Part shown: piece by piece, positions 1-64,000 of the stretch
Numbering within the stretch: the stretch's first letter is position 1
How the letters are laid out: every line of letters starts with the position of its first letter
NCBI RefSeq assembly: GCF_040938485.1
Contig: NW_027270890.1
Span: forward strand, 2,976,001-3,040,000
Reading direction: 5' to 3'
DNA: 64,000 nt
Origin: Diadema antillarum
Lineage: Eukaryota
Program-made: the position numbers and the translations under genes
The notes under the pieces: model-generated
Told to the model about the DNA's origin: nothing
Seen by the model: the letters and a program-made list of their open reading frames with translations, nothing else
The model's database searches: none

Positions 1-1242
1 AGGTTCCATATCCACCACTGAATTTCATGGATGCTTTCTCTTGATAAGGTCATATGCCTATCGAAATGTCCCTTGTTCCTTGCAAGGGCAAGAATCTTGT
101 CTTTCTCTAAGGCTCTATAATAGAGAGGGCCATATTGTACTGCTGGGAATGATGCCACTAGTTGTCCAATAACCTTTGCAACTGTTCTGATAACAGGTTT
201 CTCAGTAGCCAACAGTTCTTTACAAGACTGCTTTATGTTCTCCTGTTTTTCTTTTGGAAGACTAACACTCATATCCAGAGTGTTCAGATTGAAACCCAGA
301 AAGGTAATCTCATGAGTAGGCTCTAAAACTGATTTTTCAGGGTGAACAATAAACCCCAAATTTGATAGCAACTTAGTAGTTGCGCTCACTGCTGCCTGCA
401 TTTCCTCGGCAGTTTTTGCAATGATAAGTGTATCATCTAGATATGCAATTACAATGTGGCCCTGCTCCCTGAGCGTTGCCAAAACAGGCTTTAGCAGTTT
501 TGTAAAGAGCCTTGGTGCTGAACTAAGCCCATTGGGAAGTGCTTGAAATTGCCATAACCTTCCCTGCCATGTAAATCTCAGGAATTTTCGAGAATCTGGG
601 TGGATAGGAACCGTGAAGTATGCGTCTCGGAGATCGACTGAAGCTAAATAATCTCCCGGAGAAATAAGCGGTATAGAGAGCTGTCTTGATATTATCCATC
701 TTAAAATGCTGATACAAAATACTCTTGTTTAATTCTGTCAAATCCAAGATGACCCTGAGGCCGCCATTCTTCTTTGGCCTTGTGAAAATATTTGATATGA
801 ATTCCCCTTCTACATGTTCACATGCTTCTATGACATTTTTCTCAACCAGCTTGTTGATTTCTTCCTGAATCGAGGCCATTTCCTCAGAATTTCTTTTGAA
901 TTCATGAAGGGGTTTTTCCCTACAAGGGGGATATTTAGCTGGGTCAAATTCAAGCTTGTAGCCCTGTACAGCTTGCAAAATATATGTATCAGATGTAAGC
1001 TCTCCCCAGTTGTGCATATGTAGCTTCAGTCGACCTCCGACTGCAATATCATTGACATTAGATGTTATTGTCTCCCTTACCTCATCACTGTTTGGGAGTT
1101 GCTCTATTTCATCCTGCCCTGCCCTTGGCCGAGCTTCCGGTACTGTGGGGCTTGGCGTCCCTCTCGAGACGCTGTCGGGGTAAACGTATGGGGAGCTTGT
1201 GGGGTCCTCTTCCTCCACTGGTTTCGTTGGCCTAAAAAAGGC
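1..1242 (-). pseudogene. pol: DIRS pol (reverse transcriptase), one net +1 frameshift near 670; open to window edge
   Basis: Frame opens at 1242 after TAG and reads ..PKKNGGLRVILDLTELN..FKMDNIKTA. It continues in another frame: LISPGDYLASVDLRDAYFTVPIHPDSRKFLRFTWQGRLWQFQALPNGLSSAPRLFTKLLKPVLATLREQGHIVIAYLDDTLII..HPEKSVLEPTHEITFLGF..EIQWWIWN with no further stop to position 2. Confidence 0.88.
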
Positions 1243-2477
1243 CTAGATGTGCTCCCTGACGAATCCGCGTAGGATGTCCGCGACACCCAACCAGCTTCCT
1301 TGTATCTGCGTTGAGACCCTTGGCTTGGGTAGGGGTGATAGGCCGGCTTGGGTCTTTTAAACCCGCCTCTCATCACTCCGGCCGCCGCTTTGTGCTGGTC
1401 TTGCAAGTCCTTTACTTGCTTGCCCAAGTCATCCCCAAAGAGATACTTGGTTACTGGGTTTGTTGGTTTGCAGAGATGAGTAAATTTCGTGTTCAGATCC
1501 GGCTTGATCAATTCTTTACGAAGAGCATTCATCTCAAAGTTTGCGTTGCACAACAAAGCTAGAACGTCTTGCTGTTCGGGAGATATGTTGCTTGGATCGA
1601 GCAGGCTGACATAAGCCGAGATACCTCTTGTTAGGGATTTTTGGACCCTCTGAAGTTTCACATCCTTCGTACGAACAGGGGCAGAGAGGTTGTCCCAGAT
1701 CGTCTGATTCACTTTCGGGGTGTCGATCCCTCGACAGTTCGACGGCACTGGGTATTTGCTACTTGTCTCATCGAGCACTTTCTCTTCCAGATGATGGCTC
1801 ATCAAGTAGTTGACAGAGCTTGCTAGCTCCTCATCAAGAGGCTGTCCAATATCTGATGCCACCGCAAATTTAGCAGCAAAAGCTGGTACTGTCTGTGCTT
1901 CTGCCCTATCCACGCACGACTCCAGCTCTGAGCTATGCCCTGCACTCAAGGCATGCACCATGTCATCATCCTCAATATCCATTTCTTCTGTATGTGCCAA
2001 GTCATAATCTGCACTAACGCTAGAAGCAGAGGCTGAATCACTTCCACTGCGATCAAGATGTCGGTCTGGCTGTGCATGTCCCATGCCTGCCACCCCTTCC
2101 CTTTTACTGGGAAGAGCCTCCATGAACTGACAGAGCAAGCCTTCGAGTCTATCAAGACGACTGTTTACGGTCCCAAAGTTATCATTTGTCAACTTTGACG
2201 AGTTAGATTTCGTAGCAATCCGAGGCCGAGTCGCCGCTACCGCCGCGCGGTCGCCAGCCTCCATCACCGCCGGTACTCCCCGTCCACGGCCCGTGTTAGC
2301 AGCCGTACCTTTCGCTGCCGCTGCGCGGTCAGCTTGGCTAGCACTCACCGCCTGTTGTGACTCCATTGCTGCTCTGTTTTCGCCCGAAGATTCTGCCGCT
2401 GCGCGGTCAGTTTTCTTCTCTTTGTTTTCTTTTTCCGCGGCCACGCCAGCGGATCTTCTATCCTTCTGTTCTTTCAT
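1104..2477 (-). CDS. gag: DIRS Gag-like protein (ORF1)
   Basis: Open frame 2585-1104; the ORF-track start at 2585 is GTG and the first ATG is 2477 (MKEQKDRR). C-terminal half (TPKVNQTIWDNL..KDVKLQRVQKSL..LRKELIKPDLN..YLFGDDL) resembles DIRS1-family gag. Confidence 0.8.
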   Translation of the reverse strand: MKEQKDRRSAGVAAEKENKEKKTDRAAAESSGENRAAMESQQAVSASQADRAAAAKGTAANTGRGRGVPAVMEAGDRAAVAATRPRIATKSNSSKLTNDNFGTVNSRLDRLEGLLCQFMEALPSKREGVAGMGHAQPDRHLDRSGSDSASASSVSADYDLAHTEEMDIEDDDMVHALSAGHSSELESCVDRAEAQTVPAFAAKFAVASDIGQPLDEELASSVNYLMSHHLEEKVLDETSSKYPVPSNCRGIDTPKVNQTIWDNLSAPVRTKDVKLQRVQKSLTRGISAYVSLLDPSNISPEQQDVLALLCNANFEMNALRKELIKPDLNTKFTHLCKPTNPVTKYLFGDDLGKQVKDLQDQHKAAAGVMRGGFKRPKPAYHPYPSQGSQRRYKEAGWVSRTSYADSSGSTSRPFLGQRNQWRKRTPQAPHTFTPTASREGRQAPQYRKLGQGQGRMK

Positions 2478-2828
2478 TATTCTGATAAGTCCGAAAGGAA
2501 GAATTTCCGCGAAATTCTTGAATATTCGAGGGTTGTGAAAAATCCTTTTCACACACACAAAACGCGCCAACGAATTGCCACACACGTGACCAGCGGGATC
2601 TCATATTACACCCGATGAGACATGTAGTCTCGATCGGAGACTTACGTAATAAAATGCCATTTTTATGTCTACCTTCCCAAGATGAAAAATTCATTTTCCT
2701 TTAAGACCTTTTCAAAGCAATAGAAAAACTGAAAGACAAATTGATAGTTCATCACTATAGCAAAAAAAAAAAAAAAATCAGCAGAAACCAATTTCCATTA
2801 ACAAATATATATGTATTATCCATCTATC

Positions 2829-2863
<35 letters not shown>

Positions 2864-4841
2864 GTATACAAAATGCATGACAAAAATAGATGAGAAAATA
2901 CGGGAAGTAAACACAAAAACAAATAGAAGCTTTCTTATTGCATCCAGTTACGTGAAACACCTTGCATATTCAAAACTACTTTACACCTAATTCCATAAGA
3001 CAAACCATCATTGTATAGCACTATCACATTTCTACATGAATGAACAAGAATTTGATGTCTCTACACATACACAAGCTTTTAAAACTCCCTTCTTTCTAAC
3101 GACGCAAACATTTGTTGGCACAATGAAGTGTTTGTCTGGTTTGTCTGTTTCTTTAATTTGTCTGTCTGTCAGCCTGTCTATGTGTCTGGTGATTTTCCTG
3201 TGTGCCAAGAGAGAGTGGGAGGGTATTGAGAGAGAGAGAGAATTCACTAGGGAGGTGGATAACAACAGTGTCAAGAGATGAAAATATCTACTACAAGATG
3301 ATGAAATGTCACGAGAAAAAATGAAACACGATGAGGCACCTGATAGTTGGTGTTTTTTGTGGCCACACATCACGAGACTCATAGAAGGTCACACACTTTG
3401 ATTCCCATTTGCCCCTGAAGACATGTTTTAGTCCGAGATGGCTTGTTTTTTTATTAGTTTCTGTTATTTCTTGAACGAGTAATCGCTCTTCTTTTATATA
3501 TCTGTAAATAAACTATATCACATACATGTGGTATTTTTTGTATAGTCCTTGTATACTCACATTTTGGTGTTTTAATCTCCCCATCCCATAGCTGAAGAGG
3601 GTGCAGAAGTAAAGTACCAATGTACAATATGTATATTCTACAAAACTTAGGCAGTCAGGAACAGCAGTATTCTAACAGTGAATTGGTCATGACTCAAATA
3701 CGCTTTGATAGGGTGATCCAAGTTCCAAGATAATCTGATAATCCCTCCATAGCAGTGGCTGTAGTTTCTAAATCACTCTTTGTCTCACAAGCAATAAAGA
3801 ATGAGTCAGTTCTCTATGAATAGACCCATACTTCAAAGCCTGGTTTTCTGCAGAAGTAACTTTAACAGCAGTAGGATTTTGCATTTATTAGTTGATTGGA
3901 TGAGGAACATCCAGTTTTGATGTAAAGTTCTATCATTTGAAGAAGCAGAGAATCTCTTCTTTTGCCATTTGATTATTTAACTCTCCCTTCAGTTGGGTAA
4001 CAAAAAACATACCTATTTAATTTAGCATACAATTAATCAATAACTTCATTTATCTATCAGACCTATCAACAGAAGTATAAACAGAAATAGATGTAAATTA
4101 ACCCAAATAGAACAGCACATATTGGTGTAAATGAATATGCACAAATAGAAAAGCACATAATAAATACAAATTGTAAGAAATTGTAAGGGTGAAAGCTGAA
4201 AGTAGATTTGCCAAAAAGTAAGAGTGTAGAAAGTCAGGCCGAGAGATGTTGAAAGAAAGAGAGAAAAAAAAAATGTTCAACATTTTTTAAAGGTAAAGTT
4301 ATGCATGTGAGAAAAAGAAGTGTGAAAGAAAGTAAAAATATGTAAAAGGAAAAAGAAATAAAACTTATCTCTTCCTAGTTATATTACCTCTTTATGATGA
4401 TATATTGAAACTATGAAAAGTCATGTTAGTATAAAGACCACATTTAACGGTGGCTGAAAATGCTACTAACACATCAATTGAGATCGGTAGACTGCATTAG
4501 CCAAAAAGCAAAAAGGAATATATACACAGGTAGAAAAATTTGGGGAATATTGAATTAACACCTATATGAAACCAAAAACTAGGTATCTTAAGTTAGAGTT
4601 GAGAATGCAGTGATGATATTGAGGTTTTTTTGAAAAAATCAGAAATCAGAAATTTCAGGTGATTTTGATATATGAAAATAGCAAAATGTGTACTGATTTA
4701 AGGGGAAAAAAATCTGAAATCAGATTCAAATCTACAGAATATCATGCCTAAGAATGTCAAGTGAGACGGACAATATGGTATAATAATCAAAGAGAAACAC
4801 TGCTGAAATCTTGTATGACAAAAACTCAAATGAAGTACGGC

Positions 4842-4859
4842 AAGAAGAAGAAGAAGAAG

Positions 4860-4900
<41 letters not shown>
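4842..4900. repeat. Compound (AAG)n-(AG)n microsatellite
   Basis: Directly visible. Confidence 0.95.
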
Positions 4901-4907
<7 letters not shown>

Positions 4908-4991
4908 AGAGAATATGTGACAGAATGCTTGGAAGTGAAATACAATCTTGCTGCAATCTTACAGTGTGGATCTTTTTTGTAATCTATAAGT

Positions 4992-5238
4992 AAAGAGTTT
5001 CATTGCAAAATGAGTTAAGCGCCTTTTTCAAACATTTCAAAGTAAGTTCATCATCAGATAGAGCAAAATGAAACCTTTCCAGTAATACCTCACTTGTAAC
5101 ATAACAAGGAATATTCTATAAGCTACGATTAAAAATATCCTGTATTTTCTTATCATTTTCTTTGTTTTTAGAAGCTTTCATCACAAATACGTCAACTCAA
5201 CAAGAATGGAGTTAGCTCATTTTGCGATAAAAGTCTTT
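4992..5238. mobile_element. ~248-bp MITE, GAAGAG-terminal family (subfamily 2)
   Basis: Degenerate TIR AAAGAG..GTCTTT; 4-bp TSD AAGT; collinear with 7820, 17614 and 58798 copies. Confidence 0.8.
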
Positions 5239-5940
5239 AAGTGTTTCTGACTAAGTTCCTATGGGATTGACTTTACATCCAGGAAAGAGGCCTATCTCTT
5301 CTATAATTCAAAAGATCAAAAAAAGTACAGCCCTGAAACCGGTTCCAAATTTTAACAATATACACCGTTTGTCTATATTTCTCTCTTTCCCCAATAATGA
5401 ATGAAATCAAGGTGGAATAAATCCGGTTCAAGGATTTTTATAAAGACATCCAGGGGTCATATGTCATCACAAAGAATCTCCAAAGATTACATTATCAAGA
5501 TGACCCCTAAATTAACTGTGACATGGTAACCCTTCTCAAGTCTCCGTCACTGTAAGGGACCCTGTGATGGCTGGAAGGGGAAATGATATCACCAGTCTTT
5601 GGCATCAAGGACTATATTAGCTACACAGAGGAGACTTATGCCTTCTCAAATGTAATTGGCAGGAACTTAAGTCACCAGAAGGTATCATGTATTTCTGGGT
5701 TATATTTTTCTTCTATCATCTCAAATCCTATTGGTCATCAGATTACTCAGTCTTGTTCCTATCTCCCGAGGAAATCAACTCAAGAGATGTTTTTCCGAGA
5801 GTTATTGGGGTCGACAAAAGGACATCAATTTTCCAGAGAGTATGGATAATAGTATTGTTGTCTTCCTTTCCTTGCGGAATTTGAATCACATGAACTTGGA
5901 AAGTTTTCCCAGGAAGCTGCTACACATGACTAATATACAG

Positions 5941-6108
5941 GGCCCCATTTCATAACAACTTGCTGTGATAGCAACTCTCGTGACATGGCAAGTGTAATGG
6001 CAAGTGTCGTGGAAATGACAAGAATTCAGCTTCCTGATTGGCTGTTGCGAAGAGAAGTTGTCATTCCAGCAAGAGTTGCTATCCTAACATCTTTAAAGAA
6101 ATGGGACC
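5941..6108. mobile_element. PIF/Harbinger-like MITE
   Basis: TIR GGCCCCATTTC..GAAATGGGACC; flanks CAG/CAA; homologous to 42468-42632. Confidence 0.75.
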
Positions 6109-7819
6109 CAAGTCATTTGCCCTGTGATAGAGTTTTGGGACAATTAAACATTAAGTAATACATATATGTATAATGGGAAAACTGCTTCAATATACAAAAT
6201 ACATGGCAAGAACAAGAGCAGCAACAAAAAGTCCTCATCTAATGTATTTCAGAGAATGACATTTGGTGAAAAAAAAAAGCTTCAGTGTCGATCATGAAGG
6301 ATTATTGGTATAGGTTGCATATCACTCGACATATTCTTTGCTTTTTGCGATGGTTTTATTTCATAAATTCAGAAGTTTACTGATATTCCCGAACTACTAA
6401 CATGCATAAAACTGAGAAAAGTGCTGTGATATTGTCTCCTAGGTGAAAAGAGACAAATCATCTTTGTCGTCTTTTGATCAGTGACAACACTTATATCTAC
6501 ACCCATTACTATATTTTTTCTCTCATGGAAGGAACCATTCCTAAACTTGTTTTTACAAGTCTTCATTCATAGGATATTATAGTTGTATGCTTGTGATTTC
6601 ACTACACACTCTTTCAAACAGAAAGAGTTTCTTTTTTTTCACTAAAACTATGAAATCTTTGAACTGCACCTGCGATACAACTGTCCAAGCACAAGTTGAA
6701 TTTCAAAGCAGGTTACTAATCTTTGGAATCAGTCCTTTCTTCTGTGCTTGCCATATTCATTAACATCCACCTGCTCCCCCCCCCCCCCCTAAAAAAAAGA
6801 AGAGGCTATTCCTTCCCAAAGTCTAAAACTGTATGACTGAATGCCCGTGGGGAGAACCTCAAACTTTCCTATTAATTTCCTCCGAGAGTAATAAAAATTA
6901 TTTCACAGAGGAGCGGTTGACTGTCCAGCTCTATGAAGGGAAATCAGGTACTTATCACAGGTTTCGTGCAGGGGTAATTGAATCTTTAATAAGCATTTTC
7001 ACAGGAACGTACTCATTTGGAAATAAATGAAATGGAGGAGAGACCTCCCAGAAGTACCTGTGTTGCTACAGCAATGCATTAAAGTAATTTCCTCTTATTT
7101 CCCTGTTGAGGTGAATGGCATTGAAAATCTCAAAGGGTTGCAACTATGGCTTTCTATTCATAACTGTGTATTTTTATTCTTGTTTAATGAAATAATGCGA
7201 TACCTGCAGACAGGTCTTTTGGATCACTACACTTTCTACCGATTTCATTAGACTTGGTACGGAGAATGAAGAAAAAATAATTTTCATGATCGATGAAAGT
7301 TTTAGACAAAAGATGAGGAAAGTTAGATTTATAGTCTACAGTATGTAAATGATACTTGGCATTTATTTTTTGCTGGAACACTGTTAGTTCATTTCTTCAC
7401 AGAAAGATACTTTCAGGTATGATATCTTGAAGGCACTCCAATAAATCATTCCCATGTGCAAACATTTCTATAAAATAAAGACAAATTACTCCAATTACCA
7501 CGTAATATAGTAAAATAATATATGCTAATATTCTTATGAACACTATTTGAAGTAACGGATGAATGCTCACTGATAAAAATGTACTCTGTAGGCTATGAGC
7601 ATGGTGTTTAGTTAAGCCAAAAATAACTGACTGGTGAAATGAAACAGCCATATGTAAGATGGCAAATTTTATGACCTTCCTCTCTATGTTTTGTGTTCTT
7701 TTACTTAACCCATCACCTTCTGCACCCTTCTGGGCCCTGTATAAAGTATATGGGGCTTTAAGAACCTCATAGTGTGCAGGTTAATGTCAATCTTTGGTGG
7801 ACAACTAATATCTACACAT

Positions 7820-8067
7820 GAAGAGTTTGATAGCAAAATGGGTTAAGCACTATTTTTGAATATTTTTAACTAGGTCCGCCATCAGATAGGGCAACATCAA
7901 ACCTTTCAAATGATACCTCTTTGTTGCATAACAAACAATATTCCTGCAGTTAAGATGAAAAAATCTCATATTTTCTTGTCATTTTATTTGCTTTTTGGCA
8001 AAGGTTTAAACACAATTATCTCAATCTGACCAAAATGGAGTAAACTCGTTTTGCTATGAAACTCTTC
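7820..8067. mobile_element. ~248-bp GAAGAG MITE (subfamily 2)
   Basis: GAAGAGTTT..AAACTCTTC; flanks ACAT/ATAT. Confidence 0.75.
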
Positions 8068-9887
8068 ATATATTTCTACAAGTAAAGTTCATCAATTACT
8101 TCATGAACCTCCATAATATCAGAATTGTGCAAAAATTGAATTTCTCCCACTGTCATAAAGAAATTGCAGTGTAACAAATCTTGGTTACAAGCATCTCTTA
8201 GATGCACTTAAAACCCTTCTATAAATTCATTCATTAATTACAAATTATTTTCTTCTTTTTTCTTGTCTACATCTAGGAATTTTCTACTGAGCACCTAATA
8301 TGAGGATGTATTTTTTTTCTTATATTTTCATCTGACATTGGCACATCATTATGTGATAAATGTTCCACCACATGAACTGATGTTCCACGCTTTGATGACT
8401 GCATTTCTGTTCAAGCCGACACCCATCTCTTATGTACAGCTGATGCCCTATCCACAACTACTGCATCACATTATTCTGTATCTACAGCACTCACAATACC
8501 TCTAGAAATAAACTTGGGATGAGAATTATAAAAAACAGATAGTCCTCAGAGAGTCCTTTTCTGATCTGATGGGAAACATCCATTGAGATAAAGACTAACA
8601 TGAACCTGCTACATGATCATCTAGAATTCTTTTCTATCACAAAGAAAAAAAAAGGCTTCTGCATCCAAATATTGCCATGGCAATGACTGGGATGCCACTG
8701 CCCAGTATTATTGCAGCTCGCTGTGGGTTTTACTTTTCTTACACACATTAAAGTCAATGATTGATTGCAATTTCATCATCTTCTTGTGGAGAATGTAAAT
8801 GTTACTTACAGCTGGAATCAAAGAAAATACAGGAATATTCATACAGGCAGAAACTGGGAACTGGTATAAAAACACATTTTATTTTAATTACAGCAAGTAA
8901 ACTAATATAAAAAATATGACTTTTGAAATCCACATTTGTCTAAGAATGATACATAATATACAGTTGTTTATCACAATTAAAACATTCTCATAAGATTAGT
9001 AGATTCTGGTGAATGTCACAGAATCAAGCACAGCATAGGCAAATTCTACACTAACCTTAACAATTCATTACAGTAAAACAAATCGAATAATGTAGGACAA
9101 AAAAGTAATAGTGTTTAGTGCATGCTTCTGTTACTTACAACAATAAAACCGTCAATCGTGTTTACTGTTCACTGTACAATTCATTGCATTCTTATCAATG
9201 ATGGTCATTTTGTTTATTACAAAGTGATACAATAATTTAGTGGAGAAGGTACAAAAAAAAAATCCATTTCTAACAGTCAATGAAGCAAATGTACAGATTC
9301 AATTTAATGGATTTGATAGTTGGCTACATGGAAAATGACAACAAGAATACTCAATGCAAAATTACTCTTTGCAGCTGTTCTAGAAATTGATTTGATAACT
9401 AACTCCTTCCAGGGAAAATTTTCTTTACCTAGATACTTAAAATTGCTAAATTTTCCACTATGCAGAACACATTGCCATTATCAAAAAGACAAGTACAAAT
9501 GTGTGATACACAAATCATCAGCATTTATGAGTTTGAAGTATACATTGCAAGCACATGCACAAGTCATGTTATATTCCAAGATTTAAATACCTTGCATCTC
9601 CTCAATCTTGACTTCACATCACATCACATCACAGATAAATAATCCATGCAGAATACAGGCTCGTTATATCAAACGCCTCTCTGTAGTTCTTTGTACACTG
9701 TATCATGTCTTGTTTACATTTGTCAGTTTGTTATTAAAAAAGTTAAAAAAACAGACAAACATACTTCATCCAAACACTGTGCAGAAACAGTGAATCAGGA
9801 GACAAAGAGACAAAAATTCATCAAATATTGCAAAAAACAAAAATTTTATCAATTGACATACATTTCACTCAACATTGGTCCTTCTTA

Positions 9888-10102
9888 TACTGTACGAGCT
9901 GAAATTTTCACGTACAGATATTTTCGCGAATTGCCACTTGGAGGACATCTTCGCTTGTTGTTAATTTCGCGGTTGCAAGGGTCTATCTGAACTTAGTTAT
10001 TCGCGCGTTATTATTTTCATGTGTTGTTATTTTCGCGGTTCAAAGACGATTCGCGAAATTCGCGAAAATAAAACCACCACAAAAATTTCAGCTCATGCAG
10101 TA
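9888..10102. mobile_element. TACTGT-terminal MITE (TA target, Tc1/mariner-like by inference)
   Basis: TACTGTACGAGCTGAAATTTT..AAAATTTCAGCTCATGCAGTA; CGCG-rich interior. Confidence 0.75.
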
Positions 10103-10765
10103 TTCAAAATGTTATAGATCCATCAAGAAAAAAAAAAGAGAAAATCCTCCAAACACTCCATGCATTTATAAACAATCTGTCATTCATTGACATCACTGTT
10201 CACACCATGTATCATTAAAATAGTTGAGAGTTACACAAGGTATAGAAACATATTAAAAGTATTAGATAAAGACAGAATAAAATAAGGGGGAACCTGCCAT
10301 AGAAAAGAAAATGTAGCACATCATATGAACTTGTAAGCATGCTTTCACAAAACAAACAATTGTTTTCTGGTGGCAATTTTGTTTCACAATCAAATGTATC
10401 TATTATAGTTGTACTTGTGACAAACTCTCCTCTTGTGTTATCTTCATGCATATAATACTGTGATTCCATTTGCAATGTGCTCTAAACACACACACACAAA
10501 TCCATGAAGATCCACAATCTATCAGAATTAAGGTTGCAACAAAAAATAAATTGCTCATGTTAACATTAATGTTCAACTGTTTGTCATTCTATACGAGCAA
10601 AGATAACCACACCGATCCACACATCTTGAATCAGAAAGTGTTAGTTTCACAAGAAATTGACAATGTAAAGTGATGACTAACATTGTGAAGTACATTCATG
10701 GCAGACATACTCCTTCATCAGTGAGTGACATGTTATGAGGTGATATGTGGACAAGATTTACTCAC

Positions 10766-10903
10766 GTTGGACTGTGACATAAATGCTGCCCTCTACAGGT
10801 CCGGCCACACACATGTAGGCTCCTGTGTCCGTTTCCTGCAGGTTGCTGATCACAAGACGTGTCTCACCCAGGGACGGACTCTCCACCCGAATCCTACCAA
10901 AGT
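10766..10903 (-). CDS. Exon Ig14 C-half (last exon recognised; has a GTGAGT donor, so the gene continues)
   Basis: 138 nt, phase 1-1, not in ORF track: FGRIRVESPSLGETRLVISNLQETDTGAYMCVAGPVEGSIYVTVQ. Confidence 0.92.
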
Positions 10904-13900
10904 CTGGAATGCAAACAAATCAACCAGTTACAACCAAACAAATACACATACATAGACTCCGAAGCACACAAGCTGGGCATCAAAAGCTTACAAATGCTGT
11001 AATGTCACATCCTTTTCTTATCATTTGTATGGATTATTTTAAAGGCAGCCGATCGTCATCCCTTATGGTACGTAAACTCTGAACGACCGAAGTTTGTGCA
11101 TGCAATTGCGCAATGCCAGACTCGGTGCTATATCCATAAACGTGTGGGACAATGCTACCACTGAGACACGTGTGTGTGTGTGCGTGTGTGTGTACGCATC
11201 ATACACAAACATTGTCATCGCGAGCTGCGGTGATTGGAGGAGAGAAGCCAGGAGACGCGTGGCTCTTTTGGCCTCTCTTCATGCGCATGCGCATTGAGAG
11301 TGTGCGTCCATTTGGAAGCTCTCGTGGCTCGCTCGGACAGCCATTTTGGGTTAGAAGATTTGTAGCACAGAGCTCTTGTAGTCTAGAGTGTTGTTCGCTG
11401 ACCCATTGAGCCAGCGCTATTCTCATTCGGGGGTCACTACATTTGATACAGAATGGGGGAGGCAGCGTGTTGCGTTCGTCTCCGTGCCGCACAAACCACT
11501 CGCCACGATTGAGTGCCTTTAATTCAGAAATCCATCTCATAAATGAAATGTAACAATGCAGAACAAGCATTAAACAGGATAGCATATCTTGTAAAATGAA
11601 GACACAACACAAATCGGTAAACCAACCTAGTGTGGGCCAAACTGTGAAAACACAAATAGACAGTTTCTCTACATTCAGTGCATATGAAACCTTCAAAAAA
11701 ATATATTGAGATCTTTCTCATAAGGAACAGCAGTATCCTGAAGAATTGAATTACATGCATAGCTACATTTGTATACGACACAGAAAAGGATGCTACATAA
11801 ATTTTTACCCTTTGGCAAGAAGAAGAAGAAGAAGAAGAAGAAGAAGAAGAAGAAGAAGAAGAAGAAGAAGAAGAAGAAGAAGAAGAAGAAGAAGAAGAAG
11901 AAACGAAACCAACAATCTAATAATTATCAATTTATCTCTGTCTTTTGATCCATGGTAGCCTACTAAACAAAAGTTGGTCAAACACCATGCCATACTGAAA
12001 CTGCACAACAGCTTGTAAAACATGAGAATCCATAACAACAGTTTGCAAGGGTGGTCAACCTTCAACAATGAACACAAATGTGACCCGCTACAACAAAAGG
12101 ATCCTAAAGTCGCTGACAGGCGAGCCAATCATGGCCAAGAAAAACGCTATTTTCAGGCCTTTCCTTTGATCATTTAGCTTCGAAATTTCGGCATATGATA
12201 GAAGATGCATTAGACTACAAAATTATGTTAAAAATAGAAATCCAAATGTTTTGACAGATTTTGGTGATATGACTTCAAACTCGATTTTCTCGGCTCACCC
12301 GTCAGCGACTTTAGGATCCTTTTGTTGTAGCGGGTCACAAACTCAAATAGCAGTGGTAGAATAGATGCAGCAAGAAATTCTTAATGGTATCCTCTTTCAT
12401 TTCTTGTCCTTACCATACGAGATGTTCTCCCCAGCAGCATTCCTCCAGATCGGTGGTTCCACAAGGTTGGTGTCGTTCACAGAGCACAGGTAGCTGATGG
12501 TGCCTCCGATCCGCGGCTCAGAGTCGTGGCTGGGCACGATGTTAATACTGACCGGAAGGACGCCCTCGCAATGACTGCCCGTATAACCCGCCGGGCAGCG
12601 ACACTCGCCCTCCATACAGATTCCTCCGTTGATGCACATGGGAAAGCAACCTTCATCACAGTAGTTTGGTTTGAAGAAAAATGAAGGGGAAAACAATAGA
12701 TGGTATTAACTCATCACTGCATCATATCGATGCTCATATGCAGATATACAGATTTGGAAAAACATTCTCAGAGCTGCCAACTTTTGTAAAAGCCTTTCAG
12801 TACTTTGATGGCTGAAAATCAGTAATTTGCACCTTTTTTGAGTGAAAATCAGTAATCCTTAACAGTATAATAGAATTTATCACAGACAATGATTTCTAAA
12901 ATCAGTAATTTGCTTGTAACCTTCAGTATTCTTGTCCAATTTCAGTAGAAATTACTGAAAATCAGTACTAGTTGGCAGCTCTGCATTCTTAGGTTTGTAA
13001 TAAGGCACTGACTCTTGAGAAAGCACACTGAATATGTAGAGTTGAAAGCCATACCCATATTTCAACTACTATTTGTAATTTTTAGAGAAAAAAAAAGTGA
13101 TACAAAACAACTTCAAATTTGATTCAAACTTTGAACTGGCTGTGCCATGCAAAATATACCAATCATCAGATTGATTTTACATACTTATTTTTGATAAATG
13201 CTCGCTTACTTTTTTCTTTGATAAAGTCCTTTATAGAAGTAGACATGAAAATATTATATCATAAAGACAGAATATAAACTGCATATTACGTCAATTTCTT
13301 GACAAGATACAACATAATTTAACCCACTGAAGGCAAATCCCGAGAATACTTGGGCAGGTGTCTATGAGAACTACATACATCTTATCCCTACTAGTTGCTT
13401 TTTTCAAACTCCACTATATAAACTTTTCATTTTATAAATGATTTGGGAAATCAGGTGACTTCAAAAATATGTGCAAGCAATGATGGTGTAAAGCCTTCTT
13501 AGGGATGACAAAATGACTGACTTTGCCAACAGTCTGAACATAGAAAAAGTTGTTCTACAGACATAACATCTTATTGCTTGTTTATCAATGTTTCCACAAA
13601 ATTGCTCCTTCTTACTTTTCAGAGCTCCTTGTAAAATATGAGCCTATGAGAGTTCTTAGGTCATCAAGGGAGGATCTATATGTGATACCCTCCATTTCAA
13701 CAAGCTACTATGGCAAACGTAGTTTCAGGCATGCCGCCCCAGAACTGTGGAACAGCATCCCAAGTGATATAAAACATGCGAGTTCCATCAATAAGTTAAA
13801 AACGTTTTTAAAAACGTATCTGTTCAGAAAGCAACATAGTGATTGTAGATGATGATTTATGCAGCATTTTATTGTTTCTGTAATTACCTTTTCCTGGTTA

Positions 13901-16900
13901 TCTCTTTGTTTCCCCTCTAAAGCGCATAGAGACCTTTCCAAAGGTATTACGCGCTATATAAGAACGGTAATAATAATAATAATAATAATAATAAAAATAA
14001 GGCCTGGAATTGGTGCATCTCTTACCTCTGAGTTCACAGTGTCCCCCAATGAATCCATCCACACACTCACACACACCGTTGTTACAGGTCCCTCCATTAG
14101 CACAGGGTGGCTCACAGGAACGTTCTGAGTTAAAACAATGCATGTTATATGCATGTTATAGTGTACGCTGTAAATACTGTGCAACATACATATTATATTG
14201 ACCTCCTAATCAATCCCTTTGCATCGTGATATGTACAATGTTTGTACCTTGTTAAGAGATTTACTGCATCATATGTTATATTGACCTCTAAATCAATCAA
14301 TACATTGTTAAGATCTGTATTGTTCAACATATAATTATGTTATATTGACCTCCTAATCTACCACTTTGCCTCTTGACTTTGTTGACAACCGAGACTAAAA
14401 GGCTAAAAGATTTTTCCTCAAGAGGACAGGAAGATTTTGTTTTCCTTGAAGGAAATGACTCTTCCAAGAAAGAAAAGCAGAAATAAAAATCAACATCAAA
14501 ATGATAAAGGTAGCATACACGGCACTGTGTCCTTATTTCTCTGTATTGTTGATTTGCATTATTGTACATCTCTTTTCCCAATGATATCACTACATTGATT
14601 TTATTGGTAGGACAACAAAATCACAACACCTACTGTAAAAGAGGAAATTTTTGCAGTGTGGAAATTTTCGTGCCTTTTGTGAAACCAGAATCTAGTGCGA
14701 AAATAAAAGCACATGAATATGTTTGCTTGCCATATGTTCCAGAAGTGGATGTCTTGATTCCGCAGAATTAAAAACATGTGAAACTCTTCTTACCTGGCCG
14801 AGCGCGAAAAATTAGTCGTGCGAAAATATCCACTTTTATAGCATGCTAAAAAAGAGAGGGTGAATTCAGATGAATTTAATACTAAGAAAGTCTTTGGTTC
14901 TCATGCCACACACCTGCAAGTACAATAGTGAAGGTGGTGGTCAGGGGTCCACCGTTGCAGCGGTAGACACCTATGTCCTCTGATGTAAAGTTGTGAATGA
15001 TGAGCTTGGTTTCATGGCTGGTCAGTCTCTGGGTGTAGATGCGGTCATCTCGGTCTGACAAAAAAAAAAGAAGAAGAAATAATGGACTGACTTCAACTAC
15101 ATTTTGTACACAGATAATTTGTCACGTCGAAAATAAGAATGGTAATATCAAACTCATGTCAACAATGTTCTCATAATCACTGCACTTTTGTGCATCAAAT
15201 GCAACCTATCATCATGTTGGATGATGCAGAAAATGGAAAACAGCTATTCTTGTGTATGAGTCTATACCTAGTGTATGTGCATTTTTTATGCAAAATAAAA
15301 AGAACACTCTCAAATATTGCAACTGATTGACAAATTGCCCTACATCGACGTAAATAAGCACTGAATTGATCAGTGTTTTAGTAGTAGCCATGATAAAAAA
15401 TCATGGGCGTACATACTCGAGCAGGATTCGAACCTACGACCTCCTGATCACCGGACAAGCGTTATCTCCACTATAAGGATTAAAACCAACGCTTCCTTTC
15501 AGGCGAAAGCTCGGTGGTCTAGTGGAGATGACGCCTGTCCGGTGATCAGGAGGTCGTAGGTTCGAATCCTGCTCGAGTATGTACGCCCATGATTTTTTAT
15601 CATGGCTACTACTAAAACACTGATCAATTCAGTGCTTATTTACGTCGATGTAGGGCAATTTGTCAATCAGTTGCAATGAAAACATCTCGACGGAAGAAAT
15701 TCATGAATTTGAATAACTCTCAAATATGTCTGAACTGCAGCAAGAGATCAATGAGTGAAATTAATCCTTCATTTATAAAAGTGAACTATAAACACATCTT
15801 GATAAAACAAAGAAAAATTACAGTATGACAGACAGATAAAATAAAGAAAATGTAGTGCAGCATATAAAAAAAGCTAAAAATAAAGAATCAAAATCCAGAA
15901 ACTCACAAGCGGGATTGGAAGAAATGATTCTGCCGGATGGATTTCTCCAGAAGGGGTAGCGAGGGGCGTTAGGTCCACTGGTTCGGCAGAGGAACTCGAT
16001 GTCCTCACCAACCATTGGACTCTTCTCGATACTTGGTATGATGACGATGGAAGACCGGATCCCAACTAATAAAAAAACAAATAATTAAAGGGTGTGTACA
16101 ATTCTGGTCGAGGTGAGGATTTAGCTTTTAACGTTTTGAGAGATATTCAGAAACCATTCTATGAGATGTCAAAGAGCATGCAATTCTAAGGGGTATCAAA
16201 AGTTTATTTGATGAAAATCGGTTTTGAAATGGCTGAGATATCCAAAAACAAGGTGAAACAAAGAGATCCTAATAAAAGGCGTGGCCTGTCGCCTTTTATT
16301 ATTATCACTTTTTTGGATATCTCAGCCATTTAGAAACCAATTTTCATCAAATAAACGTTGAAACTTTCTTAAAATTGCATGCTCTTTCATATTTCATAAG
16401 AGGTTTCTCATTATATCACTTAGGAATGTTCAAAACATGAATCCCCACCTCAACCAGTACTGTACAGTCCCTTTAAAAATTGCAATCACTGTACTTGACA
16501 AAATAGAGAAAGATATCGGCATACGTGCAAATGAGCAAACTCATCTACACAAATACCAAAGATATGTACACATAATTATATCAAAAATCAGTTCTGCCTT
16601 TAAAAACACTATATTCCATAAACATCTACAACTTCTTCACATTTTGATGTCTTTATTCAAGCTTTGATTATCAATACAGAAATCTTTCTTAGAAGCCTCC
16701 ATAATAAGAAAACTTTTTTTTTCCCGTTTTAACTGATATGCAAACTATATCAATTCTGGATGATATTGAATCAGATCTTTTTCTTAGTTTCCCATCTTTA
16801 CCAGGTCAGTACTGTATAGATATAAAAAATAATATGTCGTACAGGAGAATAATCAGAAAAGGAACCAAACTCTTAATTGAACAATTTTATTGGATTACAG

Positions 16901-19900
16901 CCATGCAATCCCCTGTAATGGGCATAAAGATCTGAACTGTCAACTTCTTTTGGATTGGAAAGCATCAGTGGTCTGTTTCTGACGCTCGTACCACCTGTAT
17001 CAAACATTTTCATGTGGCAATGTAAAAAAACTACGAAGGATATAATGTGATAGTCTTACGTCCGATTTGGCAGAATGACCCCTGGTAGCCGGTGGGACAC
17101 AGGCACACGCCGTCCTCACATGTTCCCCCGTTAGCACAGTTCAAAGGACATGGCCGCTCTGTGGGAAAAGGCAAAGTAAAAGTCATTTTGGAAACTTTGT
17201 CTATCATGATGTAAAGTGTGATAAATGTAATCATACAAATCCTTAAGATACTGATTGTGGTAATGGTCAAGATAATTACAAAAAGAAAGTAATGGTAGTG
17301 GTGATAATGATGATACACATCTTTAAAAACTAAAAACAAAACTTACTGTTTGACCAATAAAAATCTGAACAAAATAATACAAATGATACATATTTATGAT
17401 GGACACAAAAAAAGCCTACAATACATAGGGCCTACGGCGATGACGGCAAAATCAATCGATATGGCAACCACCATTTAGGAACAAGGATGATAATATTTTC
17501 CCTGTGCCACAATAAGAGTCCCTGTCCTTGGACACGCATTGTAAAACTGCACCATGGTTTTGAGGAACAATACATGTATATCTCATCAGTAAAGCTCTCA
17601 CTCTTCTGCATTTGAAGAGTTTATTGCAAAACAAGCTAACTCCATTCTTGTTAAGTTGAGATATTTGTAATTAAAGATGCTACAAAAATAAGAAAATAAC
17701 AGGAAAATACAGGATATTTTTATTCCTAACTTCGAGAATATTTTTTGTTATGTCACAAGTGAGGTATTGCTGAAAAGGTTTAATTTTACTTGATTTGATG
17801 ATGGACTTACTTTGAAATGTTTAAAAATAGCGCTTAGCTCATTTTGCAATTAAAACTCTTCATTTGTGAAAACTGGTATCAGACTAGCATCAGCCGGAAG
17901 ACAAGTCCTTGCAGTTTTAAAAACAACTCTGTTGAAAATATCTACCATTAACATTCATCTTCCTATTCTCAGGCATCAAGGAAAATATGTCACGTGTAGG
18001 ATGTATACAACAACATCCAGTATTGTTACCTTCTATGGTGATGAAGACTGTACTGTTGAGTGGACCGGTGGCACACGTGTACAGCCCTGTGTCGCCCTCA
18101 GCCAAGGGGCGGATGTAGAGTCTGGTTGCCGTGGCGTTCACATCAAAAGTAAAGACTCGGTCTTCACCTGGAGGAAGAGGGGGAAAGGCATGACATGGAT
18201 GGATGACACTAAAGCAATATAACCATTGATATTATTTTACAAAATAGTGTATATGACTCACTTGATGTTTTATGATTTTTGTGACATGCAAATATAGCAC
18301 AATAAGATGCATGCATCACAAAGTTTATGCTTAAGTGACATAAAAAATTTATTACTTCAAAACATATAACTTCCAAAAATACTGTATGTGACTCACTTGA
18401 AGTTTTATCAATATGATTTTTGTGACATGCAAGTACAACACAAGAAGATGCATGTATTACAGTTTATGATTAAGCGACATAAACTTATTACTTCAAAATA
18501 TATCAGTTTCCCCCCCCCAAAAAAAAAAAAAGAAAAAAAAAGAAAAAAAATCTCTTAATGAGGTGAAATCAAATTGATTTCAATTTTGCTTTTGTCATCA
18601 CCCACGTCAACAATTTCATTTCAATCTTTGCAAAGGATGAAATTGTCCATGGATACTGAACTGTGAAAATGACAATTCTTTGCCATTCTTGCCACCACAA
18701 CCCCTGAACCATATCAATGATAAAATATTCTGATCTTATTGCTTTTTTGAAAGTGTCACGCTTAATAATCCATGACAAACAAAAAAATATGCATTTCTCA
18801 TGCATTTATTTTTCTCGCTATCATGATAATCATGTCAAATTGATGACACAATAATAGCAAAAGAGGCAAAGAGTAGGTGTTTCTTATGTTATCACCCATG
18901 TGAGCAATTTCATTTCAATCTTTGGGGATGATGATGAAAGTGTACAGACATGTGTGCGGTCCCAAGATACCAAGAACTGGGCACTGTTTCATGAAAGTTG
19001 TCAGCCCTGACAAGTTGTCAGTCACCGTCAGTAAAATCCTTGGTTTTGATCGGCTGAGATGCGCTGGTCACTGACTGTTACTATGGTAGTTGTCAGAGAC
19101 TAACAACTTGTCAGGGCTGACAACTTTGATGAAACGGTGCCCAGGTATCATCCCAAGACTCACTGGTCTGGCGGTTGCCCACGATGCGGCCGCTAGGCTC
19201 CCTCCACTTGGGATTCTGTGGGGCAAAGGTCCCCTGGGTGAGACAGAGGAAGGCAATGTTCTCTCCTGTGTAGAAAACTTGACCCTCCTCCGGCAGGATT
19301 GAGATGGACATGGGCTGGATGACTGTAAACAACAGAGGGCGACAAATAAATAGAATTATTTTAACAAGCAATAATTAACCTTTTGCATGCTTTGAGGGTC
19401 TATTGGCATACTGTAATGGTCTTTACAGTGGAAATTTTTGTGCATTTTGCGCAACCAGAAGCTGGCACGAAAATAAAAGCACGGAAATATTTTTGCATGC
19501 CATATATTCCAGTAGTTAATGTCCTGATTCCGCGGAACTAAAAACATGCGAAATCTATCTTATCCGGCCGAGCGCGAAAAATTACTTGTGCAAATGATAT
19601 CCACTTTTACAGTACCAAAACCCATAGCCTTGTTCACACTGTTCAGTCTCTAGCACAAAAAAGGTTAAACACAGCCTCATCATATCTATACTTGTATGTA
19701 AGGATTTAAAAGGTCTATGGTATTACAGCACAGCTTGAAATCGAGAAAAGGAATAATACACGATGGATGCCTGTGGACAACAGTGGGTGATATACTGGTA
19801 AAAATCTACCAAAATCAAGTATCAAATAGGCTTAATACACAGTGTAGTGAAGTATAGAACACTATTACTGAATCCAATCACAGCTATGAGTGCACCACTA

Positions 19901-22900
19901 TGAGTAGGCCCTACAGTTGAATTTGGAATTGACGTAGACTTACTCTGTAGCTCACACGCCGACCCATTGAAGCCCGTTGGACATCGACATTCTCCTCCGA
20001 CACACTCTCCTCCGTTCTCACATTCCGGAATGCATGAGGGCGCTGTTGAAACAGAGAGACGAACAGTTGAGTGAATCACATATGAATAAATACTAGTCAA
20101 GAATGAATGGTCTTTACGAGATTTTTAATCTATTAAAAATCATGCAGCTCATATTGATGCTATTTCGGGATGCTTCATATTAACCCGTTCCTTCCTCAAT
20201 TCTCTGAGTGCCTTTAATGCCCCCAAACGAGATTCTTTTCGCCCGTCGACAGAGAGGCACACAGGTTGGTAATCCAGCTGTGTGAAGGCAGTCAAGCGGT
20301 TCATTGTGTCCCCCTTTCTACGGTCAACTACATGTGCCCGTGAACAATGGAAATATCGGGTGCGAGGTATGAATAGAGCGTGCGCTGATGAGCTCTCAGA
20401 ATCTTTTGTTCTACACAAAACCAGGTACCTGAATGAGGTGACTGGGGTCAGCGAACCCGCATTTCTAACTGATCTCAGCCTTGATCATTATGTACATGTT
20501 CGTACGAGTTTACAGCAGAACAAGCAAAAAACTAAATCAGGAAAAGGTACATAATACTGTAAACCCCCTTTTTTTTAACAGCAGGAGAACAAATCCTGGT
20601 AGAATAAACTCTGATCTTTTTATCAAACCCACTTTTCTGAGCATTTTAACACAAAGAAACACGAATTTAGGCCACTGAAGCAGGCACCCTTGTCTTCACT
20701 TTGGGAACCTGGTAAACCAGGTTCCCGTAAGGAACGGGTTAATACAACTTTCTAGGTTTTTTTTTCTCCTTAAAAGCATAACTTACCATTTTGCAGATTA
20801 AAAAAAAACAAAAACAGCATTAATGCTTGAAAATAGTTCTAAAATGTGAGTTAGGGATAGAAACAACCAAAGTAAAAATTTGAACCAGTATAATCTATGT
20901 TAAGTATTGTTAAATGTATAAAATGTGAACAATATTTATAATAAAAATGACTCCAGACTAAACTGTCTACAGTTATAGTTTAATCAGAAAAATAATGATA
21001 TCTCCTTGTATCTGAGGCTTTAATGCAAAAATTTTAGGATGTTTTGTGATACAACTGACCTACACATATGCATCAAAAGCGATATCTTTAGCCTTTTTAA
21101 AATCACTGCTCGCAAAAGGTAAACAGGACCTTTTAACCTCAAAGCACAGAAGATGTCTCTGTTATGAAAAGGAGATTTCATGCATACTAGTATTCACAAC
21201 ATCTCAATTTTCCATATCAAGCAAGTAGGCAGGAGTTCTAACAACAGCTGGACTCCTTATTAGGCATATACAGTAGGGAGGAGCTTTATAAACTTGACTC
21301 TTTATTTGGAGTTTAAGGAGGAGCTTTACCACAAGCTAGACTCACCAATCCTGTCACAAGCCTCGCCCAAGAAACCTTCTGAACACACACAGATTCCCTC
21401 GATGCATTGTCCTCCATTCACACAGCGAGGGATGCAGGAGTATGCAGCTGGGAGATAGGCAGACAACAAAAAATACATTCAAGGTAAACAGAATATTTTT
21501 TCATCTTATACAAACAGCACGTGTACATTATACCCAGATGTACACTATACACAGTGTACACAGAAATAATAGGCCTATTAATGCCCAATAAAAATAATAT
21601 TTTGAAGGGCAAAATTATAAACTTTTTAATCTTAAACACATGCATTTCTTTCAAAATCCACATATTTCATCTCAAAGACACATTAACCTTATATTTCATG
21701 CTTGTTGACAGCTGTACATGTATTTATTTATAGAATTTTTCCAAGTAGCAGAAATTTTAGTTCAACTTGGTTGTAGTTTTTGTACACTGTACCATTTTGA
21801 AAAAGAAAGAAATACTTACTAGTATTATGGATAGTAACAGAGATGGATTGCTGTAATGGACCAGCGTTGCAGGCATATGTCCCGCTGTCGGCAAAGGACA
21901 CGTTAGTTATCTGGAGCTCCGTGGTGAAACCAGATTTACGCGTCGTGAAGATGTGGTTGGATTCTCCTGGAAGATACAAGGGTACGTTTTGTAGCATAAA
22001 ATGTATCATTTCTGACATGAGTGTCTGCAAAGGATGAAGATTATGGGCTAAACCTTGTAAACACAGCACAGTAAGAATTACCAGTTTTAAACTTCAATAC
22101 TTTTGGATGCATCAACAGTGAAAATCAGATGTGCAGTCATTGTATGTCAGATAATGTACGAATGCATGGATTTTCACAAAGGGCAGCATCTTTAGAGCAA
22201 TATTTGATTTTCCCCTCTCGATAAATGGGACGATTTGTTACACAATTTTTCCTAAACTTTTATCAACTTGGCATATATATTACCTACTGCGAATGGGGAA
22301 TGTCTTCCACATAAAATGAAAGTGGTGTAAATCTGGACAACAACAGAACATCCATAATTATATGGTTGCTATGAATGCTCCAGAAACACAAGAGAGAGTC
22401 CCTTGTGAAAGGAAAACTATTTGAATAGTTTCAGAGAATGGTGTCCTAGTTGATCTTCCACCATAATTAACCCCCTCCATGCTAGAATCTGTCCCTAGCA
22501 TACAGGCACAGCACTATGGGATATATTCAACACCAAGCCTTACCAAAGACAGCAGAGTTGATATACTGGAAATCTCCCTTCCTCCAGCGAGGGTTCATGG
22601 GGGCGTCGGGACCACTGGTGATGCAGCGGAAGGTCACATTGCCCCCCTCCGTGTACTCATTGTCCGGATCCAGCTCAATGCGCAGGTTGGCATCAATGCT
22701 CACTGTAACAGGAAATATAATACGCTNNNNNNNNNNNNNNNNNNNNNNNNNNNNNNNNNNNNNNNNNNNNNNNNNNNNNNNNNNNNNNNNNNNNNNNNNN
22801 NNNNNNNNNNNNNNNNNNNNNNNNNNNNNNNNNNNNNNNNNNNNNNNNNNNNNNNNNNNNNNNNNNNNNNNNNNNNNNNNNNNNNNNNNNNNNNNNNNNN

Positions 22901-24259
22901 NNNNNNNNNNNNNNNNNNNNNAGTTGTCAATAGTAGTTAAAATTTTGCTAGTGAGCTATTCCTGTTCTAAATACTTCATTTCCAACATTCCATGGCATAT
23001 CATACATACCATTTCATATTTACTTCACTATTCAATAAATTATCATTTGCGTTATTGAATTACTAAAAATATACCATACTCTACAATCATATCCTTGTAT
23101 TATTTGTGACAAATTGTCAAAAAGCAACAACAAAAGGGGAAAGAAATATAAGTGCACATAAGCACGTATTACAAAAAATATATACTGTACAAGTAACTCG
23201 ATGAGGAGAGGCTGATTTTGCTACAAAATGCATTTATGCATATCATTATTATTTACATACATACATATTTATTTTATTTACATATTTTTATAAATATTAT
23301 TAATATTTATTCATATTACATGCATTTATATATATTTATATAGAGTATACTCGGGACTTGTTGTCAACAGGTTAATACACTACTTTCTAGGTACGGATAT
23401 GTTTATAGAATCTAGTAATTTTAAAGGAACCCTTTTTGTATGTTGCACATCGTATCCTGTAGATGCTATCCACCATTCTGACTCACATGTAAACTGGCAC
23501 AGGTCTCCCGTGAAATCCACTTGACAGAAACACCGTCCACCCATACAGGTGCCACCATTATAGCAGGGTCGCTGGCTGTGACATCCTGGAACTATAGAGG
23601 GAGACAAACATGGTCAAACAAAATTAGCCAGTTGTCTTGCCACAACTTATGCAAAAGTTCTGTTGCATGGACATGTTGAAAAACTTTGCTCAACATAAGG
23701 CAACCACATTAAGAACACTTTTAACCAAATATTTGATGTTTGCACAGCCTGGATGAATTGCCCATCCACCACAAATTATAGGAGCCAATTTTTTTATTTT
23801 TTTATTTTTTTTCAGAGGGGGTGGGTTCCAGGGCAGTGCTGCTGGTTAGGTCAAAGGTACCCCCTCCACCCCAAGAAGGAATCTCTGGGCAGAAGCCCTC
23901 TGAACATCACAGAAAAACATTTTTTTTCACCATTTTATTGGTAGAGCCAAAAATGTGTGTGTGTATGTGTGTTAGGAGGGTGTGGGGGGGGGGGGAGGTA
24001 GTGGGTTGTAGCCCTACTGTTCCGCAGCCCCTGAATCAATCACTATAGATTAATAAAAAATGACACATTAAAAGTATAATTTGTTATTTTTCTTTATTTC
24101 AAGAATCAGATTTAACTTTGAAAGGACACCTTATCCTGCAACATTAATTTTCTCCTCCCAATCCCTGTCAAACACACATTTTTTTTTTTTTGAATAGCAA
24201 AGAGAAAATTATGGAAAACAGTATATGATAAATTTCAAACAGATAGAATGGCTTTGTAT

Positions 24260-24306
<47 letters not shown>

Positions 24307-27300
24307 TTTGTTTCCATTTCTCCATATCTCCCTTGGCAAGGAGCCAAGATGCACAAAATTGTATGCTAGCAGCAATTTGTGAAAATCTAATGCCGGGAAA
24401 AAGGCTGTTGGCTCCAATTTGCAAAAATTTCATGCTGCGAATATTTCTGGTTTTACACTACTTCTTCATTCTCCTCCTCCACTGGATTCTTCTCTCCCTT
24501 TCTTCCCAATGACTTGTGGACCCACACTCTTCAATGATTACGTCACCAAAACAAAGACAGACAAAATACTGCTTGCTATTAAAGGTACTAGGCATTGACT
24601 TTTGGATGAGCATGACATGCATGGAAGAACAAAGAGACATATGTAAATATTTGATTTATGTGATATATAAGAATACACACATAGTGACACACAAACATGA
24701 ACAGACAGACACATAGACCAGCAAGTACTCACAAACAAGGTGAATATAATAGGAGAAAGACAACATATTGACCATGCAGGCATGATAAAAAAATAATGGC
24801 TAGGATACTCTATACGCTGAATATTTCGCAAGCCTTTTATTTTCGCGAATTTTGCGAGTCAGCTGCTCTTCGCGAAATTAAAAGCACACAAAAATATTGA
24901 CTCTAATCCTGATATGAATGTGACGTATGTGTACACATTTCTCCATTCAGTACAGGACTCCACGAGTGCAAATTTAACCACTCGCAAAATTGTTGGGACG
25001 TCTCGATTTGCAAAAATTTAGACTCGCGATATACTGTAAACGTGGAAATTTTCGCGGTACATTAATTTTCGCGGATTTCGCGCTACGCTCGGCTAGCGCG
25101 AATTCAAAAACGCGCGAATATATCTTCACAATTTTCTACGCACATTTTGAATGGGATGAATTGTGTGCGCTTCATCGATGATACTGCTACGTAGTACAAT
25201 GTACAGGCATGTTTACGCTACTAGTACTGTGCGAGGAGACGATACCCTAGATTGCTGTGTACTGTAGCATGCATGTGTGCACCGCACGCATCGATGCTAC
25301 AGTCCCCCGTGACTACGGTACTAGAGTCACAGCTGTACTACGTATTTGAGTGCTTGTACTCGCATTCGAGCCGCTCGCTACGTCGCTTGTCGTACGCTGG
25401 CATAGCAAGCTATGTAGCAGAGGCTTTGGATGAAAGCAGTTAATGTGTACTACAGTAAAGTAACCTGCTGCGGAGCGCGAATTTAAGAACCCGTGAATAC
25501 GTTTTCGAGCCGCTCAGCGCGAAAAATTAATCGCGCGAAAATATTGACGTTTACAGTATATGGCGTATACAGTAATTCATTCTTCTCTGTGATCCAAAAA
25601 TCGTTGATCGTATTGTTAACTTCTTACCAACTTCTGTCAACACACATGAATAAAAAATATGTCGAAGCACTGCTCCATTTCTAGGTCTGGAACCAAGGAG
25701 ATTTCTTTCTTGGATTTTATATCATCCTGAAATGGATCTAGATGCATACTCCTTTGAGGTTTTTGATCAGTATAGTGTAATCTTTGTCGGGTTGTCTAAG
25801 GATCATACAGTGTCCTTATCCAAGAAAGAATCTACAAAGTGGTCTGGAAAACAGGCTAACTTTCAGAGAAGAATGCCAAACGGCAAGTGGGCAGGGTGGA
25901 AATTATTGTGTTACATTTGTATGTTAATTGTGAACTAAACGCAATGAAAATAGAGCCAAATATACTAATCAGGATGAAGAAACAAACTCCAGAAACAAAA
26001 GGAAGAGATAATGTAGAAGTCTGAAGATACATGGACATGCACGCTATTGTACACTAAATCTTGATGTGAATATATTGTGTATGTGGGTCTTATTACATAC
26101 TTATCTCTGTGATACCGTGCATTATACAGGTAGTGGGATGAAACAGAAAATTCTTTGAACTTTTTAGTCTAACAATTTCAATTTTAAGGAATAAGATACT
26201 TCAGACTTATGTATACATACTTATACATCTTAAATGATTTGCACTGTAAATTGAGCAAAGCAATGAGAAACATACAGCTAGAAGTTATAGATTTGTAACA
26301 CGCATCATTAGAAGCCCAGTACTTCCAACCATTAATGCAAGAAAATATTTTTCTTTTCTTCAACTGTTGATTGTAACAATTTTTTTACTCTGTTTTTAGC
26401 AATCACGGAAATTACTTACTATCAAGCTATACATTATATAGATGATGACTGGCGGGGGAGGGAACATACCAAATGTTCCACCCGAAGGGTTTGAAATGCT
26501 GTTGAGGGAGGTTATAAGTCCCGAGACGAAGTCGAGGGACTTGTAGCCTCCCGAAATAGCATTTCAAACCCTGAGGGTGGAACGTTTGGTACATGTTCCT
26601 GACAACAAAAGTCATCATCTGTTATATCATATGGGTAAGTCAAATACGTCAACGTCAACCACCAGCACCATGCACTCGATCGCTCGCATCGCTGCACTTG
26701 ATCGCGCAGAGCCAAATTCACTGTGTGCGCGCGGTCCTAGGCCTTCTGTCATTTGTTACGTGAAAATGTTTTCCCATGGGAGAAAATTCACAAGAATGTT
26801 CGCCCTTGGGCGAACATAACGAATGTACCTCCATCACGTGACTGTGTTCAGCCAATCACTAACCGGTATTTGACTAACCCATTTAATATACATGTATAAT
26901 CACTAAATGCTGGCTCAAATTCAATATAATGAAATTGAATTTGACATATACTTCTGCTCTGAGGCAATTCATTTTTTTTTGTCTCTTCAAACTGCTAAAT
27001 ATGCAAGTGCACATGAAAAATGTCTAAAATATAACATGTTGGCTTTTCAATACAAGGAGAGATACGATTGACAGGCATACACTGTAAGTGTGAAATTACT
27101 ACTGGTGAATGGTAGCAGTGATTGTGCATGACATGAACTATTATGTATATGGTTTAAAACATGTTGCTGGGGTGCAGTGGAAGTTTGGAACACATCATGA
27201 TCTATAGGGAGGCTATGCAGCTACAGGTTCGTGGCATCTACTCCCACTTGGATGAATACAGCTAAGGGAGACAATTATACCTTGCTGACTGCAATCTCGA

Positions 27301-30300
27301 CCCATATGAGTTTCTGGACACTCGCACTGACCCCCACGGCAGACACCTCCATTCAAGCATGGGGGTGTGCAACGCGAGGCTGTTAGAGGGACAGAACATG
27401 CCCAGTAGAAAGAGAAGAGTAGAAAGCGTACATGTATAGCAAACAGACAAATAGAAGAAACAGACAAAAATATCAGAAAAAGCAAACATGGGTTAGGAGA
27501 GTTTTCTTCGAAATGTAGAATCATTAGACACTGAAAGTTAATCAACTCAACGAACACAAATCAAATCATTATTTACCTAGGAATCAAAGCAAGTCACTGC
27601 CCATTCAAATTGTATTTAGTCCTAGACTTAGGAATCTTATAAAAGTACAATCACATTTTCGTTCACAATTTAACAACTTTAAGCAACTCTAACTCCTGGA
27701 AAAAAAATGTATCAATTTGTGAGATATCTAAACTCTTTGTGTCTCTCATGAGGGAAACATAATTTGTCATTTACTAATTTCATCTTAGTAAGGAAATTTT
27801 GGCTTCAGGTCAATGGAATAAATATAAAGACATGAAGCAATCTGTGTATATGAATGGGATCAATTATGCTGCTTCAAAAACATTAAGGTGAATGACTTTC
27901 TTATTTTGCAGACAATTTTGATCAAACCTTTACCAGTGTTTGTTAATTTTACTCTTATTGCAGCAAATCAAACATGAAGGAGTGTTCTTCATGTGAATTT
28001 GGTGCAGCTTTTGCTCATGGAGTGCATCTTGTGAAAGGATAGTTTAACATTCCTTCTTGGGTTCTATTGGCGTGATGCTTCAGATTAGATTCCCCAATGC
28101 AGGGACATTTGAATGGGCAGATGTTAATGAAAAACCAAGCACATACATGTTATGATTAATGAACCAGAGGATTATGCAAGAACATCCTACATCATCCTCA
28201 GAGAAATTGCAACACAAGACAAAAGAGGACTTACACATCCAAAACAAATTGTGAAAAGAAAGCCCCACTTTGAAGACAAAGAAGTGTAGTATCATTAAGG
28301 AAAATCTAAAAGCTTATAAAAAAAGCTAGTAGACACAACACAATAAAATTTGGAATGTTACTGATACATGAAAAGCACCATTTGAAATCAGCAAACGGAA
28401 TTATGTTATCAGCAACAGATAAGAACAAATGGTATCAAATTTGTAATACAAAGCATTTAGTAAAACAAGTTATTTCAAGTAAGAAACAGAGTTGTATATC
28501 TTACTGTAAATGAAGCTAGCTATATTTGAATATGAATCTGAAATTGAATATATTATTACCTTCAGAATCTTGGCCTTTAGAAGAGTAACACACACAGAGA
28601 CAAATACTGGTTGTTTGAATGTACGTGACTTAACAAAGTGTCATCATGTCAAAAGATAATGGGATCAGAATGTTGACATCCCTATTCCCAGGAGGATGGT
28701 GTGTAATGAAAGTTTGCCTTAACTACAAGCAAACAAGATACAATCTTTTTCCATTTCTGCTACTCCCGTCCCCCTTATGCATTCCATTACCAGCAATAGA
28801 TTTGCTCCTACAGTCTATGCATAAAGTTGAGTCACTCATAAGGCACTTTGTAAATCCTGTAGTGTCTGTATAAGCTTCACATACTCCAAGCATCACCAAC
28901 AAAAGAAAGAATGACATTTCCACAAAATTGATGCTAAAACAGATGCTCCAAACAAGACATGCTCCTGTGTATGTTACACCCACATTGAGTGATAAGGACA
29001 GTATATCGCATACGATCTACAACCTTTTGCTGCTAACTATCTTATCATGTGATATTATGAATTCTTCGTGCTAATTGAGCTGAACCTGGATTAAATAACT
29101 TTTGTGCACTACATATCAAATGAAAGCAATGACAAAGTCCTGTTAACCTTGTCCGAAATAGGCACAGGAAATGGAAGAAAAGGGAATAAAAAACATGAAA
29201 CAAATAAAACAAAAGATGAAAATATAGCAAGGAAAAAGAAATAAGTTATAAGAATGATGAAAAAGTAACAAATCACATTATAAAGATAAGAGAGACAGAG
29301 AAAAAAAAAAATGAAAGAAGGCAAGAGGGCGGGGGTTCAAATCTCACCCAGGGAGACGTTATAGACAGCGGCCACAGGTCCAGCGTTACAGATGTAGATT
29401 CCTGCCTGATTTGGAGTGATGCTGTCCAGGTGGAGACGGGTGGAGTTCTGCATCTCAAACTCCACATGGACACTGTCAGATCCTCCTAGGAGCAGATCAA
29501 TAGGGTCAAGAGAATCGTACTCACTTGAATGCATTCCCACAACTTACTGTAAAACGAGGAATGTTCAAGGGCATTTTAATTTCGCGAGAGCCAAGATTCG
29601 CAAAATCAAAATGCACATGAAAGTTCTCATCTCCACTATATGCATTGAATGTTAGAAGCAGCTCGCGAAAATTTCACACCACGAAAATATCGTGTTTTGC
29701 AGTATATAACTTCCATAACCTTGACAAAATACTTCAGTAAGTCCCATTAATACCAGCTTCTTACAAATTGACATGATCCATATCATGTTAAATTACATTG
29801 CAAATTATCATGTTTTCATATCATGTACAAAATGATATGGTTTCTATTACCAGGTTTTGAATTCTGATTAACACCAGTAACACAACACAAGGGCGGATCC
29901 AGGAATTCCGTAAGGGGGAGGTGCCTTTGCAAAATTAAAGGGGGGGGGCACACATATGCACCCCCATTTTTTTCTTTTTTTTTCTTTTGTTCTAACCAAA
30001 AATAAAGAGGGGGCTTGCGCCAGGTGCGCCCCCCTCTGGATCCGCCACTGAAACACTCATGATGATAAGGTATCTTTTCACTACCAGCTAAGAAGCAGAG
30101 TCATAAAAAATTACATGGCATATTTTGGCAATTCTATTAATACTACAGAGAGGTCTAATCAATGCAACATCTGTACCTTGTTATGAGTTTACACTGTGGT
30201 ACTCTGGACAAGGAACTAAATTTCTAACGGCAGATTTTAAGTTCAAATCAAGCTTAACATTTACATGTTTATCTTCAGACAAGATATTTATCCTGTTCAA

Positions 30301-33300
30301 CCAGGTGTATAAAAAATCACGAGCAAAGATGGAGGTAATGACAATAGTAGGGCACTTTGGAGAAGCATTGTGAACACTGATGAGGCTATCCTGGGCAAAT
30401 AAGACAGTGTCATTGTTATGATTTTTTATAATTGTTATGTATATATCCTTTTCCTTTTATCACATACAAACTCGATTTGCCAGCCGGACAAGACTATTCA
30501 GGGATTAAGTAATGACTAAGACTATGCTAGGGCTGAGTAATGTCTAAGACTACACTGGGACTAAGTAATGACAAAGACTAGGCTGGGACTAAGTAAAGAT
30601 TAGGATTATACTAAGACTAAACATTGACTGAGACTAGGTTGGAACTAAGTAATGACTAAGACCCATGCTAAGACTAAGTAATGCCGAAGACCAGGCTGGG
30701 ACAAGTAATGACTAAGACCCATGCTAGGACAAAAGAATATTGACTGCACTTACCTCGCCCAGCTGGGGCAATCTCTTGTCCCAGAGGCCCGGTCCACATG
30801 GGCCGTTCCAACAGGATGGGGCCTTGGACCTCACAGCGGATGTTGAATCCTTCTCCAGGTGATGGTCTCACATCCGAGCTGGGAGTGAAGACCACTTCAA
30901 AGTCATCTTCATCTGTGAGACATGATACGTTAGAGAGAAATCAGGTCAGGTGTTCTCTTATCAAGATAAAGAAATATTTCTATTAGCTTGTTTCAAGAAG
31001 TGTATTGCAAGTCCGGAGACTCTTATCTAGATAAAGAAATATTCTATTTGTTTGATTCAAGAAGCCTATTTCAAGATCAGAGACTCTTATCAAGATAAAG
31101 AAATATTTCTACTTGTTTCTTTCAAGAAGTCTATTTCAAGATACAAGACTCTTATCATGATAAAGAGAATTTCTATTTGTTTGTTTCAAGAAGCCTATTG
31201 CAAGAAATGAGACTCTTATCAAGATAAAGAAAAATCTATTTTTGTTTGCTTTAGAAGCCTATTGCAAGATCAGAGACTCTTATCTAAAGAAATTAATCAT
31301 TCTATTTGTTTAATTGTTTCAAGAAGTCTCTTGCAAGATCAGAGACTCTTATCTAGATAAAGAAATATTTCTATTCGTTCGTTTCAAGAATCCCCTTGCA
31401 GGATCGGAGAGGTTTGGCTGCTCTGAAATCATCACCATCATCTTCATTACCATAGCATGAGGGACTGCCTTCATCAGATTTCCTCAGCATCACTGATCAC
31501 TATGGCAACCACTGATCACAATACCGAGTATCATTAACACCTAGTGCACTGTATTTACTGATTGGCACGTCCACTGGAATGCTTTCTTTGCTGACTGGCA
31601 CAGATGTCTGGAAACTAATTTCATATCCTACAATCCCTCCCCTCCCCTGTGAGAGATTCTTACATGAGTATTGGCAGTGGGATCCGGTGTACTCTGGGGA
31701 GCACTGACACACCCCTTCCACACAGTCTCCTCCGTTCTGACAGGTGGGAAGGCATCTCGGAACTATGGTGGAAGTAAAAAGCACATAGTTAAAGAACAAG
31801 TCCGGTCAAAATGTGATGAGCAAACAAACACTAAAACTATTATTTTTTTCTTCTTTGTTCCATTTGCAGATTAAGTGTAACAGATTTTCTTTTCTTCAAG
31901 GAGATTCACACGACACAAGAATTGTCTTTAATGATATTTTTATCCTTTTGCAGGTTTATGTTAAGAATTATGCCTCTTACTACACATACACTGTGCAATT
32001 TGTGAATATTATGTTGCAATTTATAAAGAATTCAATTATTAAACATTTTACTGACAAAGGATTTACATAACATTCCTTCTAGTTTATGCTCTGTGAAGAT
32101 GGAATAATCTTAAATGTATTAAAACAGATAGGGGAATCAAATCTTTAGTTTTCTTGGTTTGAGTGATCTACTGCTCATATTACAAGAGGATCTCTTCTGC
32201 GAACAATCAAGTTGCTAATTTGCAAGCCATAGTCACATACACTTCTTTATTAAAATTATGTGACCAGTTAACCAACATACACCGCACCGGAATAAATTCA
32301 TACCTGTCATTTCAAATCCTTGTTTATTCATTGAATATCATGAATGGAACACAGTAGCAAAAGTATTCGTCAAGGAACAGACAAACCAGGACAAACACTG
32401 AACACCCAACACCGAACACCAAACACTCACTGTAGATGTTGAGAATGATAGTCTCCCTCTTTGGTTCAGCAGCACAGGTGTAGATTCCTGTGTCGTCCTC
32501 CGTGATATCTTGGATGACCAGTCTGGACTTGGTCAGCGAGACCCGCTGGACCAGCAGACCGGCTATGTTCACATCTACACCAGATACAACGGGGTAACAT
32601 AATGACACCGATTAATACACAAGAATACACAGAGACAGAACACTATACATGACATAATGACACCGATTAATACACAAGAATACACAGAGACAGAACACTA
32701 TACATAACATAATGACACCGATTAATACACAAGAATACACAGAGACAGAACACTATACATAACATAATGACACCGATTAATACACAAGAATACACAGAGA
32801 CAGAACACTATACATCACTGTTGATGCTCACTGCAAACTCATTTGTAATGGACACACAACAATTTGGCTCAAGATTTGATAGCCAAAACTTGCAAAAATA
32901 AACATGAACTTCATAAAACTGATTTATGATATTGTTTGCAAACCACCGCAAACAAACTTGTATCTTTTAGCAATAAACCATAACATCAATCTCAATATGA
33001 CCTGATGTGTACTTTCTGAATTATTCAAGATTAAAAGTGTGCCATTCTTTAAACACCTAGGGGTATTTAAGTTTGGACAGAAGATGGTTACCAAAGTGAG
33101 ATGCATATAAATGGCAATGTTAATTCACTGGTACAATATGCAAATAAGTGGCAAGCACTGAATATCAGGTATAGACGGGTATTCCAGAAACTGCAAACGT
33201 AGATCCTGAATAACAAGCATGGGTCACCGCAAATTATTGTTTAATTATATACCACCTCACAATCACAGAAATGTCAACAAATGCGACAATAAAACTTGCA

Positions 33301-36300
33301 AACCAAATGTTAATAAAGTATAAAAGTTGTACTCATCGCAACTTAAGTCATCAAAACCGTCATGATTAACACCACAAGAGAGTGTGAAGTAAATACTTAG
33401 ATGATATATGACTGGTTAAATATTAATGTTACGTTACAGTTACATAAGACAAAAATGTGTTTTGTAAGTGTTCTCCAGTTTCACATAAAGTACAGGTAAT
33501 TAGTTGACGTGGAATTCTGTTAATAACACCAACAAAATAATACTGAAAAAAAAAAAGAAACCCCACACAAATCCTTCACTAGTTTGAGACTTTTATGATG
33601 AACATTTAAACACTCATGCTTAACATGTGGGACCTAAATATTTCTTTGTTGACACTTAGGAAAGGATAAACACCTGGAAATTTATCCATGAAGTACAGAT
33701 TAGGATTGGCTTCAATTTGTAAATGGTTAACTATCAACTAATGTTCTGTAACCCAAGTAAATTAATGGTGTTTGATTTGATGTTGATTAAATATTGAAAC
33801 AAATACATATCTTTTGAGCTCAAACCTGATCTCAAATTTACCTTGCATCTCACGAAATTAATGAAAAAAAATTGTCGAGGTTGGATAGGCCCTACTGATT
33901 GATTATTGACAGATTAACGAATAAATTGAGCATGATTTCTATCTGGATTTTTATAGCATACCCCATAAAATATCTCAAGTTATGCAAAATTGTATCCTAA
34001 TTGAGTTCACATCAATATGTACATGACACTGTGAAACACGTGTCTCTGCTACTTTGTCTAAAAAAAAAATCCTTCCAATTAAATTCTCAATAGACTTCTA
34101 AGATTCAATAGAACAAATAACTGTAGACCTTAGGATCAACTCACTGAATTGACAATATCTGCATGCTCATGCATAATTGTACATATGTGACCCTGCACCT
34201 CAAAACAAACAAAAAGTCGCCAGACATGAATTTCTAGTTAAGGCCATATTCTGGAAGAGCAGACTTTGAGCTTTAAAATGATGTATAACTCAAATCAAAT
34301 GGACTCTCCTAACCTATCTAAATATTGGAAAGAAAGCACAAACTCAGGAAAAGTGTGAACTGAGAAAAGAGGCTCTGAAGTACAGTGTCTATTCAAGCGC
34401 TCAATCTTTACCAAACCGTGCTGGCTGTGCGATGAATGGGACAAAAAACAGGAAGTTAACCACCAGAGTAACAACAATAAAGGGATTATCAGATTAAACT
34501 GAAATTAAGCATGCCTCATTAACACATTCTGTCCATAATTAATGCCAACTTTCAAAGCAATAGCACTATCTTGTCAAAAGTTATCAGAGTTGAAAGTGAA
34601 GAGTGAGGACAAGGTTTTTCAGAAATGAAAAAGGGATTCTAAAGACACGCCTAATCACACTATTCTACCAAAAATGTTTGAGATAAACTGCTAAAAAAAA
34701 CACACTTTCCTGCCCGATTTATGATACCAAATTTTAGCATAATGTAAAAGAAGACCCGTTCTTTCAGAAAATATGAAAAGTCAAGTTCGGCTAGGTTGAC
34801 CCATTTCACTTATTTTCAGTCCTCATGCGAAATCAGTGTGTGCGACTTTATGTTCGTTTTGAGGTGCACGGTCACATATCGTACATGCAATATCTGAAAG
34901 CTTTTGATTATTTTCTGGATAATAATTCCGAATCGGCTTTTGTATGTTCACTCACACAAAAGAACAACAATTGTTTATTGAAGCTATTTGGAGTCATCTA
35001 AAATAAAATTATAAGAATTCTTAAAATTAAGCATACATGCAAATCATGTACAAGTGTATATTAAGAAGCTCAAAGCAACAAAAAGTGCATGTGCAGTGGA
35101 AGTAGATATATACCCTATTAATGCGGACAATAATATCACTCTGGTCAATCAAAAAAAAAAAAGGTTTTGTGAATTCTGAACCTGACATGGAAAAATCAGC
35201 CTGCCTCTTGCTATGAATCAAACGAGTCTGTCTTTCAAAGTAAAATTGACTTCAACACACTATTAGTACACACAACCTTTGAGAAAAAGAAGATACAGCC
35301 TTATGTAGAGAAATACTGGTTGGAAGTTTATCTCAAAGGTATATCTTTCAACTGCTTTTCTAAAAAAATTATCCATGTTGAAGTGCACAAGAATCATTGA
35401 ATTATTCTGAGGGCTTTATGGGGTCTTAAGAATGTGACAAACAATTGCCTTTAAAAATAAACATGTATGAGATCCAATGACTGATAAAGTGTCAATGACA
35501 ATCACAACTTTTGTGAAACCTTGCCAGTTTTGATATGAAATTCCAGCTCGGGTAGAGTTTATTTCCAAAGTTTAAAGATATTTCACAAGAAATTTTGCAG
35601 CACAAGCATGGTGTGCAACACAGAACCAGCAAGATCCTATTCAACATTGCGATGTGATTTCAAACATGCACCCTTTGGCAATGCAAGCCTCTTACACAAG
35701 TCCTTAAATATAACATAGAAATTAATTAAAAAAATCCAAGGAAATGCACACATTACTTTGGATGGAATTAAAGAACTTTGCACAAGTATATGTATCTCAG
35801 AGGTACATATACATCTACTTGTGCGACATGTAGAATTTCACAGAATATGCCAAAAGAAATGAAGTAAAAGTACATACACTGCTGGAGGGGCAAAACAGCA
35901 TGCTCTTTATAGTGTGCAAGAAAGTTATTTCTATCCATACATGTATATGTACAAATAATATGTGCCATAATTATATCAATTTAATACCACATTGTCAAAA
36001 TTAACACACAAACACGTAAACACAATAATATAAACCCTGTATGCACATGAACCTGACAAGGATGTCTGTAACAGTCAGTAGTCAACAGCATTAATAGCTT
36101 CGCATCACATGCCACAATATGTTAACAGAAATAAAAACTGAACTATTAGCTGGGATTAAGAAACAAAACACAACAAATATATACAAACAAACAAATACGA
36201 AATGGACGAACACCATCTCAACCTGGGGGGTGTTTCATAAAGCTGTTCGTAAAGTTACGAACAACTTACGAGCGACTGGTGATCAGTTCTTGTGCTGAAT

Positions 36301-39300
36301 TATGGAAATTCTGATAAGTATAGCACAACAGAACTGATCACCAGTCGCTCGTAAGTCGTTCGTAACTTTACGAACAGCTTTATGAAACAGGGCCCGGGAA
36401 TATTGCAAAGCGCATTTTCAATGCAAGCTTGTGCACAAGTATGAAATATACATTGGAAAGAAAATGTACCAGTTACACATGTTAAATAATTTCACTTGAC
36501 TCTGTTGCAAAGAACAATTGTTCTTGTTACCTGAGAATGAGAATTCTTCCACAAAGGGGTCTTCTACAGGATTGTATGATGGAAGGAGAAATAAGATGGA
36601 GCAGAGAGATGGTAAAAACATCATGAAAAAGGCATGGGTGGGACTAAGGAAATCTGGACTACAAAATGGCAGGAGAACATGAAAGGTTTGCACATGTAAT
36701 GAGCTTCACTGTCTACATGTCATCTTTGATAATCATGAATATGCATGAAGCAGTTTGATGAATAATTTCTGATATGCCAATGTTAGCCTTATATCTGCAT
36801 TTTACATTTGCAATGGAAAATCTATCTAAATGATATGCAATTGTACAAAGAGTAATTTAGCAATTTGATTGAAGGCTAAACTGATTCAAAACAAAATACT
36901 AAATGACATACAGACTGTCAAATTTATCTTTCAGGGTCTTGGTTGTATGAAATGTATGTTTGAAGTTATTTTACAATCACACACACACTGCTCATAGAGC
37001 ATTTCATATTATCAAGTGTAAAACTAAAATCTGTGTGATTGTATAGTATTGTCTCTAAAAATGAGTAAGATCCACAAATACACCTTGATACCTAACTGAG
37101 CATCTTTAAAAAATTGGAAACAGCAGACATGAAGATGGCACAATATGGTAATACAGTGGCACTTTACGAGGCATTGGGTTTGAAAGATCAAACTTTCATT
37201 CACCAGTGAAAAGCAATAGGGCTAAAGACTGATGTACATTTAGTAGCTGGGGTGACAAGACCTCGTATCTGAAATTTTGGTGAAAGTGACTTTTTTGGAT
37301 TAATGGTCAGATAATCAGTTAAGTGATGTCCTGTCCAAATCCTAGCTGTAATACCCCCAAAATGAAGCCACCACAGCACGTCAAAGGAAAGGCTATCCCA
37401 CTTGATATAGTGCTTTGGCTGCCATGTTTTTGTGCTCTCCTGAACATTTGACATTTTGTAGATACGAGGTCTTGTCGCCCCAGCGACGATTTGTAATTAC
37501 CTGAGGAGCTAAATGAATTCGCCAGCTCTGAGTCTATGATAATGGATTGATGATGCGCAGGGATCAGATCAAGGGTCACACATGGTGGGTCAAAGGTCAA
37601 TGTAGAAGGTCAAAGGGGGAAGTGAAGGGAGTAGTATGGAGCCAAATGATGAACAGAAGTTTGCCAAAAAAAATCATAGATATAAAAACAGAGTAAAGAA
37701 ATAAAAGTGCATTTAAAAGGGTAAGATACACGATATATGTGAAAATAAATCAATAGAAGGTAAAAGGGTAAAAACATAATAAAATTAATGATAGAAAACA
37801 ATATTAACTTTAACTGAAGAAAACTCATGCATCATACCGTGAGCAGTACGGTATGGGAGTGTGCTTTTTGTTAAGCCTTTGTTTTCTCATGATCTTTGGA
37901 ACTTGTCTGCCAAAACTTTACAAACCAAACTTTCATGAACATCAAAGTGAGAGATGCGAGTTTCTTCACTTTGTCTCCCTCTACAAATTAAATTTGTTAA
38001 GATCGCAACTGCTGATCTGTAAATCATCTTTTTTTCTTTCTTTCAACATCAAAGTGTTTGCAAAATTCTTATTTTAGAGAAAACAGCAGCTTCTGCACAC
38101 AAGATAAGACACAAAGAGTAAAATAATAACCAAGAAATTATAGACAATGTAATATGCAAACAGTAGCTTGTGTCTGAGGGATGTTGGCTTTGTCAATGAT
38201 GTTCAAATCTTTCTTCTTTTTATTGATACAAAAACCTGCTTAAATATCAAAATATTCTACAGGAAAAAAGCCATTGGCTTTGCTGCACTTTCAAAACATG
38301 CATGTCAACTGCAAGGATAACAATATTGATATTAAAGGACGGACAGAAAATTGGCAATCACAAGGTTTAGGGACATTGTCCTTTGACTCAGGACGCTTTT
38401 TTGGTTTGTCATTTGATTGGTATGTATGACAATTTCTAGGGACACTTTTGGAGTTTAAAAGTTGTTTAAAAATTTTTCAGTTGACAGCAAAATTTAATCC
38501 AAAATAATCTGAACATTGCATGCCAACAGTCATCCCAAGCACACCGAATGATAAATAGATATTATGCAAAACAAATTGGAAAGGAAACAAAAAGGAAATA
38601 AAAGAATACATATACATATGAAACAGAAAAGAATAATGGCAAAATGATTAGAAATAAGAATGCTTTCATTTATTTTGAGGGTGGCTACAGGTGTGTAAAT
38701 GCTTTCTGGAAGGGAGACTGATAGCTCATGAATACTGCCCAGTTTGGAAGATGAATACGTGGGCAGAAATTGGGAAAAGCTGCAGGGTTTAATTTCAGGG
38801 TAGAACAGCATTTTATGATGATGCACTTTGCTGAGTTTCTCATTTGCTTGGGATGTTCACTTCTTGTTTGCAGGAAATCTCGAGAAACAAGAACATAGTA
38901 CTGATTGCAATTTGTGAGAAATTGATTATCTACATGTCAGCTAAAGAGGTACCCTGTACATTCCTCTTTGTGCAGTAACACAAAAAGAAGAACCACTTTT
39001 CCTCTTTGGGAAAGGTAAAAAAAAGTGTTTAGCCCATAAGGAAAGCTGATGTAATTCAAAAATTTGACCAGAGACACTACTGCAAAAGGAAGAAAGTTAG
39101 CAAAATCATAGAAATACACGCAGAAGGGAAACTGAATGGTTTCTACTGGCTACATCACAGCAAGGAAATAATAATACAAAAAGTGAATATGTGCATGGAT
39201 TGAGCAAAAGAGTGTGGCTTGGGTGTGAAAACAATGGATATCTTGAATTTTTTGGAAGGATCTTTAATAGTCAAAGATGGTAGGCCTACTGTGGAGAAAT

Positions 39301-42300
39301 GGAAAACATTGTGATTGTAAAATGATTTCAGATAGTTATAAGTCACATATCTTCAATCAAATTCAGACAAAAAGGAAATAAGATGGAATGAATGCTGGGT
39401 TGGAATGTTTTCACCACTCACCAGCTCGACTGGGGGAGATGACCCGCCCGTTGGGGTCGTACCAGACTGGAGTCGGTGCCTCTGGGCCGGTGCTCTCACA
39501 TAGGAAACTCACGCTGTCACCAACAGAGGGCGTCAGCTCTTGGTCAGGTGTGATGGTGACGTTGTATGGGATGAACTCTGAAGAAAATCATGAGAAAATC
39601 AAATGCATTTCAGCTTTCCAAAAAGTTGCATGTTAACCCATTGAGGACGGGTCCCTAGTAAACTCAAGCAAGTGTTTATGGGAAATGTGTGTTGTAGCAA
39701 AATCAGCCCGTCCTCAACGGGTTAACAAGCAAATGTTAAAGCCTTGAATAATCATCAAGAAATCTACAACAATCAAATGAAAGATTCTTGCATCGAGTTG
39801 TTTTTACTGTGTCTGATTGACAAATTACTCTTCAAACAGATGCAATAAATTCTGCATCAATCACATTATAAAATATTTAGCATGACAAGACCACATACTG
39901 TTTATGGTCCCGTGTGTTTCACTTTATTGGTATGATCAGTATTAATGAAACAAATTGCCACTTGTTAGTAATTCCATATATTCACATTGCTAACTTCACT
40001 CAAGGAGAAACATACTTCGTTATATCATGAACTCCACCTCAACATTCTGACAAGAAACTTTAATGTGAATTCACATTAACAATGGGTTACTAGAGATATC
40101 AATTGTGGTGCTTGCTTCTATCTTTAGTGAATAATAGTCCGGCTATCAAATCAATTCCACCCATAACTCTTTATGTGCCATGGTGGAAACCCCCTGTGTG
40201 CCACGTTATTCTGAGACACGAAGGTAGTCATGCTTTGAGAAAGAATTCTGTTTTTCCAATTTGTATAACTTCTACAAATTTCTGTTAAGCTGGACATAAT
40301 AATGAGCAAAGTTAGAGGAATGCCAAACTTTGCTTCCATATACAATGTATAACTATTCTATTTCCAATTTTTCTTTTGATTTACCAGTTGCTATATTACT
40401 ATAAAGGCATGACATTTGCACATAGAAGAGTGACAGAAATTTAGAATGTACACGCATATCTAGTTGGGAACACCGCTTGATAGTCAATCACCACATAGAA
40501 TGCAAGCCGTATGTGAGAGGAACAAAAGCGCGAGAAACGCTTTGATTGTACCGCGGGATTAGCGATTTATCGATCGGTTATGGCGGCTTTGTTTGCTGAG
40601 CAGAATATGCGAAGTTGGCACGCCGTCGACTGAGCCGGACGTGCAAAGAGATAAGAGTGGTGACTGTTTCATAGCTGTGATAAAAAAATAAATTCTAATC
40701 TACAACAGAATACACCAATAAAACTAGACTTGGGTATATAAACCCCTACTAATGTCTTCTTTTCCCCACACTGGTAAGGTTACAGAATGAAGGATGAACA
40801 GAAATTCATGTCTCACCTTCTACTTCACAGAAATCTCCCTGGAAGCCCTTTGTGCACACACACTGGCTGCGGACACAGTTACCGCCATTTTGACAAGGCT
40901 GTGCACAAGTTGGTGCTGTAGACATGGAAAGTGAGTTTATCAAGTTTGTATGGTTAATGAAAAGCAAATATTCAAATGTACACGTAACTACACAATATCC
41001 TGAAGAATAGAATAATCTGAAATGTGTGTCTGCACTGCACAATGCCAATTGAGATTTGGCATAATCTCTTTTGAATGAATAAATGAAGAGTTTGTTCGCA
41101 AAAACCGATAAGTCCATATTCGGCAAATGGAGATATTTGCGATCAAAGGTCAAGAAAAATAAGGAGAACAATAAGAAAAATTTTGCTTATTTTGACCATA
41201 ACTTCAAAAATGTATCTTTATATGTAGTGACCAATATATCATCTAAAAGGTATTATTTTGTACTTTTTGACAGAGACAGCACTTCAAAATCTTTAAAAAT
41301 GGACTTATCGGTTTTTGCAAACAAACTCTTCAAATATTGAACAGTAAGCTGCTCAACACATTACGTCCCTTCTGCTTGAAAATTACAAACACAACAAGCC
41401 TTTTGGAAGAAACATCTGTATTGTTAACTGTTATTTTTCATGGTTATACAAACAACAGGAAACACAACATACTCTTTTAATTTTTTGGACAAAGATATTG
41501 AGCTAAATGTCATTACCTACATGACCACATTTCAAGTTCATTCAAAAAGAACAAGTTTTATGTCCATCATTGCAACAATATTGCAGGGAATTATGGAATC
41601 ACTTCAAGAAAGACTATCTTTCACAATTTAAAATTCTTCAGTCAATCTACACTTATAAACAATTCTTATGATGATGAGTTTGATAAGTTTGAATATGCCA
41701 AGAAATTTTGGAAATCTTCTTCTACACACTGTACAATGGGGGAAGCTCTACAATTCAAGTCTTACCATTTACTACCTTGTGTCAATCACAATGGTTCAGC
41801 ACAAATGTCATTCATTGGTGATGAATATCAACAACAAAACAAGACTGAATTTGCAAGTGACCACCATTTAGAAAGTGACCAAACATCCATTGTCCAAGAC
41901 TTACGTGGGATGTTGAGTGTGTAGAGACTGGTCAGTGGGCCAGCCGTGCAGGCCAGGTCTCCGGCCAGATCTTGGCTCACACTGTCAATGACCAGCCGGG
42001 TGACCAGGGGTGAGACACTGACAGCATGTACTGGGGGTGGGGACGGATCTGAAGGGGAGGGAGAGGAGATAAGTTGAGATGAAATCATGGCAGTGCATAG
42101 ATCAAGAATCACGGATACTAACCACAGTATCTTCTTTTTGAAATGATTCTGTTGGTAAAATGAGCTAGCATAACATATCCTATAAGCTAAACTGAGTCAT
42201 ACATGCATACAGAATTTTTTAAATTCTAGCATTCCAAAGTTTTGCAAGTATATTTTGGAACAAAAAAGCTCTTAAACTACAAACTTGTTGAAGATGGAAG

Positions 42301-45300
42301 TAGACAGTTTAATCATCTGATCAGATTCACGAGGATAACATGCATTCTGTTTCCAATCTCACCTAGAGCATCAATTATTCCAAAATTTTGCACGTACATG
42401 TTGGAACAAAAAAGCTCTCAAGCTAACTTGTTGAAGATGGAAGTAGATGGTTTCATCATCTGATCAGGGATCCATTTCATAAAAAGTTGATATGATAGCA
42501 ACTCTTGCTGGAATGGCAATTTTCATGGTAATGAGAAGAATCCGGCTTCCTGATTGGCTGCTGCTGTGGGAAGTTGCCATTCCACAAAGAGTTGCTATCC
42601 TACAATTGTAACATCTTTTATGAAATGGGGCCCAGGTGAATGAGGATAACATGCAATCGGTTTCCAATCTCACCTAGAGCATCGACGACGGGTACGACCT
42701 GTCCAGTGGGGCCGTGCCATTGTGGGTTGGTGTACAGCGGGTTGGGACTGAGCTCACACAGGAAACTGACCCCCTCCCCAATCTGCGGGTCGTGGTCAAG
42801 CGACGACGTGATGGTGATGTTGACCAGGATACCGTCCGGACCGACGGGCACCTCGCAAGTGCGGCCGGCAAAGCCAAGCGGACAAAGGCAGGCTCCGTTA
42901 TCACAGGTTCCTCCATTAGTGCAGGGGTTCTCACATTCTCCACCTTACAGTGCATGGGTAACAAAAAAACAGATGTGTAGGAATAGGCAAAAAAAAAAAT
43001 TCTAGATAGTTATGGATAGATGATATAAATCATGCCTGTATGAATGTCTTCAGAACTGGGTCTACCCTGCCGGAATTGAATCCCCATAGATCAGATGTTT
43101 AACCCGCTGAGGATGGGCTGATTTTACTACAACAAGCATTTCCCAGAGACACCTGCCCAAGTATAATCGGGACTCGTCGTCAACGGGTTAAGAAAAACTC
43201 TCTTCCGATCATCAAGCTGCTACAATGTCATAGTTATTGAAAACCACGCTTGAAATAGATGGTGTATAACACAGCATTTTATGACACAAGAATCACAATG
43301 GTAAGGTCGGCAATTTATACATTTACAAAAATAAACTTCTGGACAAGTTGTACGATATCTATGAGCCAAAAACCTCCTGAAAATACAATGAAGATGAAAG
43401 TTGTACCTACTCCCGAACGCAGACACAATGAAGAATATACTGAGACCGAAGTACAGTACCATGGTGTAATTTTTTATCCAGTGTCACACGTTCCAGCTCA
43501 ATCATCACATCCGAGCTGCCTTGCTTGCCACATGTGTAACATAGTCTTGATTCACACCCTTACAGCACAATGTAAAGTTCACAGACACAACAATACTCTG
43601 CCTTAAAAAGTAGAAAGCATAATTTGTATCTCATCTCCATCTTTCCCACAGTTCCTATCTTGAAGGTCAATTAACCCATAGATTCTGATTGACGTATCAG
43701 ATTTCCTTCTGACTTAATGTATGGTAAACCAAATTCCTACAAGCAATCTGTTAAGGGATAAAAGATGGCAATCCACTCACTCCTTGGGATGATGTCGAAG
43801 GAGGAGATGATGGGTCCGACCTGGCAGGTGTACTGTCCAGCATCTTCCACGGTCAGTTTGGAGATGGTCAGTCGGTTGGTCCGGCGAGTGACCCGAGTGT
43901 TCAGGTGTCTTGTACCACCTTGGAAGGGTAAAGGATATTGAGAGATAGAAAGGAAATGTCCATGATTTGTTCAAACCTCTGCTCAAATATCTGTTTGAGT
44001 TTCCAAATTACATGAACATTCACATATTTTGCGGAAATACAAAAGGTAACTGCATGTTATTGTCACATGAAGATCAAGACTTTTTATCCCTAATCTACTG
44101 TAAAACCACAAATTTTGAGTACATTTTAATTTTGCGAATTTTGTGAGAGCTAAGATTTGAGAAATTAAAATGCATGTGGAAGTTCTTGTCTACTATATGC
44201 ATTGATTGTCATAACATACAGAATCATAACAAAATTTTTCCACAAAAAAGGAAAACTTCAGGTCTCCAAATCATTTTCTGTATATCTTTATGTTCCCTTA
44301 TTTGTTCAGCTTTAAAAAAAAGACAATTGCAGGTCACAAGGAGTTTGTTATGACGAAAGTGGGCTATACTACCAAAAATTATTTCTTGAAGAGTTGATTA
44401 GGCAGATAACTCTTATTCTTTACAGAAAAAATAATACTACACTTGTGATAAGTATTGTGACACTGTTGATGACTTCAAGAGGAAAATGAAAAATGCACAT
44501 TTGGATTACTAGCTTTCTTAGAGAATGAACATGCTGCAGCTGTAGGAACTTATGTAATATACCGTTAGATTGTGTATTGGGTTATAAACATTAATTGTGA
44601 CCACCTTGACCACCTATGAGTGGATACAGTCCATGTTATGAATGTCTGTATTATTATCACTATCCTTTGAATGTCACAAACACTCATGTTCTTTTGAACT
44701 GACATTTCTACAATGCACCAGTATGATGGCACCTATTGTAAAAAATAACAAAGTGTAATTTGCTGTTTTCGGTAGTTCCTTATAATTTATCATGGTACTT
44801 TGCGTGTGTACTGTGGTTGACATAGTGTAGATAGCTATCTCAGTTACACTGTAGCAGAAGTGTTGTTTATATCAATAGCTATTTCTCAACATATCAAAAA
44901 CAAAATACAACTTGTATTCAGATCAGGGACGTGTTAAACAAAAATAAATATGTAACATAGAATTAAAAAAAAATTATATGAATATCAAATAGTAGCTTTG
45001 AGTGATGGTTATAAAACTGACCCCGTCCAGCTGGTCGGATGACCTGTCCATTTGGTCCACGCCATACTGGGTTCTCCTGATTATTATTGCCACGGATCTC
45101 GCAGAGAATCTTTGTGACCTCGTCCAGCAGGAACTCTGGATTCCGCTGAACTCTGATGCGCAGCTGGTAGTTTTCAGTGACTGAGAGGTCATACACACAA
45201 AATGTGAAAGTTAAATTGGATTGAAGGTATTCCAAGATGTGTACAGGTAATGTACCATCATAATATGGCTTAGCCAAGCACCAGACAGTGGTCAGATGTA

Positions 45301-48300
45301 AAGGATTGTGTGAGGGTGGATAATTTGTACCATTTTTCACTGACTTTTTGTATAAACAAACAAACAAACAAACTTTACACAAAGTGGGGGACAGAAAAAA
45401 TACTAATGTTTCTGTCAGGAATGTCAACTTTCTGTATGCATACAAATGTGTAAAACATCCATGAATTCATGTTGTATGCCTGTGGGGCATTCATTGTCAC
45501 TTTACACCACTGCTAGAAGCCATCAGAATTTCCTTGTCTTTCATATTGTAACATATGTGGCATTCCATACTCTACATGGACATCTGTACTGCTGAAGCAT
45601 GGAGATTCAGCGAGCACATGGATGAAAAGCTCACTCGAAACCATCAAACATTACATCTTGGTCCACTTTTGTAGTTTGTCTTACGGATGTTTTGACAGAA
45701 TCCTCCCACGAAGTCTCCAACACACTGGCAGGTTCCCTCCACACAGGTGCCTCCATTAGCACAGGGTACCGTGCACTCTTGCCCTGAAGGTCCAAGGCAA
45801 AATATGAAATATAATTTCTTTCTATTACAATTGCTAACAGAGCACAGGCAAATATATCAAACTTGCAGTAATTTTTGGAACAGACTTATACAATTCTGTT
45901 CCGCATTGTAAGGGATCATGTGGGCCTATAAGGCTAATCATTACACTGCATGGTCACACAAATGAATGACAGTAATTCTCATACAAAGTAACATATTGTC
46001 CTTTAGAGAGAAACTAAAGAAAAGGTGTCATGATACATCCCATTCCATTCTATGCATATGTCAATTGCACATAGAAGTAGCAAGTAAAAAGGACTGCTAT
46101 ATGACAATGAAGAATAGGCAGAAAGTTGCTAACCAGACTATGCTTACATGCAAGGCTTAACATAAGCAGAGGCACGATAGCCTGAGGCAACCAGAAATAA
46201 ATGTTGGGCCACCACTTTTACGAAAAGATACGTTTTGGTGTCCCGATCAGGCCGCTGAGAGAAAGCTGAAGAGAGAGAGAGGAATAATCAGAGGATTCAA
46301 AGTTGGACTGCTTCTTCTTTCCCTCATACCTGAGACTGACAGGAGATAGTCTGCCCTGTTCATGCCAACCACACAGCTGTAGCGGCCAGCATCGCCCGAC
46401 TCGGCCGAGGTGATGGTCAGTGCAGTCTCGGTGTTGGACTGGACATCAGAGAAGATACGCTGACCAGCTGGAAAGTAAACAGAAGTTGAGCCCTAAATGA
46501 GATGATAATGGGCTACATAGGCATGCATTAACCCATTGAGGATGGACTAATTTTGCTACTACACGCATTTCCCATAGACACTTGCCCGAGTATACTCGGG
46601 ACTCGTCCTAAAAGGGTTAAGCAGAGTGATCACAAATCCATATAGGTGTGTGTTTTACCCCAATAGGCTCAGCCATCAAAAGAAATTGAAAATCATGAAT
46701 GCAGACAGATTTGAAAATAAGAACAAAATGTTTTGAGTAGTCTCAGTCAGCTGTACAGCAACATTTTAAACAATTAGAATATATCATCTACATGCCACTA
46801 GTAGAAGGAAAGGAATGATATAATACCTGCACAAACGGTACATGGTATGTGACCTCAAATATAATTGACAGCATGCATGCAATTACTATTCATGAGTCTT
46901 TCAAAAATCAAAAATACACAAAAACACAGGGGAATATTATGAGAATGTGACAAAGACATTTCATTAGATGCACAAACTCTACCATTGCTATTTTAAGATA
47001 CATATCCTTGAAATAAAGAATACATATTATATCTTATCATGAAAGCCATATCATGCCAAGAAAAAAGAATCTTTAGCAGATCTGAATTCATTAGACACTA
47101 AGCAATAAAATGATTTATGATTTGCCCTTCAAGACTACAAAAAATATATGTACATAAAAAACAATTAAAAGTTTACTGTTATGGATGCATATATCAGCAT
47201 TTTTCTTTCATTTATGATCTCCAACTTTATATGAGTATCATGTATCGTACCTCAAATATTTACTCAGTATGCATATTACACCTAGTGTTTCATATCTCAT
47301 ATCAACACTGTCTGTATCCCACTTACTCTGAATACCAGCAATGGGTTGATTGTCAGGACCAAGCCAAGTTGGGATGCCCTCCCCGCTCCTTGACACTCGG
47401 CAGATGAGGGTCAGATCGTCGCCAATTTCAGGAGTCTCTCTCGGTGGGCCCTGGATCTCTATGGAGAATGGCCTCCTCACTAGAGGGCGCACCATAAAAT
47501 GGAAGAAATGCTACAAATGATAACAATTGCAACTTTAGTGGGGAAAAAATCATTTCAAGCACAAGATTTTATGCTGTTTGTCTAAGTTTTGTCAATTTCC
47601 GTCCTTCTTTGCCCTGTGTCTCTTTCTTTTCCCTATGTCTAATTCTTTTTTATCTCCATATTTTCCCTCTTTTAGTGTGCATAGAAGGAAATATATTCTT
47701 GTGATATGTGCTGTACAAAAACAGTTTATATATATTGTTTTTACAAAAGACAAAAGCAAACATGAGGAGGGCAACTCTGCCATTTCATGCTATCAACTTG
47801 ATGTTTGTACTTCTGTACACTTGGCTAACTAGTGTCAAGAAAGCCCGGATATGAAACCAGAAAACAGGTGAATGCTGCACCTATTCGTGAATACCAGGTA
47901 ACTGTGTAAAGATTACACATATCTCATCTGTTTACCAAGTACAATGCACAGTCCCCTGGTGAGTTTACATTGATTGATCTTAGACAATAGAATGTGTATG
48001 TTTATAAAACAAACAACAGTCACACCAGTAGCACTTAGTTCTTGAGGGAATGTACTCATATAGAGAACAGGTTCTGCCTTTTTACACTACAAGTTCCACT
48101 CTAATACCAGTCCAATTATGATGATTCAATCATTAACTTTCAAATTTTCTTTATCTGTTACAATCTCTCATGACAGTACATGAGAATAGAGTGAAATTAT
48201 AGATACAATAGACACATGAGAGTAAGAAGGTATAATCTAGACAGGATCTACAACTTAACTCTTAATGTGCCAGGCCCAAAACCCCTAACGTGCCAGAGGT

Positions 48301-51300
48301 TTTTACCTAACGCCAGAACGTTTCGAAACTGGACTGACAATGAAATTTAAAACCGCCATATTTCTGAAACTATTGACTGTTTTGAATTGAGTTCTACACA
48401 ACATATATCAAGAAATGTTTGCTCTTTCGTGTCATGCAGTCAGTTTGCCACAATATCTATCTGAATCTGAAATACTGCAAAAATATTTGATACATCAAAA
48501 AAATTATTAGAAATTTGTGTGTAGTATGGAAAAAAAAGAGTCAGTCTTGTTTTTTCTTCAATGGAACGCTCCCTTGACTCTGTGAGAAAGTTTTAGAGCA
48601 ACATTTCCTCTTTCAAATGATAACAAAATTGCCTTCTAGAATTGTATGATTCCAAAGATACTAGCAGTTTATTTTGTCTTAGCAATTTCTCTTTCTGCCT
48701 CAGTAATTCATTCCCAAATCTGAGTCCTTTACTCCCAGATCCTGTATTTGAAACTAAAGTAATTGTCCCGGGCCCTGGAATAGTGTCTTTTGTCCACCTG
48801 AGAAGGAAGAACCTGCTAATCCTCCTTTTGTCTACGCGGACTGCGGGCGGGCGTACTCTATTGAAATCGGCAGGCCTTTGTCCACGCGCAATTCCTATGC
48901 TAGCGTGGGGACGATTAGTGACGTTCACCAAAACAAAAGGATGAAAGACTTGACCGACGAACGAAAGCTGACCCTCTTTGAAGGACAAAATCAAAGCAGC
49001 TTCCCGCAGGACAGCGTCCAAGCAGAACAATGCGAGTGGAACCGCATAGACAATACACGCAGAGTCAGTAGCATACACACGCGTGGTTTACCTATGAGAC
49101 ATTTGATCCATACACATCTCGCAGAGGGTGCGCCCGCTGCGGATTTTCCCGATGTGAAAAAAATACATCTAGCTGAAAAATCGTGTATTTACTCAAAATT
49201 TTCCTATGTAAGCATGCTCATATTTTTAGTGGAAACGATGGCTATGCTAATCAGCTACCAGTACATATCATTGGCAGTTGCTTGGTGTAACACATTACGG
49301 TACCACAAGAACTTAAATGATCAATGCTTTTCACGCTGTTTTTAGTCGCCGATCGGCGACCATGGCACGTCAGGACTAAGGTCGCCGTTTGGCGACCATG
49401 GCACGTTAAGAGTTAAACAATCTTTACAATAAGCTATACTTTGTTTTGACTCTCTTCTCTTTGCAAAGGAGCTGTAACATTCTGGTGGTACCACTGGTAC
49501 TTGTCCTGATGAATATTCACTAATTAAGTCACTGGAATGGATATCCGATTTGGTTGTAAGCTGGCTGACCACTATACTTACCTCCAACCTGGCAGAAGCT
49601 GCCCATGTAGCCCTCTGGACACTCACACATCCCCCTCACACAGGTGCCTCCATTAATACAGGGTTGACTGCACTGGGCCGCTAGGGATTCCAGTGGGGGG
49701 TAAAAAGGGAGGGTAAGAAATGTTTGATACTTTGGGAAGTTCCTTTGGCACATAAATATTCATTTCAAAAATCAAATCCGATCAGACTTTACTTCACCTT
49801 TTACCCATCTACTAACCCCTTCCATACAAGAGTTTGATATCTTTATAGACTTTGCACAGAGCTGACAATGATTCAGTAAGCAGTGTGTTAATGGAGCACC
49901 ACAGGTCATCAATGTTTGTAGTATAAAATGATATTACGAAATGAAATACAAATATGTTGATAATGTTGACCTAGCTTTAGGAGCAAAAGGTGCATTTTTT
50001 TTTCAATACTATCAAAATAGATATCTCTTATGCTGAATGTGAGTATATCCTACAACAAACATTCATTTCAGAGTGAAAAGAAAATATTGATTATTTCAGG
50101 GTTTGAAAGAAAAACTAGACATGGAAAAAAAAAAACTTTGTGGATCAGATTTATAACCATACATTTGCTTGGTGTAAATGGTGGACAAGTGTATGGAAAT
50201 GTAGTCAAACAAAATATCCCAATCAGCATCTACTACACTACAATGTATAGCAGCACAATTCAAGTGTTGATAGGGACGTAGTGGCTGAATCTGTGAGAGA
50301 TCTCTGCTTAATCTCCTAAAGAACTTGCTCTTGAGTTTCTACAATACACATACCAGCCCTACATCACATGCATGTACATATCTTTTACACTATCTTTGCG
50401 TGTGTACATTGTGAGCTCAATTACTTACGTTGGACCTGGATGTCAAACTGGGTTGTGACAGGGCCCACGTTGCAGACATAGGGGCCTGAGTCCATGACCT
50501 GAAGGTCATTAATGACCAGCCGGGTCGCCTTGCGGTCAATGACCTCCGATGTGAAGTGACTTGTGCCAACTAAAATGTGATAAGTGGTCATAGAACATAC
50601 AAACATAAATGCTCATCTCTAAACTTTATAAACTATTTATGATCTTGTGGTTGAATATGGCTGCTGCACAAGATTAATGTTTCCAATGTCCTGGCGTAGA
50701 ATGCAACACAAGACCATTGCCCTTAGATTAGCGGATAAAGAATGTGAACTCTATTCCTTTTCACTTTCTTCCTTAGCAACCTCTTTAAAGAACTCCAGGA
50801 ATGTACAATGAATGTGGTATTTACAATCCTCAAATTACAAAACTTGAAGTAATACTGCAGAGATTACTCACATCTTCACACATGGTTTACACACTAAGGC
50901 TTTACAACGATCCACATTTCTCTGTGAATACTTAACCAAATTGAATGGGGTTTTCTGCAAAATAGAGCTAAGATGTTATATTTTAAGACCCTGAAGTAGC
51001 ATTTAGACAGTTTAATCATATTGGAAGTTGTCAGTGCAGAAATCTGGTTGTAATTATTTTGGGGACATACTGTACAGTAGCACAAATGTGATGAACAGAT
51101 AAAAAGAAGAGTTGAATCTTACTTTGGGAGACGGGGACACCGTAGGGGTCGTACCAGATGGGATTGTCGTATGGAGAGGACGGATCCACCTCACAGATGA
51201 AGCTCACACTGTCACCGGTCCTTGGCAACGATGGCAAGGTCTGGTTGATGGACACCACAAAGTCTGCAGACAAGAAAAGATAATTGCTTCATCACATACG

Positions 51301-54300
51301 TAGAATCATATCACTGTATACATTTTGTTTCATTTCCATCTGAGAAGATCTGGATAGCCCATATTCAGTTGCAATGGCTACGTCTTCCATGGGATCCAGG
51401 TGGGTATGAGGCGGGACCGCTTCACTGGGTTAAACACTGCTCTTTGCAATGAATGAATGAAGCAGGATCTTTTATGTGCATGAGTTGTGGCTCTCTCACA
51501 CACAGGACCTCCAGTTAATGTCCTATCCTAGGGACAGAGCGTTTTGCCTCTTAACAGAGGGGACGGTATGATTACACACAACATATCTTAGCGGGACCTG
51601 AGAATTGAACCGGGGTCCTTTGGATTGTGGGGCAGATGCACTACCGATTGTGCTAAAAGTATATTAACTAATCACACAGAGAACATATATTTGCATGCAC
51701 ACTTTTTTTGTGATAATACCCTATCATATCTGTTTTGTCTTGATTTGACAATCACTTTCTGAAATGTGTATAAGTGATAACAGTACAGTCTTTTCAAGAA
51801 AAATATTGTCAGCCTGTCATAAATGTGGAACAAGGATATTTTGGGAAAAAAGATAAAAACACTACAAACTTACAATTGCTGCATCAGATTGACTATTCAA
51901 AACATATGAGCAGTATAGCAGCAGAGTAGAATTCAACATGTGTAGCTTTCAAATTTTGAAGTCATTATATGCAACAGAAACAGCATATTGGGACCTCACA
52001 TGTTGACTGTTGTTAATGCTGGTAAATCCACACTCACACATTCACAGACAGCATGTGGGGATCATGTATGATATCGAACTTGAATTTACGTCATCTGAAC
52101 ACAAAGCTGAAGGAATGAAGAGGACGCTACTCACTTGGCGTTTCACACTGTTCACCTACGAAACCCTCCTGACATTCACAGGCACCGTTCACACAGCGGC
52201 CGCCATAGAAACACGGCCTCTCGCATGGGATGGCTGGAAGATGAGTAGAAACAAAAATACTTCCAAGTTCTTCTTTTTGGAAATCATTTTACATGTTTAG
52301 CAGATACAAGACAAATCATTCATTGATGTAAGTACATTTGATTATTCAGTATTTCTTAGGAATGGCCATGACAAAAATCACGGGGGTACATATAGATTAA
52401 AATATACTACAACTACGGATACAAAGAACATAGAAAGAAACAAGGGAATACTACCCTATTCTCAACAAAATATCACTGGTACCAAGAAGTTAACCCATTG
52501 AGGATGAGCTGATTTTGCTATAACATGCGTTTCCCATACTCGGGACTGGACTTTAACCAGTTGAGGATGAGTCCCGAGTATACTCGGGCAAGCGTCTATG
52601 GGAAATGCGCATTGTAGCAAAATCAAACCGTCCTCAATGGGTTATCGGGTTAAAAAAAAAGAAAAGATCAAACCAGGATATTCTTAGAAGTCTTTTCACT
52701 CACGTTCAGCCAGGACCGTGAATCTCTTCTCCACAGGACCAACCTTACAGACGTACATCCCAGCGTCAGTGAGCCTCAGATCATTGATAAAGAGACGGGT
52801 GGCGTATGGAGTGAGAGGTTCCATGTGCACGTGGGAGTTACCTCCTGGTGGTTGTCATGGAAACACAAACGACAAATGCCATCAAAGGTAAATGTCTATG
52901 AAAAATTTTGATCGTGATTTGATATCTGATTCTCGTTACTATAGTGTGGAAATGCTACTATTTTACTCCATGGTTTATCGGAAAACATAATGGAAATGAC
53001 TTAACTCTTGATGTTTTTGTTTGACAAAAAAAAAAGTTACTACTGTCTTTTCATTTCTGTAAGCTGTGGTGAGTGTATGCACCCGATATGTTCACTGAAA
53101 AAAAAATGATGATAATCATTATAGATGATAGAGTATTTTATCCATATGAAATGTAACTGTACAATGATATAGAAGGGTTACAATAGCAAATAATTTTCAA
53201 CACAGATGCATTTTATATTCACGTTGAGATTCATAGAGGTGATAGAACAAAAGAAATGATCCAAAGACTTGATTACCATGAGATAAGCAGGAATCTGTAC
53301 AAAAGAGATCTATTCTGAACAAGAGGAAGAAAAATGGCTCTGCTACCCACCTTCATTTAGTGACTCTATGATAGCGCCCTCTCTGTCGAGCCAGACTGGG
53401 ATGCCATAGGGATTCTCACGGGACACCTCACAGACAAAGGACTGGTTCTGACCAACAATGGGAACCTGGCCCTCTGGCTCTGTCACCAAGATGAAACTGT
53501 TGTCTGCAAAATGAGGACAAAAAATAAAATAAACAACCCCACATATAATGTATTTGGTGACACATGTTTTAGGAGGCATCAAAAACTCAAAATGCAAATC
53601 ACACATCCAATTCAATTCAAATGAATAGAATTGTGTTGAATGTGTGATTTGTATTTTGATGTTTTTTTATTGACTGATTTTCTCCTGGGAATTACAAAGC
53701 TTCTTAAATCTGATATCTGAATTTGTACTGAATTTCACTTTTGATGCGTATGGATCTTGTGAATCTTTAATGAGTTTCAGTATCTCTCTTTGCCTGAAGG
53801 TCTTCGATAGTTTTATTAGAAAATGAAATTCATACACGTTAAAATCAGAAACCATGGCAACTAATGCTGGTTTCAAAGCATCAAGAAATGGGAGTGAAGG
53901 GTTAGATCTCTCCCACTGAGCAACATACAATATAAAAATCTTATAAATGGCATACCTCTGAAAGCGAACTTTGATTTCCTTTTCAGACTCAGTGTTGTCT
54001 TCGGTCAAAGCAACTTTGTTGAATTTTTGGCACTGAGAGCGCTCCACTGGTACAAATTATGTGGTCATTAATGAATGAATACCTGGAATATATATCTATC
54101 TACTTCACTAGAACTCGGAAAATAGATGGTTTAAAAACATTTATCTTTATTGCAGTTTACTTCTACTTCTACGTCTACGTCTACGTCTACGTCTACGTCT
54201 ACGTCTACGTCTACATCTACTTCTACTTCTACAGTGCTTCTCATCAAAGCCTGTTCAGCAACTAGACTTACAGATATCCTGATTAACAGAAATTGATAAA

Positions 54301-57300
54301 TGTTCATCAATTATATCGTGATGAAATTGGTTAAAAGTAAGAATAGAGTATGATACCTGGCATGTTGCACTGGATCCCTGTCAGACCTACAGGACACTCA
54401 CACCGACCGTCAGTACACACTCCATTGATGCATGGTGGATAACATGCTGGAGCTGAGAGAAAGAGAGATGGACATAAAGACAGGACGACAGAAAGAAAAA
54501 TTGATATTAGTCTAATGTGCATTTGTATCATATCAGAAGACAACAATTCTTGCATAAAACAGAGCAAGCACACATGGCTTCACCAAACGTTTGAATGGTT
54601 TCTACTTTAACACATTGAAGACAAGTCCTGAGAATACTTGGACAGTTGTCTATGGGAAATGTGTGTTACAGCAAAATCAGTTTGTCCTCAAGTTAAAAAC
54701 TGCATAATCCAAAAAATAAATATTTTGGAAACCTATTAGAAATAACCAAATGCATCTCTTAATCACTTGAAGAGCTGGTTTGCAAAAACCGATAAGTCCA
54801 TTTTTGAAGATTTTGAAGTAAGATCTCTGTCATAAAGTACAAAATAATACCTTTAAAATGATATTTTGGTCACTACATATAGAGGTACATTTTTGAAGTT
54901 ATGGTCTAAAGAAGCGAAAAAAAAAATCTTATTATTCTCTTTATTTTTCTTGACCTTTAATCGCAAGTATCTCCATTTGGCAAATATGGACTTATCGGTT
55001 TTTGCAAACAACCTCTTCACTTATGACCAAATGAATTGGAGAAACAGGTAAAGCCAAAGAAAGGAATGAATGACATGGAGAAGCAAAGTAAATTCCCTGC
55101 AAAAGAAAAAACACAAGAAAGGGCTTGGCAAAGAAGTAGAAATAAAGGAATATGTGAATTTGCAAATAAGAAAATCCCTTTACAGACATTAAAAGATGTG
55201 TTCTATGGAACTAGGGATGAAGGAAAAAGTAAACAGACCAAGAAATGCATCATAGGCTGATAATAATAATAATTGTTTTGGATATAAACTCCAAATTTTA
55301 TTGTCCAAGAATGGAAATTCTTTTTGCCCAATTGATCGTGGGCCCAGCAGCCACTGAGCAGCGCCAGATCGACGTTGCTCTAACCTTTTCAACTGTTGAA
55401 CGGCAAACAAGGTAGCAGCAACTCCCATCTTTTAACGTCTTTTGGTATGACGCGGCCGGGGTTTGAACCCACAACCTCCCGATTGTGAGGGCAGCCGCTC
55501 TACTCACTGAGCCAACACATAGCCAGAAGGACATTTAAACTTCTCAAAATCCTAAGTTTGATACAAACATGGGAGTTTGACAGACCTGCAAAGGTGATGT
55601 TGAAGAGCTTGGAGAACGGTCCCACTCTGCAGGTGTAGGTGCCGGTGTCATGGAAATGGGCATCAACAAAGTGGAGCTGGGTAGCAAAGGGTGTGATGTC
55701 CTCAGTGAAGGGACTACTTCTTCTTCCTGGGTTGGGAATGGGAGAGATGGAGGAAGTAGGAGAGAGATAGAGATGGAAAGAGAGATAAATTGAGTAGGAG
55801 AGAGAAAGAGACACAGAGAAATAAAGATATCTTTATACCTAGCAATGTAAATACATGCTACATAGATTTTTTCCATTTAATTATGCAGGCAACATGAATA
55901 TCAAATCCAGAAGAAAAGATAAACATATATTCACATATAGACATAGAGAAATATAAAGACGGATCGACAGAGAGAGGAATATTCTTTTTCATCCCAAGAA
56001 TACTGTAATGAATTTCACTAGTAAGAGTTGTATTCAACATACATACAAATGTAGTACAATTTGTACACCCACTCCTGTTTAATCCAAGTTTTTTTGTTCA
56101 TTTCTCCTTTAATTAATGCATTATGCTTATAATAAATACTTGGTTTATTCATTAACAATTTAACAACTTTCATGATGAGACTGTGATATTACATTTTAAT
56201 TTAGAGCTGGCATTCATGCTATCTTTCTTCTTTTGCTATTGTAAGTTTGTATCCAAATACAACTTTATATCACAAAGTATACTTGTAGGCACAGGTAGAT
56301 TAATTCAAAGGTCTTGTTCTTGGCAATGTAAGGCTGCACTAATATTGTTACTTTCATAGTGTTGTTCTGTTCTTCAATGTTTTCCTCTGTTGTTTGCAAA
56401 AACTTCAATAAAGCTACAATGTACTACTCTAAACTACTGTAAACGCCATATATTTAGCGAATAGGGACTTCTCGACGATTTCGCGAGTGGTAAAATTTGC
56501 GATCGTGGAGTACTGTACTGAACAGAGAAATGTACATGTGCGTCACATTCATATCGGGATCAGAGTCATTATTTTGGCGTGTCTTTAATTTCGCGAACAG
56601 CACCTGACTCTCGAAATTCGCGAAAATAAAAACCTCGCGATATATTTGGCGTATACAGTATATGTCCCCACCTAGATTGACAGCTGAGATCTCCTGTCCA
56701 GCAGGGTCCAGCCAGCGGGGTGACCCATAGGAGCTGCTCTCTGGGACCTCACACAGGAAGGTGGCATTACCCATGACTTCAGGGACTTGTCCAATCGGCT
56801 CTCCGATGACAATGAAATCTGACGCTGTGAGAGCAAAGCAATAGAGAACGTCATGTAAAAGTGTGATGGTTTGTCTACAGGAAATGGTGTAAAACATGAA
56901 TCTGAAGCCACAACGAACTCATGTAATTGCTACACCATGAAGAGACAGATGATCCTTTAAATAATATCACAGAGGATAGAAAAGACAAAGCAATTTAATG
57001 AAATCCCGATTACTAGAAAATTATTGTATCTGTACCTCTTCGACATCAAGTTACAGTGCAAAGTTTTTGCAAGAATAGCATGAATTACCACTGTATAGCA
57101 GCATGTATCCACACACTCTGGGTTGAAGTACAAGATGTAGAATGTTACAAAGTCATTGCAGTATTTGTTTTTTAATCATATGCTCATATTTCCAATATTG
57201 TATCACGCACGGCAAATATCTTGCACATTTGTCATAATAAAGATTACCTTGTTCTGAGCATGTCTCTCCTGTGTAGCCTTCATTGCACAGACATTCTCCC

Positions 57301-60300
57301 TCAATGCAGGTTCCTCCATTCTCACAGGCGGGGGTGCACTCCAACTCTGAAGGAGGGACAGGCACAGATGTTAAACTAGCTCATTATACTAACTTGTTGA
57401 TTCTCTTCCAAACACACTTTACAGCCATGCTTAAACTGTACATTTTGTACATGTACTTCTTTCAATGTACAACAACAGAATGTGCTCGCCATCTGTAGCA
57501 CACTCTGACTCATAAGGGATAAAAGATTACAGAGAAATTTTGTTTCTACAACAGTAAAAATTCATGTCTCGAAATACTGTTATTTAAATCGATGGTGCAT
57601 CATTCCCTTTGGTTACAATAAAGTTTCAATATGGCGAAAGAAAACTACCAGTCCCAAAGACTTTGCTAGTGGGAGTCTCCTGTATTATTCAACATGAATA
57701 GAATACCTCATAGCACTAAATAAAACATATTTTTGTATGTGTTTTACTTCCATATCTGTGGCAGTGAGCAAAGGGCGGGAGAATGGTTAATATGTTTCTT
57801 ACCTGCGAACTCAACATTGATGTACTCCACGTCGGGACCTCCGGTGCAGTAGTAGATTCCGAGGTCGTCGCTCTGCAGATCGGTGATCACCAGCTCGGAG
57901 CTCATGTCATTCACTACATCGACGTACATGCCTTGGGAGATTAAAAATGGATTATGAATGGGGAGTTATTATCATTAGTAATGACAATAACATCTTTCTT
58001 TTTAACTGTAACTTTTCCCCTGGCAGCACTACCATTCTAGAGCCATTGGTATGACAGCTGTACTGCAACTCTACCAATTTATACCAGGATCAAAGAGAAT
58101 ATGGGGGGTAAAACATTTTGCCCACCAGCCATAACTCCACAAGAGAGTATCAACTTTTTGAGTCACATCTGCACTGTATTATGCCCTATGTTGTGGTGAT
58201 CATGGTTTAACATTGACTGTTGATAATAATCATACATTGTAGTTATATCATGATTCAAAATGGAGTACTTGTCACTTTAGCTAAGAGCTCAATGATGATA
58301 ATAAATTGTTATCATAATGTCATAATAACAGAAATAATAACAGAAATAATAAGTACAACAACAATGAGATTACGTACCAACTAAAGAATGACACTGGGAA
58401 AAAAGGAAAGGAATACACAATGTAAATTCAAAAATAAAATCTATTTCAACAAAAGTGGTTCCTGATGCCAGATTACCACGTATACCAACATCATGCACTA
58501 TGTTCATACAAATTACAAAGTGTAGCACTATGTTCCATCTTTTGCAGACAATCCCTAATGAAAGTACTGTTAACTTCGAAAATTCAAAGTCTGATATACA
58601 TACCTCCTTGTTGGGCAGGATCGATGAGCTGGCCATTGCGGAACCATTGAGGGCGCTGCACAAAGTGGTCTCCTTGCTTGACGTTGCAGCGATACCTGAC
58701 CGTGGTCCCAGGGTTGGGAAGCTGGCCCAAGTCGGTACTAATTGACACATAGCCATCAGCTGGAATACAGATAACACAGAAAAAGTGATGTCATAAATAA
58801 AGTTTTATCGCAAACTGAGCTAAATGAATTCTTCTTAAGTTGAGATATTTGTGATTAAAGCTGCAAAAAAACAAGGAAAACAATAAGAAAATACAAGATA
58901 TATCTAATAATAACTTCAAGAACATTCCTTGTTATGTTACAAGTGAGGTATTACTGGAAAGGTAAAATTTTGCGCTATCTGATGATGGACTTACTTTGAA
59001 ATGTTTAAAAATGGCGCTTAGACCATTTTGCGATAAAAATCTTCAAGGTCCTAGGTCTTCTAGGTTCCTTTACTCTATAACAATTGTTACTTGCAATCAT
59101 TTCAAGAAACTTTAGCCACAGCTATAAGCAACAGACAGTCAGCTAGTCTAGTACTTCTAGTCGGCTGCAGCAAGCCACAATGCACCAACTCATCAGGCTT
59201 GCACTCAGCTTTTCCTGAGGTTGAGTCTCTAATGACATAGGAATTAATAAGTTATGTTTCTCTCACAGATGGAATGGGACAGGAGCTCATTTCTATAGGA
59301 TAGATAACCACAGATAGCAAAGAAAAAGTGATGTCTACACAGAAAAAGTGACATATATCCTATCTACACATTTTGCCTATTACAGAGGGGATGGTATAAT
59401 AACTTTATTGCCCAGCTCCTTTCAATGGGTCTAGAATCTGAGACTATCCGATAGCATAGCAGACATGATATTGATTTCATCTAATCATTGCCATAGACAG
59501 TTAGTTCTGAATGAAGATAATACGTTGTTGCCATTGTAATTAATCAGTAGTTGCGGATCCACAAGAAATCTGACCTGGAACTTTGCACTCTGACCCGACC
59601 CAGTCCGCCGTACACTGGCACTCTCCGTTCACACAGGTTCCATTGTTTCGACAAACTGGTACACAGTCTGGTTCTGTGTGGAATAGATAGGCATGGAAAA
59701 AAGGGGAAAATTGATCTCTTTTCTGGATATAAATGTCCTTTCAATGAAAAAACTTCTGCATAATTATGATTACCATACAGACATCAAAAATATTTCAGTC
59801 TGGATCAATGCTTGCCATTACAGCATACGGCAATAACATGTATTATGCTCCATGAATCAATGCAGCACTCTGCAGCTGTATGGGTATGTTTACATCTCTT
59901 TCTAATATCAAAATAAAACCAGATTTTTGGCCTTTTTCCATTAAGCCTACCAAGTACTTATTGGTCCTTCACAATGAATAACTTTCCTGCATGCTTGTCA
60001 AGTTGAAAGGGGTTACCTTTTTACTGTGAAAATTAATGAAATGAAATGAAATATTTTTTAATGTGGAGTAGAGTATATTACTATTGTAGTATCTGCAATA
60101 TAAAAATCTAATTATCCATATACTATAATATCATTATGTACAATGCAGACAAAAGCATGACTGTGTAAACACCCCTCCCCCTGCCCTACCCTATTTCTAA
60201 CGATATTCGAAGAGTAGGTCTGATATCGGAAATGATGGCCATGTATGTTTGGTTTTAATCTAATTTTACCTTCTCCTGCAACAAGCACCATGACAGTGGT

Positions 60301-63298
60301 CTGGACAGGCCCAACCATACAGGTGAACATTCCAGAGTTATATGGCTGGACATTGAACATGACCAGTTCGGTGGTCAGCAGGGAGGGGCGTCTGGTGCCC
60401 ACTGCTTCATCCAAGGTTCCTATGGAGATAGAGAGGATGAGGTTTCAAACAGACAACAAGAGATAAATAATAGACAGATACCTTCTGGTACAAACGAAGG
60501 AAAGACCTGGGCACCATGTCATGAAAGTTGTCAGCCCCGACAAGTTGTCTGTCTCTGACAATCACCATATTAACAGTCAGTGACCAAAGCTTCTCAGCCA
60601 ATCAAAACCAAGGATTTTCCTGAAATTTTCAGAGACTGACAACTTGTCAGGGCTGACAACTTTCATGAAACAGTGCCCTCATCAACAGAAAGTGAGAGAT
60701 AACTATATAATAGACAGAAATGTTCTCATACATACAGTGGAAAGAACTGGTGAACAGAGATTGTGAGAAACCTTAGACAGAAATGTTCTTGTACAAAGAT
60801 GTATGTATACAAAAAAACAAAACAAAACATTGCACAGAAATAGAGAGACAAATAATAGACAGAAATTTACTCACACATAAGTGTACAGCAAGAAAACTTT
60901 TAAAAGAGAGAAAAGGATATATAATAGACAGACATTTACTCTTAAGACATTCAGGAAAGACATATCAGCAGATACTCAGAGAGAAAAAAAAAATCAAATG
61001 ATTATATAACATAACCATTTTGCACACATCATGTGGTGTACATAACTGACAAGATACTTTCCTTTGTTTTCCATAAAACATATCACAAAATTGTGGCAAA
61101 ATTATGATCAAAGGGAAAAACAATATAATGACAAGTGACTTTCATACCCAGTGAGACTCTATTCCCAGTATTATCCATCCAGACTGGGATCCCGTATGTT
61201 TCATCACTGGCATTGCAGGTCAAGTGAAGGTCATCGCCGGCCATTAGGATGACGCTGTCCGGACCACCGATGGTCAGACTGACCGCTAGAGGAGAGAACA
61301 CACAGGGATTAAAGGAAAATGGTTTGAGGTTCCCATTTCTTTGAATGCATGATGTTTTTTATGAATATTTCCTTTGTGTTATGTTAGATTTTATTTCTAC
61401 ATGCACATACAGATAGTCCGAGGGGGCGGGGATTTCGTTGCATATCTTGCATTTTTTTATGTCTACCATATAAACCTTAATATACAAGAACTACTGTATA
61501 AACAGCAGCAGCTGTTATTTCGCGTACAGATATTTTCGCAAATGGGGAGGTCATGGACTTTTTTGTGAGACTCTGTTTTAGCGATTTGATTCTGAGCCTT
61601 ATCGTAAAGAGCATGCACTATTAGTCCAGCATATGGCGACATTTTCGCATGTTGTTAAATTTGTGGTCCAACAGTGATTCACGAAATTTGCAAAAATAAC
61701 ATCTTATACAGTACATACACTTGAAGAGTTTGTTCGCAAAAACCGATAAGTCCATATTTGCCAAATGGAGATATTTGCGATTAAAGGTCAAGAAAAACAA
61801 AGAGAATAATAAGAAAATTTTAGCTTCCTGTGACCATACAGTGTAACTTAAAAAATGTACCTTTATATGAAGTGACCAATATATGTGACAGTGCACCTCA
61901 AAACGAACATAAAGTCGCACGCACTGATTTTGCGTGAGGACTGAAAATAAGTGAAATGGGTCAACCTAGCCGAACTTGACTTTTTCATATTTTCTGAAAG
62001 AGCGGGTCTTCTTTTACATTATACTAAAATTTGGTATCATAAAACGGGCAGGAAAGTATTTTTTTTTAGCAGTTTATCTCAACTTTTTTGGTAGAATAGT
62101 GTGATTAGATGTGCCTTTAGAATCCCCTTTTCATTTCTGAAAAACCTTGTCCACACTCTTCACTTTCAACTCTAATAACTTTTGGAAGGATAGTGCTACT
62201 GCTTTGAGAGTTGGCATTAATTATGGACAGAATGTGTTAATGAGGCACGCTTAATTTCAGTTTAATCTGATAATCCCTTCATTGTTGTTACCCTGGTTGT
62301 TTACTTCCTGTTTTTTGTCCCATTCATCGCACAGCCAGCACGGTTTTGTAAAGATTAAGCGCTTGAATAGACACTGTACTTCAGAGCCTCTTTTCTCAGT
62401 TCACACTTTTCCTGAGTTTGTGCTTTCTTTCCAATATTTAGATAGGTTAGGAGAGTCCATTTGACTTGAGTTATACATCATTTTAAAGCTTAAAGTCTGC
62501 TCTTTTAGAATATGGTCTTAACCCAAAATTCATGTCTGGCGACTTTTTGTTTGTTTTGAGGTGCAGGGTCACATATCATTTAAAAGGTATTATTTTGTGC
62601 TTTATGACAGAGACCGTATTTCAAAATCTTCAAAAATGGACTTATCGGTTTTTGCAAACAAACTCTTCACTTGACACACCAAGTCTTGAAGGAATTTAGC
62701 TGTGAAAATTGTTGTCTCATCATCATCTAAATGGCAACCCTCCATTGCACTGCTACAGGTATCTCATGTTGAAAAAGATTACATGGAACTTGATAAATAC
62801 ATCAGGGCCCTCTTTTATGAAGAGTTAAAATTGATTATAAAGTTGATTTCAACTGTAAGTCTATGGCAGCCTTTGTGGCAAGGAAATTTAAAATCAATTT
62901 TATCTTTTGATACAACGGGGCCCTTACAAAATAATACCAATCTGATACACAATATTAATCTAGATTTTTTGTAATGCATTGCCAATTTAAGGATCAATAC
63001 TGAATTGACCCATTTAGGGCCTTTTTGATAATTCTTCAACAAAAGAAAGTGTGTAATTCATATGAAAGAGGAGTTCTTATGCTATATCCTTAAGAAATAC
63101 TATCACTGATTGGTAAAAATGACAATAAACAGATTAAACATAACGAGAATATGGGATGCGATTGGTTAACCTTTGACCTTTGATCCTTACCAGGAATTTG
63201 GCAGATATCTCCACTGAATCCCTCTGGACAGGTGCAGACTCCAAGCACACACTGACCTCCATTCATACACTCTGGTTCACACTGCAGTGGTAGCGCTT
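10766..63298 (-). CDS. Span of a large multi-exon EGF/Ig repeat protein gene (43 exons seen; 17 EGF-like + 14 Ig); 5' and 3' ends not identified
   Basis: 43 GT-AG-bounded exons, all phase 1-1 and multiples of 3, join into 1940 stop-free codons. All EGFs have 6 Cys. All 14 Ig have B-strand Cys, C-strand Trp and F-strand Cys. Confidence 0.92.
11043..11518. mobile_element. TTAA-flanked non-autonomous DNA transposon (AGG termini, Kolobok-like by inference)
   Basis: TTAA|AGGCAGCCGATCGT..ACGATTGAGTGCCT|TTAA; GC-rich island within an AT-rich intron. Confidence 0.6.
11817..11902. repeat. (AAG)n microsatellite, ~28 units
   Basis: Uninterrupted trinucleotide run. Confidence 0.97.
12080..12338. mobile_element. 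GTGAC-terminal MITE, 259 bp
   Basis: ~40-bp TIR GTGACCCGCTACAACAAAAGGATCCTAAAGTCGCTGAC; flanks AAAT/AAAC. Confidence 0.85.
12414..12650 (-). CDS. Fused exon EGF17 + Ig14 N-half
   Basis: 237 nt, phase 1-1 (acceptor less certain): CFPMCINGGICMEGECRCPAGYTGSHCEGVLPVSINIVPSHDSEPRIGGTISYLCSVNDTNLVEPPIWRNAAGENISY. Confidence 0.86.
12769..12983. mobile_element. MITE with CAGAGCTGCCAAC TIRs and 6-bp TSD
   Basis: CATTCT|CAGAGCTGCCAAC..GTTGGCAGCTCTG|CATTCT; internal repeated GAAAATCAGTA motifs. Confidence 0.8.
13545..13993 (+). mobile_element. 5'-truncated L2/Crack-like LINE 3' end
   Basis: ORF2 C-terminus ILLLVYQCFHKIAPSYFSELL..RVLRSS..YGKRSFRHAAPELWNSIP..FLKTYLF; 3' UTR AAGCGC..GCGCTATATAAGA; (TAA)n tail; antisense to the host gene. 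Confidence 0.85.
14026..14124 (-). CDS. Exon EGF16
   Basis: 99 nt, phase 1-1: RSCEPPCANGGTCNNGVCECVDGFIGGHCELR. Confidence 0.93.
14631..14843. mobile_element. TACTGT-terminal MITE
   Basis: Collinear with 19409-19614 (same orientation). Confidence 0.75.
14914..15054 (-). CDS. Exon Ig13 C-half
   Basis: 141 nt, phase 1-1, not in ORF track: RDDRIYTQRLTSHETKLIIHNFTSEDIGVYRCNGGPLTTTFTIVLA. Confidence 0.91.
15316..15677. mobile_element. Fold-back element: 158-bp inverted arms (2 mismatches) around a 46-bp spacer, carrying a tRNA-like sequence
   Basis: Arms 15316-15473 and 15520-15677 are reverse complements. Confidence 0.9.
15509..15579 (+). other. tRNA-derived Pol III promoter-like head (not a canonical tRNA)
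   Basis: A-box TGGTCTAGTGG, B-box GGTTCGAATCC, intact T-arm GTAGG-TTCGAAT-CCTGC, partial acceptor stem; non-canonical anticodon arm. Confidence 0.65.
15907..16065 (-). CDS. Exon Ig13 N-half
   Basis: 159 nt, phase 1-1: GIRSSIVIIPSIEKSPMVGEDIEFLCRTSGPNAPRYPFWRNPSGRIISSNPA. Confidence 0.91.
16089..16472. mobile_element. TTAA-flanked fold-back MITE (AGGG termini, Kolobok-like by inference)
   Basis: TTAA|AGGG..CCCT|TTAA with long imperfect internal palindrome; lies ~20 nt upstream of the Ig13-N acceptor. Confidence 0.75.
17060..17158 (-). CDS. Exon EGF15
   Basis: 99 nt, phase 1-1: RPCPLNCANGGTCEDGVCLCPTGYQGSFCQIG. Confidence 0.93.
17614..17861. mobile_element. ~248-bp GAAGAG MITE (subfamily 2)
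   Basis: ATTT|GAAGAGTTT..AAACTCTTC|ATTT, perfect 4-bp TSD; inverted relative to 4992 and 7820. Confidence 0.85.
18030..18167 (-). CDS. Exon Ig12 C-half
   Basis: 138 nt, phase 1-1: EDRVFTFDVNATATRLYIRPLAEGDTGLYTCATGPLNSTVFITIE. Confidence 0.92.
18980..19141. mobile_element. PIF/Harbinger-like MITE
   Basis: ~40-bp TIR GGCACTGTTTCATGAAAGTTGTCAGCCCTGACAAGTTGT; flanks CTG/CAG; second copy 60510-60677. Confidence 0.85.
19164..19322 (-). CDS. Exon Ig12 N-half
   Basis: 159 nt, phase 1-1: IQPMSISILPEEGQVFYTGENIAFLCLTQGTFAPQNPKWREPSGRIVGNRQT. Confidence 0.92.
19409..19614. mobile_element. TACTGT-terminal MITE
   Basis: TACTGTAA..TTACAGTA; homolog of 14631-14843. Confidence 0.75.
19944..20042 (-). 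CDS. Exon EGF14
   Basis: 99 nt, phase 1-1: PSCIPECENGGECVGGECRCPTGFNGSACELQ. Confidence 0.93.
21346..21447 (-). CDS. Exon EGF13
   Basis: 102 nt, phase 1-1, not in ORF track: AYSCIPRCVNGGQCIEGICVCSEGFLGEACDRI. Confidence 0.92.
21820..21966 (-). CDS. Exon Ig11 C-half
   Basis: 147 nt, phase 1-1: ESNHIFTTRKSGFTTELQITNVSFADSGTYACNAGPLQQSISVTIHNT. Confidence 0.92.
22544..22702 (-). CDS. Exon Ig11 N-half
   Basis: 159 nt, phase 1-1: SIDANLRIELDPDNEYTEGGNVTFRCITSGPDAPMNPRWRKGDFQYINSAVF. Confidence 0.91.
22727..22921. other. Assembly gap (195 N)
   Basis: Run of N starting 24 nt upstream of the Ig11-N acceptor. Confidence 0.99.
23487..23591 (-). CDS. Exon EGF12
   Basis: 105 nt, phase 1-1: PGCHSQRPCYNGGTCMGGRCFCQVDFTGDLCQFT. 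Confidence 0.93.
24261..24302. repeat. (CT)n microsatellite
   Basis: Directly visible. Confidence 0.95.
24806..25574. mobile_element. TACTGTATACGC-type MITE interrupted near its end by a second MITE
   Basis: Outer parts collinear with the uninterrupted inverted copy at 56435-56660. Confidence 0.8.
25032..25558. mobile_element. Nested 527-bp TACTGTAAACGT-terminal MITE
   Basis: TACTGTAAACGT..ACGTTTACAGTA inside the 24806 element at a TA-rich site. Confidence 0.8.
26461..26599. repeat. Imperfect palindrome (~62-bp arms) with GAC-GAA-GTC apex; core of a probable larger repeat element
   Basis: GGAACAT-ACCAAATGTTCCACCC..GTCCC / GGGAC..GGGTGGAACGTTTGGTACATGTTCC. Confidence 0.8.
27281..27379 (-). 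CDS. Exon EGF11
   Basis: 99 nt, phase 1-1: SRCTPPCLNGGVCRGGQCECPETHMGRDCSQQ. Confidence 0.92.
28560..28574 (-). CDS. Candidate 15-nt linker microexon between Ig10 and EGF11
   Basis: gtctctgtgtgtgttactcttctaaag|GC CAA GAT TCT GAA G|gtaata; phase 1-1, (G)QDSE. Confidence 0.4.
29348..29485 (-). CDS. Exon Ig10 C-half
   Basis: 138 nt, phase 1-1: GSDSVHVEFEMQNSTRLHLDSITPNQAGIYICNAGPVAAVYNVSL. Confidence 0.92.
29545..29704. mobile_element. TACTGT-terminal MITE
   Basis: TACTGTAAAAC..GTTTTGCAGTA; partial relative at ~44096-44210. Confidence 0.7.
29888..30050. mobile_element. Small DNA element with GGCGGATCCAG TIRs (hAT-like by inference)
   Basis: CAAGGGCGGATCCAG..CTGGATCCGCCACTG; no clear TSD. Confidence 0.6.
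30490..30728. repeat. Degenerate ~28-29-bp minisatellite, ~8 units
   Basis: Unit GGGACTAAGTAATGACTAAGACTA(T/G)GCT. Confidence 0.85.
30754..30912 (-). CDS. Exon Ig10 N-half
   Basis: 159 nt, phase 1-1: EDDFEVVFTPSSDVRPSPGEGFNIRCEVQGPILLERPMWTGPLGQEIAPAGR. Confidence 0.92.
30953..31408. repeat. ~64-bp minisatellite, ~7 units
   Basis: GACTCTTATC recurs at 31018, 31082, 31147, 31211, 31275 and 31344. Confidence 0.9.
31664..31762 (-). CDS. Exon EGF10
   Basis: 99 nt, phase 1-1: PRCLPTCQNGGDCVEGVCQCSPEYTGSHCQYS. Confidence 0.93.
32431..32574 (-). CDS. Exon Ig9 C-half
   Basis: 144 nt, phase 1-1: VNIAGLLVQRVSLTKSRLVIQDITEDDTGIYTCAAEPKRETIILNIY. Confidence 0.9.
32596..32815. repeat. 55-bp tandem repeat, 4 near-identical units
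   Basis: AACATAATGACACCGATTAATACACAAGAATACACAGAGACAGAACACTATACAT x4. Confidence 0.95.
34187..34875. mobile_element. 689-bp GTGAC-terminal non-autonomous DNA transposon
   Basis: ATAT|GTGACCCTGCACCTCAAAAC..GTTTTGAGGTGCACGGTCAC|ATAT; closely similar inverted copy at 61885-62572. Confidence 0.9.
36226..36394. mobile_element. PIF/Harbinger-like hairpin MITE
   Basis: ~65-bp near-perfect arms TGTTTCATAAAGCTGTTCGTAAAGTTACGAAC..; flanks CTG/CGG. Confidence 0.85.
36531..36563 (-). CDS. Candidate 33-nt microexon inside Ig9
   Basis: Pyrimidine tract + tgtag|AA GAC CCC TTT GTG GAA GAA TTC TCA TTC TCA G|gtaaca; phase 1-1, (E)DPFVEEFSFS. Confidence 0.6.
37237..37493. mobile_element. TA-flanked MITE abutting the donor of microexon 37501-37533
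   Basis: Inverted GCTGGGG(T/C)GACAAGACCTCGTATCT cores near each end; TA at 37235-36 and 37494-95. Confidence 0.7.
37501..37533 (-). CDS. Candidate 33-nt microexon inside Ig9
   Basis: catag|AC TCA GAG CTG GCG AAT TCA TTT AGC TCC TCA G|gtaatt; phase 1-1, (D)SELANSFSSS; 272-nt AG-free zone upstream. Confidence 0.5.
39422..39577 (-). CDS. Exon Ig9 N-half
   Basis: 156 nt, phase 1-1: FIPYNVTITPDQELTPSVGDSVSFLCESTGPEAPTPVWYDPNGRVISPSRA. Confidence 0.92.
39633..39725. mobile_element. ~90-bp piggyBac-like mini-element
   Basis: TTAA|CCCATTGAGGA..TCCTCAACGGG|TTAA; relatives at 43099-43191, 46528-46620, 52490-52653, 54607-54696 and degenerate ones at ~13320 and ~23195-23375. Confidence 0.8.
40817..40915 (-). 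CDS. Exon EGF9
   Basis: 99 nt, phase 1-1: [32 protein letters not shown]. Confidence 0.93.
41085..41331. mobile_element. ~248-bp GAAGAG MITE (subfamily 1)
   Basis: AAAT|GAAGAGTTTGTTCGCAAAAACCGATAAGTCCAT..ATGGACTTATCGGTTTTTGCAAACAAACTCTTC|AAAT. Confidence 0.9.
41905..42048 (-). CDS. Exon Ig8 C-half
   Basis: 144 nt, phase 1-1: PSPPPVHAVSVSPLVTRLVIDSVSQDLAGDLACTAGPLTSLYTLNIP. Confidence 0.9.
42468..42632. mobile_element. PIF/Harbinger-like MITE with 3-bp CAG TSD
   Basis: CAG|GGATCCATTTCAT..ATGAAATGGGGCC|CAG; the empty site is preserved in the adjacent duplicated segment. Confidence 0.85.
42674..42943 (-). CDS. Fused exon EGF8 + Ig8 N-half (no intron between them)
   Basis: 270 nt, phase 1-1: GECENPCTNGGTCDNGACLCPLGFAGRTCEVPVGPDGILVNITITSSLDHDPQIGEGVSFLCELSPNPLYTNPQWHGPTGQVVPVVDAL. 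Confidence 0.9.
   Translation of the reverse strand: MENVRTPALMEEPVITEPAFVRLALPAALARCPSVRTVSWSTSPSRRRLTTTRRLGRGSVSCVSSVPTRCTPTHNGTAPLDRSYPSSML
43099..43191. mobile_element. ~90-bp piggyBac-like mini-element
   Basis: TTAACCC..GGGTTAA; homolog of 39633. Confidence 0.78.
43781..43918 (-). CDS. Exon Ig7 C-half
   Basis: 138 nt, phase 1-1: GTRHLNTRVTRRTNRLTISKLTVEDAGQYTCQVGPIISSFDIIPR. Confidence 0.92.
45022..45180 (-). CDS. Exon Ig7 N-half
   Basis: 159 nt, phase 1-1: TENYQLRIRVQRNPEFLLDEVTKILCEIRGNNNQENPVWRGPNGQVIRPAGR. Confidence 0.9.
45685..45783 (-). CDS. Exon EGF7
   Basis: 99 nt, phase 1-1: QECTVPCANGGTCVEGTCQCVGDFVGGFCQNI. Confidence 0.92.
46330..46467 (-). CDS. Exon Ig6 C-half
   Basis: 138 nt, phase 1-1: GQRIFSDVQSNTETALTITSAESGDAGRYSCVVGMNRADYLLSVS. 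Confidence 0.91.
46528..46620. mobile_element. ~90-bp piggyBac-like mini-element
   Basis: TTAACCCATTGAGGA..GGGTTAA. Confidence 0.78.
47327..47479 (-). CDS. Exon Ig6 N-half
   Basis: 153 nt, phase 1-1: RRPFSIEIQGPPRETPEIGDDLTLICRVSRSGEGIPTWLGPDNQPIAGIQ. Confidence 0.9.
48259..49412. mobile_element. 1154-bp non-autonomous piggyBac-like element
   Basis: TTAA|CTCTTAATGTGCCA..TGGCACGTTAAGAG|TTAA; subterminal GGCGACCATGGCACGT repeats; no transposase frame recognised. Confidence 0.8.
49582..49680 (-). CDS. Exon EGF6
   Basis: 99 nt, phase 1-1: [32 protein letters not shown]. Confidence 0.93.
50429..50569 (-). CDS. Exon Ig5 C-half
   Basis: 141 nt, phase 1-1: GTSHFTSEVIDRKATRLVINDLQVMDSGPYVCNVGPVTTQFDIQVQ. 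Confidence 0.92.
51123..51263 (-). CDS. Exon Ig5 N-half
   Basis: 141 nt, phase 1-1: FVVSINQTLPSLPRTGDSVSFICEVDPSSPYDNPIWYDPYGVPVSQ. Confidence 0.92.
51371..51655 (-). mobile_element. tRNA-derived SINE with a Deu/Nin-like central domain (by recollection of the motif)
   Basis: A-box TAGCACAATCGG, B-box GGTTCAATTC, central GTCCCTAGGATAGGACATTAACTGGAGGTCC; 3' end approximate. Confidence 0.75.
52135..52233 (-). CDS. Exon EGF5
   Basis: 99 nt, phase 1-1: IPCERPCFYGGRCVNGACECQEGFVGEQCETP. Confidence 0.92.
52490..52653. mobile_element. Two nested/overlapping copies of the ~90-bp piggyBac-like mini-element
   Basis: TTAACCCATTGAGGATG followed by a second TTAACCAGTTGAGGATG..CCTCAATGGGTTA and an outer GGGTTAA. 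Confidence 0.7.
52704..52844 (-). CDS. Exon Ig4 C-half
   Basis: 141 nt, phase 1-1, not in ORF track: GNSHVHMEPLTPYATRLFINDLRLTDAGMYVCKVGPVEKRFTVLAE. Confidence 0.92.
53351..53503 (-). CDS. Exon Ig4 N-half
   Basis: 153 nt, phase 1-1: NSFILVTEPEGQVPIVGQNQSFVCEVSRENPYGIPVWLDREGAIIESLNE. Confidence 0.92.
54158..54232. repeat. (CTACGT/CTACTT)n hexamer microsatellite
   Basis: Directly visible. Confidence 0.93.
54357..54452 (-). CDS. Exon EGF4
   Basis: 96 nt, phase 1-1: PACYPPCINGVCTDGRCECPVGLTGIQCNMP. Confidence 0.93.
54769..55018. mobile_element. ~248-bp GAAGAG MITE (subfamily 1), inverted relative to 41085 and 61723
   Basis: ACTT|GAAGAG..CTCTTC|ACTT. Confidence 0.9.
55259..55524 (-). mobile_element. 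tRNA-derived SINE
   Basis: A-box TGGCTCAGTGAG, B-box GGGTTCAAACCC, body GTCATACCAAAAGACGTTAAAA, (ATT)n tail. Confidence 0.82.
55586..55726 (-). CDS. Exon Ig3 C-half
   Basis: 141 nt, phase 1-1: RRSSPFTEDITPFATQLHFVDAHFHDTGTYTCRVGPFSKLFNITFA. Confidence 0.92.
56435..56660. mobile_element. TACTGT-terminal MITE
   Basis: TACTGTAAACGCCA..TGGCGTATACAGTA; ~11 nt from the Ig3-N donor; homolog of 24806. Confidence 0.85.
56672..56824 (-). CDS. Exon Ig3 N-half
   Basis: 153 nt, phase 1-1: SDFIVIGEPIGQVPEVMGNATFLCEVPESSSYGSPRWLDPAGQEISAVNL. Confidence 0.92.
   Translation of the reverse strand, partial: RQISLSSESRLDKSLKSWVMPPSCVRSQRAAPMGHPAGWTLLDRRSQLSI
57248..57346 (-). CDS. Exon EGF3
   Basis: 99 nt, phase 1-1: LECTPACENGGTCIEGECLCNEGYTGETCSEQ. 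Confidence 0.93.
57803..57931 (-). CDS. Exon Ig2 C-half
   Basis: 129 nt, phase 1-1: MYVDVVNDMSSELVITDLQSDDLGIYYCTGGPDVEYINVEFA. Confidence 0.92.
58604..58759 (-). CDS. Exon Ig2 N-half
   Basis: 156 nt, phase 1-1: DGYVSISTDLGQLPNPGTTVRYRCNVKQGDHFVQRPQWFRNGQLIDPAQQG. Confidence 0.9.
58798..59044. mobile_element. ~248-bp GAAGAG MITE (subfamily 2, degenerate ends)
   Basis: Collinear with 17614-17861. Confidence 0.75.
59575..59673 (-). CDS. Exon EGF2
   Basis: 99 nt, phase 1-1: PDCVPVCRNNGTCVNGECQCTADWVGSECKVP. Confidence 0.92.
60270..60419 (-). CDS. Exon Ig1 C-half
   Basis: 150 nt, phase 1-1: TLDEAVGTRRPSLLTTELVMFNVQPYNSGMFTCMVGPVQTTVMVLVAGE. Confidence 0.9.
60510..60677. mobile_element. PIF/Harbinger-like MITE
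   Basis: Same TIR as 18980-19141. Confidence 0.83.
61148..61285 (-). CDS. Exon Ig1 N-half
   Basis: 138 nt, phase 1-1: VSLTIGGPDSVILMAGDDLHLTCNASDETYGIPVWMDNTGNRVSL. Confidence 0.92.
61492..61713. mobile_element. TACTGT-terminal MITE
   Basis: TACTGTATAA..TTATACAGTA. Confidence 0.65.
61723..62668. mobile_element. GAAGAG MITE (subfamily 1) split by a nested 688-bp element
   Basis: ACTT TSD; the two halves rejoin to match 41085-41331. Confidence 0.9.
61885..62572. mobile_element. 688-bp GTGAC-terminal element nested in the GAAGAG MITE
   Basis: ATAT|GTGACAGTGCACCTCAAAAC..GTTTTGAGGTGCAGGGTCAC|ATAT; the empty site in the 41085 copy has a single ATAT. Confidence 0.9.
63191..63298 (-). CDS. Exon EGF1
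   Basis: 108 nt, AG/GT, phase 1-1: ALPLQCEPECMNGGQCVLGVCTCPEGFSGDICQIP. Confidence 0.93.
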
Positions 63299-63395
63299 CT
63301 TCAAGTACAACAACAGAAATAGGATAGCTTCTGATACCTCTTTGACTCAAATAAAAATGTGTAATTCAAATAAGAGTTCTTTAATACATGTATAT

Positions 63396-64000
63396 GTAAC
63401 CGTGCATCACAAAACGAACAAAAAGTCGCACCCCTTAATTTTACATGTCGATTCAAAAAAGGTGAAATGGGTCAACCGAGTCAATTTTGGGTTTTTCATT
63501 TATTCTGAAAGAGCTATTCTTCTTCTACATTATACCCGACTTGGGGATCATAAAATGAATGGGAAAGTGTGTTTTGAGCAATTTTTCTACAACCTCTTTT
63601 TTGTACAGTAGTGAAATCATGTATGTCTTCGAGGCCCCTTAATCTCTGGAAAATCTTTTGCACATTATTCACTTTCAACTTTAATAACTTTTGAAAGGAT
63701 GGTGCTACTGCTTTGAAAGTTGGCATTGATTATGGACAGAATGTGTTGATAAGCTCAATTTCAGTTCAATCTGATAATCCCTTCATTGTTTCTACTCCGA
63801 TGGTTTACATTCTGTTTTTTGTCCCATTCATCGCACAACCAGCACGGCTTGGTGAAGATTAAAGCACTTGAATAGACACTGTACTTCAGAGACTCTTTTC
63901 TCAGTTCACACTTTTCCAGAGTGTGTGCTTTCTTTTCAGTACTTAGATTGGTTAGGGAAGTCCATTTGAATTGAGTTATATATCATTTTAAAGCTTAGAG
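63396..64000. mobile_element. Diverged relative of the 688-bp GTGAC element, running off the window
   Basis: ATAT|GTAACCGTGCATCACAAAACGAAC..; interior collinear with 61885-62572. Confidence 0.8.

What the first reader, a model, noticed from the sequence alone, without database searches (positions are those of the whole stretch)
10766..63298. Giant EGF/Ig array built entirely of frame-neutral (phase 1-1) cassettes
Seen: 43 exons, each a multiple of 3 and each flanked by phase-1 GT-AG introns, give 1940 stop-free codons with 17 six-Cys EGF-like and 14 Ig domains in near-strict alternation. Established: Tie receptors, neuregulin and Vein combine Ig and EGF but with few domains. I do not recognise a named family with a long alternating EGF-Ig rod. 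Inference: this may be an uncharacterised adhesion, receptor or matrix protein whose length and domain content can be re-specified by exon skipping without frame loss. Caveat: phase-1 flanks are normal for EGF and Ig modules, so symmetry alone does not prove alternative splicing.
Basis: partly seen in the sequence, partly recalled or inferred. Interest (0 to 1): 0.8.

Follow-up and report, generated by a model that had tools for sequence, protein, structure and literature searches.

The report
Slice of a giant urchin matrix gene
The window holds about a quarter of a roughly 7,900-residue secreted protein gene found only in echinoderms, built of alternating EGF and Ig domains and never described in a paper I could find; the exon pattern is real, but using it for large-scale alternative splicing is only weakly supported.

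Summary
On the minus strand, 43 exons (63298 to 10766) are all multiples of 3 and all AG..GT phase 1-1. They give 1,939 stop-free codons with 17 EGF and 14 Ig domains. Each Ig is split over two exons, and two exons fuse an EGF to the first Ig half. The N gap lies inside an intron, and the junction across it is collinear with orthologues.

The window is a Diadema-like sea urchin. Its exons are under strong purifying selection against D. antillarum (dN/dS 0.04).

This is not a whole gene. It matches residues 4416-6360 of the 7,937-aa Acanthaster planci LOC110982993 (41% identity, identical domain string). It also matches residues 2354-4268 of Lytechinus variegatus LOC121420611 (69%).

Full-length relatives read: signal peptide, cbEGF array, about 40 EGF-Ig units, 13 VWC, VWD, TIL. 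None has a membrane segment. Databases call them "uncharacterized" or mislabel them notch-like, fibropellin-like or perlecan-like. A hemichordate counterpart lacks the Ig domains.

The most likely reading is a giant secreted matrix protein with a kielin/chordin-like C-terminus.

Exon skipping is plausible only for single EGF exons and a 33-nt microexon, and the evidence is predicted isoforms and gene models of relatives. No RNA run was listed for this genome.

The parts
63191..63298 (-). exon 1, EGF1 (phase-1 acceptor, so the gene continues upstream of the window)
61148..61285 (-). exon 2, Ig1 N-half
60270..60419 (-). exon 3, Ig1 C-half
59575..59673 (-). exon 4, EGF2
58604..58759 (-). exon 5, Ig2 N-half
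57803..57931 (-). exon 6, Ig2 C-half
57248..57346 (-). exon 7, EGF3
56672..56824 (-). exon 8, Ig3 N-half
55586..55726 (-). exon 9, Ig3 C-half
54357..54452 (-). exon 10, EGF4
53351..53503 (-). exon 11, Ig4 N-half
52704..52844 (-). exon 12, Ig4 C-half
52135..52233 (-). exon 13, EGF5
51123..51263 (-). exon 14, Ig5 N-half
50429..50569 (-). exon 15, Ig5 C-half
49582..49680 (-). exon 16, EGF6
47327..47479 (-). exon 17, Ig6 N-half
46330..46467 (-). exon 18, Ig6 C-half
45685..45783 (-). exon 19, EGF7
45022..45180 (-). exon 20, Ig7 N-half
43781..43918 (-). exon 21, Ig7 C-half
42674..42943 (-). exon 22, EGF8 fused to Ig8 N-half (intron lost; also fused in D. antillarum)
41905..42048 (-). exon 23, Ig8 C-half
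40817..40915 (-). exon 24, EGF9
39422..39577 (-). exon 25, Ig9 N-half
37501..37533 (-). candidate 33-nt phase 1-1 microexon in the mid-Ig9 intron (DSELANSFSSS); not part of the 43-exon model
   Evidence: unproven
36531..36563 (-). candidate 33-nt phase 1-1 microexon in the mid-Ig9 intron (EDPFVEEFSFS). It is the candidate most like the 11-aa insert EEAFTETIESS that the L. variegatus orthologue carries at this junction
   Evidence: unproven
32431..32574 (-). exon 26, Ig9 C-half (follows a 6.8-kb intron)
31664..31762 (-). exon 27, EGF10
30754..30912 (-). exon 28, Ig10 N-half
29348..29485 (-). exon 29, Ig10 C-half
27281..27379 (-). exon 30, EGF11 (first of an EGF-EGF pair). Its orthologue is exactly absent from the L. 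variegatus gene model and present in A. planci
23487..23591 (-). exon 31, EGF12
22727..22921 (.). assembly gap (195 N) inside intron 31, starting 24 nt upstream of exon 32; no frame crosses it
22544..22702 (-). exon 32, Ig11 N-half
21820..21966 (-). exon 33, Ig11 C-half
21346..21447 (-). exon 34, EGF13
19944..20042 (-). exon 35, EGF14
19164..19322 (-). exon 36, Ig12 N-half
18030..18167 (-). exon 37, Ig12 C-half
17060..17158 (-). exon 38, EGF15
15907..16065 (-). exon 39, Ig13 N-half
14914..15054 (-). exon 40, Ig13 C-half
14026..14124 (-). exon 41, EGF16
12414..12650 (-). exon 42, EGF17 fused to Ig14 N-half
10766..10903 (-). exon 43, Ig14 C-half (phase-1 donor, so the gene continues; the next exons are not in window 1-10765)

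Best explanation
Shown: the 43 exons are an internal slice of one very large gene of a Diadema-like sea urchin. The slice corresponds to residues about 4416-6360 of about 7,900 in the starfish orthologue. Each EGF is one 99-nt phase 1-1 exon, and each I-set-type Ig is two phase 1-1 exons.

Shown in relatives, but lying outside this window: the whole protein reads signal peptide, about 13 calcium-binding EGFs, a run of tenascin/teneurin-type EGFs, about 40 EGF-Ig units, a few more EGFs, about 13 VWC repeats, one VWD(-C8)-TIL assembly, then the end. There is no membrane anchor.

Inferred history: the uniform intron phase is mainly a record of how the array was built. Blocks of symmetric exons can only be duplicated in tandem if they keep the frame. 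This happened before sea urchins and starfish split. The units are now only 26-45% alike, and their order has barely changed since.

Inferred function: a secreted, long, multi-domain matrix protein. The EGF-Ig segment acts as an extended spacer or adhesive scaffold. The C-terminal kielin/chordin-like VWC array, of a type that binds BMP-family ligands in other proteins, together with the VWF/mucin-like D assembly, of a type that drives multimerisation or autocleavage, provides signalling or assembly functions.

Inferred splicing: most likely constitutive for most exons, with occasional skipping of single EGF exons and possible use of a 33-nt microexon inside Ig9.
For: - Gene model and domain calls.
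- Synteny with D. antillarum at 82-94% DNA identity. All 22 comparable exons keep AG/GT, with no indel and no stop; dN/dS 0.041, dS 0.154.
- The array continues upstream in D. antillarum (both loci are on the same strand of one contig).
- Collinear matches: A. planci P0167 4416-6360, 41% identity over 1,958 columns with 36 gaps and an identical domain string. L. variegatus P0300 2354-4268, 69%. S. purpuratus XP_011681392, 74% over the last 627 residues.
- Unit-by-unit best hits fall in order: 14 of 14 Ig against L. variegatus, 10 of 14 against A. planci.
- Architecture of full-length relatives from Pfam. The D assembly matches FCGBP, VWF and mucins.
- No hydrophobic segment except N-terminal signal-like ones.
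- The same three-exon phase-1 unit is seen in a sea cucumber locus.
- AlphaFold model of three units: mean pLDDT 84.9, with Ig folds closest to titin, NCAM and contactin I-set domains.
- Cassette differences in relatives.
Against: - No transcript or protein evidence for this genome; no RNA run was listed.
- The N- and C-terminal parts are not in the window, so the architecture of this species' protein is inferred from orthologues.
- NCBI annotates the D. antillarum and L. pictus loci as several short genes rather than one.
- P0003, P0007 and P0008 of D. antillarum lie on another contig, so a second locus or haplotig exists and the one-gene picture is not fully settled.
- The function rests on domain types only. 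No relative has been studied.
- The model's pTM of 0.41 says nothing reliable about a rigid rod.
Confidence: 0.8

Rival explanations
1. The phase 1-1 exons are used as a programmable cassette system. Many EGF and Ig units are skipped in tissue-specific combinations, giving a large family of isoforms of different length.
For: - All 43 exons are frame-neutral.
- A. planci X1 and X2 differ by two single EGF cassettes.
- The L. variegatus model lacks exactly the exon-30 orthologue and has an 11-aa insert at the exon 25|26 junction.
- Ptychodera flava has 25 or more predicted isoforms differing by 34-aa EGF cassettes.
Against: - All of this evidence is gene prediction in other species.
- The hemichordate cassettes are near-identical repeats, where read mapping is ambiguous.
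- Only EGF exons vary, never Ig exons. An Ig needs both of its exons.
- dN/dS is 0.04 on every compared exon, and the domain order is frozen since the urchin-starfish split. Both fit constitutive use of most units.
- Intron flanks are no more conserved than intron middles (low power).
Confidence: 0.15
2. The splicing is entirely constitutive. The symmetric phases are only a relic of exon-block duplication, and the isoform differences in relatives are annotation artefacts or real exon gains and losses in those genomes.
For: - Phase 1-1 is the usual class for EGF and Ig modules (established knowledge of exon shuffling).
- Strong purifying selection on all exons.
- Only two predicted isoforms in the best-annotated full-length orthologue.
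Against: - The two A. planci isoforms differ by clean single-exon EGF cassettes at two separate places.
- The 11-aa insert in L. variegatus coincides with 33-nt AG..GT candidates in this window's intron.
Confidence: 0.4
3. It is a tandem cluster of several smaller EGF-Ig genes, as annotated in D. antillarum and L. pictus, not one giant gene.
For: NCBI models of 406-536 aa in D. antillarum and 811-2,689 aa in L. pictus.
Against: - No start codon context, signal peptide, stop or non-phase-1 boundary occurs anywhere in 52 kb.
- The fragment models map to successive segments of the single 7,937-aa starfish protein and the 5,229-aa L. variegatus model.
- The short models begin in mid-domain.
Confidence: 0.04
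4. It is a cell-surface receptor or adhesion molecule of the Tie, Notch or IgCAM type.
For: Ig plus EGF occurs in Tie receptors. Database names say 'notch homolog'.
Against: - No membrane segment, FN3, kinase, LNR or ankyrin domain appears in any full-length relative.
- The C-terminus is VWC x13, VWD, TIL.
- The names are automatic labels driven by EGF content.
Confidence: 0.03

Closest known systems
Acanthaster planci LOC110982993 (XP_022097518/9), Lytechinus variegatus LOC121420611 (XP_041471207), Anneissia japonica LOC117117126, Antedon mediterranea XP_071959435: predicted, uncharacterised
   Same: Orthologues or close family members. They share the same EGF-Ig unit and the same tenascin-type EGF (C-x3-C-x5-C-x4-C-x-C-x8-C). 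They share the Ig signature Y-x-C-x-x-G-P (12 of 14 units here). The window is collinear with the first two.
   Different: Nothing essential, but the window shows only about a quarter of the protein. None of these has been studied, and their names carry no functional information.
Kielin/chordin-like protein (KCP), BMPER/crossveinless-2
   Same: The C-terminal part of the full-length relatives is a run of VWC repeats followed by VWD and TIL. NCBI names several isoforms of the hemichordate homologue 'kielin/chordin-like protein'.
   Different: As far as I know, KCP and BMPER have no EGF-Ig array and are several times smaller. That part of the gene lies outside this window. BMP binding is untested.
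Ptychodera flava 'fibrillin-2-like / kielin/chordin-like protein' (XP_070548446 and 25 or more isoforms)
   Same: cbEGF array, long tenascin-type EGF array, VWC x10, VWD, TIL. Its C-terminal 1,600 residues are 40% identical to the starfish protein.
   Different: It has no Ig domains at all. The Ig exon pairs therefore look like an echinoderm addition, or a hemichordate loss.
NCAM / perlecan domain IV type Ig (I-set) domains
   Same: I-set-like fold. As I recall, those Ig domains are also each encoded by two exons, and the NCAM VASE microexon sits inside an Ig domain, like the 33-nt candidates here.
   Different: Those proteins carry Ig domains in tandem, not interleaved with EGF. Sequence similarity is marginal (E 0.004-0.008). 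The exon-structure comparison was not tested here.
Tie1/Tie2, neuregulin, Vein
   Same: They combine Ig and EGF domains.
   Different: They have few domains and no alternation. Tie has FN3, a membrane segment and a kinase. None of those features is present in the full-length relatives.
Tenascins / teneurins
   Same: Same EGF subtype. Pfam's best hits are EGF_TEN, EGF_Teneurin and EGF_2.
   Different: Their EGFs are contiguous and are followed by FN3/fibrinogen or YD-repeat parts, with no Ig between them.

Membership tests
Echinoderm giant EGF-Ig-VWC-VWD protein (unnamed; LOC110982993 / LOC121420611 group) | Repeated unit of one tenascin-type EGF plus one I-set Ig carrying Y-x-C-x-x-G-P | tested here: met
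   17 EGF and 14 Ig in the window. GP follows the F-strand Cys in 12 of 14 Ig. The same HMMs tile the relatives.
Echinoderm giant EGF-Ig-VWC-VWD protein (unnamed; LOC110982993 / LOC121420611 group) | Collinear, unit-by-unit orthology with a full-length member | tested here: met
   41% identity over 1,958 columns to P0167 4416-6360, with an identical domain string. 69% to P0300 2354-4268. Ig best hits in order: 14/14 and 10/14.
Echinoderm giant EGF-Ig-VWC-VWD protein (unnamed; LOC110982993 / LOC121420611 group) | N-terminal signal peptide plus cbEGF array, and C-terminal VWC array, VWD and TIL | not testable with these tools
   These parts lie outside the window. No such exon was found in 1-10765 or 63299-64000. 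They are seen only in relatives.
Kielin/chordin-like protein (KCP) / BMPER | Multiple VWC (chordin-type CR) repeats followed by VWD(-C8)-TIL | not testable with these tools
   Met in the orthologues P0167, P0166 and P0300, but that region is not in this window.
Kielin/chordin-like protein (KCP) / BMPER | Binding and modulation of BMP ligands | not tested
   Needs a binding assay.
Notch (the name given to several relatives) | LNR repeats, membrane segment, RAM/ankyrin intracellular domain | tested here: not met
   None of these appears in the Pfam scans or precomputed domain lists of the relatives. No membrane segment.
Tie receptor tyrosine kinases | FN3 repeats, membrane segment, split kinase domain | tested here: not met
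   Absent from full-length relatives.
Hemicentin / fibulin-6 | N-terminal VWA, long tandem Ig run, TSP1, G2F, cbEGF, fibulin C-terminal module | tested here: not met
   Ig domains are interleaved with EGF, not tandem. No VWA, TSP1 or G2F appears in the domain lists of the relatives.
Perlecan (the name given to P0007) | SEA, LDLa, laminin B / laminin EGF, LamG | tested here: not met
   Only EGF and Ig families hit P0007.
Fibropellin (the name given to P0011) | EGF array with a C-terminal avidin-like domain | tested here: inconclusive
   With the window-derived HMMs, P0011 is EEEEEE plus one Ig. No Pfam scan of P0011 itself was run. No avidin family is listed for any relative.
Calcium-binding EGF (cbEGF) | D-x-D/N-E-C consensus at the start of the EGF | tested here: not met
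   0 of 17 EGFs in the window carry it. Pfam's best hits are the non-calcium EGF_2 and teneurin types.

The most novel reading that the evidence does not exclude
An echinoderm-specific protein of about 7,900 residues arose when Ig exon pairs were inserted between the EGF exons of an ancestral ambulacrarian cbEGF-EGF-VWC-VWD (kielin-like) gene. The hemichordate counterpart has no Ig. The resulting array of about 40 units has been held almost unit-for-unit since the urchin-starfish split. Single EGF cassettes and a VASE-like 33-nt microexon inside Ig9 are alternatively spliced to tune the length or binding of a matrix-tethered BMP modulator.
Probability: 0.2. Interest if true: 0.65.

Novelty: new variant of a known kind. 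Interest (0 to 1): 0.45.

Why it matters
Mosaic matrix proteins made of EGF, Ig, VWC and VWD modules are a known kind. This arrangement appears undescribed. It has about 40 strictly interleaved EGF-Ig units, carries a kielin/chordin-like tail, and is confined to echinoderms. It sits in databases only under empty or wrong names such as notch, fibropellin and perlecan.

The finding gives three concrete things:
- A correct reading for a gene that annotation pipelines chop into fragments.
- A clean case of module insertion and amplification, with an Ig-less hemichordate counterpart for comparison.
- A tractable test case for whether symmetric exons in a giant repeat gene are actually used as cassettes.

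If the protein is a matrix-bound BMP modulator or a structural fibre of echinoderm connective tissue, it would bear on echinoderm development and tissue mechanics. That part is inference only.

Tried and rejected
- RNA evidence: the look-up of sequencing runs on window 49500-59499 listed no run, so read laying was not used and splicing could not be observed.
- Literature:
  - No paper holds the locus or accession numbers of the relatives.
  - No paper combined sea urchin, alternating, EGF and immunoglobulin domains.
  - 'The echinoderm adhesome' (Whittaker et al. 2006) is not held.
  - The 2023 review of echinoderm ECM mentions hemicentin but nothing like this protein.
- The Patiria miniata skeletal proteome lists five 'kielin/chordin-like' models (PMC5460417). 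Three of their peptides do not occur in the A. planci protein, best 5 of 10 residues. No link is shown.
- Asterias rubens footprint protein Sfp6 has VWC repeats, but it is 2,602 aa with a Glu-rich disordered region and no EGF-Ig array (PMC9382459). It is not this protein.
- The L. variegatus spine-enriched 'notch homolog protein 2-like' is another locus, LOC121422898 (PMC11574069).
- Intron-flank conservation between the two Diadema genomes, as a mark of regulated exons, was uninformative. Flanks averaged 0.76-0.80 against 0.74 for intron middles, with large indels confounding the comparison.
- A search for decayed extra units or other domain types in the long introns and flanks found none.
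- A sequence search of PDB with three units gave only marginal hits: reelin EGF, LRIG1, NCAM. Foldseek found tandem-Ig proteins but no solved alternating Ig-EGF structure.
- The 7,937-aa protein is too long for the look-up of encoding contigs, so the starfish exon structure was not examined. A sea cucumber locus was used instead.

Full report
OBSERVATION

The window is 37.7% G+C with one N run at 22727-22921. EGF-like six-cysteine patterns occur only on the minus strand. Open stretches with Ig N-half (x-C...W) and Ig C-half (D-x-G-x-Y-x-C) signatures lie between them in regular order.

I took, for each stretch, the in-phase AG and GT sites with the best polypyrimidine and donor context. I corrected seven boundaries by comparison among the repeats. 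This gives 43 exons from 63298 down to 10766. Every exon length is a multiple of 3. Every exon is preceded by AG, followed by GT, and is phase 1-1. Spliced, they give 5,820 nt, 1,939 complete codons, no stop and 130 cysteines.

The chance of no stop in that many random codons is about 4e-41.

HMMs built from the three exon classes find exactly 17 EGF, 14 Ig N-halves and 14 Ig C-halves in the window (E 1e-12 to 1e-22). The best other hit on either strand has E 0.46. There are therefore no decayed extra units in the long introns and no further units in 1-10765 or 63299-64000.

Pfam calls the EGFs EGF_2, EGF and teneurin-type EGF. It places the two Ig exon classes on positions 4-40 and about 44-76 of the Ig_3, I-set and V-set models.

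Each Ig domain is split by a phase-1 intron. Two exons (42674-42943 and 12414-12650) fuse an EGF with the first Ig half.

The units are old. Mean pairwise identity is 45% among EGFs and 26-28% among Ig halves.

THE GAP

The 195 N lie in the intron between exon 31 (23487-23591) and exon 32 (22544-22702), and start 24 nt upstream of exon 32. No reading frame crosses them. The spliced junction ...DLCQFT|LSIDANLRIEL... aligns without any gap to the L. variegatus and A. planci proteins. No constitutive exon is therefore hidden there, although a small optional exon cannot be excluded.

WHOSE GENOME, AND IS THE GENE ALIVE

A phmmer search with the fused exon 22 against 1.84 billion representatives returned about a dozen proteins matched over both the EGF and the Ig half. 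All those with a source name are echinoderm proteins.

One of them, Diadema antillarum XP_071510246 (406 aa), is 96.7% identical to residues 165-554 of the spliced 43-exon product. Its locus is syntenic with the window at 82-94% DNA identity. The window is therefore a related diadematid sea urchin, not D. antillarum itself. Other notes of this scan also call the genome a sea urchin.

For the 22 exons covered by that locus, every AG and GT is kept, and there is no indel and no stop. dS is 0.154 and dN is 0.006, so dN/dS is 0.041. This is a functional gene under strong constraint.

IT IS A SLICE OF A MUCH LARGER GENE

The first exon starts and the last exon ends in phase 1.

In D. antillarum the same kinds of exon continue for at least 7 kb upstream of the exon-1 counterpart. 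They occur again about 75-95 kb further upstream on the same strand of the same contig (one search shows that the tool marks reversed loci, and these two are not marked).

Word-based searches with two long relatives found four giants:
- Acanthaster planci LOC110982993, 7,937 and 7,939 aa.
- Anneissia japonica LOC117117126, 7,859 aa.
- Antedon mediterranea XP_071959435, 6,335 aa.
- Lytechinus variegatus LOC121420611, 5,229 aa, partial.

The spliced 43-exon product aligns end to end with A. planci residues 4416-6360: 41% identity, 1,958 columns, 36 gaps. The starfish domain string over that range is identical to the window's: (EGF-Ig) x10, EGF, EGF-Ig, EGF, EGF-Ig, EGF-Ig, EGF, EGF-Ig. It aligns with L. 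variegatus 2354-4268 at 69-71% identity, and with S. purpuratus XP_011681392 at 74% over the last third.

Unit by unit, each of the 14 Ig domains has its best match at the expected position in L. variegatus (14 of 14). In A. planci 10 of 14 do, and the rest are near ties.

The shorter echinoid models map to successive segments of the starfish protein. These models carry names such as 'notch homolog 2', 'fibropellin-3-like' and 'perlecan-like'. They look like fragments of one gene, not a family of small genes.

In the orthologues the part after the window's last Ig reads EGF x4, Ig, EGF x3, cbEGF, VWC x13, VWD, TIL. None of this is in window 1-10765. That region instead holds a retroelement with a reverse-transcriptase match.

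WHAT THE WHOLE PROTEIN LOOKS LIKE

These features are shown in relatives and inferred for this species:
- An N-terminal signal-like segment in Antedon and in the hemichordate homologue.
- About 13 cEGF/EGF_CA domains.
- A run of tenascin/teneurin-type EGFs.
- About 40 EGF-Ig units.
- About 13 VWC repeats.
- One VWD-TIL assembly whose closest solved relatives are the D assemblies of FCGBP, VWF and mucins.
- No hydrophobic segment fit for a membrane anchor.

The window part itself is acidic (pI 4.5) with 19 N-glycosylation sequons. It has no RGD and no cbEGF consensus. Eight of its 17 EGFs carry a C2-x4-S/T-C3 motif of the O-fucose type.

An AlphaFold model of three units of the D. antillarum orthologue, built from a 57-row alignment, has mean pLDDT 84.9. 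Its Ig domains resemble titin, NCAM and contactin I-set domains. No solved structure with interleaved Ig and EGF came up. The pTM is 0.41, so the relative domain orientation, and hence the 'rod', is not established.

HISTORY OF THE ARRAY

A hemichordate protein has cbEGFs, 36 tenascin-type EGFs, VWC x10, VWD and TIL. This is Ptychodera flava 'fibrillin-2-like / kielin/chordin-like protein', 3,349-3,549 aa. Its C-terminal 1,600 residues are 40% identical to the starfish protein. It has no Ig.

The simplest reading is that Ig exon pairs were inserted between EGF exons and amplified in the echinoderm stem. Loss in hemichordates is the alternative.

The same three-exon unit is seen in a sea cucumber locus: a 99-nt EGF exon, an Ig N-half of about 150 nt, an Ig C-half of about 140 nt, all phase 1. 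The exon design is therefore ancestral at least to echinozoans.

Uniform phase is thus first of all a record of how the array grew. It is not by itself evidence of regulated splicing.

ALTERNATIVE SPLICING

I could not observe it, because no RNA run was listed for this genome.

Indirect evidence in favour:
- The two A. planci RefSeq isoforms differ by exactly two single EGF cassettes. One is 35 aa near residue 1086 and the other is 33 aa near residue 3107. Each lies between two Ig domains.
- The L. variegatus model lacks exactly the orthologue of exon 30 (EGF11, 33 aa), which A. planci has.
- The same model carries an 11-aa insert, EEAFTETIESS, exactly at the exon 25|26 junction, inside Ig9. 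In the window's 6.8-kb intron at that place there are two 33-nt phase 1-1 AG..GT candidates. These are 36531-36563 (EDPFVEEFSFS, the candidate most similar to the insert) and 37501-37533 (DSELANSFSSS). They are the ones another first-stage note pointed to.
- The hemichordate homologue has 25 or more predicted isoforms differing by 34-aa EGF cassettes.

Evidence against, and caveats:
- All of this is gene prediction in other species.
- The hemichordate cassettes are near-identical repeats, which are prone to mapping artefacts.
- Only EGF exons vary, never Ig exons.
- All compared exons are under strong purifying selection.
- The unit order has been frozen for the whole of eleutherozoan history.
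- Intron flanks show no extra conservation (low power).

My estimate is about 0.45 that some EGF exon or the microexon is really alternative in this species. It is about 0.15 that the array is a large-scale cassette system.

VERDICT

The reading 'uncharacterised matrix or adhesion protein with no named family' holds up. It should be sharpened to 'internal quarter of an echinoderm-specific, roughly 7,900-residue secreted protein with a kielin/chordin-like C-terminus'. 'Receptor' is unlikely. 'Length re-specified by exon skipping' remains a hypothesis, with modest support for single EGF exons only.

The architecture is a new variant of a known kind, the mosaic ECM proteins. It is present in databases only as unnamed or misnamed predictions.

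Noticed in passing
window 36531-36563 and 37501-37533 (minus strand): Two 33-nt phase 1-1 AG..GT candidate microexons lie in the 6.8-kb intron that splits Ig9. The L. variegatus orthologue carries an 11-aa insert exactly at that exon junction, and the 36531-36563 candidate is the most similar to it. This supports the separate first-stage note on this place.
   Followed up: partly
window 1-2700 (minus strand): A retroelement lies downstream of exon 43. It has a 498-aa ORF (1107-2600) with no Pfam hit, followed by ORFs with a reverse-transcriptase match (RVT_1, E 6e-23, 3-728) containing a YLDD motif. By eye it looks DIRS-like. It runs off the window end.
   Followed up: partly
window 27281-27379 (exon 30, EGF11): The L. 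variegatus RefSeq model omits exactly this exon's orthologue, while the starfish protein has it. This could be exon skipping, exon loss or an annotation miss.
   Followed up: partly
window 32595-32815, 30955-31410, 30490-30730, 11817-11902: Intronic tandem repeats: a 55-nt unit x4 at 98% identity just upstream of exon 26, 64/129-nt and 28-nt arrays in the introns on either side of exon 28 (Ig10 N-half), and (AAG)28 in the last intron.
   Followed up: no
all 17 EGF exons: Eight EGFs carry C2-x4-S/T-C3, the consensus recalled for O-fucosylation by POFUT1. None has the calcium-binding consensus.
   Followed up: no
L001 and L002 (D. antillarum JBFRCO010001031.1, 732-854 kb): NCBI annotates the orthologous region as several short genes (311, 415, 406 aa and others). 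Same-strand EGF/Ig exons were seen in both fetched stretches (732-764 kb and 827-854 kb); the roughly 63 kb between them was not read. A single gene spanning 120 kb or more is inferred. Three further fragment models (P0003, P0007, P0008) lie on another contig, which may be a haplotig or a second locus.
   Followed up: partly
window 15316-15677: Another first-stage note reports a fold-back element here, in the intron between exons 39 and 40. I did not examine it.
   Followed up: no

Follow-up and report, generated by a model that had tools for sequence, protein, structure and literature searches.

The question raised by this locus is whether the long intron that splits one immunoglobulin (Ig) domain of a giant sea urchin repeat protein conceals small optional exons that could remodel this domain. 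The window, i.e., the whole 64,000-nt stretch of DNA that was analysed, holds 41 real exons in our exon table, and the intron in question, with 6,847 nt, is the longest in it; the second-longest has 3,695 nt (27280-23586), so the first-pass annotation had correctly singled it out as a length outlier. The split domain is laid out as follows:

39422..39577, minus strand: N-half exon of the split Ig domain (strands A to C'), 156 nt, phase 1-1
32575..39421, minus strand: mid-Ig intron, 6,847 nt, the longest in the window
32431..32574, minus strand: C-half exon of the split Ig domain (strands D to G), 144 nt, phase 1-1

The N-half exon (39577-39422) has the 3' end ...AGTCGAGCTG followed by gtgagt, in phase 1, with the donor CTG/gtgagt (a slash marks an exon boundary). 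It corresponds to positions 5-44 of the Pfam Ig_3/I-set profile, scores 74.5 bits with the gene's own IgN exon HMM, and is 100% identical in C1031, a contig with a diverged, collinear second copy of the locus, which was compared with C2, the copy of the window. The C-half exon (32574-32431), with the 5' boundary gtgtag/ATGTGAAC, corresponds to Pfam I-set profile positions 54-77 and scores 66.1 bits with the IgC exon HMM. Two small segments lie in the intron between these half-exons:

37501..37533, minus strand: ME1, candidate 33-nt cassette exon, reading DSELANSFSSS in the sequence
36531..36563, minus strand: ME2, candidate 33-nt cassette exon, reading EDPFVEEFSFS in the sequence

Their anatomy, frame, splice-site quality and intactness in two haplotype-like copies are direct observations. 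Both segments are bounded by AG..GT, 33 nt long, phase 1-1, stop-free and on the minus strand, and both encode the peptides attributed to them in the first-pass annotation, the 11 residues being read by adding the single split-codon base. ME1 (37533-37501) reads tcatag/ACTCAGAGCTGGCGAATTCATTTAGCTCCTCAG/gtaatt with its boundaries and has an alternative acceptor at 37527, which would yield a 27-nt form, while ME2 (36563-36531) reads cctgtag/AAGACCCCTTTGTGGAAGAATTCTCATTCTCAG/gtaaca and contains the purine-rich GGAAGAA. The GAATTC and CTCAG/GTAA that had been highlighted as common to both segments are indeed present in each, but their sharing is not significant. Microexons are defined strictly as exons of 3-27 nt and broadly as exons of up to ~51 nt; the length of 33 nt fits the broad definition, not the strict one. 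Since the segments start with AC and AA, no GT 5' splice site is regenerated after ...GCTG when they are joined to the upstream exon, and recursive-splice sites were therefore ruled out.

The host gene is a giant array of alternating EGF and Ig repeats in a sea urchin, built of all-phase-1 cassettes, which comprises roughly 35 Ig units and spans ~C2:3.146 Mb to 2.948 Mb. The number Ig9 given previously to the split domain is valid inside the window, not for the array as a whole. The best relatives of the array are echinoderm EGF/Ig array proteins, the closest named one being a sea-urchin model labelled 'neurogenic locus notch homolog protein 2', and an NCAM orthologue was ruled out, because the gene is an EGF/Ig array of ~35 units. 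No annotated protein covering this part of the gene was found, and it appears to lack a protein model. None of the 75 matches of a representative protein search with the IgN9 exon holds any of the 41 exon peptides of the window, and the peptides of ME1 and ME2 are likewise absent from these matches; word searches of the protein collection with the IgC9 and IgN9 ORFs gave no matches. A query for RNA sequencing runs with the IgN9 exon listed none, and the protein searches yielded no transcript-derived fragment of the locus. The best per-domain match, P0009 (69% identity), is a genomic ORF in a distant urchin assembly (ENA ERZ26222911), in which the contig (L024) stops 340 nt inside the intron, and the introns fail to align. 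The intron of the window holds no relic Ig or EGF exons and no tRNA or known RNA genes above threshold.

The two segments differ in the quality of their splice sites. The real exons have mean scores of 7.4 for the acceptor and 8.0 for the donor. ME1 scores -1.7 for the acceptor, which is under all 41 real exons, and 5.4 for the donor; its alternative acceptor at 37527 scores 1.7, and its acceptor in C1031 scores 0.8, at the low edge of the real-exon range. The splice sites of ME2 are within the real-exon range (acceptor 5.1 and donor 8.3; 8.1 and 8.3 in C1031), and its summed score beats 13 of the 41 real exons. Open phase-1 AG..GT segments of 9-99 nt are abundant in the introns of the gene (2,002 of them), and the density of ME1-grade segments in 400 kb of random genome, 0.79 per kb, predicts 5.4 of them for this intron. 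When ME2 grade is defined as both splice-site scores being at least as high as those of ME2, only 3 in-frame segments reach it in the 400-kb null (0.0075 per kb), which translates into 0.05 chance segments for the intron and 0.34 for the 45 kb of introns of the gene; ME2 is the sole segment of this grade in these 45 kb of sense introns. If the summed score is used instead, chance predicts 0.9 ME2-grade pseudo-exons for the intron and 6 for the gene, and the pseudo-exon 14832-14794 equals ME2 by this score only. Splice signals by themselves are weak evidence.

The comparison of the two copies of the locus adds information on the fate of the segments. The intron has 91.6% substitution identity between C2 and C1031 and carries 1,457 nt of inserted sequence specific to C2. 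Each assembly copy has the AG and GT of ME1 and ME2 and encodes the same two peptides: ME2 is identical at 33/33 nt, and ME1 is intact with two changes, both synonymous (GCG>GCA, TTT>TTC). The real exons differ between the copies by 41 synonymous vs 4 non-synonymous changed codons, while the changes in intron pseudo-frames are only 18% synonymous. Of 128 pseudo-exons of 27-39 nt that served as controls, only 7% (19% of the gap-free ones) kept the peptide along with both splice sites, a single one (1/128) did so despite a synonymous change, and of those with at least two changed codons none (0/35) had synonymous changes only. Other ME1-grade pseudo-exons of the intron have lost the AG or GT or changed residues between the copies. 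The null probability of the synonymous-only change of ME1 is 0.02-0.06, and the joint chance that both segments stay intact, given the divergence of their blocks, is ~0.04. At the nucleotide level, in the comparison of C2 with C1031 only, ME1 and ME2 are not conserved above the neighbouring intron bins (94-99% locally), and 38% of the intron bins are at or above 96% identity.

Two further resemblances concern the peptides and the sequence in front of the acceptors. Aligned in register, the peptides score +13 with BLOSUM62, where the null mean is -9.9 (P = 0.004; 0.015 with CAG-ending controls), in a test that, like the one for YCAY below, was picked after the sequences had been looked at. One Ser common to both peptides is encoded by unrelated codons, AGC and TCA. 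This likeness suggests that one microexon was duplicated long ago or that both are under a common constraint. A duplication origin finds no support in the flanks of ME1 and ME2, which align no better than shuffled sequence. The sequences directly upstream are:

37534..37593, minus strand: CA/pyrimidine-rich tract, 60 nt 5' of ME1, with 5 YCAY (6 in C1031), including CATCATCAATCC
36564..36623, minus strand: polypyrimidine/YCAY-rich tract, 60 nt 5' of ME2, with 4 YCAY (6 in C1031), including CATCATACAATCC

The acceptors of null pseudo-exons have a mean of 1.0 YCAY, with at least 4 in 2.6% and at least 5 in 0.3% of them, and both tracts are conserved or strengthened in C1031. The clusters occupy positions -60 to -1 of both segments, inside the distance of at most ~200 nt from a splice site that is used as the criterion for Nova-type regulation. 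The YCAY/CA-rich tracts 5' of both acceptors suggest that the segments could be under the shared control of a Nova- or hnRNP L-type RNA-binding protein. According to the Nova RNA map, upstream YCAY clusters favour exon skipping.

The intron also contains at least three young insertions:

37232..37488, minus strand: ~257-bp MITE with terminal inverted repeats, 12 nt past the ME1 donor, absent from C1031
36231..36389, unstranded: fold-back MITE with a near-perfect 160-nt hairpin, ~140 nt downstream of the ME2 donor, absent from C1031
34183..34879, unstranded: ~700-bp high-copy element with ~38-nt terminal inverted repeats, absent from C1031

The length of the intron had been taken as a cue to hidden exons, which are not needed to explain it, since ~1.46 kb of this length is recent insertion absent from C1031. 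The ME1 donor GTAATTACAAAT predates the MITE next to it, because C1031 has the donor without the MITE. The position of polymorphic MITEs 12 and ~140 nt past the donors argues against tightly constrained flanking introns.

The place at which the residues would enter the Ig fold was derived from Pfam I-set coordinates and a structure model of the homologous domain P0002:489-591 (pLDDT 92.6, from a 51-domain alignment). The junction aligns to residues 53-55 of this homologue, inside the loop 52-59, which follows the C' bridges (residues 48 and 51) and precedes strand D (60-66). As modelled on the homologue, the insertion point is the exposed C'-D loop, not a core strand, in agreement with the earlier proposal that 11 or 22 residues would be inserted in this part of the domain. 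The loop length of the relatives varies by up to 7-8 residues. In ~50 Ig domains of family members, 36-41 residues separate the conserved Trp from the DxGxYxC motif, and none of these domains has a credible extra 11 residues.

We hypothesize that ME1 or ME2, and perhaps each of them, is a genuine cassette microexon, and assign this reading a probability of about one half. Besides the signals weighed below, the insertion point in an exposed loop and the single-copy state of both regions favour it, while the lack of extra residues in the Ig domains of family members and the weak acceptor of ME1 count against it. The N-half exon 39577-39422 would be spliced to ME1 and/or ME2 and then to 32574, as an optional, frame-preserving inclusion in a giant secreted or surface EGF/Ig repeat protein. 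The exposed C'-D loop of one Ig would thereby grow by 11 or 22 residues, acidic and rich in Ser and Phe, and the beta-sandwich would probably be left undisturbed; the inclusion may be regulated, perhaps neurally as the first-pass annotation supposed, and may alter binding. A more elaborate form of the hypothesis, in which ME1 and ME2 are a diverged paralogous pair of 11-residue microexons used singly, jointly or in a mutually exclusive way, giving up to four alternative C'-D loops under the control of the shared upstream YCAY/CA-rich element, seems unlikely to us.

There is a real possibility that both segments are ordinary intronic pseudo-exons ignored by the spliceosome, with coincidental likenesses and an intactness that follows from low local divergence. 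The number of phase-compatible segments in the introns and the ME1-grade ones expected in this intron favour it, as do the 0.9 and 6 segments of ME2 grade expected by summed score in the intron and in the gene. The identity around the segments, 94-99%, equals that of many other bins; the joint chance of intactness is ~0.04 once the divergence of the blocks is accounted for; the flanks of ME1 and ME2 are not homologous; young MITEs adjoin both donors; and the searches for transcripts, proteins and annotation gave no support to the exons. Four separate signals, each modest, speak against this reading. ME2 has real-exon-grade sites by the both-sites criterion, ME1 has changed synonymously only (0.02-0.06), the peptides resemble each other in register (0.004-0.015), and YCAY tracts common to both segments are conserved or strengthened in C1031 (0.03); moreover, comparable neighbours have decayed between C2 and C1031.

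It is improbable that the segments are recognised by the splicing machinery in a non-productive manner, either as decoy or intron-definition elements for the 6.8-kb intron or through an overlap with conserved intronic regulatory elements. The exceptional length of the intron for this gene, the strong splice sites of ME2 and the factor-binding-like YCAY/CA-rich tracts directly 5' of both segments would fit such a role, but no 5' splice site is regenerated at the join to the upstream exon, and the synonymous-only change of ME1 and the in-register peptide likeness would be left unexplained. An origin of the segments as exonised pieces of transposable elements, for which the young insertions in the intron, one of them 12 nt past the ME1 donor, might be cited, is effectively refuted. 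Flanks included, the regions of ME1 and ME2 are single-copy sequence within the 1.75-Gb assembly and match no repeat family, their only three places being this locus in C2, its duplicate C21 and C1031, and the ME1 donor is older than the MITE.

Returning to the cassette-microexon hypothesis, its closest known parallel is the VASE exon of NCAM, a 30-bp exon between exons 7 and 8, within Ig4 (PMC2116347, PMC2120034). VASE is likewise a small frame-preserving exon in an Ig-splitting intron that adds ~10 residues to a loop (PMC2116347, PMC2120034), at the same kind of fold position, after C/C' and before D/E, and the VASE-like placement claimed in the first-pass annotation holds with respect to position. 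Unlike ME1 and ME2, which we know from genomic sequence, the inclusion and developmental regulation of VASE have been demonstrated experimentally; furthermore, the host here is not NCAM and there are two candidate exons instead of one. The mini-exons meA and meB of the LAR-RPTPs (PTPdelta, PTPsigma, LAR) reshape the ectodomain and select its partners (PMC12075705, PMC12598525, PMC6078854), which is the mode of action put forward in the first-pass annotation. They are, like the candidate exons described here, very short and located in or between Ig domains; compared with ME1 and ME2, they are shorter and conserved vertebrate-wide, and their complexes have been solved. The Z exons of agrin, small cassette exons regulated by Nova, have YCAY clusters close to the splice sites (PMC12445529); ME1 and ME2 resemble them by having 4-6 YCAY in the 60 nt upstream, a motif noticed post hoc. 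ME1 also resembles intronic pseudo-exons in its weak acceptor and in belonging to a class of which ~5 per intron arise by chance, whereas ME1 and ME2 differ from typical pseudo-exons in the C2/C1031 alignment by having kept their sites and peptides.

If the hypothesis is true, the remodelling of an Ig loop by a mini-exon in a domain-splitting intron, which vertebrates have in NCAM and the LAR-type phosphatases, is at work in an echinoderm as well and in a very different host. The segments would then offer a tractable example of microexons that are young, possibly duplicated and accompanied by a candidate regulatory motif. In the more elaborate, unlikely form, they would be a lineage-specific, non-chordate counterpart of the VASE/meA switch beyond the classical neural cell-adhesion molecules. 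If the exons are not real, the locus is a caution that long introns are rich in good-looking in-frame AG..GT segments (~0.8 per kb for ME1 grade).

The insertions in the intron belong to large families. For the MITE at 37232..37488, a first look at the genome gave more than 5,000 candidates (89-94% identity), and the element at 34183..34879 has more than 8,000 (95-98% identity). The hairpin at 36231..36389 obtained an Rfam score of 34.8 bits for mir-7, below the gathering score of 51.8, which we read as a generic hairpin match; with a folding energy of -123 kcal/mol (z -25.9), it is a member of a fold-back MITE family with more than 1,200 candidates at 96-99% identity.

The minus strand of the window holds a long array of three-exon units, the 41 exon boundaries of which were set by reading frame, AG/GT and domain content, and every array exon in the window is phase 1-1.

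Exon types of the array
EGF exon, usually 99 nt, minus strand, phase 1-1, Pfam EGF_2/EGF
Ig N-half exon, 138-159 nt, minus strand, phase 1-1, Pfam I-set profile positions 5-44
Ig C-half exon, 129-147 nt, minus strand, phase 1-1, Pfam I-set profile positions 54-77

The array far exceeds the window, with C-half-type exons running from ~3.146 Mb to 2.948 Mb of the contig (C2), i.e., ~35 Ig units over ~200 kb. Only its 5' part (3.099-3.147 Mb) matches a RefSeq protein, P0003 (1,494 aa, 'uncharacterized protein [Diadema antillarum]'), which appears to stop on an Ig N-half exon; a representative protein search found no protein with the window's exons, and the gene model looks truncated or missing over this part of the array. 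At 27281-23585, EGF11 passes directly to EGF12 across a 3.7-kb intron (3,695 nt) without Ig exons, in which a search with the exon HMMs turned up no remnant of an Ig half; this is apparently a unit without an Ig domain, or one that lost it.

The intron between the halves of Ig9, the ninth Ig domain of the window, measures 6,847 nt vs 506-1,510 nt in the other introns that split an Ig domain; the second-longest intron overall has 3,695 nt. It was correctly singled out by the first-pass annotation as the longest. Its length had also been taken as a hint of hidden exons, which are not needed to account for it. Relic domain exons were excluded as its content.

Ig9 half-exons (array exon table) and the candidate cassette microexons ME1 and ME2
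39577-39422, minus strand, Ig9 N-half exon
37533-37501, minus strand, ME1, 33 nt, acceptor tag, exon ACTCAG...CTCAG, donor gtaatt, open in phase 1, peptide DSELANSFSSS
36563-36531, minus strand, ME2, 33 nt, acceptor tag, exon AAGACC...CTCAG, donor gtaaca, open in phase 1, peptide EDPFVEEFSFS
32574-32431, minus strand, Ig9 C-half exon

Both AG..GT-bounded, in-frame segments match their original description exactly; the GAATTC and the CTCAG with following GTAA common to them are present but carry no evidential weight. With both left out, spliced Ig9 reads ...SPSRA-D-VNIAG.... Alignment found no homology between the flanks of ME1 and those of ME2. Transposon exonisation was excluded as their origin, and recursive splicing was excluded from the sequence.

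Splice signals taken by themselves make ME2 moderately unusual and leave ME1 unremarkable. Weight matrices were trained on 41 real exons, whose acceptors averaged 7.4 and donors 8.0 in leave-one-out scoring. They gave ME1 an acceptor score of -1.7, under all 41 real exons, and a donor score of 5.4; ME2 scored 5.1 and 8.3, a sum exceeding 13 of the 41. The null was the count of phase-symmetric open segments of 9-99 nt in 400 kb (both strands of twenty 10-kb loci drawn at random from this genome). ME1-grade segments occurred there at 0.79 per kb, i.e., 5.4 expected in the Ig9 intron, and ME2-grade segments at 0.0075 per kb, which predicts 0.05 for this intron and 0.34 for all 45 kb of intron in the gene; these two expectations rise to 0.9 and 6 when the grade is set by summed score alone. 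ME2 is the sole candidate of its grade among the gene's sense introns.

The locus is present three times in the 1.75-Gb assembly (G000). Contig C21 carries a 99.99% duplicate (window 31592-41592 equals G000:C21:430001-440000, one gap in 10 kb), and contig C1031 a collinear diverged copy, 85-94% identical, which represents the second haplotype or else arose by recent duplication. Since the assembly is ~2x the size of the 886-Mb D. setosum genome (PMC11066563), it probably contains uncollapsed haplotypes and some redundant contigs, which bears on how copy counts in this genome are read. The real exons are 96.4% identical to C1031, and with 41 synonymous vs 4 non-synonymous changed codons they show strong purifying selection on the EGF/Ig gene.

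The Ig9 intron is 91.6% identical to C1031 (100-nt bins from 62% to 100%), with 1,457 nt of C2-specific insertion. AG, GT and reading frame of both segments are kept, the acceptor scores being higher in C1031 (0.8 for ME1, 8.1 for ME2). ME2 is identical at 33/33 positions and ME1 shows two differences, GCG>GCA and TTT>TTC, both third-position and synonymous. Because the surroundings of ME2 are also 96-99% identical, nucleotide conservation does not rise above the local background, and of what the first-pass annotation had set against its own proposal, the conservation half is what was found. More telling are the codon-level controls. Intron pseudo-frames were 18% synonymous, and 6.4% of the intron windows with exactly two differences (n=673) were all-synonymous. 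Control pseudo-exons of 27-39 nt (n=128) kept both splice sites and the peptide in 7% (19% of the indel-free ones), just one of the 128 doing so while bearing a synonymous change, and none of the 35 controls with at least two changed codons was all-synonymous.

ME1-grade pseudo-exons compared with C1031
43558-43490, aligned introns, AG or GT lost
37054-36989, Ig9 intron, AG or GT lost
35755-35696, Ig9 intron, AG or GT lost
33709-33674, aligned introns, two non-synonymous changes

Two further tests were picked after the sequences had been inspected. The peptides compared in register score +13 (BLOSUM62; null mean -9.9; P = 0.004 against all 33-nt pseudo-exons and 0.015 against CAG-ending ones), a value reached in just 3 of ~516 comparisons within the window. 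Both follow the pattern acidic, x, x, hydrophobic, A/V, x, x, F, S, x, S, and one common Ser has unrelated codons, AGC and TCA. CA/pyrimidine-rich tracts, CATCATCAATCC (ME1) and CATCATACAATCC (ME2), precede both acceptors, with 5 and 4 YCAY motifs in the 60 nt upstream (6 and 6 in C1031) against a null mean of 1.0; at least 4 occur in 2.6% of null acceptors and upstream of 4 of the 41 real exons.

Transposable elements of the Ig9 intron
37232-37488, 257-bp MITE, terminal inverted repeats (gtcgctggggcgacaagacctcgtatc...), starts 12 nt after the ME1 donor in C2, missing from C1031
36231-36389, fold-back MITE, near-perfect 160-nt hairpin, ~140 nt after the ME2 donor in C2, missing from C1031
34183-34879, ~700-bp element, ~38-nt terminal inverted repeats, missing from C1031 at this position, related copies near 61881-62576 and 63764-63982

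We hypothesize that at least one of the two segments is a real cassette exon, with a probability of about 0.5, differing reasonable combinations of the numbers giving 0.15 to 0.85; that both are real is unlikely. A gene of this type has a low prior for cassette microexons. Chance pseudo-exons are a serious competing account, if somewhat short of even odds. They would fit the background-level conservation, the missing protein model, the post hoc choice of two of the four supporting tests, and the C2-specific MITEs close behind both donors; the flanks of the regulated microexons well studied so far are usually conserved. Pure chance is nevertheless made uncomfortable by four modest, largely independent signals, namely the splice grade of ME2, the peptides intact in both copies with only synonymous change in ME1, the in-register peptide similarity and the shared YCAY tracts. 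If real, the exons would add a member to an already known kind of mini-exon, represented by VASE of NCAM (PMC2116347, PMC2120034) and meA/meB of LAR-RPTP (PMC12075705, PMC6078854), which they resemble in kind and from which they differ in host and lineage. Neural expression and specificity switching, also proposed at first, are purely conjectural.

An 11- or 22-residue insert would be structurally plausible at the C'-D loop, as modelled on an intact homologous domain, P0002:489-591, to which the Ig9 half-exons were aligned and which was folded with a 51-domain family alignment (pLDDT 92.6). The half-exon junction falls at residues 53-55 of this domain, inside a loop (52-59) that follows the C' bridges at residues 48 and 51 and leads into strand D (60-66). 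Family members keep the conserved Trp and DxGxYxC at a tight spacing of 36-41 residues, apart from one +21 outlier that looks like an annotation artefact, and two Diadema domains have 7-8 extra residues at the C'-D loop. In one Ig domain of the crinoid homologue P0001 (Antedon mediterranea XP_071959435.1, residues 6156-6215), a ~20-residue hydrophobic insertion (LYTFTFLIFIHLFGSVYT) lies at about the equivalent of the half-exon junction; the gene predictor probably took in a piece of intron here by mistake, a case of how in-frame pseudo-exons at this junction can get into annotations.

All three transposon families are abundant in the genome, with >5,000 first-look candidates at 89-94% identity for the 257-bp MITE, >1,200 at 96-99% for the very young, insertion-polymorphic fold-back MITE, and >8,000 at 95-98% for the ~700-bp element, which seems to be a non-autonomous DNA transposon with recent activity. 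The fold-back hairpin (-123 kcal/mol, z -25.9) could, if transcribed in the Ig9 intron, feed small-RNA pathways; a miRNA identity was rejected, its Rfam matches (mir-7 34.8 bits, MIR8562) being sub-threshold and looking like generic hairpin matches. A 75-nt piece at 37952-38026, in which ARAGORN found no tRNA and Rfam no family, is 100% identical at >35 other genome places. Just upstream of the Ig9 C-half acceptor, at 32595-32815, a 55-bp unit is repeated in tandem about four times, with a different copy number in C1031.
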